DNA of 64,000 nt from Leucoraja erinacea (taxonomy: Eukaryota): positions 19,964,001 through 20,028,000 of the forward strand of contig NC_073389.1 of NCBI RefSeq assembly GCF_028641065.1, written 5' to 3'. The notes beneath the pieces are model-generated. The model was not told the origin of the DNA, searched no databases, and worked only from the letters and a program-made list of their open reading frames with translations. Shown here piece after piece: positions 1-64,000 of the stretch. A program made the position numbers and the translations under genes. Each line of letters begins with the position of its first letter. The first letter of the stretch is position 1.

Positions 1-60
1 CAAAATGAAAAATTAAAATGAGACATCCTATCACGTGAGTTGTCAGAATTTTTCCAATGG

Positions 61-170
61 CCACAGAGGGAATGCACAAACTCCATACAAACAGCTTCTG
101 TAGTCAGGATGGAACCCAGGTTTGTGGTTTTGTAAGGCAGCAATTCTACCACTGCGCCATTGTGCTGCCC
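61..170 (-). mobile_element. HE1-type V-SINE, 5' fragment
   Basis: Reverse complement gives the tRNA-like head GGGCAGCACAATGGCGCAGTGGTAGAATTGCTGCC and the start of the V-domain; matches other SINE copies in the window. Confidence 0.8.
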
Positions 171-336
171 TAAAGTAAGACCCTGCATTACAATCAACCA
201 ATAAAATGAAAAATTGAAATGAGAAATCCCATCCTGAGTCATCAGTATTTTTTCAATGTAAATGGTTGTCCTCGCCCAAGTTTCAAATATTTAATCATAA
301 ATCAAAATAAAAAGCTTCTTCGCTGTATAAATACAC

Positions 337-410
337 CAGCTCGATGATGGTTTCTGGGCTTTGTCCAATGGCTTCCTCTGCTTTGGACTTAATGCTCTGC
401 ATTTGCTGAT
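337..410 (-). pseudogene. Candidate exon, 74 nt, phase 1-0: (D)QQMQSIKSKAEEAIGQSPETIIEL
   Basis: atatag|ATCAG acceptor and CTG|gtgtat donor; open frame inside ORF 295..585. Confidence 0.35.
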
Positions 411-480
411 CTATATTTGTCATGGTGAAATGGAAAACATTAGATTGCAAATAAAGGGGAAATATTACTGTTGGTACCTT

Positions 481-787
481 TAGACCTAAGTGATACATCA
501 TGAAAACAGGCCTTTCCACCCACAGAGTCTGCGCTGGCCAGTGATCACCACGGTACACTAGCACAATCCTACACACTAGGTACAATTTACAATTTTACCA
601 AAGCCAATTAATCTACAAACCTGTACGTTTTTGGAGTGTGGGTGGAAATCGGAGCACCCAGCCAAAACCCACTCAGTCACAGGGAGAACGTACAAACTCT
701 GTATAGACATCACCCGTAGTTGGGATCAAACCCAGGTCTCTGGCGCTGTAAGGCAGCCACATTACCACTGTGCCGATGTGCCACCCC
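481..787 (-). mobile_element. HE1-type V-SINE, near full length
   Basis: tRNA-like head, V-domain (GGGTGCTCCGATTTCCACCCACACTCCAAA) and 3' segment GGAAAGGCCTGTTTTC shared with other copies. Confidence 0.9.
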
Positions 788-980
788 TGTGGCAGAATAT
801 TACCATGTGTCTGAAATAATGTTCTAAGTTCTCCCTTTTTTTGTGGATTAACAGAATATTTCAGGAATGATGGAGATTTTTACTTTCGGTGATATATAAC
901 GTGAATGAACTTCAATTTTTATAGCAGGTTAAGGAGGTTTTACTTGATTGAAAAGAAAAGTATATTAACCCTTAAAATGT

Positions 981-1206
981 GTAGGAAGGAACTACGGATG
1001 CTGGCTCACACTAAAGATAGACATACAATGTTAGTGTAACTCAGCGGGTCAGGTTGCATATCTGGAAGAAAGGAATAGGTGGCGATTTGAGTCGATGTCC
1101 TTCTTATAAGACAGGGTATGAAGATGGATTTCGACCTGAAACATCACCTATTTCTTTTATCCAGAGATGTTGCCTGACCTGCTGAGTTACCTCAACATTT
1201 TATGTC
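981..1206. mobile_element. Penelope-derived fold-back element, old
   Basis: AAGGAACTACGGATGCTGG start; the left arm is the imperfect reverse complement of 1130-1206. Confidence 0.75.
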
Positions 1207-2212
1207 AGCCTTGAGAATGTGCTCTTTCTGCAATTCTGTACATATTTCATGAATGATATTTGTTGACGTGAATGCACAAATAAATCTTTACAATGATGAT
1301 GACAGAAGTGGGAAACATAGGCTTCGTCACTAATGCACCTTCTTAATACCATATTCTGAGTCTCGCTCCATACCCTCCAGAATCTCTTGTGTCCAGAAAT
1401 CTAAATCTATAATTAAATATACTCAGTGACTTGGCTTCCACTGTCTTCTGTGGTGGAGAATTTCACAGGTTCACCCTACTCTACTTGAAAATATATATCT
1501 TCATGTTGGTACTAAATGCCTTATTCCCTCTCATGAGATTCTGGAACCACAAGCCAACATAAACACCATTGTCATGTCAAAATGTTGATACAAAGAACTG
1601 CAGATGCTGGTTTACAAAGAAAGACGCAAAGTGCAGGAGTAATTTAGCAGGTCAGGCAGCATCTCTGGAGAACATGGATGGGTGACATTTTGGGTCAGGA
1701 CACTTCCTTCTGACTCAAAATATTGTATGTTTCAATGATATTGCCTCTTATTTGTCTAAATCCTGTTGAACACAGGTCTTGTCGGCCCAGCTTATCCTGA
1801 TATGGTAGTCATGCTTGGCTTGTTACATACTGCTGTATCTTTGCTGCATTCCTTCAATGGCAGCTGTAGCCAATGCAGATCAAAATGACACACAATACTT
1901 CATGGTTCATTCAGCAAGGCTGCATAATATTGGCACTTTTATTCCAACTCATTTTAATGGCCTAAGTGGTAAAACAGTTTAAATACTATAATATGTAATT
2001 CAGGCAATTGATCAAGCAGTGTGAGGGGAATTAATTGATTATTCACAGTTGATGCTGACTCATTTCATTTTTGACTCTGTATCCATTAATGTTAATTCAG
2101 TTTCATTGCCCTGTTAAGCTTAAATAACAATTTGATCCAGTAACCTTTATTGCAGGACAGACTTTCCAAGGCTGCAGATTCTGGCAAATATCGGGCCCGT
2201 TTTGAAGGATAT

Positions 2213-2446
2213 AGAAACATAGAAAATAGGTGCAGGAGAAGGTCACTTGGCCCTTCGAGTATGCACCGCCATTCATTGTGATCATGGCTGATCATTCACA
2301 ATCAGTAACCTGTGCCTGCCTTCTCCCCATATCCCTTAATTCCGCTGGCCCCTAGAGCTCTATCTAACTCTCTTTTAAATTCATTCAGTGAATTGGCCTC
2401 TACTGCCTTCTGTGGCAGAGAATTCCACAAATTCACAACTCTGGGT
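2213..2446 (-). mobile_element. HER1/CR1 LINE 3' fragment
   Basis: (TTTCTATG)n tail and the CR1 3' region GGCCAATTCACTGAATG...GGAGAAGGCAGG on the minus strand. Confidence 0.85.
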
Positions 2447-3855
2447 GATATCTCCTCCGAATTTCTGCATATCCAAAGCACGCAATGTTATGTGAACCTC
2501 TGTATTTTGGCTGTGTTTAAAAATCAATTTTTAATTTAAGTTTTACCTTAAATAAAAAAAATTAATATATTTAGAAGTGATGACTTGGTAATGTTTGATT
2601 AATGTAGCCCACATGTGTTTAATAATGAGGGATAAGCATTTTTAATAGGTGACAATTCTTCCCAATCAAAGGAAATTAATTTGAAATTGTTTACTTTTGT
2701 TTTTGTTGAATGCTGAATAAATTGAGACAAAAAATGTTTGGAAGCTCTTAAAACATATCTTTTAGTGCCCTTGCACTCAAAAGATACAACCTAATTTTTA
2801 AAGCTGCAGGTTAAAATATTGCATTCCCAGCCGTAGTGGAAACGATTGACATTCCACAGTCAACCAAACCCCGTGACACAAAATGTTGGTTTAACTCAGC
2901 GGGACAGGTGGCATCTCTGGAGAGAAGGGATAGTGATGTTTCGGGTCGAGACCCTTCTCCCTGTGACTGCAGATGTTCATTTTGACGCAGCTTTCCCCCT
3001 TCAGAAATTAGTCTGCTTTAATTGGGAAATGTAAAAGTGGTTTCTGTCTGATGTTGATTCCTTTGCTCTCCAAATGGACTGATTTCAAATATAACGAATC
3101 TTCAGTAAGGTGTAGAGAAACCTGTTTGTATAAATCAAACACCATCTGTGCTGCAACAGACAGCTTGCTTTCTTAGTGGAAATTCATTGATGCTGAGTTG
3201 GGGGGTGGGAGGGAATGGATGTGGGAAGGTGCCAAATGGATTGACAGTGTCAAACTGTTGAGTATATTATTATGTGCAGAAGCGAGGTGAGGTATAGGTA
3301 CAATAAAAAGCATTGCTTGCTGCACCATGACGGAAGTGTAGATTTGGACAACACCCAAAAACAACATTTATATGTATTTTACATATTGGCAGTAAAGAGG
3401 TAGAAAAAAAAATGCAAAAAGGGACATTAGTGCAAAACACAATTAGAAAATAAATATGTCCACAATAGTGCTTGAGGTGATCTGTGGTGTCTCATTGTCG
3501 AGATAGAGTTAGGATTATGTGGATTGATTCAAAAATTGAGAGTTGCAGGAAAATAGCTGGCACTGAATCAGGTGATGTGCAATTTCAGGCTTCTGTACCT
3601 CCTTGATGGTTGAGTTGAGTTTGAATTTAGTTTATTGACAAGTGCACTGAGGAAGAGTGAAAAGCCCAAAATGTTTGTGCTGAATATAATGCCGTTAAAC
3701 TGATCTCATCTGCCTGCACATGATCCATATCTTTCTATTCCCTGCATTTCCATGTGCCTATGAGAAAGCCTCTTCTCGGCCACTATCGTATCTGTCTCCA
3801 CATTCATCCCTAACAATGTGTTCCAGGCGCCCACTGTTCTCTGTATAAAAAAACC

Positions 3856-4135
3856 TAGTTCAGTTTATTGTCACATGTACCAAGGTACAGTGAAAAGCTT
3901 TTATGTGTTAACCAGTCAGCGGAAAGACAATACATGATTACAATCGTGCCGTCCACAGTGCACAAATACATGATCAAGGGAATAGCATGAATAATGTTTT
4001 GTGCAAAATAAATTCCAGTAAAGTCTGATAGTCCAAGAGTCTCCAATGATGATAAGATGAGGATATGGCCCAGATGGTGGGAATCCTTGATGGTTGATGC
4101 CACCTTCTTTACGAGGCAGCTCATGTAGATGGTTT
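3856..4135 (-). mobile_element. Rex1/Babar-type 3' end fragment; related copies at 4580-4812, 26305-26690 and 59140-59310
   Basis: Repeated motif TTTATTGTCACATGTACCAAGGTACAGTGAAAAGC. The 26305 copy continues into coding sequence like the Rex1 C-terminus (LLPSGKRYKSVKTHTSR). Confidence 0.6.
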
Positions 4136-5364
4136 TTAAATGACTTACGACTATGTTATAGAGAGCATTTGCAAAATGGTATGACTTATTTCCACATAGC
4201 ATTTGTAAAAACCACTTCAAGCAATTATGTAACTTTGAATGGCACAACTTAAAATTTTCATTAAAAATTTCATCAGTTCTGCCATTTTTGATTGAATGTC
4301 AACTAAAATACCCAGGTAGTCTCGAGAAATCTCAGGCACTGTCTGGTAAACCTGAAGGTTTTTCTAAAAATGGACAATGTGAATGAGAACAAAGTATCTT
4401 AAAGTAGAGTTTGCATATCTGAAGAAGTTATGGTTTCAGTTTATGTATAGGAAGGAACTGCAGATGCTGGTTTAAATCGAAGATAGACACGAAATGCTGG
4501 AGTAACTCAGTGGAACAGTTTAGTTTAATGTTATGTAGTTTATCGGTGCGATTTCAGTCTTCTGTACCTCCTGCCTGATGGTTGAGTTTGTTGTTACGTG
4601 TTCCGAGGTACAGGGAAAAGCTTTTGTTGTGTGCCAACCAGTCAGCAGAAAGACAATACATGATTGCAATCAATTCATTTACATTGTACAGATACATGAT
4701 AAGGGAATAACGTTTAGTGCAAGGTAAAGCTTGCAAATTTCGATCAAGGATAGCCCGAGGGTCACCAAAGAGGTAAATAGCAGTTGCACACTTCTCTCTG
4801 GTTGTGGCAAGATGATTTTGCAGATAAGACATATAATTTAAGGGAATATATGCATGGGAAGTGTGAACACATTGAAAGTGTCCTTCAGGTTGTCTCTGTT
4901 TACTTATGCCATGTGTTCTTTGTAAATATATAATTAATTGCAAAACATTCAAAGGGAATCTCTTTCCTTCCCATGATGCTTCATGCCAGTTGTTTATCAA
5001 TATTCGGCTGGTGTTACATTCTTGAATCCTAAAGCTGTTTATGTTGGCAAGATAAGGTGTAGATTCGTTTCTCAAATTATCAAGTCTTTTCTTCAGTGTT
5101 CTATTACAAAGTAAAAAGAAAGGTCAACCATTTTGAAAATCAGAGGACCAGGCACCACAGCCATTCTGACACGATTTCATCACTGAACCAACACTTTAAA
5201 AAAGGATGTTGAATCAAGACTCCTTTTTCAAGTGAGCTGCATGATTTAAGTGACTTCAGGTAGTAAAGGGAAAAATAACTTTCAACATCAATTGTAATGA
5301 AAATATAGCTAGACTGTTCGATGTTGTTAAAATAAAGGCTTTTTAAAAAATAAGTCATGCACAC

Positions 5365-5662
5365 AGGCGCAGCAATAGAGCTGCTGTCATATGCGCTAAA
5401 GACCCGGGTTCGATCCTGACCTCGGGTGCCGTCTGTACGGTTTGTATCTTCTCCCCGTGACCGCGTGGGTTTTCTCCGGATGCTCTGGTTTCTCCCACAT
5501 CTTGAAGACGCGCAGTTTTGAAGTTTACTTTGCTTCTATAATTTGTTGCGAGTATGTCGGGTAGAATCAGTATATAGTTGATCGCAGGTCGGCACAGACT
5601 CAGTGGGCTGAAGGGCCTGTTTCCATGCTGTATCTCTAAACTAAACTACAAACTAAACTAAA
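5365..5662 (+). mobile_element. HE1-type V-SINE
   Basis: B-box GGTTCGATCC, V-domain and (CTAAA)n tail. Confidence 0.9.
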
Positions 5663-5730
5663 CCAGGTACACAATTTAATTGAATGAGCTAGTCATTTTT
5701 ACCTCTGAGTACAGTCTCATCCAAGATGTG

Positions 5731-5946
5731 TGGAAGGAACTGCAGCTGCTGCTTTATACTGAAGATAGACACAATGCTGGCGTAACTCAGTGGGTCGCCG
5801 AATCTCGAGATGAGGAATAGGTGATATTTCAGATCAGAACCCTTCTTCAGACTCTGAAGAAGGGTTCCAATGTGAAAGGTTACCTATTTCTTTTCTCCAG
5901 AGATGCTGCCTGTCCGGTTTAGTTACGCCTGAGCATTTTGTGTCTA
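5731..5946. mobile_element. Penelope-derived fold-back element with back-to-back hammerhead-like motifs
   Basis: Centre reads AACCCTTCTTCAG-ACT-CTGAAGAAGGGTT; the arms are reverse-complementary. Confidence 0.75.
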
Positions 5947-8433
5947 ACTTCATCGATGCTGTATTTTCCTTAAGTCCTGAATATTTTTCTGCTCAACAAA
6001 ACTCGTTGGAGTTGAAACAAAAAAAAACAAGTCTGTTGGCCAATCTTGCAAAGCACCCATGGAGGAAACCATCAGTTGGGTCAGATAAATATATTAAATT
6101 ATTTTGAGTATATTTTTAAATACATTGAAATTGTGAGGTTGATGATATAACTTTCCATAAATTGAAAGTAATTTTGTGCAATTTTGTCTCAAGATGATTT
6201 GTGTTGAAATGATAGCTGGAGTGGTTGTCCTGTCACTTTGAATCATAATTGTTTTACACAGAGACCAAGTTTGCTTTCTTGTGGTTTCATTTGAGGAGAA
6301 AGTTGTCAGGAATAAAGTCGAATATTTCTCCAACAGGCTGAACAGACCCAGAGGCATAATATTCGCATCATCTCTGCACTCAGCTATCAAATCGTGCTGC
6401 TGTTCACCCTAAATAAATAATTTGTGTTTATCCATGAAGTAAGATCAGAAAAAAATGAAAGACAAGTCAACTGTTCCATTATGCTTTCAGACTGAGATGG
6501 CCTGAGGGAAATGGAGTATTGCATTTTTATTAATAGCTACAACACACATAACTGAATTTAAAATATGACTTTATCCCAGATACAGAAAGCAGAGAGATAG
6601 TCCTTGAAGATATTTTGTTATTGCATCTAATACCATATGATGATGTTGCCAGATTCTTTCCAGATGCTCAGTGATGCAGATCGATAATTATCATGAATAA
6701 TTGTTGCATTGATGCTGCACTTTGTCTTCTCCCTTGCTTTATATATGTCGCTAGAAACTACTGAACTCCTCTCCCACTGTCCACATGAAATCAATTGTTG
6801 CGACATGAAATTACCTCTAAATTTCCTTTCTTTCGACGTCTCTTTTGCCTTCAGCACAACAGTTTGTGATCTGATGAAGCAGGCATCTTGGGCTTGAAGG
6901 TTGAATAATTGACCATTTAGACGTAAGCTGGGATGACTGACTTTAAACAGTATAGTTTTGATTTGAACGACTTGTACAGCTGTTTGCCAAAATATTTGTA
7001 ATGTTTTGAACAAATATCCTCCTTCATACATTGGAAAGGCCTGCGATTTCTCTGGGCAATACCAGCATTTCTCAGCAGAATTAACAGTAAATTCCAAAAG
7101 CACTGTGCAAGTTGAGTTGTCCAGAGCAACTCAACAGTCCAGCAACAGAGATCCCCCAATGATTATGTTGATGAAGGTGCCTTCAGATAACGGTCAAGGG
7201 CTATGGGGAGAAGGCAGGAGAATGGGGTTAGGAGGGAGAGATAGATAAGCCATGATGAAATGAAGGAGTAGACTTGATGGGCCAAATTGCCTAATTTTGC
7301 TCCTATCACATGACCTTATGATCTTAATACCAAAATCAATTCAATGAGAAATCTAGGGTTTCGGGGGAGAAATGCATGAATAACTCCTGTAATTATTTGT
7401 GGTTTGGTTAATAATTTTAATTATTTTAGTGGTTTCATGTGACTTCAGTTGATATACATTGTATTTCTAAAAATAGTAGTTTTGAATTCTATTTTAATGT
7501 TGCAATGCCACACATAGACAACTTGCACTATTTCGACAGCCAGGAAAGCTGGCACTACATCAGAGGTTAGTGAGGTTTGCTTTGGTTTATTCATGTGCCC
7601 CTATTAAAGCCCCTATTGAGACAGTCAAGGTTTTGCTGCTAATTGACCCTAGGGCAGTTCTGCCATTGTGGTTTACCAATATGGATGAGCTACAAGTTAG
7701 AGTGTTTGTTACTATTTCTCCTACAGAGAAAAGAGCATTGTGAAATAGTATAGTTCTGATAATAATTGATTTTTATTTGAAAAAAGAATGTCAATTCAGA
7801 ATTTTTAACAAAATATTTTAATTTTAGACAATTTGGTTAAAAGTGCCAAAGTATTTCAACATTGGATATGTTTAATTGGCAGTGATTGAATGAACCTCAT
7901 TCATGAATCAGATGGGAGATAGCTTAATAGGTTATGAATGGAAAATGTTTGCACAGGTTGGTAGGAGGCTTATTATATTTAGAGTCATAGTGCCTTACAG
8001 AATGGAAACAGGCCCTTTAGCCCAACTTACCCACACTGGCCAACTTGTCCCATCCACACTAGTCCCACCTGCTTGTGTTTCATGCCATGTACGTTTGAAT
8101 CCAAATCATTGATGTAAATGACAAATAGCAATGTGGCGAGGACCAAACTTGTCCACCACTTGGCACGCCACTTGTCACAGGCCTCCAGTCTGAAAAGCAA
8201 CCTTCCACTACCACCCTCTGCTTCCTTCCATGAGGCCAACTTTTTAGCCTTTTTATTTCTATTTCTGCCCATTAAATTTTCCAATGGGGATAATGTTACA
8301 AAAACTGTATTAGGCTGATCTCAGTGTAAAAACTGCAGATATTTAATTTCAAAATTAGTGCACTGCATTTGGGTTAATTATTTTGTTTCATAATTCCATT
8401 ATTTCTGTTCAGATATTAACAATCATCTTTTAC

Positions 8434-8526
8434 CTGCTCTATGAATGTTTCCATTGTGGCCATCCAGTCCCAAGTCTCCATAGCCAGAGCAATGCACATT
8501 TCTCACATACACTCATCAAATGAATG
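8434..8526 (-). pseudogene. Candidate exon, 93 nt, phase 0-0, one in-frame TGA: HSFDECM*EMCIALAMETWDWMATMETFIEQ
   Basis: tttttgcag| acceptor and CAG|gtaaaa donor; exactly 31 codons; the other two frames are also closed. Confidence 0.45.
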
Positions 8527-8783
8527 CTGCAAAAACTAGCGCAACGAGTTAACACTTCAAACTTGTGGGGTTTTTGCTCTCCTACTATAATTTATCTGCT
8601 TCTTTTGAATACTTTGTATTCTCAAAGTATGTCACACAGAGGCACACTGTCTTGTTTTTATTAGACAGTATTTTATTTTTTTTGTCCAGCACTGATGTCT
8701 CTCCAACTATTGTGCGTTCAGGGACATTACTAAATGTGAGACTGTATAAAAAGCCTGCTGAAAGCATAGCCTCTATATAATAT

Positions 8784-8865
8784 TTAAGAAAGAACTACAT
8801 GTGCTGAAAAAAATCGAAGGTAGACAAATAAGATGGAGAAACTCAGTGGGTGAGTTTCTCCAGCT
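8784..8865. mobile_element. Very short Penelope-derived fold-back insertion
   Basis: TGGAGAAACTCA-GTGGG-TGAGTTTCTCCA hairpin; direct repeat TCTATATAATAT at 8772-8783 and 8866-8877. Confidence 0.7.
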
Positions 8866-9027
8866 TCTATATAATATGTTATTTTTTCCCACTTTAGCAG
8901 CAAGTAATTGTTGTTTTATTCAGCTCGGGTGAACATGTGAATGAATCTTGTAAGAAAGTATCTTGACCAGAAATTCATCCTTCACTTTGAATTTAAAGCT
9001 TTTCTTTTAAATTTTGTAGCAAACGAA

Positions 9028-9508
9028 ACCAGACTGATTCCTGGGATGTCAGGACTTTCATATGAAGAAAGACTGGATAGATTCAGCTTGTACTCGCTAG
9101 AATTTAGAAGATTGAGGGGGGATCATAGAAACTTACAAAATTCTTAAGGGGTTGGACAGGCTAGATGCAGGAAGATTGTTCCCGAAGTTGGGGAAGTCCA
9201 GAACAAGGGGTCACAGTTTAAGGATAAGGGGGAAGTCTTTTAGGACCGAGATGAGAATTTTTTTTTTTCGCACAGAGAGTTGTGAATCTGTGGAATTCTC
9301 TGCCACAGAAAGCCAGTTCACTGGCTATATTTAAGAGGGAGTTAGATGTGGCCCTTGTTGCTAAAGGGATCAGGTGGTATGGCGAGAAGGCAGGTACAGG
9401 ATACTGAGTTGGATGATCAGCCATGATCATATTGAATGGTGGTGCAGGCTCGAAGGTCCGAATGGCTACTCCTGCACCTATTTTCTATGTTTCTATGTCT
9501 ATGTTTCT
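9028..9508 (+). mobile_element. HER1/CR1 LINE 3' fragment
   Basis: Translates as TRLIPGMSGLSYEERLDRFSLYSLEFRRLRGD, matching the C-terminus of ORF 39587-41149; (TTTCTATG)n tail. Confidence 0.9.
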
Positions 9509-9662
9509 AAAATAAAGTTATAAACAAATGGAATTGGTTAAAAAAAATCGTAAATTGAAAGAGACTTTCCAAATCCCAAATGTTACAAAAACTAGAAAAA
9601 TGAAATAAAAACCGATTTGTTTCTGACCTGCTGAGAATGCCTTGATATTCTTCTCTTACTTC

Positions 9663-9968
9663 ATAGAGTTATAGTGTCATACAGGCACCTCGGCCCAATT
9701 TACCTGTACTGACCTACATGCCACATTTATATTAGTCCCACCTGCGTGCATTAGGCCCATATCTTTCTAAACCTATTATATCCATGTTCCTGTCCAAAGG
9801 TTTTGTAAAGATTGTGATAGAACCTGCCTCAACTCTGTCCTCTGGCAGCTTGTTCCACATACCTACCATCCTTTGTGTAATGAAGTTGGCCCTTGGGTTA
9901 CTATTTAAATCTTTCCCCCTCACTTTAATCTATGTCCTCTGGTTCTTGATTCCATTACTCTGGGTAAA
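9663..9968 (-). mobile_element. CR1-family 3' fragment of a second subfamily; related copies at 48280-48610 and 49920-50060
   Basis: Translates as NFITQRMVGMWNKLPEDRVEAGSITIFTKPLDRNM, typical of the CR1 ORF2 C-terminus. Confidence 0.8.
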
Positions 9969-10410
9969 ATACTCCATTATTCTGGGTAAAGGTTTTATAT
10001 AGAACTGTACAGCACAGAAACAGGCTGTTTGGCCCTCCATGTCCATATTGATCAAATGTGATGCTTTGTGCTTGTCTCCATTCTTAAATGTTGCAAATGT
10101 ACTTGCCCCAGCAACTTCTCAGGAGGATTCCAACCAACCTCTGCATTGAAAAATATCATACTCAGATCCGTCTAACCTGTGAATCCTTAACAGTAATTTA
10201 TGATCTCTGGTTTTAACCTTATTTGCAAGAGGGAAAGGTTTTATCCTATGTTACTTATAATGCTCCTCATAATTTGGTATGCTCCCATCAAGTCCCCCGT
10301 TAGCCCCCTCCGCTACAAGGTAAGCAGATTGAACCCACCCGGTCAATCCTCAAAACGTAAATGCTTCATCCCAGGCAACAGTGTGGTGAAAACCCATTGC
10401 AAGCACGCAC

Positions 10411-10693
10411 GTCCCATGGTTTAGTGATCAGAGAGTGGAAGCTGCCGTATGACAAAGGCCAAGATAGCATGCAACTAAAGACAGCATCGCAGCACATCGT
10501 TTGACACACAACTGATGATAGCTGTAGAGCGCATGGTTCTTGAGAATCATCCTTTGACATGCAGCTGGGTATAACCATACAGCCCAAGGTCCTTGAGAGT
10601 CATCTTCACTAAGTTTGCAAATGGAGGATTGAATAAGCGAGTTTGGTATTCCGAAAAACTCAAGGAATCATGGGATTTGTCAAAGGTCACTCG
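10411..10693 (-). pseudogene. Candidate exon, 283 nt, RVTFDKSHDSLSFSEYQTRLFNPPFANLVKMTLKDLGLYGYTQL...LITKPWD, requiring one frameshift
   Basis: ttttgtttatag|CGA acceptor and GAC|gtgcgt donor; unique sequence with coding-like composition. Confidence 0.4.
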
Positions 10694-10754
10694 CTATAAA
10701 CAAAAAGCGAACGAAGCACTGGCTGCATAAACTGTGTATAAATTCTTACCTTTA

Positions 10755-11880
10755 TTCATGATTTATGTGTAAAAATATATTTAATCTGAGGAATGGGGAT
10801 GCCAGGTAGTGGGAGAGCGGGGTGGAACAGTGAGAGATGGGGCAGATGCGAGTGGGAGACGGGGAGAGACATCCTCGCCAGCTGTGCGCCCACAGACCTG
10901 CGCCTCATCCGCAGCCAGGAACTAACCCGGGTCCCCAGCGCCGCAAGCACCGCCACTGGACCCCCCCCCCCCCCGAGTGTCCATCCCTGCCCCAGGGGCG
11001 GCCGGAGACGTCCGTGGTGACACTGGACACTGACGGGACAGCGGCCCGGAGCAGCTGCCCACTGCCAGAGTGGAGAAGAAGCGCCAACTACACCAAATCC
11101 TTCTCCAACTCCGAGGAACCCGCTCCCCGAGACCACCAGCTGCACCCGCCGCTCCACCCAGCAACCCCCCGGCCAACCCCCCGGCGCCAGCGAACGCCAA
11201 GCACCAGCCACCAATGGGGACACACACAAAATGCTGCAGCAACTCAGCGGGACAGGCAGCATCCCCATGGAAAAGGAATGGGTGCCGTTTCAGGTCGAGA
11301 CCTTTCTCCAGAGATGCTGCCTGGCCCGCCGAGCCATTGCATCACCTCGCGTACATCCCTGCTGATGAATAGCACTCGGCCCCCACTGGCACAGTGATGG
11401 CCAACTGACAGCCACTGGACAAGGAGAGAGGAGCAGCCGACAGTCCCCGGCCCCCCTGGGAGCCGGAGCAGAGCCGAGCTGGCGCCCCGCCAGCCCAGGG
11501 CTACCCCAGACATCTCCAACAGCCCCCAGCAGGGACGGGACTCCAGGGGATGGAGACAGCCCAGCAACAACTCAACAGCACCCGCAGCGCTGGAGACCCA
11601 GGCCAGACCCCGGCCATGGATGAAACGCAACACAGCAGCACAGCTACCGAGAATGTTTATAGCGAGTGACCTATGACCTGGGCACGTGCAGTCGGAATAC
11701 TGAACTCGGTTATAGCTTTTATCCGATATTAGAGCTTTTAAGAACGTATTGTGATTGGTGATAATGAATTGGAGAGTCCGCAAGATTTCAATTGGTCAAT
11801 GCCTGCATAAAAATTGACTTTTCATAGCAGAATTTTAGAGTAGATTTTTTGTTACGGTAACTGGGACTCAAAAATTCATG
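10755..11880. mobile_element. Unclassified GC-rich interspersed repeat with a nested Penelope fold-back piece (11222-11340)
   Basis: Abrupt GC/CpG-rich block between AT-rich flanks; overlapping ORFs are low-complexity in all frames; termini not resolved. Confidence 0.4.
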
Positions 11881-12886
11881 TTATGGGAGCAGAATTAGGC
11901 CATTTGGCCCGTCAAGTCATTCAATCATGGCTGCTCTATCTTTCCCTCTCAACCTCATTCTCCCACCTTCTCTCCATAACCCCAGACACCCATTCTAAAC
12001 CAAGAATCTATCAATTTCTGCATAAAAATTATTCAGTGGCATGACCTCTACAGACTAAAGAAATTCCTCCTCATCTCCTTTGCTGTGCTGCTCTCCCTGT
12101 GCACGTAAATAAAATGTGTCTGGGAAATGAATTCAAGTTGTTAGAGTCCTGTTGATCAGTGACAAGAAGAACTGCACACGGTGCTCCAGCTGCAGCCCCA
12201 ACCTATATTTTAAATAGTCGTGTCATTCCTGGTATTGTCATGCAAACATATTCCATGCCCTGGCGAATGAAGATAATTATCCTTTATTAACTGCCCTAAC
12301 CTTCTGCACTGCCACATTAATGGACCCTTAGACTTGCATACCAAGGTCCTGTTCTTCCTCAATTCTCCCTATCATCATTCATTCTCTTGTAATGCATTGC
12401 AAATGATGATGATGCCAGTTGAAAAGAAGATGGTGAAGATATCTAAAGAGAACATAGAAATAGTAGAAAAAAATGAACTTTTTTTTTCTCTCATATGCAG
12501 TTTCAGGTTTTATTTGTCTCGTCCTCTTGACGTAACATGACCACTCCTTTTCGACCAGCACCCCTTGGTCATTACACAATCACCATCCTCTTTGCCCTTC
12601 CTGTTCTTCTCACAGCCCTTAACAAGAGTTTAAAACCCACTTCATTACCCATTATTCCCAGCTCTGATGCGGGGTCAGTGACCGAGCCAAAGAGCAGAAA
12701 ACAAGGGAAGAGATATCACTTCATGGAGCCACAAGGGCGCCTGTTATAATGATAGTTTTATGAACACTACCAAAATAATGTTAATTAACGCATGTTTTGT
12801 TGCTGAGAATGACAGAACAGTGTTTGCATTGTTCTTGTTTTGTTTTTATATATATATCGTATATAGAAAATAAAAAAAACACTTGC

Positions 12887-13017
12887 AAAAGGCTTCAACT
12901 CTGGCGCATCTTTCAATGATTTTGTCACCAAGTACAGCTTCAAAAACACATAATCATAAAATGTACTCTTTAATATTGTTATTTCAAAATACTGTCTTTC
13001 ATGGTACAAATGTATAG
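12887..13017 (-). pseudogene. Candidate exon, 131 nt, phase 1-0, GC donor: IHLYHERQYFEITILKSTFYDYVFLKLYLVTKSLKDAPELKPF
   Basis: gtttgtttgccctcag| acceptor and TTT|gcaagt donor; one frame is fully open. Confidence 0.35.
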
Positions 13018-14177
13018 CTGAGGGCAAACAAACGAACGTATGAAAGATAATATTCTGCGCAATTTATTTTGATGCCGTGTGTTGTTTCATTGGCAATTTT
13101 CCCTGACTGGCCATTGGGACAGGTGATGATAATGATAATTTTCTCCGGAGATGCTGCCTGACACGCTGAGTTACTCCAGCATTTTGTGTCTATTTTTGGT
13201 GGTTATTATGTCAGCTTCATTTTCTTTGTTGACTCTTCCACCCTTCTGAATCATATGGTTTCCACTTCCTCAGCACTGAATTAGTACTGTATGTCATAAG
13301 TGATAGGAGTAGAGTAAGGTCATTCGGCCCATAAAGTCTACACCACCATTTAATCATGGCTGATCTATCTCTCTCCTAACTCTATTCTCCTGCCTTCTCT
13401 ACGTAACCTCTGACACCTGTACTAATCAAGAAGCTATCAATCTCAGCCTTAAAAATATCCACTGACTTGGCCTCCACAGCCTTCTGTGGCAAATAATTCC
13501 ACAGGTTCTCCACCGTCTGACTAAAGTCTGATTAAAGTGTGTGGTTGTTATGTAGCATGAATAATATTTTAAATATTTATATGAAGATATATTTATCAGT
13601 GATTACAACAGATGATTGGGAAATGTAATTTAAGCCATAGATTTAATATGTTTGTTTGATTTTTTTACATTAGTTTTATAAAATAGGAAATGAATAATTC
13701 ATAAAGTATTCGTAAATATCTCTGGTATCAGAGAAAAATCTAATGCATGGTAACAATGCTCATCATAATGGAAGCTGAGTATATTAACATCCTCTGCGTT
13801 GCTAACTCTCCACCAGAAGAGTTGACATTGTGTATCCTGACAGCTGATGTAAAATCTTGCACTCTGTTTCTCTCAGTGACAGCTGGTATCCCAGCTTGTC
13901 TTGTACTCCTGTCAACCCGTGCCTTGTGTGGCACTGCATCCTTTTATCTGAGAGCCCATGTTCCATTTTGTACTTAATTCCCCTGCCGACTGTGGCTTTT
14001 ATAACCTACAAGACTGCACCAACCTACTTAAAGCTTAAAAATCAATGTTAAAAGTGTCATAAATCACCAGCAGCACTGCGGAAGTTGCTGAGGATTTTGA
14101 AAAATGTCCACATTAGGTTTTGAACCTGAACAGCATTTTGACATATCCGAGATGAAATTTCACTACTAAATCTTTAC

Positions 14178-14367
14178 CGGCTGATTTCAGTTGCTTTTCT
14201 TCTGAACTCTGCCTGTTCTTTCTTTTTTTGATGTTACTAGGAACTGAGGAACTCACACAAGGGAGTTCAGCTCATCAGTTCTTGAACGAAGTGACCTTCT
14301 GACTTTCTCCGATGTTTGATTCTTAGTCCGATGAACTTTCCTTCATCATTATATGTCCAATTCTCTT
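14178..14367 (-). pseudogene. Candidate exon, 190 nt (189 nt, phase 1-1 after removing one base)
   Basis: tgtctcttttcag| acceptor and CCG|gtaaag donor; reads ENWTYNDEGKFIGLRIKHRRKSEGHFVQELMS / ELPCVSSSVPSNIKKRKNRQSSEEKQLKSA. Confidence 0.4.
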
Positions 14368-14377
14368 CTGAAAAGAG

Positions 14378-15035
14378 ACAGAAGAGACTGCAGATGCTGG
14401 AATCTTGAATAAAACACAGTGCCAGAGGAACTCAGCAGGCCAGGCAGCATCTGTGGAGGGAATGGACAGGCGACATTTTGGGTCAAGTCCCTTCCTTAGA
14501 CTGATGGAGTAGTGGGGAGAAAGCTGGAGAAGAGAGGTGGGGATGGAGCAAAGCCTGGCAAGTGATAGTTGGATAAAGGTGAGGGGGAGGGGTTACTGGC
14601 AGATGGGTGGAGGTAAGAGGTGGAGTTCAGACAAAAGGAAAGGAGGAATGAATTGTTAAGCTGGGTGGGGTGTATAAGTGTAGAAAAGGGACTTGAAAAA
14701 GAGGGGGGGATAAAAGGAAAAAGGAGATGGGAATGGTGGGAGATGGCGGGGGGGTTCAGGGTGACAATGGAGGTGGGAAAAACAATACGATAGAACTTTA
14801 TTTATCCCAGGAGGGAAATTAATTTGCCAACAGTCATAAAAAAAACACAAGATACATGAAACATGGAACAAATGGTGGGAGAAATATGTGCGTAGTGGGG
14901 TATTACTTGAAATTGGGGAATTCAATGTACATATTGTTGGGTTGTCAGCTCCCAAAGTAAAATATGAGGTGCTGTTCCTCCAGTTTGCAGTGGCCTCACT
15001 CTGACAATGGAGGAGGCCAAGGACAGAAAGGTTGG
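14378..15035 (-). mobile_element. Penelope-like element 3' region with a small nested insertion near 14780-14870
   Basis: 14955-15032 closely matches the GIY-YIG C-terminal coding segment at 44300-44380; it is followed by a pyrimidine-rich 3' tract and the common terminal repeat. Confidence 0.75.
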
Positions 15036-15517
15036 ATAGTTAATCAGAACGTAATGTAATCATTACAATGGTAATGACAAAGAGCTCCAGCTGACCTTGG
15101 AGAACAGGGTGTATGTGTTCAATGAAACTGTCGTCTCTTCTACCCTCTCCTCTTTTGAACATTATTGCTGATTCTGCCATTATTACATCTTTCAATGTGG
15201 TGTATTCTAAATCATAAGAACCGGTTGTGTAAAGAAAAAATCATCTTTGCTCTGTTATTTCCTTTTCCATTTATCAATTTGTTAACTGTACAAACTGTAA
15301 GACATTTAATAAGCACTTAACATTTTCTGCAATCAGTTGAGATTTTCAAGCATAGGTAGAGAATATTACACAATTAAGGGATTCACACTGTAAGAAGGAA
15401 TGCAAAATTCTTATTGAAGTTTGCAAAATAGATGGTTCATTGAATGTTTTGCATGGTGCCATTGAAATAGCAAATAATTAGCACCATTTGTCCGATATAG
15501 GCCTTGCATATGATCAG

Positions 15518-15790
15518 ACGGCACAGTGGTGCATCAGTTGCTGCCTGAGACTCGGGTTAAATTTTGACAATAGGTGCAGTCCGTACGGAATTTGAATGTT
15601 CTCCCTGTGATGACTGGCATAGGATTTCTCCGGGTGCTCTGCTTCCTACCACACTCCAACGATGTACAGGTTTGTCGGTTAATTGGCTTGGTAAAATTTT
15701 AAATTGTCCCTTGTGCGTGCATGATAGTGTTAGTGTGCAGTGATCGCTGGTCAGCACGGTTTCCGCACTGTATCTCTCAACTAAACTAAA
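15518..15790 (+). mobile_element. HE1-type V-SINE
   Basis: Head, V-domain and (CTAAA)n tail. Confidence 0.85.
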
Positions 15791-16484
15791 ATCAGCAAGT
15801 ACATTGTAAATGGAGTGTCAGAGATGGAGCTCTGCACATTAAAATGGGATAAATGCAAAGACTGCAATAAGCAAAATTCATCGCAGCATTCACCAAGGCA
15901 GCCACTTTTATTAAATTATTCATTCTTCGAGGCACCCTTCGCTGGCAAGGTCAGAATTTATTGCAAATCCTTATTTAGGAGCAAACAAATAATGATCAAG
16001 GAACTGTTCATCCTGGCAAGGGATCAGCAATAAAAACCACAGAAAAAATATATTTTGGTTGCTACGAGGTTCCATTAGGATGCACGTGCTAAAAGTAAAT
16101 CTGATGATGCACTTGTAAAAGTCTTGGCTGTGGGGATTTATTTTCCACAGATAAATTATTTTGTTCATTGCTCTCTGCAGCACAACGAGATCTGGTCACC
16201 TTCACAAGTGAAACATAAAGTTAGCATGCAAGTGGTTCATAAATTCAAAAGTCATGGGAGCGGAATTAGCCCTATAAGTATGAAAGAAAAATTAATATTG
16301 GCATTTTATTGCCGAAAGGATGGAGTCCAAAAAATATGATGCCTTGCTAAGATGTTTTGGTGAAATGATTTGTGGAATATTGTGTAGTGATTTTTTGTAT
16401 TATTTAAAGGGGGATATGCTTGTATAGAAGCCAGTTCAGGGATGTTCCCAGTATTGGTGCAGAATCCCAGTATTTTGTTCTGGA

Positions 16485-16784
16485 CGGCACAGTGGACCAG
16501 TGGTAGAGTTACAACCTTAAAGCGCCAGAGACTGTTGTTTGATCCTCACTACGGGTGCTATTTGTACAGAGTTTGCACATCTCCCTGTGACCTGTGTAGG
16601 TTTTCTCCCGGTGCTCCGGTTTTCTCCCGTATTCCAAAGACCTACAGGTTTGGAGGCTAATTGGCTTGGTAAGATTGTAAATTGGCCCTAGAGAGATAAT
16701 GATGGGGATAGTGCATGGGGTTCACGGTCAGTGCAAACCCCATGCACTATCCATGCTGTAACCCCAAACTAAACTAAACCAAAC
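16485..16784 (+). mobile_element. HE1-type V-SINE
   Basis: Head, V-domain and (CTAAA)n tail. Confidence 0.85.
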
Positions 16785-17189
16785 ATTGAATCCTGGGATG
16801 AAGAGGTTATGTTTTAACAAAGGATTAAGCAAAGTGGTTCTTCCTACATTTGAAATCCAAAGAATGAGAGGTGGTCTTATATAAATGGGGAAATTACAGG
16901 TCAGTTAACGTGACACCAGTAGTAGTTAATATGTTGGCATCTATTATTAAGGAAGTAGGAAGCAGGACTAATAGAAAATTATTACAGAATCAACGTAGAT
17001 TTCGAAAAGTTTACAATTCAGTTTGCAGGTTCATTTGAGACCATAGCTGGCACAATGCATAAGGGAGAACCTGAGAATTTGGTGGATTTGTAGTTTCCGA
17101 CAGGATAAGGTGGCACCCAATAGTTTATTAAATAAAATTAGAACAAATGGATGTCAGATCTTTGCCTTGATCCAAAAGCAATAAATGCA

Positions 17190-17460
17190 GATAGACACAA
17201 AAAGCTGGAGTAACTCAACAGGACAGGCAGCATCTCAATAGACAATAAGTGCAGGAGCAGGCCATTTGGCCCTTCGAGCCAGCACAGCATAGAGAAAGAA
17301 TGGGTGGCATTTTGGGTCGAAACCCTCAGCAGTCTGAAGAAGGGTATCGATCTGAAATGCCACCCATTCTTTCTCTGCAGAGATGCTGCTTGTCCCGCTG
17401 AGTTATTCCAGCATTTTGTGTCTATCTTCCGTTTAAACCAACTTCTGCGTTCCTTCATAC
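17190..17460. mobile_element. Penelope-derived fold-back element with a short CR1 tail inserted in one arm
   Basis: Reverse-complementary arms; CR1 tail at about 17236-17287; CTGAAGA...GAAA motif at 17334-17357. Confidence 0.75.
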
Positions 17461-17644
17461 ACAGCAATAAATGCAGACTTAACACCACAGAATACAAACG
17501 TTCTGTGTTTTATTCTGCCATTTTGTTATTTCCCCCAAGATGTGCTACGGTTTTATATTTTGTTATTTTGGGGGGGGGGGTTTGTGACCTCTATGTGACT
17601 AAGTGATGCATGTGACACAAAGCACCACACTATCTGTTACCATT

Positions 17645-18115
17645 TTTAACATTTCAAAATAGACTGAAATTTATTTATACAAGTAATATATACAATACAG
17701 GAACAGTGCAAAAAATTCATCTGACATTTTCGGAGGCTATACAAACATTCAATACTGTTTACACACATTGCACAAATAACACATATTTATCCCCACCCTT
17801 GTCACTCATGTGGCCCGCTGGTGTGGAATCCCTTCCCTTATTTTTGAGGGGCGTCTTCACCACACCCTGTCCCACATGTCCAGCAGCGGAAGGACCCTAG
17901 ATTGCGGTCCACCCCCACAGAGCCTTGGCATTGGTTGCACTGAGCTTCAGTGCGTCCCTCAGCATGTACTCCTGCAGTCTGCAGCGGGCCAGTCGGCAAC
18001 ATTCCCCGACCGATATCCCGCTCTTCTGGGAGGTCAACAAAGCTCGGGCAGACCAAAGGGCATCTTTCACCAAGTTGATGACCTTCCAGCAGCATTTGAT
18101 GTTACCATGACGGTG
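17645..18115 (-). mobile_element. Tx1/L1-clade LINE 3' end
   Basis: C-terminal peptide CCWKVINLVKDALWSARALL...CCRLARCRLQEYMLRDALKL resembles fish Tx1 ORF2 ends; the 3' UTR has AATAAA and an A-rich end. Confidence 0.7.
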
Positions 18116-18159
18116 GGATTGAGGATCATTTACTGGAATGTGTTGAGGGTTGGGGTTTT

Positions 18160-18908
18160 TTAGAGATGCAGTGCGGAAACAGGCCTTTTGGCTAGGGTTG
18201 TCAACTCTCTCACTCCCAAATAAGGCAGTAATCGATTCAGTCATGACTAGGTGAATGATGAGTTGGCCCGGGTGCTGGACTACACACAAAGCCCAGTCGG
18301 CAGGCCAGCTGAGGAGTTTTGGCCCGGGCATCCCATCCAACTCATGTACTGATGATCGGTCATGAGAAGGAAGGGTGGTGGTGTCGGCAGTAAGTGTAGG
18401 TCCGAAGGTCGGACAGCTGGCCGGGCTGCCAACCGATGGGGACACGGGTGAGGTGCTGCTGCTGCACTCCATGGGATGCACTACTTCAGGACGGGTGTGG
18501 CGGGGCCGGACGAGGTGCTCCGACCCGACAGTCCCCTCGACCCGAGTAGCAGCAGTCAAATCTGGGACAAGCCCCATATGGGACAAGGTAGCCCATTATA
18601 CGGGATGTCCTGGCTAATACGGGACAGTTGGAAACCCTACTTTCAACCCACCGAGTCCACAACAACAAGTGAACCCCGCACATTAACACTATCCAAAACA
18701 CACTAGTGACAATTTATTTTTGCACTGATACCAGTCCAATTAACCTACCAATCTTTGGAGTCTGGGAGGAATTCAGAAGATCTCGGAGAAAACCCAAGCG
18801 GTCACAGGGAGAACGTACAAACTCCGTACAGACAGCACCCGTAGTCGGGATCAAAACCGGGTCTCCAGCGCTGTGAGGCAGCAACTCTACCGCTGCGCCA
18901 CCATGCCG
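18160..18908 (-). mobile_element. HE1-type V-SINE interrupted by a DNA transposon
   Basis: The SINE 3' end (18160-18192) and body (18640-18908) rejoin when 18193-18639 is removed. Confidence 0.85.
18193..18639. mobile_element. Non-autonomous hAT-like DNA transposon
   Basis: Terminal inverted repeats TAGGGTTGTCAACT / AGTTGGAAACCCTA; degenerate 8-bp flanks CTTTTGGC / CTTTCAAC. Confidence 0.7.
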
Positions 18909-19584
18909 GACTGGTTGGTTAACAGATAGAAAATGGTTGGGATCAATGGGGAGGCTGTGTTACATATGGGGTGGTGGGGGGAGTGATGGAGATGGTTACT
19001 GCCACCATTTTGTCATTTATTTTCTCTTTATAGACAAGTTGCAGTTACTTTCTGTTATGGAAAATATACCTTTATTACAGCACACATTTAGTAATATGTT
19101 GTTGGATCATTCATTGTCTGGATAGGATTCAAATGTAATTGAAAGGTTGAGAATAGCCCTCTCAGCAATCCTTTTTATATCTGACCTCTCAGCTTTGCCA
19201 TGAGCAGAAAGGTTCTTCCTTCAAGAGTGCAACACTGAACGCAACACATAACAAATGCATATCTTTCTCTAGATAGTTGCTGATCTTTTGCTCAGGCAGA
19301 ATATTGCAAATAGTAAATCATGTAGGAAATAGCAAGTGCAGAATGGAACTGAAAGGCCCTAATTCTATAAACCTTGAGACGGGAATCGTAAGTACAGTAG
19401 ATGACACCAAAAAAAGATCCAAATAACGAAAACGTCCGAATAGCGAACATTTTTTCGGTCCTTGAGAAAAAGGTCCTTGAAACGTTCAAATACTATGTTC
19501 CCTGCTAACACCTCTGAATTGTCCTGATGTGGGAGATTCCGAGTCATGTTCTGCAGAGGGTTAATCCTGCATTTAACAGAGCAT

Positions 19585-20010
19585 TTGTCAGCACTGGGCC
19601 TCTACTTGCTGGAGTTTAGAAGGTTGCGGGGGGGGTCCCTCATTGAAACTTACAGAAGAATGAAAGGCATACATAGTGGATGTGAAAGGGATGTTTCCAC
19701 TGGTGGGAGAGTCTAGGACCAGAGGTCATAGCCTCAGAATTAAAGGGTGTTCTGTTAGAAAGGTGGTGAGTAGGAACTTCTTTAGTCCGAGGGTAGTTAA
19801 TCTGTGGAACTCATTGCACAGAGGGCTGTGGGGACCAAGTCAGCAGATATTTTAAAGGCAGAGACAGACAAGTTCTTGATTAGAACGGGTGTCAAGGGTT
19901 ATGGGGAGAAGGCAGGAAAATGGGATTAGGAGGCAGTGATCAGCCATGATTGAATGGCGGAGAAGACTCAATGGGCTGAAAGGCCTAATTCTACTATAAC
20001 TTGTGAACGT
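19585..20010 (+). mobile_element. HER1/CR1 LINE 3' fragment
   Basis: Degenerate ORF2 C-terminus and the GGAGAAGGCAGG...GATCAGCCATGATTGAATGGCGG tail. Confidence 0.85.
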
Positions 20011-20217
20011 GAATAATCAGTAGTATTTCTTGCATAAATAAGTGAGGTATTAAATGGCACAAGACATTGCCAAGGTGATCCATTAACTTTGTTATTATTT
20101 GAAGAGAAGGCAGTGCTGTGTTTCATTGAGGCAGAGGCTCATTTCACTCCTGTATCTTTTAAATGTCACTCACTAATATCTGTATTGGAAGGATAGATTA
20201 AATGAAATGTAACATAC

Positions 20218-20497
20218 CAGCACTGTTAACTGCGAACTTGGTGGTTGCTTGCAAATCTGAACTGGGATAAAACCCACTAATTTAATTGATAACATTTGGA
20301 AATGAGTACTGACAATCAGCACATTGATTTGCGACACCGTTGGTACCTGATCCACAGTACAACATGTCAGTTGATCTGAGTCTTTTTCAGGTGGTTTTTT
20401 TTTTCATGCGTGAATGGTACAAATGCTTGGAGATATCTTCAAATAATATCCTCAGTGTTAACCATTCATACCTCAAGCATTAATGATGTACCCACTG
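20218..20497 (-). pseudogene. Candidate exon, 280 nt (279 nt, phase 0-0 if the A10 run were A9), one TAA
   Basis: tttcatgcatgcag| acceptor and CTG|gtatgt donor; reads QWVHH*CLRYEWLTLRILFEDISKHLYHSRMKKK / PPEKDSDQLTCCTVDQVPTV...SSQLTVL. Confidence 0.4.
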
Positions 20498-20749
20498 CTG
20501 CATGCATGAAATAATAAAGTTTAATTAGTTTTATTGATGACTGGAAGTAACATATAGTTTGTTTATTTGTGTGGACTACTGCATATTGTTTCCAGAAATG
20601 GCAGACTATTTTTTTTACAATGTCCGTGGCCTGATTGCCTAAAGCAAAGACTTCTTTGATCTAAAAATAACTCCTGAGTTGGTATTAACATAACTGAGGT
20701 CTCTTTGATTTGAGAACTATTATATTTATAAATAAATATTTTTTAGACT

Positions 20750-21062
20750 TTAATTTAGACTTTAGACTTGATACAGTGCTGAAACAGGCCCTTTGGCCCA
20801 CCAAGTCTATGCCGACCAGCGTTCACTATGTAGACTAACACAATCCTACACACTAGGTGGGAGAATTTACAATTTTACTAAAGCCAATTAACTTACAAAC
20901 CTGTACATCATTAGTGAAAGGGCGGAAACCAAAGCATGTGGAGAAAACCCACGCAGTCACAGGGAGAAGGTACAAGCTCTGCACAGACAGCATCCATAGT
21001 GAGGATTGAACACGGGTCTCTGGCACTGTAAAACATTGGTTCTACCGCTACGCCACTATGCT
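20750..21062 (-). mobile_element. HE1-type V-SINE
   Basis: Full head-to-tail match to other copies; (CTAAAGT)n-type tail. Confidence 0.85.
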
Positions 21063-22586
21063 GACCTGTTCATCTATTGGCTTTAACGACCCTTCAAGTA
21101 ACTTTTTTTGAGGCTGATATTGCTATTTTCCACGCTATCCGTCCTACCAAAGACAGGATGGCATAGTGGTGTAGCTAGCAGAGCCAACAGCTCATAGAAT
21201 TGGAAACTCGGGTTCAATCCTGTTGTGCAAAATTTGCGCATTCTTCCTGTGAGCATGGGGCTTTCCCTGGATGCTCTAACTTCCTCCCACATCCTAAAGC
21301 AATGCGGGTTGTAAATTAATTGGCCACTGTAAATTCTCCCAAGTGTGTCGATGAGTGGTAGAATATGAGAGGAGTTAATGAAAATGTAGGGAGACTAAAC
21401 AATATGATTATTATGGGATGGCTAGATGATTGTTCTTGCTGACTTGGTGGGCCACAGGGATTCTTCTGGCGCTATATCTCTCTATGATGCTCAGGACTCT
21501 TGTACTAAGAACTGTGAACTGTAGGCAGAACTGTATTTAATGATCAGTCCATTAAAACAGCACCTGCATCTAATAAATGAATGGTGCAAAGATGGAGTAT
21601 TTTCCCATTATACCAACACTTCTTCCTACAACATCTCTCACTAATTGTCAGAAGTCGGGTATTAAATGATTATGAGCCCACAATACGTACAGGTTCAGTG
21701 ATTGGTAAAATTCATTGCAAACCCCACTAATGCAACGAACATCTGAAAATCTTAAAATGTGCCATCATTTACTAAGCTGTAAATGGCAAGCCTTTGCAAA
21801 ATTAAATTAGATTTTGTCTTTGAAAATCGATAGTACAAATCATACATTTCCAAATCAACATGATTCACACATTCCCCCTGAAGACAGATTCACACCTGGT
21901 AAGTTTGTATACTTATTCACAGCTTTGGAAGATGCAACTCACTATGAGCAGCAATGTCTCACAATGTTTTGCTGGAGTATACAATGTTTTTTTACAAGTA
22001 AACTGTTTTATTCCATGCACTTTAATTTATTTAATCTTCATAGTAATTCTAAACAGTGCAGAGGCTGGTAATGGGTGTGAATCCACATGCACCGTTTTTG
22101 AGAATCCCAGGGTAAGGCTCTGAATTTAGATATGAATTTAATTGAATTCTCTTTGGCTTACTAGCAAGCAATACTAAACATAATAGGTGCTTTCCCAGCT
22201 TTGTTTCCCGTAAAATGCCCCCTAAAGGAAGATATTGGGCAACTAAAATATTGAGAGCGATTCGATCTTCAAGAAATGCTCACGGAAAATAAAGAAATAA
22301 AAATCAAATCAAAGCCACGTCTTTCTTTTCCAATTTTCATCATTTAACTTTTTATTGCTTCTTTCCTTGTCTTCTACTTATGATCATTTTTTTTTTCTAT
22401 TCCTGAATGGTTGATTTGTATCTGATTCACACTTTCAATTCCTCTCCCTCATCAACTCTGTTATTGTTTTAATGTTGTTTCATTATTTTCATCATTTCTA
22501 TCTTTACAATAGTGTATTTTATTGACATCCAGATGTATTTCTGTTGCTGCTCTTTTCATTGCAAGTCGTTCCGTTTATTGTCATAT

Positions 22587-24232
22587 TGTGGCGTGGTGAT
22601 AAGCCTGAAATGAAGGCGAGGAGCCAGGTATTTGGGGAGGAATTTTATTAGTTGTTGTTCTCTTGTGCAGTCGGGTCTGCAAGAGAGCGATCGAACCTAA
22701 ACCCCTGCCCTTTATCCTTGTAGCTTAGGGCCGTCCCCAGACTAGAGGTTCGATAGTGCAATGGCCCGACCCTTGGGAGCCGCCACATGATTTCCCCCCC
22801 CCCCCATCAGAACAGGAGGCACGAAACGCACCAGCGGGCGTACAACCCAACCGGAAGTCGACCGACAAAGGGGTCGGCGGAGGCACAGGTGGAGGGTGCC
22901 GCAAATGGGGGCGACCTTGCGGCCGTGGCTGGGCAACAAGCACTGGCTGGTCAATGTCCAAATGTGCCGGCTTTAATCAGTCACTCGACACGGCCTCCGG
23001 CCGGTCCCCTCTGTCCAACACAAAGGTTTTCTGTCCATACTCCAGCACCCAGAACGGGCCTTTTTGCGGCCTCTGGAGCGGCGTCTGGTGGGCATCACGG
23101 CACAGGAAAACATAGGGGCTGTCCCGGAGGGCCAATGGCACGTGTGGGCGGAATGTCCCATGGTGGGACGTCGGCACGGGCGCGAGCCTGCCAACTCGCT
23201 CGTGAAGGCGTTGTAGGGTGGTTGAGGGCGGTACATGCTGCCCCGGCGCTGATGGCACGAACTCCCCGGGCACCATGTGTGGCACAGAATTCAGGTGCTG
23301 GCCCAGTGGCCAACCTGCTTGCGCAGATTGTGCCACATGAACCGAGCAACCACAAGTGCCGTCATCGCCCAGATGGATGGGTGAGGCAGCCCGTCGATCA
23401 CGTCGAAAAACCCTCCGGCGCCAGGTGGCAGGGAGGAAATCGGGCACTGCCGGAGTGATGGCCAGTGCGCTGATGTCATCCCGGCGCGTCATCCACAGAG
23501 CGTCAGCGTGCCTGCCAAGGGCCTGGGTGTCGGCGAACAAGGCATCGGTGAGCTGCAGGCAGATGAATATACTCAAACATGAGTGCCCATCCAGGAGCGC
23601 GACCATCTCATTAAGGAGGCTTGATGGCCGCCAGTTGCCTAGGCCCTCCATATGAAGGAGCTTGGCAGCCCGTTCCATCCCGCTGAGCCCGTAAACCTGG
23701 AGCAGGAGCTCCTTAAGGCTGAGGTATTTCTTGGCGGTCAGGGGGTCTTCGTGGAACTGTGACTTCTCCGGCCTTGTCCTGGTCGAGGGCCCCTACCAGG
23801 TAGAAGTAGCGGATGTCATCCGCCATATTGCCCCGCAGCTGGAATTGGGCCCCCGCCTGCCGAAACCAGACTCGAGGCTGGGCGGTCCAGAACTTATATA
23901 GTTTAACGGAGACCGCGTCGAGAGACAGGGCCTGGTCGGCCTGTGATGCAGACGGATGGGCGGCTCTGTCTTTTGACTCCATTATGACATCAATGGAGCG
24001 TCGGGGTCGCCAATGTGGCGCGGCCATAAGCCAGAAATGAAGGCGAGGAGCCAGGTATTTCGGGAGGAATTTTACTAGTTGGTGTTCTCTTGACCAGTCG
24101 GGTCTGCAAGAGAGCGAACCCACCTAAACCCCTGCCCTTTATCCCTGTAGCTAAGGGCCGCCCCCCGGACTAGTCCATTCCCATGCCGAGGGGTTTAATA
24201 GTGGAATGGACCGACCCTTGGGAGCCGCCACA
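22587..24232 (-). mobile_element. Internally deleted Ty3/Gypsy LTR retrotransposon, 1646 bp
   Basis: TGTGGCG...CGCCACA LTRs at 22587-22787 and 24014-24232; ATAT target-site duplication. The PBS TGGCGACCCCGACG matches the tRNA-Trp 3' end with 1 mismatch, and a G-rich PPT lies at 22788-22808. Gag N-terminus VSVKLYKFWTAQPRVWFRQAGAQF and integrase C-terminus YVFLCRDAHQTPLQRPQKGPFWV are present. Confidence 0.92.
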
Positions 24233-26760
24233 ATATGCACAAATATGATGAAGCAGAAGTAGATTAAAATTCTTGTGGCGGCAGTCCAATAAATGCATAG
24301 ACTTAGACGACATACAAAAAACATAAATTGCACTTACTGTAAATACTGCAAGATGATAAAAAGAAAAAAAAGACTGCGTTAAAACAAGACATTCGTGCAA
24401 AATGTAGGTTGAAAAACGAATCCATGAGAAGCGCAGGTGATGTCATATTGTATTCCGTTGTAGAAGTAGGATTAAGTTTGTACGGGTCAGTTCTAGAACC
24501 TGATAGTTGTTGGAAAATATCAGTTCCAGAACTTGGTGATGTGGGATTTTGGGCTACTGTACCTCTTGTCTGACAGTAACAGTGAAAATTATCTGGATGG
24601 TGGGCAGCATTGATGATAGATGCCATCATTATGAGGCACTGCCTCAGTGATGGGGCCTGTGCCCATGATGAACCGGGCTGAGTTCACCACTCTCTGCAGA
24701 TTCCTGTGCTCACATTAGCTTTTGTTTGCAGAATATGACAATATAACTGCAACTGGAGAGAATGAATTGTCTGGCAAGGCAGCCCTTTTGGAGAGATAAA
24801 TTAGTTGATTTAGCTTATAAAAAAAGGTTAGAAATTTCATGATTGTGGCACAGGCTTCACAACGAGGAAAGTAATATATAGAATATTTCAAGGAATAAGA
24901 AGGAACTGCAGATACTGGTTTATACTAAGGATAGGCACAGTGCTGGAGCAACTCAGTGGATCAGGCAGCCAGAAGGGTCCTGACTTAAATCGTCACCCAT
25001 CTTTTTTCTATAGAGATGCTGCCTGACCCACAGAGTTACTCCAGCACTTTGCACTTATCTTTAGTATGAACCAGTACATCTTGTGTTAATATGCCTCCGA
25101 AACAACACAGTGCTCTGAATCATTCCAGTCATGAATATGACACAAGTAACACAATTCAAGTAATTTGTGGAGAGAATTAGCAGTTAAGTACCAATTTGTA
25201 AGGTAAAACAGGTTACTGCATACAATTAATTTACCACAGAAATATTAATTGATTATGTCCTGGCTAATCACTTGTGACTGTATTCATTCAAGTTTGCAGC
25301 ATTAGATCTGTATTATTATTGAGATTAGATGGTGAAAAACTATACGGTGAATTGCATAAAGCAGTAGGTAATATAATTGCACTGCTGTTACAGTACCAGG
25401 CAATCAATTCTAATGAGGATTTGAATGAGATTATTGGATGTTTTGAGGTCTGAGAATCAATCTTGTACACGTCCTGAGAATGTCCTTAGTCTCTGAATAT
25501 TGAATTCTGTGGTACTGTATTAAAGAGTATTAGAAAGTAAGTCACCTCGAGATGTAAAATGTGCCCTCATTGTATGACTTAGAAGAAATTGCTGAGTGAA
25601 TCAAAGTTCATTAATTTATTGAACAGAGCATTCAAGGCATATGATTATAGGGACTGGGCTGGACCACTCTTCCCCTCGAGTATATTCCATCATTCTATTA
25701 GATCATGACTGATCTCTCCCTCAAATGCATTAACCTGCCTTTAGTCTCTACCTTTTGAAGCACTTACCTTGCAAAAATCAATTAACACTCTCAATTTTGA
25801 AAATAGCATTTGACCCAGCATTAATAAGCTTTTGAAAAGAGCGTTGTGTGTCTTCACTACATTTTATTCGGCAAAAGTTTTTCCTGCTTCACTTCCAATT
25901 GATTTAATTTTAATGTTACGTTTGGTCCCATATTCTAAATTTATTTCACAACCTCTTCTATCAAATCCTTTCATCACTTGGAAATCTTTGATTGGATCTG
26001 CCCTCAATCTTTTCAGCCCAGGTGAATACAAACGATATTTGTGCAAATCTTTTCTCAGGTTTTAATCCTACAAACCGTAGTGCCATTCTGTTGAATGTGA
26101 TGATTAGAGAACAGCGGATCAGGATTTTGAAAAGCGCACGGATTTATTATCTTTTCGTCACGCAAGCGTTGTTACATTTTCAGAATGACTTTCTTGGTGC
26201 TCTGTTTCAATCCAGCCAGTAACCTCTGCAAGATGAGGATCCACACTGCACAAAGAAGCAAAAGGCAACCTCGTGCAGATGTCCAATCAGTTAGGAAATG
26301 CTGAGTTTGAGTTTAGTTTACTGTCACGTGTACTGCGGTACTGTGAAAAGCTTACCTGAAAAGACAATACGTTATTACAATCGAGCCATCCAAGGTGTAC
26401 AGATACATGGTTTATGGGATAACATGAATAATGTTTGGTGCAAGGTAAAGTCCGATTATAGATAGTCCGAGGGTCCCAATGAGGTAGATAGTAGCTCAGG
26501 ACCGCTCTCTAGTTTTTTTTGTATGAAAGTTTAGTTGCCCATTAACAGCTGCGAAGAAACTGTCCGGGACTCTTGACGTGTGTGTTTTCACACTTTTGTA
26601 CCTCTTGCCCGAGGGGAGAAGACATACTGGCCGGGGTGCGACTCGTCCTTGATTATGCTGGTGGCCTTGCCGAGGCAGCGTGAGGTGTGCAAGGATCTTC
26701 TGATCTTCGCTCCTGTAATTGATCATCAAAATTCCAAACTGCGTTTCAAAATTAACTCAC

Positions 26761-26791
26761 CTTCAGTTTCATTCTTCATCACGCTGCATTT
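26761..26791 (-). pseudogene. Candidate 31-nt micro-exon (KCSVMKNETE)
   Basis: ccctttttaaatttag| acceptor and consensus AAG|gtgagt donor. Confidence 0.3.
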
Positions 26792-27282
26792 CTAAATTTA
26801 AAAAGGGTAATTAATTCTGCTTTGCATGTTTAAAATGCCACCTTTGACATTTGTACAATGACTGGAGTGAATACCAAATTCTATTCTTGCTCCTTTTATT
26901 TGAGAATATTATGCAAATTTATTCCAGCAGAAAAACTATGCAGAAATATTTGAGTCCATCAGTAACTGGCTTCATTTAAAACTGTTTTGTATATCAGCAT
27001 TTAAGCTGCAAGAGTAATCAACCAGTTAATAATGGATTTTGGGGCTGCAGATGTTCTTTAATAATGAGATTTGAACAAACTCATGAAGAAGCTAGCATGA
27101 GATGCAGGGAGTTTTAAGAATCAAACATTTTGTTTAATATTTTTACTTTCATGTAGTCACTGCTGTATTTATTTTGTGTTTTTGAGCAATTTTATCAACG
27201 CAATGTGTTGTAGGAAAAATAAGTTACAGGCTATTGTTCAGCACTGTGCATGTCAAAGTGAAGATAAAACACAATCTAATTC

Positions 27283-27683
27283 TATAGATGGTGTAGTGCC
27301 AGTAATATGTTTGTGGCTGCAGGAGTCAGTACTTTAGAAGCTATCCTAAGACACCACATGTATAAATTCATTTGCAGGATAAATGACTGTAAAAATGTGC
27401 TTATTGTGGCCTTGACAAACATAAGGGTTAGCACTACACGCTACGAATCCCAGTTGTGGAGACACTGCTATCGTTGTCTCGTTGTAGGACATTGATCATC
27501 TTTTAATCTGGATTTTTAACTTAAGTATTGTGGGTTTTTGTTAAATATAAATTATGATGTTTTTATGTGATGTACCATGATTTTATATATATTTATGATA
27601 TTTGATATGCAATGCATTTTTAATATAATGTTGCACCTTGTCTGGACCTTGAGTCCGTAATAAAGTTTATTATTATTATTATA
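27283..27683 (+). mobile_element. RTE-X-like LINE 3' end
   Basis: Peptide RWCSASNMFVAAGVSTLEAILRHHMYKFICRINDCKNVLI resembles RTE-X ORF2 C-termini; the 3' UTR ends AATAAAG(TTA)n. Confidence 0.6.
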
Positions 27684-27710
27684 TAGACAATGCTGCATAT
27701 TGCATTGCGA

Positions 27711-28110
27711 GTGTCGAGACTCCTCTTCAGACTGAGAGTCTGGGGAGATGGAGACATAGGGATATGGAACGTAAGGTGTGACAGAGATCAAAGGGGACGA
27801 TGATCAAGGAAAATGGAGAATGGTTCATTGTTAGTTGTAGGGAAGGCAACAACAAGACATGCAATCAGTAAGATTTAATCAGGAGGACAGTGAAAGTAGT
27901 CGGAGAACTAGGATGGGGAAGGGGTTGAGAGAGAAAGGGGATGCAATGGTTACTTGAGGCGTTGGAGGTCAATATTCATACCACTGGGTTTTAAACTGTC
28001 CAAGCGAAATATGAGATGCTGATCCTCTAATTTGCACTGGGCTTCACCCTGACAGTGGAGGAGGCCCAGAACAGAAAGGTCAGTTGGGAATGGGGAGGGG
28101 GGAGTTAAAC
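27711..28110 (-). mobile_element. Penelope-like element fragment (GIY-YIG C-terminus and 3' region)
   Basis: 28000-28100 matches 44300-44400. Confidence 0.75.
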
Positions 28111-28519
28111 TGTTAAACTGCACGGCGCAGACTCAGTGGGCCGAATGGCTTATTTCCGCGCTGTATCTCTAAAGTCTCTATCTTTACCATCCCTCTTTCT
28201 ACCTTTATTGTGCCCAATCAGCGGGCATGGGGGAATTTAAAGAAATAGTATGTCCTACTAGAATGTGATTCTTGGTTTCCGAAGAAATTTCATTATAGAA
28301 CATTTCATGATATTAAAAAAACAATATGTCAATGGGGGTTAGGGGCTTGAAGGTTTCAGATTTGCAATGACAAAATAATTTCTTCAACATAAAGGTCTTT
28401 TTTATTACCTGCAACATTGTTTTGTTACTGCTAGCTAAAAATACCAAAGACTCAATGGTATATTGTTTAATGAAGTACCATTGCATTAGCGTGAATAGAA
28501 GCAATATATGTCATTTTAC

Positions 28520-28673
28520 ATGGTCGCATGTAGTGAACCATGTTTTCAAGAGAGAGTGGTGCCTTATCACTGCAAGATGGAAACCAATTATTTTCCCTTG
28601 ACTTTTTTTTCAGGACAGCTTTTTTTCTCTGCTTGTCAATTTCCGAATTAACTTTTAAATGGTGTCCTCGGTC
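28520..28673 (-). pseudogene. Candidate exon, 154 nt, open: DRGHHLKVNSEIDKQRKKAVLKKKSRENNWFPSCSDKAPLSLENMVHYMRP
   Basis: attactctcag| acceptor; weak CAT|gtaaaa donor. Confidence 0.3.
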
Positions 28674-29929
28674 CTGAGAGTAATAATGTCCTAACCCATT
28701 ATGGCCTATATAATGCAAATAGTATTCCCTAATTCATCAATGGCCTTCTATCCAACTCACATTATGAAAACATGTGTCATAGCAGAACTATCTAAGTTGT
28801 TTTAATTCAGTATATATGACTCAGGACACAGTAGCAATGACGAAGAAATTATAAGGGGATCAGAGTATTGTTTTTTGCATCAATTTTGAATATTAAAGGC
28901 ATGGAAGAAATGATTTTGGATATTTTTAAGGCAGAGATAGATAGATTCTTGATTAGTACGGGTGTCACGGTTTATGGGGAGAAGGCAGGAGAATAGGATT
29001 AGTAGGGAGAGATAGATCAGCCATGATTGAATGGCAGAGTAGACTTGATGGGCCAAATGGCCTAATTCTTCTCCTATCAATTACGACCTTATGACAGAAT
29101 GAATATAGAAAATGCATATTCAAAAAAAGATTTTAGTGGAAATATGCACTGAGTTTGTTCTAACTGATATGAGTGTCACAAACAGGAAGGAAAGATTGAG
29201 GAGTTATTGCACAGTCCTTGATGATAAGAAATATTCAAAGGGTATCAGTTAAGGTGGTCCTGCACTTTCATGGGTTTTAATCACAACCCTAAAGCTGACA
29301 AAGAAATGGCAGTGACTCTTTAAAGCAATTAAGCTTAATAGCATTAATTATTAGAGAAGTCTACAGGGTTTCAAATGCAAACCTTGATACAATGCCTTAT
29401 CCGATGAAAGAATCAAATGCGATGCGACATCACATCACTCATACGAGAGAGGAAGGCTTGAAAGCGGGACATTTACACTTAAATTTACACAGGATAATTT
29501 ATTTACAGAGATTATCAAAAATAACCACAGGTGTTTTTCAATTGGAATAAAATAACTAAACATTGCTGTTCAATTTTTTTAAATGTCCAATTGTTGTCTT
29601 TAGCAATTGGGGAATAGAAATGTATCTATTTCTACCGACTAGATGAATCATTTATGCACTGATATTTTAAAAAATGATTTCAGGGCAATACTCTCTAATA
29701 AATTATTAGTGCGTCTCTGTTTGTAAAAGAAAACATGAACATGCATGACCCATCTGACATTCATTAGGATACATGTCTATTCTGAAACTGCTCTTGGGAG
29801 AACTTCTGATTTATTTTGTTGTCCTATTTTTCTACCTCTTTTACAAATGGAATTATTTTACATGTATTAATCTCTACTAACAGTGAATTTGACTTTTAAG
29901 TGATTTATTTATTTAGTCTTATATTTATA

Positions 29930-30210
29930 TACGTTAGACATTTTAGATACAGTGCGCTTTGGCCTAACGAGTCCTTGCCCTGCACACCAGTGCTTGGGAC
30001 AACTTTACACTATGCATTTGGGACAACTTTACAGTTTAGAAAAACCAATTAACCTACAAACCTGTAGGTTTTTGGAGTAAGAGAGGAAATTGGAGCACCG
30101 TGAGAAAACCCACACGGTCAAAGGGAGAATGTACAAACTCCTTACAAACAGCACCCGTGATCAGGATCAAACCCGGGCCTCTGGCACTGCAAGACATCAA
30201 CTGTGCCACC
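29930..30210 (-). mobile_element. HE1-type V-SINE; a second, older copy lies at 30605-30885
   Basis: V-domain and head on the minus strand. Confidence 0.8.
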
Positions 30211-32067
30211 TTATATCTTAAGTTGCAAAAGTATTACGTCAAGAAGCTACATCCTCAATATAGTAAACGTTACGTGTTCTAATTCTTAAATTAATATTAA
30301 TATACTTGTTGTGCAGGCTTTGATTTCTCACAAGAATGATGGTGAAGCAGCCAGCACCACACGGTGATAGACATTAGTTTTCTATGAGCTCAATTAAGGT
30401 ATCCAATCTAGTTGAATGTTCATCTCCTAACCTCTATTGGGGAAGGAGAATGCTCAAAGTTGCCCTAAAAGATCATTATTTAAAAAAATATTTAGCAGAA
30501 TGGTGGTAAAGACAACATAATTGTGGTGTCGATGAATGGAGCTGGATATGTGTGCAAATGACACTGTATAACTGCCAGGCCATTGTCTCAACAACAGTCT
30601 CACTTTTTAGTTTAATTTGGTTCAGAATAAAGCATGGAAACAGGCCCTGTGGCCCACTGAGTCCATGCCAACTACATGTTCAATGTTATCCCACTTTCCC
30701 ATCCACCCCCTGCATGTTAAGGGCAATTCAGAGGACTATTAACCTACAATCCCCCTCATTTTGGTGTGTGTAGCAACCAGATGAAGCCCATGTGGAGAAT
30801 GTGCAAACTCCCCACATGAGTGGAGATCAGGATCGATCCCGCGTCTCTGGTGCTGTGAAGAGACAGCTCTACCAACTGTGCCACAGTTACACCCTAAAGG
30901 GAACATTGAATTATCTGATTTTAAGTGATGACCCCCCCCACCTACTCCTCTCTCTTTCCTGTGCCCCCCACCCATTTCACAGTTATTCTGTGCTCCTCAT
31001 AGTGCCTTGAAATTTCATACTTAGCTTTAGCTGTCCTCTCCTTTTCCACTTTCTTAACCTCTCTATTGGTTTTTCACAAGCATCAAGCATCCTCTGTGAG
31101 GATTTGGCCTGTTTAATCTGTAGGACAGGTATTTCTCTAAAGCCTACCTATGTTAAAATAGATTGGGATTGGCAGTGCCTTGGGATAGGTTTAGTGGACG
31201 ATGACAAATCGGAATTTCTATGTTACAAGAAAAGACCCTGACCACTCGAGGCCAGCCACAAATGACCTCTGGTAGGGTGTTGCCTGGTAGGCCCATTGTT
31301 GGCTCGGGAAGGTGTGATCTCAAGAGAAACCATGTGGAGAACAGTGGAACTGGTAAAACGACTAGGAAGGAGGAAGGGGGCAAGGACATAAAGTGCTGGA
31401 GCAACTCAGCGGGTAGAATTATGGTTATTGATTAGGTTGCATGGATTTTACTGACATGCACATGCTCAAGAAGGAAGAAAGGAGTTGAACTTCACCATCC
31501 TAAACATTTCCCCTGGCTCACACCCTATTGCTTTTTAAATAGTCATTAAAGTGCCCTGTAGTTCCTCCTCGCATGAGGCAATGCTATGTTCAGTCAATTG
31601 TGTGTGTCAGCTTCAAAAGGCCTTGACCTAAGAGCTCCATGGGACTTCAATGGTAAACACATACTTGCTGCAAAAGATAGACTCAGAGTGCTGGAGTAAC
31701 TCAGCGGGTCAGATTACTTCTTTGGAGAAAAAGGATGGGTGACATTTCGGGATGGATTCCTCCTTCAGACTCATTCTTATGTACACTTGCATACCTGCTG
31801 CAAGTTTAGTTACAGTTCTTCCATTCGGAAGATGAGTTCTTACTACTTGCCATCCTAAATCATGCAAAAACAATTTTCATTTGAATGCCAAAATTGAGCG
31901 CCAGCAATCGTCTGACTCAGTTTCAGTACACAGCAGTGCTTCAGAATGAGTATAATCCTCCAAAAGCCATCCTTTCTGAGCATACACAACACTCAATGTA
32001 ACTAGGAAAAATGGACAAGGGAGAGCCAGTGGATGTGGTGTACCTGAACCTTCAGAAAGCCTTTGAT

Positions 32068-32790
32068 CAGCAATGTTACAAAATTTTGACTTAAAAAATC
32101 AAGTTTGCAATTTATCCCATCGGATAAAGCATAAAAAGAAGTTTAACTTGACACCTAATTCACTTTCATATCTTCAGTATTAAAAAAAGTTATGGCCATT
32201 TTCATACTCAGAAATTAGCGTCTTGTTCCCTATTGCTTGTCCATTGACAACACAAAAGCTGTGATCGAGGACAGTCAAAAGCCCATAAATGTCTTAAAAA
32301 TCAAGAGAACTGAATAAAATGTTGTTATTATAGATTATAGATTCTGAAACAAATATAAAACATCTTACTTGGATGACCTGAAATTAAAGCATATAATTAG
32401 TTAGTTACCTAATTGTAGTTAATTACAAAATTGACCATCATGATGGAAATAGTAATAAACGCCCAGACTGCATTGAAAATTCAAAAATGTGATATTCTCA
32501 AGATCAGAACTTTAATATTATTGTATTATATGCTGTAAGTCCGTAACAGATAGGTAAATAAATTACAATTTCTAGCAATAGACCAAGTCTTTATGGAGAA
32601 GATCAGTTGCTAGCTGGTACATTGGCATATCATAATCAGTAGCATCATCATACTCCTCAGATTGCAACCAATATACAACTCTGTACACCTTGTTTTTCCT
32701 CAACTTTTCAATTTTGGCATTGTAAACGCAGATAGCACCCGTTCGGGATCGAATCCGGGTCTGGTTTATGCAATCCTGTCTTGTCAATCC
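32068..32790. repeat. Unclassified AT-rich interspersed repeat, possibly a DNA-transposon derivative
   Basis: Sharp left junction with a 60-bp CR1 fragment; TTTATCC...GGATAAA inverted motif; no terminal repeats resolved. Confidence 0.3.
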
Positions 32791-34006
32791 AACTTGAGCT
32801 GTGGACAATTTAAAACATTGTAACACACTAAGTTGCTTCCAGGTTTCTTGAGCCTTCAACTGATCGGCTGAATGTATTGATTAATCATTGGCGCACAAAC
32901 TCCAAGCATTATTTTGCATGCTGAGCTAAATTACAACATGTTGGCAAGAAGAAAATAAGTGACACTGCTTTATATTCTGCTTGCAGCAGAATCAGTTCAT
33001 TGCGTCTAATTTTATATCCAGGAATTTACAGGGACAGAGAGGGAAATGCAACCTTGGCTGGAAATGCTAATCGAGGTAACTATTGATTGGCAAATACACA
33101 CACTTCTAGAGAATGCTCAAGAATGTCTCAAAGGACTCTTAAAAGCGTAAAGATTTTTCTGGCATACTTTTATGACATGATGCATTTGTCTATTTTTTAA
33201 TGAATTTTGTTGCTATCCAAGCAAGGTGCTTTCTCAGTAAGAAGTCATCCCTGTGTGGCATCTGATAAATGCTATGAAATGGGCTGAAGAGATTTAAAGT
33301 AATGTCCTCTGAGTTTCCAGTAATCAGAAGGGTGGGCTCAGTGGTAGAGTTACATCGCCATAGACCCCGGTTCAATCCTGACTGCGGGTCCTGTCTGGAC
33401 GTTCTCCCTGTCACTGTGTGAGTTTTCTCTGGGTACTCTGGTTTCTCCCCATACTCCAAATATGTACAGATTTTAGGTTAATTGACTTATGTAAATTGTC
33501 CCCAGTGTGCAGGATAGAACAAGTGCATAGGTGAGCGCTGGTGTATTGAAGGGCCTGTTTCCACATTGTATCTCTAATGTCGAAAGGCATGTCAATTGCA
33601 CCTAACTCTGCATTAACAATTGCCAGTATAGCAACAATATAGTTTGCAAATGCAAGGCCAGAGCCAGGAAACAAAAATGCTGTTGAATCTGAACATTGTA
33701 AACGTCTGGTTATTAATGCATGAAACTCTTACTTGTGTAGCAAAAACCTTCCTATGTCAGAGATATGAAAACTGTGATTGAAGATGCAACCTTTACGAAA
33801 ATATTGCTTGAAAAACATTTTCCAGGAAGAACTGTGCAGCACAGTGGCTCAGCGGTTGAGCTGCTGCCTTACAGTGGCAGAGACCCAGGTTCAACCCTGA
33901 CTATGGATGCTGTATGCATGTAGTTTGCACATCTCCCCTGTGACCACCTGCGTTTTCTTCAGAAGCTCCACTTTCCTCCCACACTCCACTTCATAATGGA
34001 GGAGTT

Positions 34007-34914
34007 ATAGACAATTGACAATAGGTGCAGGAGTAGGTCATTCGGCCCTTCAAACGAACACCACCAATCAATGTGATCATGGCTGACCATCGCCAATCTG
34101 TATCCCATTCCTGTCTTCTCCCCATATCCCCTGACTCCACTATTTTTAAGTCCTATCCAGCTCACTCTTGAAAGTATCCAGAGAACCAGCCTCCACCGCC
34201 CTCTGAGGCAGAGAATACCACACTCACAACTCTCTGTGAGAAAAAGTGTTTCCTTGGCTCAGTTGTAAATGGCTTACCCCTTATTCTTAAACTGTGGTTG
34301 TGGACTTCCTGTTGTGGACTCCCCGAACATCGGGAACATGTTTCCTGCCTCCAGCGTGTCCAAACCCTTAATAATATTATATGTTTCAATAAGATGCCCT
34401 CTCATCCTTCTAAACTTCAGAGTATACAAACCCAGCCACTTCATTCTCTCAGCATATGACATCCCAGGAATTAACCTTGTAAACCTACGCTACACTCCAT
34501 CAACAGCAAGTATGTCCTTCCTCAAATTAGGGGACCAAAACTGCACACATTATTCCAGGTGTGGTCTCACTAGGGCCCTTTCAACTGCAGAAGGACCTCT
34601 TTGCTCCTACACTCAACTCCTCTTGTTATAAAGGCCAACATGCCATTTGCTTTCTTCACTGCATACTTACTTTCATTGCCTGATGAACAAGGACCCCCAA
34701 ATCCCATTGTACTTCCCCATTTCCCAAGTTCACACCATTTAGATAGTAATCTGCCTTCCTGTTTTTGCTACCAAAGTGGATAACCTCACATTTATCCACA
34801 TTAAACTGCACCTGCCATGCATCTGCCCACTCACCCAACCTGCCCAAGTCACCCTGCATTCTCATAGCATCCTCCTCACAGTTCGCACTGCCGCACAGCT
34901 TTGTGTCATCTGCA
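34007..34914 (-). mobile_element. HER1/CR1 LINE, 3' 0.9 kb
   Basis: Translates as QGDLGRLGEWADAWQVQFNVDKCEVIHFG and LGLYTLKFRRMRG; ATTGTC-type tail at 34007-34025. Confidence 0.9.
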
Positions 34915-35478
34915 GTATAATGGCACAGAGGTCCTTCTGCAGTTGTACAGGGCCCTGGTGAGACCTCACCTGGAGTATTTTGTGCAGTTTTGGTCTCCCA
35001 ATTAGAGGAAAGATATTCTTGTTATTGAGGGAGTGCAGCGTAGGTTCACGAGGTTAATTCCCGGGGTGGTGGGACAGCCATATGATGAAAGAATTGAGCG
35101 ACTGTGCTTGTATTCACTGAAATTTAGAGGGATGAGAGGGTATCATAGAAACTTATAAAATTATTAAGGGATTGGACATGCTAGATGCAGGAAACATGTT
35201 TCCGAAGTCGGGGAGTCCAGAACCTGGGGCCACAGTTTAAGAATAAGGGGTAGGCCATTTAGAGCTAAGATGAGGAAAAAAAAAAATCACACACAGAGTT
35301 GTGAATTTGTGGAATTCTCTGCCTCCGAAGGCATTGGAGGCATTCCAGGCATTCACGATGCATTCAAGAGAGAGTTAGATCGCGCTCTTTGGGCTAGCGG
35401 AATCAAGGTTGTAAGGCCATGATCACATTGAATGGCAGTGGTGGGTCGAATGGCCTATTCCTGTAACTATTGTCCATG
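34915..35478 (+). mobile_element. HER1/CR1 LINE, 3' 0.56 kb, joined head-to-head to the previous copy
   Basis: Reads EVLLQLYRALVRPHLEY onward to the tail CTATTGTC. Confidence 0.9.
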
Positions 35479-37031
35479 TACAGCTTTGCAGGTAAATTGG
35501 CTTTTGTAAATTGACCCTGGTAAATTAACCACAGAAGGTAGTTGAGGCCAGTTCATTGGCTATATTTGAGAGGGAGTTAGATGTGGCCCTTGTGGCTAAA
35601 GGGATCAGGGGGTATGGAGAGAAGGCAGGTACAGGATACTGAGTTGGATGATCAGCCATGATCATATTGAATGGCGGTGCAGGCTGGAATGGCCGAATGG
35701 CCTACTCCTGCACCTATTTTCTATGTTTTTATTTTTCTATGTATAGAAAAGTGCTAGTATATGAGGTGATCTTTGGTCGGCGCGGTTTCGGTGGTCCGAA
35801 GGGCCTGTTTCCGCATTGTATCTCTAAAGTCTAAAGTAAATTGGTATAGTAGAATTTGTAATTGGCAAGCTTATGTATGACACAAAAGTTGGGGATAGCA
35901 CACAGGATGTCAAAGACTACCACAGGAAATAGATCAGGTGGAAAATGTTGCCGTAACTCGGCAACTCAGCCAACATCCCTAGAGAACATGGATAGGTGTC
36001 ATTTCAGGTTGTGTTCCTGACCCAAAACGTCACCTATCTATGTCCTCCAGGGATGCTGCTTGACCCGCTGAATTACTCCAGCATTTCATGTGTTTCTGTG
36101 GTCGACCCGCTTCTGCAGTTCCTTGTTTCTCCAAATTTACAGTTTCCTCGAAGTGCTAACACCAGTGGATAGGATGGTGTGGAAGGCATGTGATCTTTCT
36201 TATTGTCTTTTGCATTTGTTCATAAGTTCATGTGATAGCAGCAGAATTCGGCCATTTGGCCTATCAAGTCGATTCTGCCATTCAATCATGGCTGATCTAT
36301 CTCTCCCGCCTAACCCCATTCTCCTGCCTTCTCCCCATAACCTCTGACACCCGTACATAAGCTGAGTTCTACCATTGGTGGGGATGGAGATGCACATGGG
36401 ACCTGCTTTACCCATCAATTACTGAATTAGCTATTCTGACTTGCAGTAGATAGAGGGTTGCAGAACAGTGACTGAACTGTTGACTCTTGGATCTCTTGGC
36501 TCTACCTATTCAATGGTCCTTTCACTGTATGGTATGCATGGTGGTCTCCATTGCAGTTTTGCCACGTGCCACTTCATTTTTCAGTGCATCCTCTCCTATT
36601 TCTATCATGTTCTTTCACACTCCTGAACAAATCACAGTTGGGGAGGAAATGTTAAGGGGATGGGTAAGTGCACTGTGAGCCTTCATTGGTTTTGGTCCCC
36701 GAACCTGACAGCCAGGAAGAAATAATCGGAGTATGTATAAAAGTGCTTTATTCGGTATTACTGAAATCCAAGATACATTTGATTCATTACTCTGCACTGT
36801 TTGTGAACGAGCAATAAATTTGTCTTTCTTTATGTGGCATGGACATGCAGGAAATTATTTTTGCTCTTAGTTCAGATTTAACAGGAATTTACAGTGCAGA
36901 TACAAATTGTTCAACTCAGCTAATCTATGCCAATGTGAAGCCATTAATCATTTTTTCACAATTTGGAAATGAATGGTTTAATCAATATACCAAATTTTAA
37001 TCATACTCTTTGTGTTTGTTTGTTTTTATAG

Positions 37032-37120
37032 GTAAGGTCATATTGGTTGTTATTTATTGTGGTATTCTGCAGAATGTGGCAAGTTTGGAGAACGAGTTCT
37101 CTGCAGTACGCTCTGTGTTG
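37032..37120 (+). other. Isolated exon-like segment, 89 nt
   Basis: Long T-rich tract + tttttatag| acceptor and TTG|gtaagt donor; two open frames (GKVILVVIYCGILQNVASLENEFSAVRSVL or VRSYWLLFIVVFCRMWQVWRTSSLQYALC). Confidence 0.3.
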
Positions 37121-39250
37121 GTAAGTGATGAGAATGTTGCATATTGTGCCTGTTATTTTATATCGAGATGTACCACGTTGGATTGCTGCTTACCTGATAT
37201 TTTGTGGCTTCTGCTTATGTAAATGATTTGTTATAAAGGACTTCTGTTGTGACTGTGGACAAATTGGAATTGAACTGAAGCATGCTTGACTACAATACTT
37301 ACACGAGGCCTGGTATTCTTATGGAACAGAGCAATTGTTTTTGCCTCTGAAATTATCAGCAGGTGCGATCTTGGATAAATGCAATTCAAGGTTAACAGGT
37401 TGTTTCTTCCATTGTGGTAAAAATTCAGAAGAATGCAATCGGTCTCCATTTTGTTTGAGTACATGCATCCACTATAATTTACTGCTGGATCAAAGATGAC
37501 TGTAGGAATTGTGTCTTGTGTACTTTAGTAGCATGTAGAATTGTGCGTAAGAATATACGCACATGCATTGGCAATATATTTGTATATATTTTTTGCAAAT
37601 TTAAAATATATATATAACACATGCAGTTGCATAAGGTGTTTGTTTCCATGTTTAATTCATGTGTGATCTAAGTGCATTTCAAGAGAATATGAGAAATAAA
37701 GATAAAGGATTAACACAGGATGATAAATTACAGTCTCAGAACAGAATACCTGAATTTTACTTTTGTGCTTTTGAGCAATCACAAGAACAAACGTAAGCAA
37801 TTGCAAGAGCGATAGTCTTCTTCTAGAACAAGGAAGTTAGCCACCTGCTGTAAATCAAGAGCATAACAGAGATAACAGTGCTTATTACTGGTCTCCGGGC
37901 AAAGGCAAAATATTCTATACTGTAGTAATAGAAAGAGTCTACTGTGCAAGGCAGAAAGATTTTGTGAGTCATTATTATTTAATGGTGCTCTGCCCACTCA
38001 CAGTGCATTCATCATTAATCAACATAAATAAGGAACTGAAATGTGTGCTGCAGGGCATATTTTCAAATGATATTTGTGAACATTTTCAGTTCTGTATGTG
38101 CAGTAATTCATTCCTGCATCATTAACCTTTTCAAGACTGGTTATTTTCATTCTGCAGACAGTAAGACCGTCAGTGCTGCATATGAAGCACATTAGCATCT
38201 TAAAGATTTGAGCAAGGTCTTGCAGGAGATTGAGAGTTTAATTAGCCACTCATCTTGAAAGTGTTGAGAACCTCGGGCTACTTTTCTCAAGGGCCTGTGC
38301 TGGAGATAGTGGATTTCCAAAGACATGCATTTTGTTTATTGTTAATAACAACAAAATCAGTACGACAAAATAAACTCAATTTATCAGTCTTCTTGATGGC
38401 CCACATGTTGAGTATTCTACATTTGGACGGGTTCCACTGCATCAGGCACTGTCGGTGATTAACTCTATCGTGTGGCATTGACGTAGAATACAAAGTGAAT
38501 GGGCCTTGGATGTTTCTGTCTGGAAATTCACCTGTTTGCTTCTAATTGTTCTCGCTGTCACATGGTACCAATTGAGCAACATTGAGGTGTAAGGGATGGA
38601 AGGAAGGGTCATAGTATTGATTTATTAATACAAAACATCATTAGTCCAATAAATCGTTACCTGCATTCCTCAGTGTAAGTGTCACTGAGATTGAGATTTT
38701 AGGAATAGTTCAAAAGTCCCCAATTTGTTCACCACACTTTGGCGACTTTTCAATTTTGTTCTGACTTTGGATGGAAACTGTACAATGTTCAGTAGAGCAT
38801 TCCACTTTGGTTTTTCCTGGCACAAGAAAAATAAGTCCCTTCATAAGTCCCGTCTAGTCAAATATCTACTACAAGTAGTTTTTTTAAATAGGTAACGTCT
38901 TTCTTTTGAATTAATTAATTTTGCATTTCACTCAAATCAACTTGAATTTCAATTGTTTTTGATCCTATTTGTTAATCTTGGAAACCTTACTTTTGCTATT
39001 TTATTTTATGTTTGTTTGAGTTTTAACAACGTTTGATACATTTTGAATCTTTCTGGATGGCAAGGCCTTGTAGAAAGATTTGTAGTCTTTGATTGGTTTG
39101 ACATCCAGCTATGCCTGTATGCTTTGGTTGACTGTCAAGGCTGTTTTAACCATCTCGCAGGTCAGGTTTATTTTGTACACAGGATATCTCCCACCAACCC
39201 CGACCTCTTCTATGGGTTATGCGACAGTGTAAGGTTGTTCAAGGTCCAGT

Positions 39251-41188
39251 CATAGAAACATAGAAACATAGAAAGTAGGTGCGAGAGCAGACCACCAGGT
39301 CCATCGAGCCCGCACCGCCATTCGCTCATGGCTGAACACTAAACAGACACACTTACCCACAAACAGTAGACACAAGACACAGAACACAAGACACTACCCT
39401 CCCCTTTATACCGCTATCACCCCTCTCCACCCCAAGAACCTCGTGATCTCCTGGGGGAGGCAAAAAACCGGATAAAAACCCAGGTCCAATTCGGGAAAAA
39501 AAATCCGGGAAATTCCTCTCCGACCCCAATCTAGGCGATCGACACTTGTCCAGGAGATCACTCAGGTCTTACTATACTAACCATACCTAGGTCCATATCC
39601 CTGCCCTCTCCCCGTAGCCCCTTATCCCCTTGGCAGCTAAAAAACCATCTATTTTAGTCTTAAGTATATTTAAAGTTTCTGCTTCCACTGCTCCCTGGGG
39701 CAGTGAATTCCATAAATTAACCACCCTCTGGGTGAAGAAGTTCTTCCTCATCTCAGTTTTAAAAGAGCCCCCCCTTATTCTGCAACTATGTCCCCTAGTT
39801 CTAGTTTCCCCGATCATTGGGAACATCCTCGGTGCATCCACCCGATCAAGGCCCCTCACGATCTTATATGTTTCAATGAGATCGCCTCTCATTCTTCTAA
39901 ACTCCAAAGAGTAGAGTTCCAGCCTACTTAACCTTTCCTCATATGTCAATCCCCTCATTGCAGGAATTAATCTTGTAAACCTTCGCTGCACTGCCTCCAG
40001 GGCTAGTACATCCTTTCTTAAGTATGGACCCCAGAACTGTACACAGTATTCCAAATGTGGTCTCACTAATACTGTGTACAGCTGCAGCAAGACCTCCGTG
40101 TTTTTATACTCAATCCCCCTAGCAATAAAGGCCAAAACTCCATTGGCCTTCCTGATTGCTTGCTGCACCTGCATACTAACTTTCAGTGATTCATGTACTA
40201 ATACCCCTAGATCCCTTTGTGTTGCATTACAACGCAGCTCCTCCTCATTTAGAAAATAACTTGCCCTATCATTTTTTTTCCCAAAGTGAATGACTTCACA
40301 TTTATTAGTATTAAATTTCATCTGCCAAGTTGTTGCCCACTCACCTAGCTTATCTATATCCTTTTGCAGACTCTTCCTATCCTCCTCATCCCCTACTTTT
40401 CCTCCCATTTTTGTATCGTCCGCAAATTTTGATATATTACACTTGGTTCCCTCCTCCAAATCATTTATATAAATTGTGAACAACTGGGGTCCCAGCACCG
40501 ACCCTTGCGGAACCCCGCTAGTTACCGGTTGCCATCCCGAGTATGAACCATTTATCCCCACTCTCTGCTTCCTATTTGTTAGCCAATCCTCTACCCATGC
40601 TAATATATTACCCCCAATCCCATAATTTTTTATTTTTAGCAATAGTCTCTTATGTGGCACCTTGTCAAAAGCCTTTTGGAAGTCCAAGTATACCACATCC
40701 ACCGGTTCCCCTTTATCCACCCGGGTTGTTACTTCCTCAAAGAATTCGAGCAGATTCGTTAAACAGGACTTCCCCTTCACAAAACCATGTTGGTTCTGTC
40801 CGATGAAGTCATGTTTATCCAAGTGCCCCGTTAGTGTTTCTTTAATAATTGTCTCTAACATTTTACCCACCACCGATGTTAGACTAACCGGTCTATAGTT
40901 ACCCGCCTTCTGTTTACTTCCTTTTTTAAATATAGGTGTTACATTGGCCATTTTCCAATCCACTGGGACCGTTCCTGCCTCCAGGGAGTTTTGGAAAATT
41001 ATCACCAATGCATCCACAATCCCCACCGCTATCTCCCTCAAGACCCTTGGATGTAATCCATCAGGCCCAGGGGATTTATCCTCCTTCAGTCTCATTAATT
41101 TCCCTAATACCACCTCCTTGGTGATCTTAATAGTATTTAGCTCCTCCATTCCTACCGCCCCCTGTTTATCCAGCGTTGGAATATTTTT
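39251..41188 (-). mobile_element. Young 5'-truncated CR1-clade LINE
   Basis: ORF2 frame is uninterrupted up to the truncation point; 3' UTR of about 335 nt; (TTTCTATG)3 tail. Confidence 0.95.
39587..41149 (-). CDS. CR1 LINE ORF2 reverse transcriptase, 520 aa, N-terminally truncated (no endonuclease)
   Basis: Motifs KSPGPDG, NYRPVSLTS, QHGF, YLDFQKAFDKV, SGVPQGSVLGP and KFADD. Confidence 0.93.
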   Translation of the reverse strand: MEELNTIKITKEVVLGKLMRLKEDKSPGPDGLHPRVLREIAVGIVDALVIIFQNSLEAGTVPVDWKMANVTPIFKKGSKQKAGNYRPVSLTSVVGKMLETIIKETLTGHLDKHDFIGQNQHGFVKGKSCLTNLLEFFEEVTTRVDKGEPVDVVYLDFQKAFDKVPHKRLLLKIKNYGIGGNILAWVEDWLTNRKQRVGINGSYSGWQPVTSGVPQGSVLGPQLFTIYINDLEEGTKCNISKFADDTKMGGKVGDEEDRKSLQKDIDKLGEWATTWQMKFNTNKCEVIHFGKKNDRASYFLNEEELRCNATQRDLGVLVHESLKVSMQVQQAIRKANGVLAFIARGIEYKNTEVLLQLYTVLVRPHLEYCVQFWGPYLRKDVLALEAVQRRFTRLIPAMRGLTYEERLSRLELYSLEFRRMRGDLIETYKIVRGLDRVDAPRMFPMIGETRTRGHSCRIRGGSFKTEMRKNFFTQRVVNLWNSLPQGAVEAETLNILKTKIDGFLAAKGIRGYGERAGIWT

Positions 41189-41249
41189 TTACATCACTCT
41201 GTCTTGCCACTGTATCTGTGCTGCACTGAGCAGCAACAGTGGACATGCA

Positions 41250-43320
41250 AAACAGAACATAGTAGGCATTGACTACAAAACAGATCAGTGTGTCCATATA
41301 CCATTATATAATTATATACACACATGAATAAATAAACTGATCAAGTGCAAATAGCAGATAATGGGCTATTAATGTTCAGAGTTTTTTCCGAGCCAAATTT
41401 AATAGCCCGATGGCTGTGGGGAAGTAGCTATTCCTGAACCTGGTCGTTGCAGTCTTCAGGCTCCTGTACCTTCTACCTGAAGTTAGCAGGGAGATGAGTG
41501 TGTGGCCAGGATGGTGTGGGTCCTTGATGATACTGCCAGCCTTTTTGAGGCAGCGACTGCGATCGATCCCCTCGATGGAAGGGAGGTCAGAGCCGATGAT
41601 GCTGGGCAGTGTTTACTACTTTTTGTAGTCTTTTCCTCTCCAAGGCGCTCAAGTTGCCGAACCACGATGCAACCAGTCAGCATGCTCGCTACTGTGCACC
41701 TGTAGAAGTTAGAGAGAGTCTTCCTTGACAAACCAACTCTCCGTAATCTTCTCAGGAAGTAGAGGCGTGATGTGCTTTCTTAAGAATTGCATCAGTGTTC
41801 TCGGACCAGGAAAGATCTTCAGAGATGTGCATGCCCATGGATTTGAAGCTCTTGACCCTTTCAACCATCGACCCATTGATATAAACGGGACTGTGGGTCC
41901 CCATCCTACTCCTTCCAAAGTCCACAATCAGTTACTTGGTTTTGCTGGTGTTGAGGGCCAGGTTATTGTGCTGGCACCATATGGACAGTCACTCGATCTC
42001 TCTTCTATACTCTGACTCATCCCCATCAGCGATACGTCCCACAACAGTGGTGTCGTCAGCGAACTTGATGATAGAGTTCGCACTATGACCGGCTACGCAG
42101 TCATGAGTATAGAGTGAGTACAGTAGAGGGCTGAGCACGCAGCCTTGAGGTGCTCCCGTGCTGATTCTTATCGAGTCTGACACATTTCCACCAATAGAAA
42201 CAGACTGTGGTCTGTGAATGAGGAAGTCGAGGATCCAATTGCAGAGGGATGCACAGAGACCCAGTTCTGCGAGTTTGGTAACCAGCTTGGAGGGGATGAT
42301 TGTATTAAATGCCGAGCTGTAATCAATGAATAACAGCCTGACATATGAGTTTTTGTTGTCCAAGTGGTCCAGAGCGGAATGGAGGGCCAGCGAGATCGCA
42401 TCCACCGTTGATCTGTTGTGGTGGTAAGCGAACTGTAGTGGGTCCAGGGTTTTGGCAAGGTAGGAGTTGATTTGCTCCATGATCAACCTCTCAAAACACT
42501 TTATCACCACCGACGTTAGTGCCACTGGTCGATAGTCATTGAGGCACATCACCTTACTCTTCTTGTGCACTGGTTTAATTGATGCCCTTTTGAAGCAGGT
42601 GGGAACCTCAGACCTCAGAAGTGAGAGGTTGAAAATGTCCGTAAAAACTCCAGCCAGTTGATCCGCTCAAGTTTTTAGAACACGACCGGGTATACCATCA
42701 GGTCCAGGCGCTTTTCGAGGGTCACTCCTCTGAAGGATTTCCTGACGTCAGCCTCTGTGACTGAGACAGAAATACCATCGCAGCGAATGGGGGCTTGGGA
42801 AGGCACATCAGTGTTCTCCCTATCAAAGCGTGCGTAAAACGCATTGAGCTCGTCAGGGAGTGATGTTTCACCAACATTCGAGCTGCCTCCTGGTTTCGCC
42901 TTGTAGGAGGTGATTGCATTCAGGCCCCGCCACAGCTGCCGAACATCTGTCTCACCCTCCAATTTGGAGCAGAAGTCCCTTTTGGCCTTTTTGATGGCCT
43001 TACCATGGTCGTATCTGGACTTCTTGTAGACCACTGTATCATCAGACTTGAATGCCCAGTGTCAGGTCTTCAGAAGAGTGCGGATCTCAAAGTTCATCCA
43101 AGATTTCTGATTGGGAAACACTCCGAAGGTTTTTGTAGGGATGCAGTCCTCCACACATTTCTTAATAAAGTCTGTAACGACTGTGGCATATTCGTTCAAG
43201 TCCGTTGTCAAGTCCTTGAACATTGCCCAGTCTACAGACTCCAAACATTCCTGTAGTTGTTCAACTGCCCCCCCCCCGACTAGGTCTGTACAGTCCTCAC
43301 CTCTGGGGGTGCGCTCTTTA
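41250..43320 (-). mobile_element. Rex1/Babar LINE, 5'-truncated, with frameshifts and deletions
   Basis: ORF pieces [74 protein letters not shown] and LSNFYRCTVASMLTGCI. Confidence 0.9.
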
Positions 43321-44185
43321 ATTGCTGCCTGTAGGCAGGAAGAAGCAGCACTGCTTATTGATCCCAGGAGGGAAATAGGTCTGCCAACAGTCATAAAAAC
43401 ATAACAAGATACACGGAACATTAACATAAAATGACAAGTGGAAAGGATTGGGGATGTGCAAAGACTGGGGGGGAGGGGGGAGGGGGGCAAATAGCTACAG
43501 GGGGAAATAATCTCCTGTGGTGTTCTGTTGCTGAAGGTGCTCCTCAGGTTGACCAGTGTGTCATGGAGGGGGTGAGCTGTACTGTCCCAGGTGTGCCACA
43601 GTTAGAGGAGCATCCTCCCCTCCAAGACCATCTCCAGTGAATCCAACTCCACTTCCAGGATGGAGCCAGCCTTCCTGATGAGCTTGTTAATTCTGTTGCC
43701 GTGTGTTTGTGTGTGTGGTGTTCTGGGCTACATCCACAACTCTCTGCACAACTCTCAGTCTTGGGCAGAGCTGTTGCCAAACCAAGCTGTGATGCATCCC
43801 AATGCGAGGCTTTTTACAGTGCATGTGCAGAGGTTGGTAAGACTCATTGGAGACAAGTTGCATCTCTTTAGTCTGAAGTCTGTCAGAGTGATTGTGAGCG
43901 TGATGCCAGGCAAACCTGGATTCTACTGTAGTGTTCCATTTGCCATCCTGCAGTCTCTGTACATGTGGATAAAGTGGAATCTTCCATTCAAATGCCTGAA
44001 TGTTGCCATATCAAGCATGATTTGATCTATCAGTTAGGTTCTAATAATAGTAGTGAATAACATTTCATGCACACCACTGTAGAGAAAACATTGTATCAGC
44101 ATGAGTCCTTCATGTAGATTTAGTTGAATAATTCCAAGAGTGAGAAGTTGCATTTGTGAAAATGGAATTGAAATAATAGGTGCGA

Positions 44186-44715
44186 AAAAGAACTGCAGAT
44201 GCTGGTTTAAATCGAAGACAGACACAAAATGCTGGAGTAACTCAGCAGGACAGGCAGCATCTCTGGAGAGAAGGAATGGGCGACGTTTTGGGTCAAGTAC
44301 CCAAGCGAAATATGAGGTGCTGTTCCTCCAATTTGCGCTGGCCTGACTCTGACAATGGAGGAGTCCCAGGACAGAAAGGTAAGATTGCGAATGGGAGGGA
44401 GATTTGAAGTGCTGAGCCACTGGGAGATCAGGTAGGTTAAGCCGGACTCAGAGTAGGTGTTCAGTGAAACGAGCGCCAAGCCTGCGCTACGGTCTTGCCG
44501 ATGTAGAGATGTTGACACCTGGAACAGCGGATACAGTAGATGCGGTTGGAGGAGGTGCAAGTGAACCTCTGTCCCACCTGGAAAGACTGTTTGGGTCCTT
44601 GGATGGAACAGTGACCCAGGAGTCTATTCCCTCCACAAATGTAGCCTGACCCGCAATGTATCTCCAACACTTTTTTTTTCTCTCCACAATATTCAGCATC
44701 TGCAGTCTCTTGTAT
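44186..44715 (-). mobile_element. Penelope-like element remnant with GIY-YIG endonuclease coding sequence and inverted ends
   Basis: Translates as QGPKQSFQVGQRFTCTSSNRIYCIRCSRCQHLYIGKT and AQHFKSPSHSQSYLSVLGLLHCQS; flanked by the terminal sequence that forms the fold-back elements. Confidence 0.85.
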
Positions 44716-46894
44716 CACAATTCTGTTGAGGGCTGAGAATCATTGAAATAAAAACAATATTTTTCTGAAGTAAATAGCCTTGGTCGGCAAGATATAATTA
44801 AATGGTAGGAGCTCATAATTTCCAGTCACAGTTACACCAGACATTCAGCTCTGTACATATGATAAACCTCGCCGGTATCTCTTTTAGACAAAGCACCCAC
44901 AGTATAAGAAAATAGTGTAGTATATTGAATTTTTCAGTAAAGCAAAGGCTGTTTGCCAGATTGTATTACATTGACATTAATTTTGTCTAGCTGCCATGCT
45001 GACTGAAACTTTTACATAATGGATGTTCAATCAAGTATTTTATGCTTTTACTTTATGTTCTAATCAATCAGTATCTGGGTATAAAATTGCACAATCCTTC
45101 AAAATACGATACCATTATATTCCTTTTGGGATTTTTCTCATGCACAATATTCCATGCTATTTCTTGCCACCAGAGTCCTGGTCTTGTCATATTCCTATAT
45201 ATCTGACCCAGTTCTACTCAATATTCACAAGCAGATTTAAAGTATTTGTTATAATCTGTTCAGCAAATTTAATTTTGGACAAGGGGGAAAAGGACACATT
45301 CACTAGTATCTCATGAACAAAGGGAGTCTGGCAGAAACAGGGCACTGCAGATAGACACAAAGTGGTGGAGTACCTCAATGGGTTTGGCAGCATCTCTGGA
45401 GAACATGGATAGGTGACATCCTTCTTCAGGTTCAGGGTCCCGACCCAAAATGACCTCCATCCTTTTTCTCCAGAGATGCTGCCTGACCTGTTAAGTGGCT
45501 CCAGCAAACAAAGGAACTTTGTTCTCTTGTGCCTGTTTATTCCCACACTTTTACCCCACCCACCACCCCTACCCGAATTGGTTTTGAATTCCCAATAAAG
45601 ATACCCGCGGGTACCAGGTGGGTTTGAAGCACTGCAACAGCAAATGATTCAAGACCCTGGATGTTAGGCGCCAATGCCTCTAAATGATCAATGACACCAT
45701 CAACACACTCGCCAATCCAATGGCAAGAGATAACGTCACCTGTCGAAGGAGCGGGAGGATCTGCCTGAGGGTGGCACAGTGGCGCAGTGATCGAGTTGCT
45801 GCTCACAGCACCAGGGACCCGGGTTCAATATTGACAATGGGTGCTATCCATATGGAGCTCGTACGATCTCACCATGATCTGTTAATTTTCTGCGGGATCT
45901 CCAGCTTGAGAGGGAAAGATAGATCAGCCTTGAATGAATGGTGAAATAGACTTTATGAGCTGAATGTCCTAAATCTGCATCTATCACTAATGAACATGAT
46001 ATACTGAGGATCTGATTATACAGCCTTCCAGGGCACTGGTATTGAGAATTACCGTGGAAAAGTAGTTGTTCCCTACCCTTTCTAAAAGGGTTGAAGTTAA
46101 GGAAGTCAAGGATCTATTTGTCGACGGGGTGCTGAGACTAATTTCCAGGAGTTGGGAGGTACATTTGGTTGGAGCTGTGGTGTTGAAAATTGAGCTATAG
46201 ACAAAAAATCACAGTCCGACATAGATGTCCTTATTATCCAGGCATTCCAGAGATGAGTGTGGAGGCCGGGGAGATGGCGTCTGCTGTGGACCTATAATAA
46301 TGTAGTAAATCAAGCCAAGTCTGCACAGTTGGAGTTAATGTGCATCATGACCAGCCTCTTGATGATGGTGGAGTTAATAAATTCAATAGAAGTACATTTC
46401 AAACCAAATGGTATAGTGATTAAAAATAATGTTTCGAAGAGGATCATTTTCCAAAAGCAAGAATTCATTATTCCTACTTTCATTTTTGTCATTTGTATTC
46501 TCGGATACAGATGAGTGACCTGGCTGTGATTGTAGTGCAGTTTCTTAGTTTGATGTTGCCGTAAGAATGAGGAAGAAGAAAAATGCCTCGGGCCAAAAGT
46601 TTTATGTGATAATTTCAGGAACGATGCAAGACATTAGCAAAATGAGCCGAAAGATTTGATTAATACAATGAATAAGAAAGAAAATTCTCCCAGGATTAAA
46701 GTTTAGTTCCCCTTAATAAAGGCCAAATGTCAGATACCATTAAAATATGATTACCTCCTTCTTCAAACATATATCTCCTTCAATTTCTCTACCTCAACAC
46801 TCGTTTTGAAGTTGCCCCTTCGAGCCTGCCATCATTAATATTTCTTATAAATGTTCAAAGTCAAATTTTGTTTGATAAAATGCTTTGGGATACT

Positions 46895-47180
46895 TTAGTT
46901 TATTGGAAACAGGCCCCTTAGCCCACCAAGTCTGCGCAAACCAGCCGTCACCGCGTACACCCGTTCTATCCTGTACGCTAGAGACGATTTACAGAAGCAA
47001 GTTAATCGACAGACCTGCACGACTTTGGAATGTGGGAGGACACGGGAGCACCCAGAGAAAATGTACGTGGTCACAGGGAGAGCGTACAATCTCCAAAATG
47101 GAAACACCCGTAGTCAGAATGGAACCCGGTTCTCTGACGCAGTAAGGCATCAACTCTACCACTGCGCCATTGTGCCGCCC
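46895..47180 (-). mobile_element. HE1-type V-SINE
   Basis: Full head-to-tail match to other copies. Confidence 0.85.
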
Positions 47181-50100
47181 TTAAGTAATGTTTAAGATGC
47201 TGGTTTTTGTGCAAGCGAATCTGGTTATTATTGGATAGTTTGTTTTTTACATCAGATTGTATAGGTTTCATTGTGTTAAGAGATATCAAGACTTTGAAAT
47301 ACAAGTGAAATAGAGAGGAAAGAGCTAAAGCTGACCAATTAGCTGCATTGGTAACCTACATGAGAAGGATGCACGCAAATTGACCTCCTTCCATGAACCA
47401 CATTGTAATCAGATTATTGCATGAATTATGCATGATGTTTGCACGTCTGAACAGTCCCACCCAAAACATTGCCTATTCATTCCCCCCACTGTTGCTTCCT
47501 GACCTGCTGAGTTATTCCAGCCCTTTGTGTTTTGCACAATTTTGTTGTGTTGAAAATCACCACTGTGATTCCCACTATTGCTGGCTCGAGCGGCCGAATG
47601 GCCTCCTCCTGCACCTATTTTTTTATTTTCTATGTTTCTAGAACAATGGCCACAACAATTTTTTTTAAATCATTTAATTAATTGAACATGAAGAGATTTG
47701 CAAAAGTTAAATCTCTGATCTATGATTTTTTTGTTTTATGACCACCTTTCAATCTGCACTCTCCTAATGTTCCTGTTCACTGGATCATTATGCCCTGATT
47801 CCTTTTGGGATTTGCCAGTCAGGGCACTGAGTTACTTGGGCCAGATTACGAGGGGCCTTCCCATTGTTTATCTGCATCATCAAGCCTAGTAGAATAGGAT
47901 GGCAACTGGGCAGCAGGCAGTGAGAAGATTCTGTCTCTAAAATGTCCCTGGTCGAAAGCAAAGCTGAGGATAGTGGACACAAATAAATTCAAAAAAGCAG
48001 TCAAAGTAAAACAATGAAAAATAAATTACCCCAAGCTTCTGTCGACAACCATTTCTTCACTTTGGAGTCAACGTGTTTAGTGTAGGATCCAATGGATTGA
48101 TTTCCCTGCCGTAAGTTCTTGGAAAGTTATGGAAATGTCTTCCCTTGCAAGTCTCCATGCATCTTTTACCCTCTATCATTTCTTGAGAATTCAGCCCTGA
48201 TCTGAGTCCATGAAAAAAAAAATGAAGGTGCAGTTGTGTATGTATTGAAGACATGCTCCTCGTATTAACTTTCTTCATAGAATCATACTGCATGGAAATA
48301 GGCCCTTTGGCCTAACTTGCCCACGCCGACAACATGCCCCATCTACATTAGTCCCAACTGCCTGCATTTGACTCATCTCCCTCTAAAATAATCCAACCTA
48401 TGTACATGTCAAAATGTTTTTTAAACATTGTGATGGTACCTACCACAATAACCTCCTCCAGCAGCTCGTTCCATATACCTACCATCCTTTCTGTAAAAAA
48501 ATAGCACCTGAAGTTCCGATCAAATCATTCCCCCCTCGCCTTAAACTTACGTCCTCGGGTATTTGATTCCCCTACTGAGTAAAAGACTCTGTGCATTTAC
48601 CCTATCTATTCCCTATGCTATCAAACGTGTTGCAGAGGAAGGACACGCTCAATTTGAATGAACTGAATTAAGCCCAGGTTTCAGAACTTTTCCCTAATGC
48701 TTCATATTGTAAAAGTGAATTCAAATATAATAATTAAACAAAGTGCAGTGATGGTAATGTCAGGGTTATGCACACCCATGCATCATTGCATTTCAAGTAG
48801 AAAGGCTAGGTGATTTGCTTTAATGTTTGTGAATGTAAAACCAAAATTATGCTTCGTATGCTGAAAGATCATTTGTTTTGTTTCGGTATTTCACCCACAT
48901 TGTGTGGAAAGAGAGTGATTAATTGAAACTTAGGTGGCGAATGTCACCTTAAGGCCCCTTGACATATTTTATTAGCGACAGAAATGTATTCAGTTCATTT
49001 TCTGTATTGCTGGTAATGTTGCTAAGATGATCCTCCATTGCACTTGATAAGCTATTTCCATTCAGAAGGTGGCCCATCATCCCAATCTAAGATAATAAAA
49101 CAGTTTGCTGCATTGACTAGTGCCTATTATTGTGTGAACCGTAAAATGAGCTGTCTACAATAGTGTTATGAATTTTAACAGTATGAAATAAAGGTTGAAA
49201 TTAGGTTGGAACGGTGTGAAATATAGTTTTTGAGGGTTAGGTGGCACAATTTGCTGCTGTGAATAAATAGTGGGGATTTTACTTCAAATAACATCAAACT
49301 TTTGGTTGAACAAAGTTCACAGGGAAAATTTTGTGCAATTCAAAGATTTAGTCAACCAGTATACATTGAAAAAGGGGCAACTTAGCCTCGAACTGTTAGT
49401 TCCCAAGGACTCCTAAAAGGGACATATTTTTATAAAATGATCTTGTAGCTATCAAACGGACTCAGTTTGGAGCCTTCAAATTTCTGAATACAAAGTAATT
49501 TGAACTCCTCACCCAGGATTTTCTGTCCAGCACTTTCAATGCATGCCTTGAAGGAGTGTTATTTTCCATGAGTGTCATCTTTTAAATGACATATTAAAAG
49601 TAAGATGCCACCTAAAACAACTGATCATTTATCTTGCCCATACAGTAATTGGAGTACATTGCTCCAATGAAAAACCGTAAATCTATTTAACCTCTTCATT
49701 ATTGTGTAACTATGATGTACATCTGAGTGACGAGGGGGCCAGAAGTATAAAGGTAAGGTTTTCTCCACTTAATCCACCAAAAACAACTTTAGTTTGAATC
49801 TTGATCTATCCTGAATTAGCAGGGCACTGGGTGGAAATTAGGAAGTAGAATTTAGGAGGATTCATTTTTTGTACCGCTGTCTAACAACTGTTGCTGGAAT
49901 TTGTTTAGTCAGAGGGTCATAGAACCGTAGAGTGATACAGTGTGTAAACAGGCCCTTCGACCCAACTTGCCCACACCGGCTACACTAGTCCCACTTGCCT
50001 GTGCTTGGTCCATATCCCTCCAAACCTGTCCTATCCATGTACCTGTCTAACTGTTTCTTTAGGTGAATCTGTGGATTCATTGCTACAGACGGCTTTCGAG

Positions 50101-52018
50101 GCCAACTATTTGGTTAGTTTTAAAGGGGAGATTGTAGGGTTGATGATTAGTAAGGGAGAAGGCAGGAGAATGGGGTTGAGAGGGAAAGATAGATCAGTCA
50201 TGATTGAATGGTGGAGTAGACTCAAAGAGCCGAATGGCCTAATTCTGCTCCAATGATTTATGAACATGCTGGGTTGTGCATATTTCAGATAGAGGGGGAG
50301 TTTGCTTTGTGCTACACCCTTAAATTTATTGTCACTCTCAGTCCAGGCTGATGAATGAAGATTACACGAAAGGTAATAATTTAACATTCCCTCTTTCAGA
50401 AGTGGCCCAATTTTCTCCAAAGCAAATCTAAAAGCACAGCAGTGCCTTGGGCAGAAATAAATGAAAATGCTTTGTTCTTGTGAACAGAAGTGAAACATTT
50501 CCTCACTGGGAAAATGTTAGTAAAGGTCACAGGACAAATCTGTCACCCATTTTCTTTGATTTGGACTGATGTGTCTTGTGCTGGTAGTTGAATTAGAAAG
50601 AGATGAGTTTGAAGTCGTCAAGAGTGTTTTATTGTCATATGTCCCAAAACGGAACAATGAAATTCCTACTTGCCGCAGCACAGATATGGAAACATAGCAC
50701 TCTGTAAAATCCATATATTTTTTTAAAAGTTTAGTGCATATGTATAAAATAGACAGACAAATAAATTAACTATGATAGTGCAAAGTCAAAAATAATGAGT
50801 CTATTTAGGTCAGAGCCGATTTGGAGGTTGTAGTGTTTAATAGCCTGGTTGTTGGGAAGAAGCTGTTCCTGAATCAGGATGTTACAGTTTTCAGACTCCT
50901 ATAACTTCTTCCCAATGGCAGGAGTGAAGAGTACATGGCCAGGGTGGTGTGGGTCTCTGATGATGCTGGCTGCCTTTGTGAGGCAGAGACTCTTGTCGAT
51001 CCCTTCAATGGTGCGTGGTTTTCTGCTTGAGTGTTTGCAATAAGCGCTCGGAACACGTATTGCAAAAATGTGTTACTGTTGCTGAAGTGTTCACATCCTT
51101 GAAAATCAAAACAAAGCTCATTATAATTTCAAGCCAATGTCTATAGTCCTCTTAGGAGTGATGGACTGGGCAGTGTTCATCACCTTTTGCAAACAGGGAG
51201 TACAACTTTTAATTAAGGAAATAAAACATTCACCTGCTTAATATCATTCCTGTATCTTTTTCCTGCTTTTATTGAACCAAAATGTAAATTCCTCTCTGTC
51301 ATTGTCCTCTTCTGCATGTCAGGGATGTTTTTTTTTTAATGTTTGCAACAAGCGTTCGGGACATGGATTGCAAAATTGTGCTCCTCTTGCTGAAGTGTCC
51401 ACTTCCATTCAAATCAAAACCACAACTCTCATTATAATTTCAAACCGCTGTTTATAGTCCTCTTATGAGTGATTGATGCAACTTAAATTTTGACAAGTAT
51501 TGCAATCTTGACCTTTTTTTATCTAAGGAAATGGCAAAATTACCAAGTCAGCATATTTGAATTATTAAAATAGATTCAACAATTCATTTCACATTGTCAA
51601 TGCCTGGCAGTAACTCCTGAGAATAAAGCTTCAGTGAGATTAATTAGGGGTTAAATTAATGATATTAATTGAATTAATTAGGGGCGGCACACTGGTGCAG
51701 TGGTAGGTTTGCTGCCTTACAGCAACAGATTCCCACATTCGATCCTGACTACGGGTGCAGTCTTTACGGAGTTTGGAAGTTCTCCATGTGACCCCGTGGG
51801 TTTTCTCTGGGAGCTGCGGTTTCCTCCCACATTCTAAAGCCATTTAAAAGCTTTGCAGCCAGGAGAAATCACCCAGAAGGCATCTTGCTCTCCAAACTAT
51901 GCACGTCAAAATGTACTCATTTGCAATGCTCCGACATTTGAATTGAAGGATGAAAAGCATCTGAGATAGCTGGATCTTCTTTAAAGGGAAACTTAATGTG
52001 CAATCCTTTCAAGTATTT

Positions 52019-52020
<2 letters not shown>

Positions 52021-52052
<32 letters not shown>
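52021..52052. repeat. Poly-G run (32 G)
   Basis: Read directly from the sequence. Confidence 0.9.
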
Positions 52053-52054
<2 letters not shown>

Positions 52055-53190
52055 TTTTCTCATTGCTGCATTAGTATCTGATCTAAATTTCCAAAATTGT
52101 CCATAATTTTTCTGGTGAATTGTACTGGCAGATGGTTGCAAGTGACTGAGATATTTGCACTGAATGACCTTCATTTGATGAAAAGGAGATGTTTTTGATG
52201 AAAATCTCATTTCACTAAGTAAATGCCAGCTGAAGTACAGAGTGTTTTTCCACAACAATATTGCTATTATCTCTCAGATGAAAACTAATCATGTGGTTTA
52301 TTTGCTTCAGTCTCCCTCCTGTAATGACTTCCAGGTACATTTTTAGCACAGACATAAAATGCTGGAGTAACTCAGCGGGTCAGGTAGCATCTCTGGAGAA
52401 ATGGAACAGGTGATCTTTTAGGTCGGAACCCTTCTTCTTTCAGTCTGAGGAAGGGATTGTTCCAAAAAAATAAGTCAGGGCATCAATCTCAAATATTACA
52501 TTTATATTACAAAGTAAAATTACATTCTATAATATTACCATTATCGTTGGCTGAATTTGCAGGTTGCAACAGAAAAGAACAAAGTCTACGGAAACAGAAT
52601 ATTGCGACAAGCAAATGTCTCCATTACTTTTCCACAAAAGGCTGACTAATAGTGTTTTTCTATTCATCTCCAACCTCTGACCACTATTTGCATAATGAAG
52701 TGTAGAAAAGCCAATTTATTTTAAATTAAGAATCTGTGCAAATAAACCGTACGTGATCTACAGTTCAATGAGTCAGTGAAACACGCAAATTTACTTCTTA
52801 GTGCAACGCAGTAGAAAGAAACATAGTTGAAAGCTATCTTTTTTTTTAATATGTTAAACAGGAAACCCCATTTACTATAATATTACCATATTTAAAATGA
52901 TAAAATGCCCAGCCAAAACAAAAACACTGCTTTTCTGTCTTTTTCATAACAAATCTCTCTGCCAAAGCTGATTCGAGCAATTTTAAGTTGATTAGGGCTC
53001 GATAAGAATATGGTTCATTAAAAATCATTGCTATTTTTAAAATTAAAATGTTTTTTTTTCATATCCTATTAACAATGTAATGCGTAGGAAGGAGCTGCAG
53101 GTGCTGCTTTAAAGCGAAGATAAGCACAAAATGCTGGAGTAGGACAGGCAGCATCAGCAGGACAGGCAGCATCTCTGGAGAGAAGGAGTG

Positions 53191-53224
53191 GGTGACATTT
53201 CGGATTGAGACCGTTCTTCAGACT
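53191..53224 (-). ncRNA. Degenerate minimal type I hammerhead ribozyme motif within a Penelope terminal repeat
   Basis: Minus strand reads AGU-CUGAAGA-A-CGGUCUCAAUCC-GAAA-UGUC-ACC: core and GUC cleavage site intact, stem II decayed. Confidence 0.5.
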
Positions 53225-53509
53225 GTCTATCAAACAATGTAATGCCTCTAACGTTGAGGAAGACTGCAGATTTGAGAAGCAAAACTTTTTTTTGTGTGAG
53301 GTGCTTATTGAGTATTTGGAAGACGAATATTTTAATTTGTTGTTACCGGTCCTCAAATGTGGCAAATACTTTCATAGCAATTCAATTTTCCAATTTGTTT
53401 TCCAGTAACCTGTTCCGCCACATTTGTCCATCATCTCCCCCTCTTATTCCTCACGCCTTCCTTCACAGTGTGTCTTTTATAACAGCCAATTAAAATACTA
53501 AACCATATT

Positions 53510-53795
53510 GGGGCGGCACAGTGGTGCAGCGCTAGAATTGCTGCTTTACAGCGTAGAGACATGGGTTTGATCCCGACTACGGGTGCTGTCTGTACAGAGT
53601 TTGTACTCTCTCCTTGTCGGTTTACTCTGGGTGCTCCGGTTTCCTTCCACGTTCCAAAGACAGGCAGCTTAATTGGTTTCTGTAAAATTGTTCCGAGTGT
53701 GCAGGATAAAACTAATGAGTAATGGTTGACGTGGACTCGGTGGGCCAAAGGGTCCGTTTCCACGCTGTATCTCTGAACTAAACTAAACTAAATTA
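53510..53795 (+). mobile_element. HE1-type V-SINE, followed by an opposite-strand fragment at 53800-53940
   Basis: Head, V-domain and (CTAAA)n tail. Confidence 0.9.
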
Positions 53796-55774
53796 AATCC
53801 CTCTGGGATGTGGGAGGAAGTTGGACCACCCTAGGGGGAAACCCACACGGTCAAAGCCAGAAAGTGGAAACCCCACAAAGACAGCACCTGAGTCAAGATT
53901 GAATCTAGGGGGTTGGTAGAGTGTTAACTGCTGTGCCACCGGTTAAGGTCCAGAATCAGTCCACGATTCCCAATGAATAGACTTATTTCAGCTAATGATA
54001 GTTAACAGCAATGTGCCCAGAAAAGGAGGCGAGCATGGAAATGCAGGGTATGTGGGCAAAGGTGACAATCAGACAGAGTTTCAGCTTTTGATTGTTGTCA
54101 ATGGTACTGCCAGAAAGTCAACATTCATTGAACACTGGTCAGGGTTTGAAGAGACTTGGCTATGTTGATCTCCCTGTTCACTAGCCTCGTCATTTCTGCT
54201 GCCTATGTTCTCTTATTAAAAATAATAGTTGCAACGAGCACCACTTGTAACTTAGAGAGAACTAGAGCAAGTGCATTGACAATTGGCAGGAAAATCTAGA
54301 CTAAACCTGCTCACCATCAGCTTTTGTGGAGTTGATCTGTTTTCAGGTGCAGAAAGTCAAGAGTGCTGAATTAGCATATGTATTTCTTCTTGCGTATGCC
54401 GTGCACAGCCTAAAGTTGAAGGACAACTTGTTCTATTTAATCCTACTTGATTGTGCACGCCAGGTTGATTGCATTCGTCACAACAGGGCTGACCATGTGA
54501 AGGTTGCAATCTCCCACCCCGGTATATGTATCGACAACATAACAATGAAATTCTAACTTGCTGCCGTCTAACAGCCTCGTAACATAATCACATTAAACCT
54601 ACGCCTTTGAGTTTTGGACTCCACTACCCTGTGGGAAGAGACTGTGACTATTCACCTTATCTATGCTCCACACCCCTCAGCCTCCCATGCACCGTAGATG
54701 GGAGAGGAATAAAGCGGGAAGAAAAGGGAGAATAATCCGTTTTGCAGAGTAGCGACATGCTCCCATCTCAAGCTTCTGGTTGCATATCATTTTTGCTCTC
54801 CTTCCTAGTCCCACGTCAGCAAGACAAAGAAGATAGTGATCGACTTCAGGAAGCAAAGTGGTACATACACACACACCCCGGTTTGCATTTACAGCGCCAA
54901 AGTAGAGATGGTTGAAAGCTGCAAATTTCTCTGAGTAAATATTTCCAATATTCCTGGGCAGTAAAATGAAGACATTTTGTCTAAAACTGTAGGTTTTTCT
55001 TCTTTGAGAACATCAATATACAAATTTTGAAGCAAGCTATTTATTGAAAGTGCATTGAGATATGTTCCAACTATTAAAAGCACAGATATGCACTATATCC
55101 CTTGATCCTATTAAACATACAGTAATAACTATCTTCAAAACAATTGAGACAGTAACATAATTTGTGCTATAAATTTCATGCAATTCCACCCTTGGAAGTA
55201 GAAGCCGTTTTGGCCATTGTTAGTTATTAATGGATCAGCAAATATAATTAATAGGTTAAATACAATACAATGGCAGTTATGAATCAAAACTGCTGCAAAT
55301 AATTGAGAGTTGTATTAGGTCAGACATAAATGCAAAATATAGAAGATGGATTGGCAAATGAGGAACAAATACTTTGAGCATATGTAATTTGGCCATTAGG
55401 CATGTCAGAATAGGCTTGGTAATTTATAAACCATTTGGATGTTTGCATATTGCATTAATGACTGAGTTGACAGGGAAACCAAAAAATTACAGCATTTATC
55501 AATCTCACAATAGCAGTTCGTGCTGATACTTATTGTTTGTGTGTGGCAATGTACCGGTTGAGACTCAAAGAACGGAACTCCCTAGGATACCTTTCACAGG
55601 TCTATGAAAACTGAGCAACATTGCAAATAATAGAATGTAAAACCATGCAAAAAAAGTTGACATATAACACGAATAACATATGATTTGCCTGCCTAGGCAT
55701 GCAACAGATTTGAACAATACCATGAACTGCTGCAGCCTGTGTGCTCCAATGATCTTGTGCTGGCAACAGTAAGT

Positions 55775-56076
55775 GGGTGGCCCAGTAGCGCAGTGGTAGA
55801 GCTGCTGCCTCACAGCGCCAGAGACCCAGGTTCGATCGTCACTTTGGAAACTGTCTGTATGGAGTTTCTACATTCTCCCTGTGACCATGTGGGCTTGCTC
55901 CAGGTGCTCTAGTTTCCTTCCACATTCCAAAAAAGTGCAGGTTTGGAGGTTAATTGGCTTCTGTAAATTGTCCCTGGTTTGTAGGATAGAATTAGTGTAT
56001 GGGTGATTGCAGGTCAGTGTGGACTTGGTGGGCCCAAGGGCCTATATCCACGGTGTATCTCGCGACTAAACTAAAC
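55775..56076 (+). mobile_element. HE1-type V-SINE
   Basis: Head with GGTTCGATC, V-domain and tail. Confidence 0.9.
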
Positions 56077-56420
56077 CAGGGGTTTAGATTTAAAGATCAG
56101 AACAACTCGGGACTCCTATCATACGTTTGTTAAAACTAAGCAACATTGCAAATAATAGAATGTAAATCAATGTAAATAAGATGGCATATAATGAGAATAA
56201 CAGAAGATTAGCTTGCCAGACATGCAACAGATTTTAGCAGTGCCATGCATTACTGCAGTCTGTGTGTTTCAATGAGCTTGCACTCCCAACAGTAACTTCA
56301 GGTCCCATGGTACTAGCTTTTTCTGCAATTCTACAATAATGCAAGTATGAGTTACCCCCTGGTGCTGTCTTCATTTGTGCAGATTAATCCAACCTGTTCA
56401 TAGTTTGTCTGTGTTTGTTT

Positions 56421-56719
56421 GTTTGTCAAGAGTTCTCCCAAGTTTCCCCTGATTCGAACGCGGAGAATTACAATTACGGTAATAGCCGCTCGTAGGTACT
56501 CGGGCTCTCGTGGACATTTTTCAACATGTTGAAAAATCTTCATGAGTCTTCACGAGCTTACCGCAATACCCAAGTACCTGCCATTAGTGTTACGAGCCGC
56601 TAAGAGACGTTCCGAGCTCCGACGTACCCACTATGTACATTGTATGTGCTTACCACGAGTTTGATTTTTTTTTTACTCGGGAGAGCTCTTGAATTACCTC
56701 GTACAGTGGCACAGCCCCT
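56421..56719. mobile_element. Partial non-autonomous DNA transposon related to 62471-63166
   Basis: Right end AGTGGCACAGCCCC resembles AGTGGGACAGGCCC; shares the palindrome TTTTTCAACATGTTGAAAAA. Confidence 0.5.
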
Positions 56720-57324
56720 GTAGTGCTCCCCCTCACCCCTCTTTATGATGCATAATTGATGCAACCTCTCTCTTTTGTGAGTGTCATTTCAAGTTCCTGT
56801 TTATCTGTTGTTTAAGTTGAGAGTGGATTTTTGTCATATGGCCCGAAACAGAACAATTAAATTCTTACTTGCAGTGGCACACCAGATATCTAAATGTAGT
56901 ACTTAGTAGACACCATAATAAACAAGAAAAAGAAGTTCAATGCAGCATTTCAAAACAAAATAAAAAAATATTGTGCAAAGACAAAAACAAGCCCTCAAGT
57001 CCCTAGTACAATCAAGGTAGTTTGTAGTTCAGGGTTTAGTTGGAGTTCTTAATGTTCAATAGCCTGAAGGTTGTTGGGAAGAAGCTGTTCCTGAATTTTA
57101 ATAATTGCTTTGACGATTTAGATGTGAACGTACGTGGTATGGTCAGTAAGCTTGTAAATTACTGGTACAGTGCACATTGATGAAGGTCATCTATAATTAC
57201 AATGGGATCTTGTTCAACTGAGCCAATGGCCCGAGGAATGGCAGTTGGTGTCTAATTCCAATAAATGCAAGGTAAATTCAGATATGCCTCTTGGTAGGAA
57301 AAACCAGGGCTACAACAGTAGATG

Positions 57325-57450
57325 TTCAAGAAGGAACTGCAGATGCTGGAAGATCGAAGGTACACAAAATTGCTGGAGAAACTCAGCGGGTGCAGCAGCA
57401 TCTATGATGCTGCTGCACCCGCTGAGTTTCTCCAGCAATTTTGTGTACCT
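57325..57450. mobile_element. Young Penelope-derived hairpin insertion
   Basis: Perfect 45-bp arms (57358-57402 and 57406-57450) with a TAT loop; 15-bp direct repeat CTACAACAGTAGATG at 57310-57324 and 57449-57463. Confidence 0.9.
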
Positions 57451-58370
57451 ACAACAGTAGATGATGGGGCAGAGTCAAACTTAGGGGTGTGGCTCATAGT
57501 TTCATGAAGGTGGTAACCAGGTATGAAGTAGGTATTGACTTGCTTGCCTTACTTGCTCCTGTTTGTTTACGGTCTAAAGATTTAGCAGTGTTTTTTTTTA
57601 AATAGCCACTTCACATATTTCTCACCATCTCCCTGCTTTGCTGGCTTTGTTCTCAGCCGGCAGTATTTTTTCCCTTTCAGAGCTCTGAGAAGGCGCTCTA
57701 TTAGTGAATAGAGAACAATGAACAAACAGACTTAGACAGATGCATAATTAGGGTTGAGTTACACAACCTCTCTCGGGTTCATTCTTAGTTCACTGAAAAC
57801 ATGAATAGCATGGAGTTTATATGTGGGGCATTGTAACTGCAGACATCACCTCGTAGTTTTCTGTGCTACATTATAAAAATAACAATCAAACGACCATGAA
57901 GTGTATTATTCCTCAACAAGACCATTGCTCAATGTAATCTGTATTCTTCACTCGGAGGGTGACGCAATGCAGTGAAATTGACAGGAGTCCAAAACCCAGT
58001 AATTACATTAACCGTACAAAACATGTTCCAGAATTCTTTAGAGATATTTTTAGTTAAGCAGATTAGTGAAAAATATGCCTCTTAAAATGAGTGAATACGG
58101 ATGTGGCTTCAGGTATTCCTATAAAGTGTCTTGTTGGTTGGAGGTTCCTGAATTGCAAATTACTAACAATTTGCACAGTGGGCGGCAGAGTGACGCAGCT
58201 ATAGAGCTGCTGCCTGGGACCAGGGTTTGATCCTGACTAAGAGTGTTGCTGTACGTAGTTTGTACATTCTCCCTTTAACTTTGTGGATTTCCTTCGGGTG
58301 CTCTGGTTTCCTCCCAGTTCCAAAGATATGTAGGTTTGTCGGTTCATTGGCTTCTGTAAATAGGATAGAA

Positions 58371-58597
58371 CAAGGGTTCCTAACCTGGGATAAATTTACC
58401 CCATAGGGGATACATTTTGCCTACCCAGGGGGTAAATTTGTTGATTCTGGATTTGTACATATTTGTTCTCATTGACTGACTGTGTTTGGTTCTGGTATAC
58501 TGCCATCAATAGTTGTTCATAAATAAGTGAAATAACAATGTTATGTGCTATTAAAGTTGCCAGGGGTAAACGGGACGGAAAAGGTTGGGGACCCTTG
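58371..58597. mobile_element. Non-autonomous hAT (Charlie-like) MITE inside an HE1 SINE (58180-58680)
   Basis: Terminal inverted repeats CAAGGGTTCCTAACCT / AGGTTGGGGACCCTTG; degenerate 8-bp flanks GGATAGAA / GGATAATT. Confidence 0.75.
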
Positions 58598-59424
58598 GGA
58601 TAATTCCAGTGTACGGGTGATTGTTGTTCGGCGTGGACGAGGTGGGCCAAAGGGCCTGTTTCAGCTGTATTTCTAAACTAATGTTTTTACTTTTAATATC
58701 CCCACGTTCTTTCATAACCAATGTCCCACTGTGAGCAAAATGCACCAAAGATTTAGTGTCTTCCCCCTTAGCCACATTTCTTTTCCTTCTCTGACAGCAA
58801 GTAAATTTGCTTTGGAAAAGACCACAGGGACTGAAACAACGTGTTCAAATCATAGTTCCACTTAGCTCTGTATTTAAACTGCGCCAGTATTATATATTTT
58901 AGATAGGTTATTGATTCACTCATGATATATTAATAGTGCTCAAGCACTGAACACAAGAACAAATGCCACCTTGTGAGTGTTACAGTGCTTTAAAATGATT
59001 AATAGAGTTACTTCAAGTCCGCCATATAGGTGGCCTTCCAGGCATCTGGTCTTTGAATGTTTGATAGGATGAACAGAAACTCACAAAACGATAGAGAACT
59101 CTCCATGTGCCATCAAAACCTGCCAGATGTTGCTGTCTTTAATGGGACTTTATATCACACTAAGCGCTACCCTTTCTCCTATATCTGTACACTGTGGACG
59201 GCTTGTTTGTAATCATGTATAGTCTTTCCGCTGACTGGATGGCACGCAAACAAAAACCTTTTAAAAGAACCTAGGTGCACGTGACAATAAATTAACCTAA
59301 ACTAAACTGAAACAAATATTGGTGCAGGGGAAGATGAGTGATCAAACTAGAAATACAAAAACTGCTACTTGAGATGTGAGCTTTGTTAAAATGACTTCTT
59401 CCTGCCATGTAATTAAAGTACACA

Positions 59425-61074
59425 GGCTGTGGGCCGAGCATCAAAATGTGTCGAGAAATCAACTTTTGTGACCCCTGTCTCGGAACCACATGAAATTTTG
59501 CACAGATTTAGATAAAATATAATTGAAAAGGAAGTCACAACTCGTCAGTGCCAAAAGTTGCACATTAAATAATTAAACTAATTAGAAAATGAGATTTGAA
59601 AAAAGTAAGCCCCGTCTAGTGTCCAATGCCCATATTATACCAAGGGGAGCCTATTTCCGTGTTGCAGTCTATTTAAACCATATATTATTATACCATGTAA
59701 ATATATATATATTATATATAATAATAATAAATACTTTATTAATCCCCTTTTCAGGGGAAATTCAGATGTCCTTGCAGCATACTAATAAAAAATACAACAT
59801 AGTATTAAAGAAGAAGTTTAACATTAAAACATAAAAACATCCCCCCACAATGGTTCCCACTGTGGGGGGAGGCACAAAGTCCAGTCCCCATCCTCTTGTC
59901 CACCCATGGTCAGGCCTATTGAGGCCTCCACAGTCGCCGCCACGGAGGCCCAATGTTTCAGGCCCTCTCACCAGGTGGTGGTGCTCCGGCATCGGGAGAA
60001 CCGTCTCAGCGGCTTGGGGTGCCTGGAACGGCCGCTTCCTTACTGGAGACCGCGGCTTCCAAGCTAACAGGCCGTGCTGGATGGAGTTTCACCACTGGCG
60101 ATCTTGGCAGGAGATCCCAGGCTCCCGATGTAAAGTTCAGTGCCGCCGCCCGCAGCTGGCGCTCCACAGACCTGCAGCTCCGCGATGTTTAATCGGCAGT
60201 TCCCAGCATACCGGAGTAACAGCGCGGCGAGCCAGGCAAGGCATCGCCCGCTCCACAATAGCGCTCCAGTGCTGTGCCGCCGCCGAAGCCGAGGTTCTGG
60301 CCAGGTCCCCTCAGGAAACGCCACTCCATGCCCCGCTGGTAGGCCGCGAGGACGGGTCGAAGGTGCTGCTCAGAGGAAGGCAGCCTCTCCGACCAGGTAG
60401 GGACTTGAAAAAGCAGTTTCCCCCTTACCCCCCCCCCCCCCCCCCACACATAAAAAGATTAGACCCCCAACTACACACTTTAACGTACTAAAAATAATAA
60501 AAAAGAAGTGAAAAAAACGGACAGCTGCAGGACTGGCAGCCATACAGGACGGCGCCCCTTCTCCTGTGCATGTGTGTGTGTGTGACTTGTGAATATGACT
60601 GTAATCATATATAATTATATATAATATATTATATAAAAATAATAATGAATATAATTGTGAGTGTGTTTTTTGAATGAGACTGCCGCAGAGGTCCAGCTCC
60701 TGAACCAGCCGAATGAATGGGTGAGGGCAGTTCCTGTGGGTTCCCCTGTTTACTAAACCTGACTGACTGCCATTGTCCAGAGTGGGGGTCATAGCCATAG
60801 TGGGATTGGGGCAGTGCCAGTACCTAGCGACCATAAAACAAAGCGCGGGATTGGTCAATTTGCGTCCGACCTCAATGTCAAACGTGCATTGATTGGGCAA
60901 TTATTACTCTGAAAATTTGAGGTTTTTCTCATATTTTAAAAAAATGTGCAGGCTTTGGTCTTGACGAGTTTCAGGTATGATTTATATAATATTTTTACAC
61001 AATATGTTACAAATTCAGGTAGTTCCGTGAGTTGGGTCACCATCTTCAACGAAAAAGCTCCTCGGCCCACAGCC
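59425..61074. mobile_element. Non-autonomous DNA transposon with long imperfect terminal inverted repeats; superfamily unresolved
   Basis: Perfect 14-bp termini GGCTGTGGGCCGAG / CTCGGCCCACAGCC plus further inverted subterminal blocks. Confidence 0.75.
59718..60560 (-). mobile_element. GC-rich non-coding retroposon with a Rex1/Babar-like tail, nested in the DNA transposon
   Basis: Minus strand ends GGGGATTAATAAAGTATT(TAT)n; no recognisable coding frame. Confidence 0.55.
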
Positions 61075-61554
61075 AAGCAGTGAATGCCTGAAATTTCTGA
61101 TTTAAATTTTTAAATAAGAATGCCTCAAATTGAAGAAATAATTCATTCTTCAGTTAACATTTCCCTTCAACAACGTGATATGTAATATCCAATTTTCCAA
61201 TACTGAAAATTAACAATTAGAAAAGTTTCATTGTCTCACTAAATATTCAATTGTTCATTTATTATCACATGCATCAGGTACAGTGAAATTCATTTTTTTG
61301 CATACAGATCAGTAAGATTATTGCCATACATACAGTAAGTGCATAATATATATTATGTACATAACTATTACTGTTTAATCTTGTTAATTTTTCTTAGTAC
61401 TTATTCCAGCCTTTCCTTCCATTTTTTTATCCATCCAAGATTTGATTCACTTTAATATGTATTTTCTGTCCTTTGCCGTGAACTGTTTATTTCACTATCT
61501 TAAAATCCAATTTGTTAAGGATAATGATATTCGCTTGGAGCTTGCAACTAATAA

Positions 61555-62036
61555 TTGCACAGCAGTAAAGTTGCTGCCTGACAGTGCCAGAGACACGGAT
61601 TTGATCCTGACTACAGGTGCTGCCTATCCAGAATTTGTATGTTCTCCTTGTGACTGCGTGGGTTTTCCCCAGGTGCTCCGGTTTCCACCCACATTCCAAA
61701 GACGTACAGGTTTGTAGGTTTAAGAGGGAACTGCAGATGCTGGAGAATCGAAGGTTACACAAAAAAGCTGGAGAAACTCAGCGGGTGCAGCAGCATCTAT
61801 GGAGCGAAGGAGAAAAAAAAAATTTCCTTCGCTCCATAGATGCTGCTGCACCCGCTGAGTTTCTCCAGCTTTTTTTGTGTAACCCAGGTTTGTAGGTTAA
61901 TTGGCTTCGGTAAAAATTGTAAATTGTCCCGAGCGGGTGTAGGATCGTGCTAGTGTGCGGGGATTACTGGTCAGCGCGGACTCGGTGGGCCCAACGTTCT
62001 GTTTCTACGCTGTATCTCTAAACTAAACTGAACTAA
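61555..62036 (+). mobile_element. HE1-type V-SINE hosting a hairpin insertion
   Basis: The SINE is restored when 61721-61884 and one repeat copy are removed. Confidence 0.9.
61721..61884. mobile_element. Young Penelope-derived hairpin insertion
   Basis: About 59-bp arms (61753-61811 and 61825-61884, one homopolymer indel) with an A-rich loop; 14-bp target-site duplication CAGGTTTGTAGGTT at 61707-61720 and 61885-61898. Confidence 0.9.
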
Positions 62037-62470
62037 AGAGCATAAGTTTACAAAGGCAGATATAAATGTGGCCTCAAATTATTTGACAGTAAGCAAATTA
62101 ACTTGAATTTGAAAACATTTCTATTGTGATAGAATCCAAACCTGCACAATTGGAATTTTTTTTTTTTAAGTTGCCAGGGAAACAAACTTAAAATTTGAAT
62201 ATGCACGTTACAAGCATTTTCTGGTCTGTTTACAATGCAACATGACATTATACGATGACACTACCAATTGCTGATGAAAGCTTTTGTGACACATTATAAA
62301 TGCGGGAAACTGTCTTTTGCATATCTCCATTATAATGCTTTTCCACTCTTCTACAAATATTGCAAACTGTGCCCTGTTCAATTCAAAAGCACCTGTCAAA
62401 TTTACTTCAGTGATAAGTATGCCTGCCATTGTTTTAATTTAAAACATCCAGTATCATAAATGACATGAAT

Positions 62471-63166
62471 GTGCCTGTCCCACTTAGGCGATTTTTCAGG
62501 CCACTCACACACACATACACACATCACTTCCTTCACCAGCACGTTGTGCAGGCGGGGGACAGGGCAAGCAGGGAGAGCGCTGTCTGAGTGAAGTTCACAC
62601 AGTGCAAAGCCAATGTGATACAGCCACACACCGCGATGCACAGGAAGGTTTGCGCTGTAATTAAGATGGTGAAAGCACAGTGTACGGGAAGTCCTTTAAA
62701 AGGGGGGGGGGGAGAATGCATGAAGACAACTTTTAATAAGCCAGAGATACACAGCTGTGAAGCTCGGCGGACATTACCATTACCGGTCGGTTATCCTTGG
62801 TTTTGAAAACTACTGCTTGCGTTTCTTTTTCCCAATGAGCGAATGAAATTCACTGGTCAGCACCAGCTACAACCCACAAAAAACTACGACAATGTTCGAC
62901 CTCCTGGCAACCAACTACCACTGCACTTACGGCACGAGAATTCTCGCTACTTTCCATAGCGGCTTAATTCTGGTCGCCGCTAATTTTTCAACATGTTGAA
63001 AAATTTGCGGTGACCATAATGAGGGCACAACCAGTTCCCAGAATGCGGGAACTCCTCACGACCATGAAGGCGACTACCCGGTACGTCCCGCGAACATGTG
63101 ACAACCATGTGGTGACTGCATAGTCTCCTGAAGTTCCATAACAAGTCGCCTAAGTGGGACAGGCCC
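62471..63166. mobile_element. Non-autonomous DNA transposon, probably PIF/Harbinger-like
   Basis: 21-bp terminal inverted repeats G(T/G)GCCTGTCCCACTTAGGCGA with one mismatch; right flank is TTAA. Confidence 0.7.
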
Positions 63167-64000
63167 TTAAAAGGATATCTAAGTTAGGAGCAATGTATTT
63201 TGGTCAGCATTGTTGATTTTAGAAATAGATTCACGCAAGGTCCATTAAGCCTGTCAGTGAAGTGTTGCTGTACCTTACAGCTAATGTAAATCAATGTGAA
63301 CAAAGTAACTATCCCCACTCTTTTATATTTGCGCTTTTATGATCTCTTGAATATACTTTTAGGAAATGCAACACAGTTGCAAATGCAGTTCAGATTCTGG
63401 ACTGCTATTTTGTGGCTGAAGGGAAGTGTGTTTCTGTCGATTAGAATGAGCCATCATATTCTAGATGAAGAAGTAGGATGATCTGCTCAATGTTTATCCA
63501 GCAGTCACTCCAAACAGCATAGCCTGTCCACTGAAGATGCATTTAATGTAAGCATTAGTTCCATCTGACAGTGCCATGAATAGTGTCTTCAACTCACTGT
63601 AAGTAGAATATCATCAGCCTGCCACATTAATACTTGCGGATTTTAAGAAGCTTCATGTAAGCAATGGTGATGTATTTTCAAGGGAAGTGCGTTGGCTGTC
63701 CCAAATACACTGACAATTTGGTTGCATCATCAGCAAGCAATTTGCGAATTGCAGTCAACATTTTCCTACATTGTAACTCAAATTTTATGCACACTTTATC
63801 TATATCCATCATTCGGCAGGCTTGAGAACTATCTGCTGTATTCTTCATCTTTCCCTTTGCTCTACCTGTTGTAGTTGAGTTCAGCTTGAGTGAATGTGTG
63901 TAAGTTTTATCTGCTCAGAAATCAAAATTAAGATTTTCACTGTACCTTGTTGCATGTGACAATAACACGCCTAAACCTGATACTGAGCTATAGAGAAAGA

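Follow-up and report, generated by a model that had tools for sequence, protein, structure and literature searches.

Decayed tail ends of a Penelope-like element, about half of them folded back, in a densely seeded stretch of the Leucoraja erinacea genome

Background

The canonical insertion unit of EN+ Penelope-like elements (PLEs) consists of a pseudo-LTR (pLTR), an adjacent inverted 5'-truncated copy, a tail of 30-40 bp and a TSD (PMC3846280, PMC8557442). A published survey of PLE minimal hammerheads had noted opposite-strand pairs separated by 100-700 bp, and for an anole element internal RT start at two sites was shown in vitro (PMC11167929). Here we report that the window, by which we mean the whole stretch of 64,000 nucleotides analysed, is seeded with what we read as decayed PLE tail ends of 100-135 nt (pLTR plus an optional 35-nt tail), about half of them with a mirror arm from the same insertion and with a hammerhead that is itself decaying. 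We give this reading a probability of roughly 0.85.

Results and discussion

Repeat loci in the window

A profile HMM run over the whole window returned 32 arm matches (E 1e-34 to 7e-4), which fall into 21 loci (Table 1); the reversed window, used as a control, returned 0. The loci cover 4.5% of the window at one per 3.05 kb, in agreement with the roughly one copy per 3 kb given in the initial annotation, whose shared terminus at about 20 sites was recovered at all 18 positions listed there; three loci (13138, 31385 and 47457) are additional. Only 10/21 loci have two inverted arms, and in an 11th, 52344, the second arm is merely a 16-nt stub. Hammerhead sequence is absent from 4448, 8784, 13138, 31385, 57326 and 61722, the last two being the youngest fold-backs. 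To call the copies ribozyme-bearing, self-complementary insertions was thus to overstate the case, since about half are single-armed, 6/21 lack the motif, 1/21 fits a hammerhead descriptor and the core decays neutrally. An Rfam scan of the window (E up to 1) gave 11 matches, none of them to a hammerhead family; hairpin, miRNA and psbJ matches on 57359-57449 and 61769-61867 lie below gathering scores and arise because these stretches are palindromes.

Table 1. Repeat loci and their parts, with a sister-family 3' end (positions within the window)
Position	Strand	Feature
981..1214		Fold-back, tailed arm (-) and short arm (+); centred on hammerhead 5' edge; motif decayed in each arm
1588..1716	-	Solo tailed arm from hammerhead 5' edge; 11-bp TSD, one mismatch
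2874..2961	-	Solo short arm; stem II intact, core damaged
4448..4518	-	Truncated solo tailed arm without hammerhead
5731..5952		Fold-back, tailed arm (-) and short arm (+); junction at hammerhead 5' edge
5812..5853	-	Sole copy matching relaxed minimal hammerhead descriptor; stem II with wobble, stem I of 2 bp
8784..8868	-	Solo tailed arm, minor variant, without hammerhead; TSD about 15 bp
11215..11362		Fold-back, both arms short; centre asymmetric, with microhomology
13138..13200	+	Solo short arm without hammerhead
14378..15040	-	Natural PLE 3' end, second subfamily: broken GIY-YIG C-terminus, pyrimidine-rich 3'UTR, hammerhead, terminus, tail
about 14471-14502	-	Decayed hammerhead inside 14378..15040
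17184..17462		Fold-back, short arm (-) split by a fragment of another repeat, tailed arm (+); TSD of about 15 bp encloses the whole
24895..25076		Fold-back, asymmetric centre; private variants common to both arms
27690..28126	-	Sister PLE family 3' end: GIY-YIG C-terminus, 3'UTR, decayed hammerhead whose stem II is compensated, 6-bp hairpin across its 5' edge; stops near (TAT)n tract
31385..31414	-	Terminus fragment, 30 nt
31668..31772	-	Solo short arm from hammerhead 5' edge; 14-bp TSD, one mismatch
35937..36128		Fold-back centred within stem II
44184..44714		Composite of two arms and GIY-YIG piece
44184-44301	-	Composite part: tailed arm, main subfamily
44296-44607	-	Composite part: frameshifted GIY-YIG piece
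44606-44714	+	Composite part: inverted tailed arm, second subfamily
45332..45506		Fold-back of two short arms; internal deletion in left hammerhead
47457..47536	+	Solo short arm, second subfamily; hammerhead partial
52344..52456	-	Short arm and 16-nt inverted stub; turn at odd palindrome, hammerhead 5' edge
53085..53228	-	Solo tailed arm from hammerhead 5' edge; 13-bp TSD; first stem II pair broken
57326..57451		Young fold-back, arm identity 41/41, 15-bp TSD, without hammerhead
61722..61889		Young fold-back within another repeat, arm identity 54/54 over shared columns, 15-bp TSD, without hammerhead

An ancestral hammerhead and its present copies

The motif AGU-CUGAAGA-A-GGGU-CUCG-ACCC-GAAA-CGUC-ACC, which the initial annotation had combined from several copies, was not cherry-picked: it is the column majority of the window copies once a single CpG is restored, and relatives' reads give the same majority sequence letter for letter. 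On 17322-17470, the majority letters of a relative's reads at 17346 (2508/2758), 17351 (2558/2852), 17353 (2122/2864), 17358 (2348/3242) and 17360 (2948/3264) restore it exactly. The ancestral sequence, as drawn from the window columns and the relative's reads, carries the CUGANGA, GAAA and NUH boxes, the extra base, the G10.1-C11.1 pair and a palindromic stem III, and its match to a minimal type I hammerhead is supported at the level of sequence.

The copies themselves are damaged to varying degrees. Stem II is indeed intact at 2934-2958 on the minus strand, as the solo arm 2874-2961 (-) agrees, its core being damaged. Two stretches that had been taken for intact cores are neither of them an intact ribozyme, since the cleavage triplet is broken at 17331-17364 and the first stem II pair at 53191-53224. 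That no copy is a perfect ribozyme holds with one qualification: 5812-5853 (-), with its wobble stem II and self-complementary stem III, nevertheless fits a relaxed minimal descriptor, as the lone match in the window against 0.07 expected. The descriptor scan suggested earlier, there for a genome-wide consensus, matches 1/21 loci when run on the window, and the majority sequence holds the core boxes.

The monomer of 5812-5853 is not predicted to fold into a hammerhead. Stem I has 2 bp and then a mismatch, short of 4-5 bp, and is likewise 0-3 bp long in 27 paired metagenome motifs. Stem II shows no clear covariation within the main family; a sister copy (27700-27731) has one compensated pair, and unrelated families supply 22 distinct stem II sequences, a set selected for pairing. 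Modelled dimers give -6.1 kcal/mol for the active form vs -21.1 kcal/mol for the best inactive one. The ribozyme of the source element would need to dimerise and would probably need protein help too, and the motif within fold-back copies would lie buried in a long hairpin. The genomic copies are likely dead and decaying without function.

Penelope-like origin

GIY-YIG coding sequence had been placed beside the terminus at 44300-44605. The coding sequence is real (44296-44607, minus strand), matching a named Penelope-type protein of shark at 24/38 and 18/30 residues (Pfam GIY-YIG alone gives E 0.12 on a 48-aa piece), but it is frameshifted, and the junction at 44296 is not natural because it lacks the 3'UTR and the hammerhead's 5' half. 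The natural order of GIY-YIG, 3'UTR, hammerhead and tail is seen in the second subfamily at 14378-15040, and a sister family has a natural link between terminus and GIY-YIG at 27690-28126; the tie of the main subfamily to PLE coding sequence is indirect. The GIY-YIG pieces match named shark proteins having RT, cysteine linker and GIY-YIG. The closest relatives possess the cysteine-rich RT-EN linker, just after whose position the window fragment begins, and the closest named relatives have the RT, of which the window holds no PLE example. A first homologue search, with a 59-aa piece, found nothing.

In relatives' reads and contigs the terminus stops at either of two points, 17427-29 or about 17464. 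These two 3' ends lie about 35 nt from each other and agree both with the tail of 30-40 bp described in PMC8557442 and PMC3846280 and with the pair of RT start sites in PMC11167929. TSDs are 11-17 bp long; a score of at least 10 was reached at 7/20 loci tested vs 4/380 mismatched flank pairs, and a clear TSD is absent at 13/20. At 17184, 57326 and 61722 the TSD encloses the entire fold-back. Based on such sequence features, the loci are likely the pLTR and tail ends of a Neptune-type PLE.

In viral contigs the pattern had 0 matches and protein alignment confirmed 0/56. A metagenome pattern scan gave 77 loci and no member of this terminus family, so that neither source yielded a full-length RT-GIY-YIG element of the family; 27 of the 77 have a stem II of at least 4 bp, and 10/27 of these hammerhead-like loci, from unrelated animal families, carry an inverted upstream copy including the hammerhead.

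Taken as a whole, the observation in the initial annotation is confirmed, whereas its interpretation holds in part. There is support for an origin from Penelope, for retro-insertion and for a minimal type I hammerhead in the ancestor. The architecture is that published for this class; the copies are not a distinct mobile fold-back family, because fold-back centres vary between loci.

Decay and transcripts

The hammerhead core appears to decay neutrally, with no extra conservation found. CpG is retained at 16/60 positions inside the hammerhead vs 20/56 outside (p 0.32), and non-CpG changes number 22/172 in the core vs 271/1617 in the rest (p 0.19), a slight difference in favour of the core that falls short of significance, in tests that have low power with 32 arms. 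Arms of older fold-backs are 64-84% identical, mostly no closer than unrelated copies, and ongoing homogenisation of arms at these loci was rejected on that ground.

RNA ends at the cut site, proposed earlier as a check on cleavage, show no pile-up in a relative's poly(A) RNA-seq. A pyrimidine tract and CAG before the core recall a D. virilis intron; a splice-acceptor reading is unsupported because the window copies have no common upstream exon and the top RNA loose end, among those listed for the relative's reads, is 17330. The fold-back hairpins, strong at z -5 to -29 vs mononucleotide shuffles, could give rise to double-stranded RNA on a large scale in these animals.

Formation of the fold-backs

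In all ten two-armed loci the 3' ends face outward, and at every one of the ten compared the centre differs. Tandem arms are absent among the 21 loci, copies being inverted or solo. A strict rule of one long and one short arm was discarded, as 6/10 loci follow it, as by chance. Joints in relatives' reads include 8 reads at one fold-back centre, in a sparse table. Private variants are shared between the locus's own arms at 57326, 61722 and 24895.

These observations are consistent with insertions likely laid down singly by endonuclease-primed reverse transcription. The GIY-YIG nuclease would nick target DNA, RT would start internally, at a point about 97 or 132 nt past the first base of the ribozyme, and would mostly halt early, often where the ribozyme 5' edge has a short palindrome or hairpin built in; there the cDNA may fold back or switch template, producing a second arm from the same source molecule. 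Simple snap-back fits poorly at 44184-44714, whose arms come from two subfamilies, and at 24895, where the arm that extends deeper toward the centre does not clearly extend further outward as well.

Outward 3' ends in 10/10 loci would also follow from twin priming, whereby an enzyme dimer would nick each target strand and extend it, copying two separate RNAs whose cDNAs are joined by microhomology; the anole enzyme, for which a dimer has been modelled, does cleave and extend both strands (PMC11167929), and the arms at 44187 and 44606 belong to different subfamilies. That locus, however, may be two separate insertions because it has no clear TSD, the private variants common to both arms within three fold-backs favour one source molecule, and the published reading of such units is self-priming (PMC3846280). 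We regard twin priming as unlikely. A non-autonomous MITE- or retrozyme-like family, amplified as hairpin units and with a hammerhead that processes or circularises its RNA, could account for the high locus density, the TSDs around whole fold-backs and the strength of the hairpins, and non-LTR retrozymes have been reported as PLE derivatives, one chondrichthyan included (10.64898/2026.07.22.740005). Such a family is very improbable given centres that differ at every locus with no shared internal sequence or length, copies that are never tandem, the lack of a hammerhead in the two youngest fold-backs, and RNA ends not piled at the cut site in the relative's poly(A) reads.

Retention by the host as functional cis-elements, whether self-cleaving sites or double-stranded triggers of editing or silencing in transcripts, draws on a relative's poly(A) data, where 8433 of 7.34 million records contain the terminus, on hairpins that are still strong and on the one copy that matches the descriptor. 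Core, CpGs and arm pairing show no excess conservation, however, first mates in the relative's poly(A) reads are equal on both strands, and Pfam found no host exon in the 128/198 ORFs of the window scanned; we consider host use very improbable. Decayed tail ends with mirror arms from the same insertion remain our preferred reading.

Inner ends and the template start

Ten of 31 inner ends lie between -2 and +4 relative to the A that immediately precedes the hammerhead core, and at most 1/31 at the cleavage site; among arms reaching the hammerhead 5' edge, only 1 runs on into the 3'UTR. Clustering at the ribozyme 5' edge rather than the cut site suggests uncut templates. The TCAGT at this edge resembles a Pol II initiator, and the downstream promoter element consensus is matched in 4/5 letters at +28..+32, too weakly to count. 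We tentatively suggest, as a possibility, that the insertions record the 5' start of the template RNA at the ribozyme's first base: the RNA would be copied uncut by internal priming 97/132 nt downstream, yielding mini-copies of 100-135 nt, and the read-through (3') ribozyme would be held inactive by a hairpin upstream of it. A start at that base would explain the 2-bp stem I.

If this is true, hundreds of thousands of shark and ray scars would test in vivo whether PLE hammerheads ever define the template end. Ends piling up genome-wide at the ribozyme start and not the cut site would lend in vivo support to uncut RNA as insertion template, the role it serves in vitro for the anole element (PMC11167929). 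Among the papers listed by searches of the open-licence literature, none has a title that concerns this terminus family or the 5'-edge clustering.

Comparison with known systems

The loci resemble EN+ PLE units in their head-to-head inverted copies, palindromic junctions, heavy 5' truncation, optional tail on one arm and TSD around the entire unit. They differ in being mostly the terminus alone, at 100-135 nt per arm and one per 3 kb, with TSDs of 11-17 bp vs 8-10 bp in rotifer examples. Linker and RT, present in Neptune-clade PLEs, are not preserved in the window copies.

Published PLE minimal hammerheads share the core boxes, extra base, G10.1-C11.1 pair, palindromic 15.2-16.2 and absence of loop 3, and likewise occur mostly as solo truncated copies; two supplementary files of the survey contain no shark entry. 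Stems II and I measure 4 and 2 bp here vs 7-8 and 4-5 bp in Schistosoma, a 2-bp helix I being also reported for the Drosophila (D. virilis) hammerhead. Like PAc (Poseidon, Anolis carolinensis; Frangieh 2024, PMC11167929), the elements have two 3' ends that define a tail downstream of the hammerhead and no RNA-seq ends at the cut site; PAc belongs to a different clade, and its ORF starts inside the hammerhead. The non-LTR retrozymes (10.64898/2026.07.22.740005) are similarly non-coding, PLE-derived and equipped with a type I hammerhead, but form head-to-tail tandem units with intact ribozymes, whereas the copies in the window stand alone or in inverted pairs, most of them with a damaged motif.

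The literature already describes each component, namely the inverted pLTR, the tail, the TSD and minimal hammerheads on opposite strands, and with fish PLE minimal hammerheads and inverted-pLTR plus tail insertions in print the discovery as such is ordinary. Its value lies in the material: at one scar per 3 kb, such a genome offers insertion ends in very large numbers.

Census and architecture of the repeats

The terminus, an end sequence shared by these Penelope-derived repeats, is borne by all 18 positions listed in the initial annotation (BLAST and nhmmer, single-copy query), and a profile built from 14 arms (an arm being one copy) matched 32 arms at 21 loci in the window and none in the reversed window used as a control. 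The density claimed there, roughly one copy per 3 kb, agrees with the measured one locus per 3.05 kb, or 4.5% of bases. Two inverted arms are present at 10 of the 21 loci, their 3' ends facing outward in all ten; nine are pure fold-backs and the other, 44184-44714, encloses a GIY-YIG piece. The insertions had been described as self-complementary, which does not extend to the 11 single-armed loci, one of which (52344) bears a 16-nt inverted stub, read by eye. Arm identity is complete at the two youngest fold-backs, 57326 (41 shared columns) and 61722 (54 shared columns); older pairs are 64-84% identical, and one alone clearly exceeds the other-copy background. Long hairpin folding persists in 9/9 pure fold-backs (z -5 to -29, mononucleotide shuffles), and such predicted hairpins would bury any ribozyme. 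Fold-back 61722 sits inside one copy of a second dense repeat family, SINE-like, about 200 nt long and present on both strands.

Target duplications of 11-17 bp score at least 10 in 7 of 20 loci (a 30-nt fragment was excluded); among mismatched pairs, 4 of 380 reach that score. At three loci the duplications surround the entire fold-back. Fold-back centres vary by locus. Arm 3' ends in the window fall at two sites about 35 nt apart, and relatives' reads and contigs likewise end at 17427-29 and ~17464. This interval corresponds to the 30-40 bp tail described in PMC8557442 and PMC3846280, which has been tied to two internal RT start sites (PMC11167929).

Table. Other features of the window
Coordinates	Strand	Feature	Remarks
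14378-15040	-	Natural 3' end: GIY-YIG C-terminus, pyrimidine-rich UTR and hammerhead, to terminus	Second subfamily
27690-28126	-	Sister-family 3' end: GIY-YIG C-terminus, pyrimidine-rich UTR, hammerhead	Ends near (TAT)n tract; absent from the initial annotation
44296-44607	-	GIY-YIG domain	Frameshifted
48269-48430	+	Weak similarity (tblastn, E 6e-4) to a Penelope-type protein	Possibly another old fragment
17250-17298		Short piece of another repeat, splitting left arm of fold-back 17184-17462	Apparently a later insertion with short duplication
39590-41188	-	Reverse transcriptase in an unbroken frame of 533 aa (Pfam RVT_1, E 1e-33)	Apparently young; by its motifs taken to be a CR1-like LINE
41486-43601	-	Second LINE RT, broken (RVT_1, E 3.5e-26); C-terminal part has a Pfam ALKBH8_N-like match	Presumably Rex1/L2-type
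22728-24123	-	Broken LTR-retrotransposon-like pieces (DUF7041, E 6e-8)	Integrase-like C-terminus by eye
34460-34579, 34949-35068		120-nt inverted repeat (84%) flanking LINE RT sequence	Possibly 5' inversion of a LINE insertion
569-794, 16495-16700, 20849-21074, 30010-30235, 33826-34010, 46956-47189, 51673-51859, 55775-55999, 61551-61720		SINE-like copies	

An ancestral hammerhead in decayed copies

The hammerhead motif previously combined from several copies is borne out by the column majority in the window and by transcripts of a relative. In the window majority, both core boxes and the cleavage triplet are present, as are the extra A and a stem II of 4 bp that includes G10.1-C11.1. Four runs, one of poly(A) RNA and three of DNA, were aligned at 80% likeness to 17322-17470, a segment overlapping the fold-back at 17184-17462; the RNA run yielded 8433 matches among 7,335,232 records and one DNA run 68,186 contigs, while two DNA raw-read runs contributed 0 reads. 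At the five positions where this segment departs from the motif, the RNA majority letters restore it (91, 90, 74, 72 and 90%), a majority that comes from relatives and, through the likeness filter, is biased to younger copies. The motif is thus a genuine ancestral sequence. Its stem I comprises just 2 bp and then a mismatch, and the palindromic CG of stem III is a CG/TG/CA mix across window arms, as is typical when CpG decays. An Rfam scan of the window reported no hammerhead. Under a nearest-neighbour model the restored motif forms an active dimer at -6.1 kcal/mol versus -21.1 for the best inactive dimer, predicted values that agree with reports of weak activity in motifs of this type.

Individual copies in the window are mostly broken, and six loci, including both youngest fold-backs, lack hammerhead sequence, so that "ribozyme-bearing" is too strong a term for the copies at large. 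The C11.1-G12 dinucleotide is kept in 3/20 arms. Across all 32 arms, CpG retention is 16/60 inside the motif versus 20/56 outside (p 0.32). Alterations at non-CpG positions amount to 22/172 in the core versus 271/1617 elsewhere (p 0.19). No single copy had been judged a perfect ribozyme; 5812-5853 (-) meets a relaxed descriptor, its only match in the window (0.07 expected, 30 shuffles). RNA-seq ends after GUC had been suggested as a check; the relative's run shows no site where many molecules start or stop, a weak test because the poly(A) library was fragmented. Of the clipped reads, 540 with the clip at 17361 run on into hammerhead sequence and are therefore uncut. About 0.11% of the records in this run (X24) bear the 149-nt terminus, both strands equally, and could supply double-stranded RNA in large amounts.

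Link to Penelope coding sequence

The GIY-YIG sequence reported beside the terminus at 44300-44605 is a real domain; its junction at 44296 is secondary, because the UTR and half of the hammerhead are missing. The piece retrieves 362 proteins (E <=0.001), and longer source-named relatives, from Stegostoma tigrinum and Chiloscyllium punctatum, combine RT motifs, a cysteine linker and GIY-YIG (identities to the S. tigrinum protein 24/38 and 18/30). The linker of these relatives points to Neptune or Nematis, as far as the available portions of PMC3846280 and PMC8557442 describe them. The sister-family hammerhead has one compensated stem II pair, and a 6-bp hairpin spans its core start. The main subfamily is tied to Penelope coding sequence only indirectly, through a loose-end consensus that shows, upstream of 17330, a pyrimidine tract similar to those of the natural ends, at low agreement (0.4). 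Neither the viral contigs nor the 77 metagenome matches contained a full-length element of the family of the main and second subfamilies.

Those 77 matches came from scanning metagenome contigs with a gapped hammerhead core pattern. Stem II has at least 4 bp in 27, and 10 of the 27 (two pairs near-duplicates) carry a second copy upstream, inverted and with the hammerhead included; the inverted-copy layout is general beyond the window family. At contig locus L003 GIY-YIG lies between the arms, and at L013 RT and GIY-YIG lie upstream of the motif. Unrelated animal minimal hammerheads occur at L003:352-1385, L013, L023, L039, L042, L044, L049, L038, L020, L022 and L052. Inverted arms lie upstream at several of these loci, and PLE coding homology is found near four; the arms of L042 turn inside stem II.

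Origin of the arms

Inner (5') arm ends, read by eye, cluster at the A before the hammerhead core, the 5' edge: of 31 arms, 10 end at -2 to +4 of this A (binomial p 0.0009 versus uniform over 67 nt, for an interval picked post hoc), and at most one ends 3 nt or less from the cut site. Among edge-reaching arms 14498 alone runs on into the UTR, and among 8 distinct metagenome loci the unselected inverted arm, judged by eye, also stops close to the edge in 6. The clustering would fit a transcription start at TCAGT, which we take to be initiator-like, and would also fit a stall followed by fold-back where the odd palindrome and small hairpin lie. Promoters that are internal and lack a TATA box have been reported in PLEs, as have Inr-like motifs (PMC2377424 and PMC3846280, in part); the edge hairpin has 6 bp in the 27696-27750 copy (z -1.0 versus shuffles, not significant), and stalling with fold-back agrees with published pseudo-LTR (pLTR) palindromes. 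Under both readings templates look uncut, and uncut templates were found in vitro (PMC11167929, available sections).

We propose that the GIY-YIG domain nicks the target, that reverse transcription is primed internally at one of two sites and stops early, and that the second arm is made within the same insertion event; self-priming has been proposed for palindromic junctions (PMC3846280, in part). At 57326, 61722 and 24895 both arms carry the same private variants, which favours one source molecule for the second arm. These variants weigh against twin priming on two independent RNAs, which we consider unlikely. Exceptions to the single-source reading are 44184-44714, whose arms come from two subfamilies, and 24895 in its geometry.

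By the features tested here, the loci are probably truncated insertion units of an endonuclease-positive Penelope-like element. Identity with retrozymes (against the accessible part of 10.64898/2026.07.22.740005) and with a MITE-like unit family was rejected. Among open-licence papers, the literature searched, we found no publication whose title addresses this family or 5'-edge clustering, and the available portions of PMC8969392 and PMC6431247 hold nothing contrary to the Penelope-unit reading. Pairs of minimal hammerheads on opposite strands, as well as solo motifs across genomes, were described earlier in PMC4209133, whose minimal type I hammerhead consensus the ancestral motif fits.
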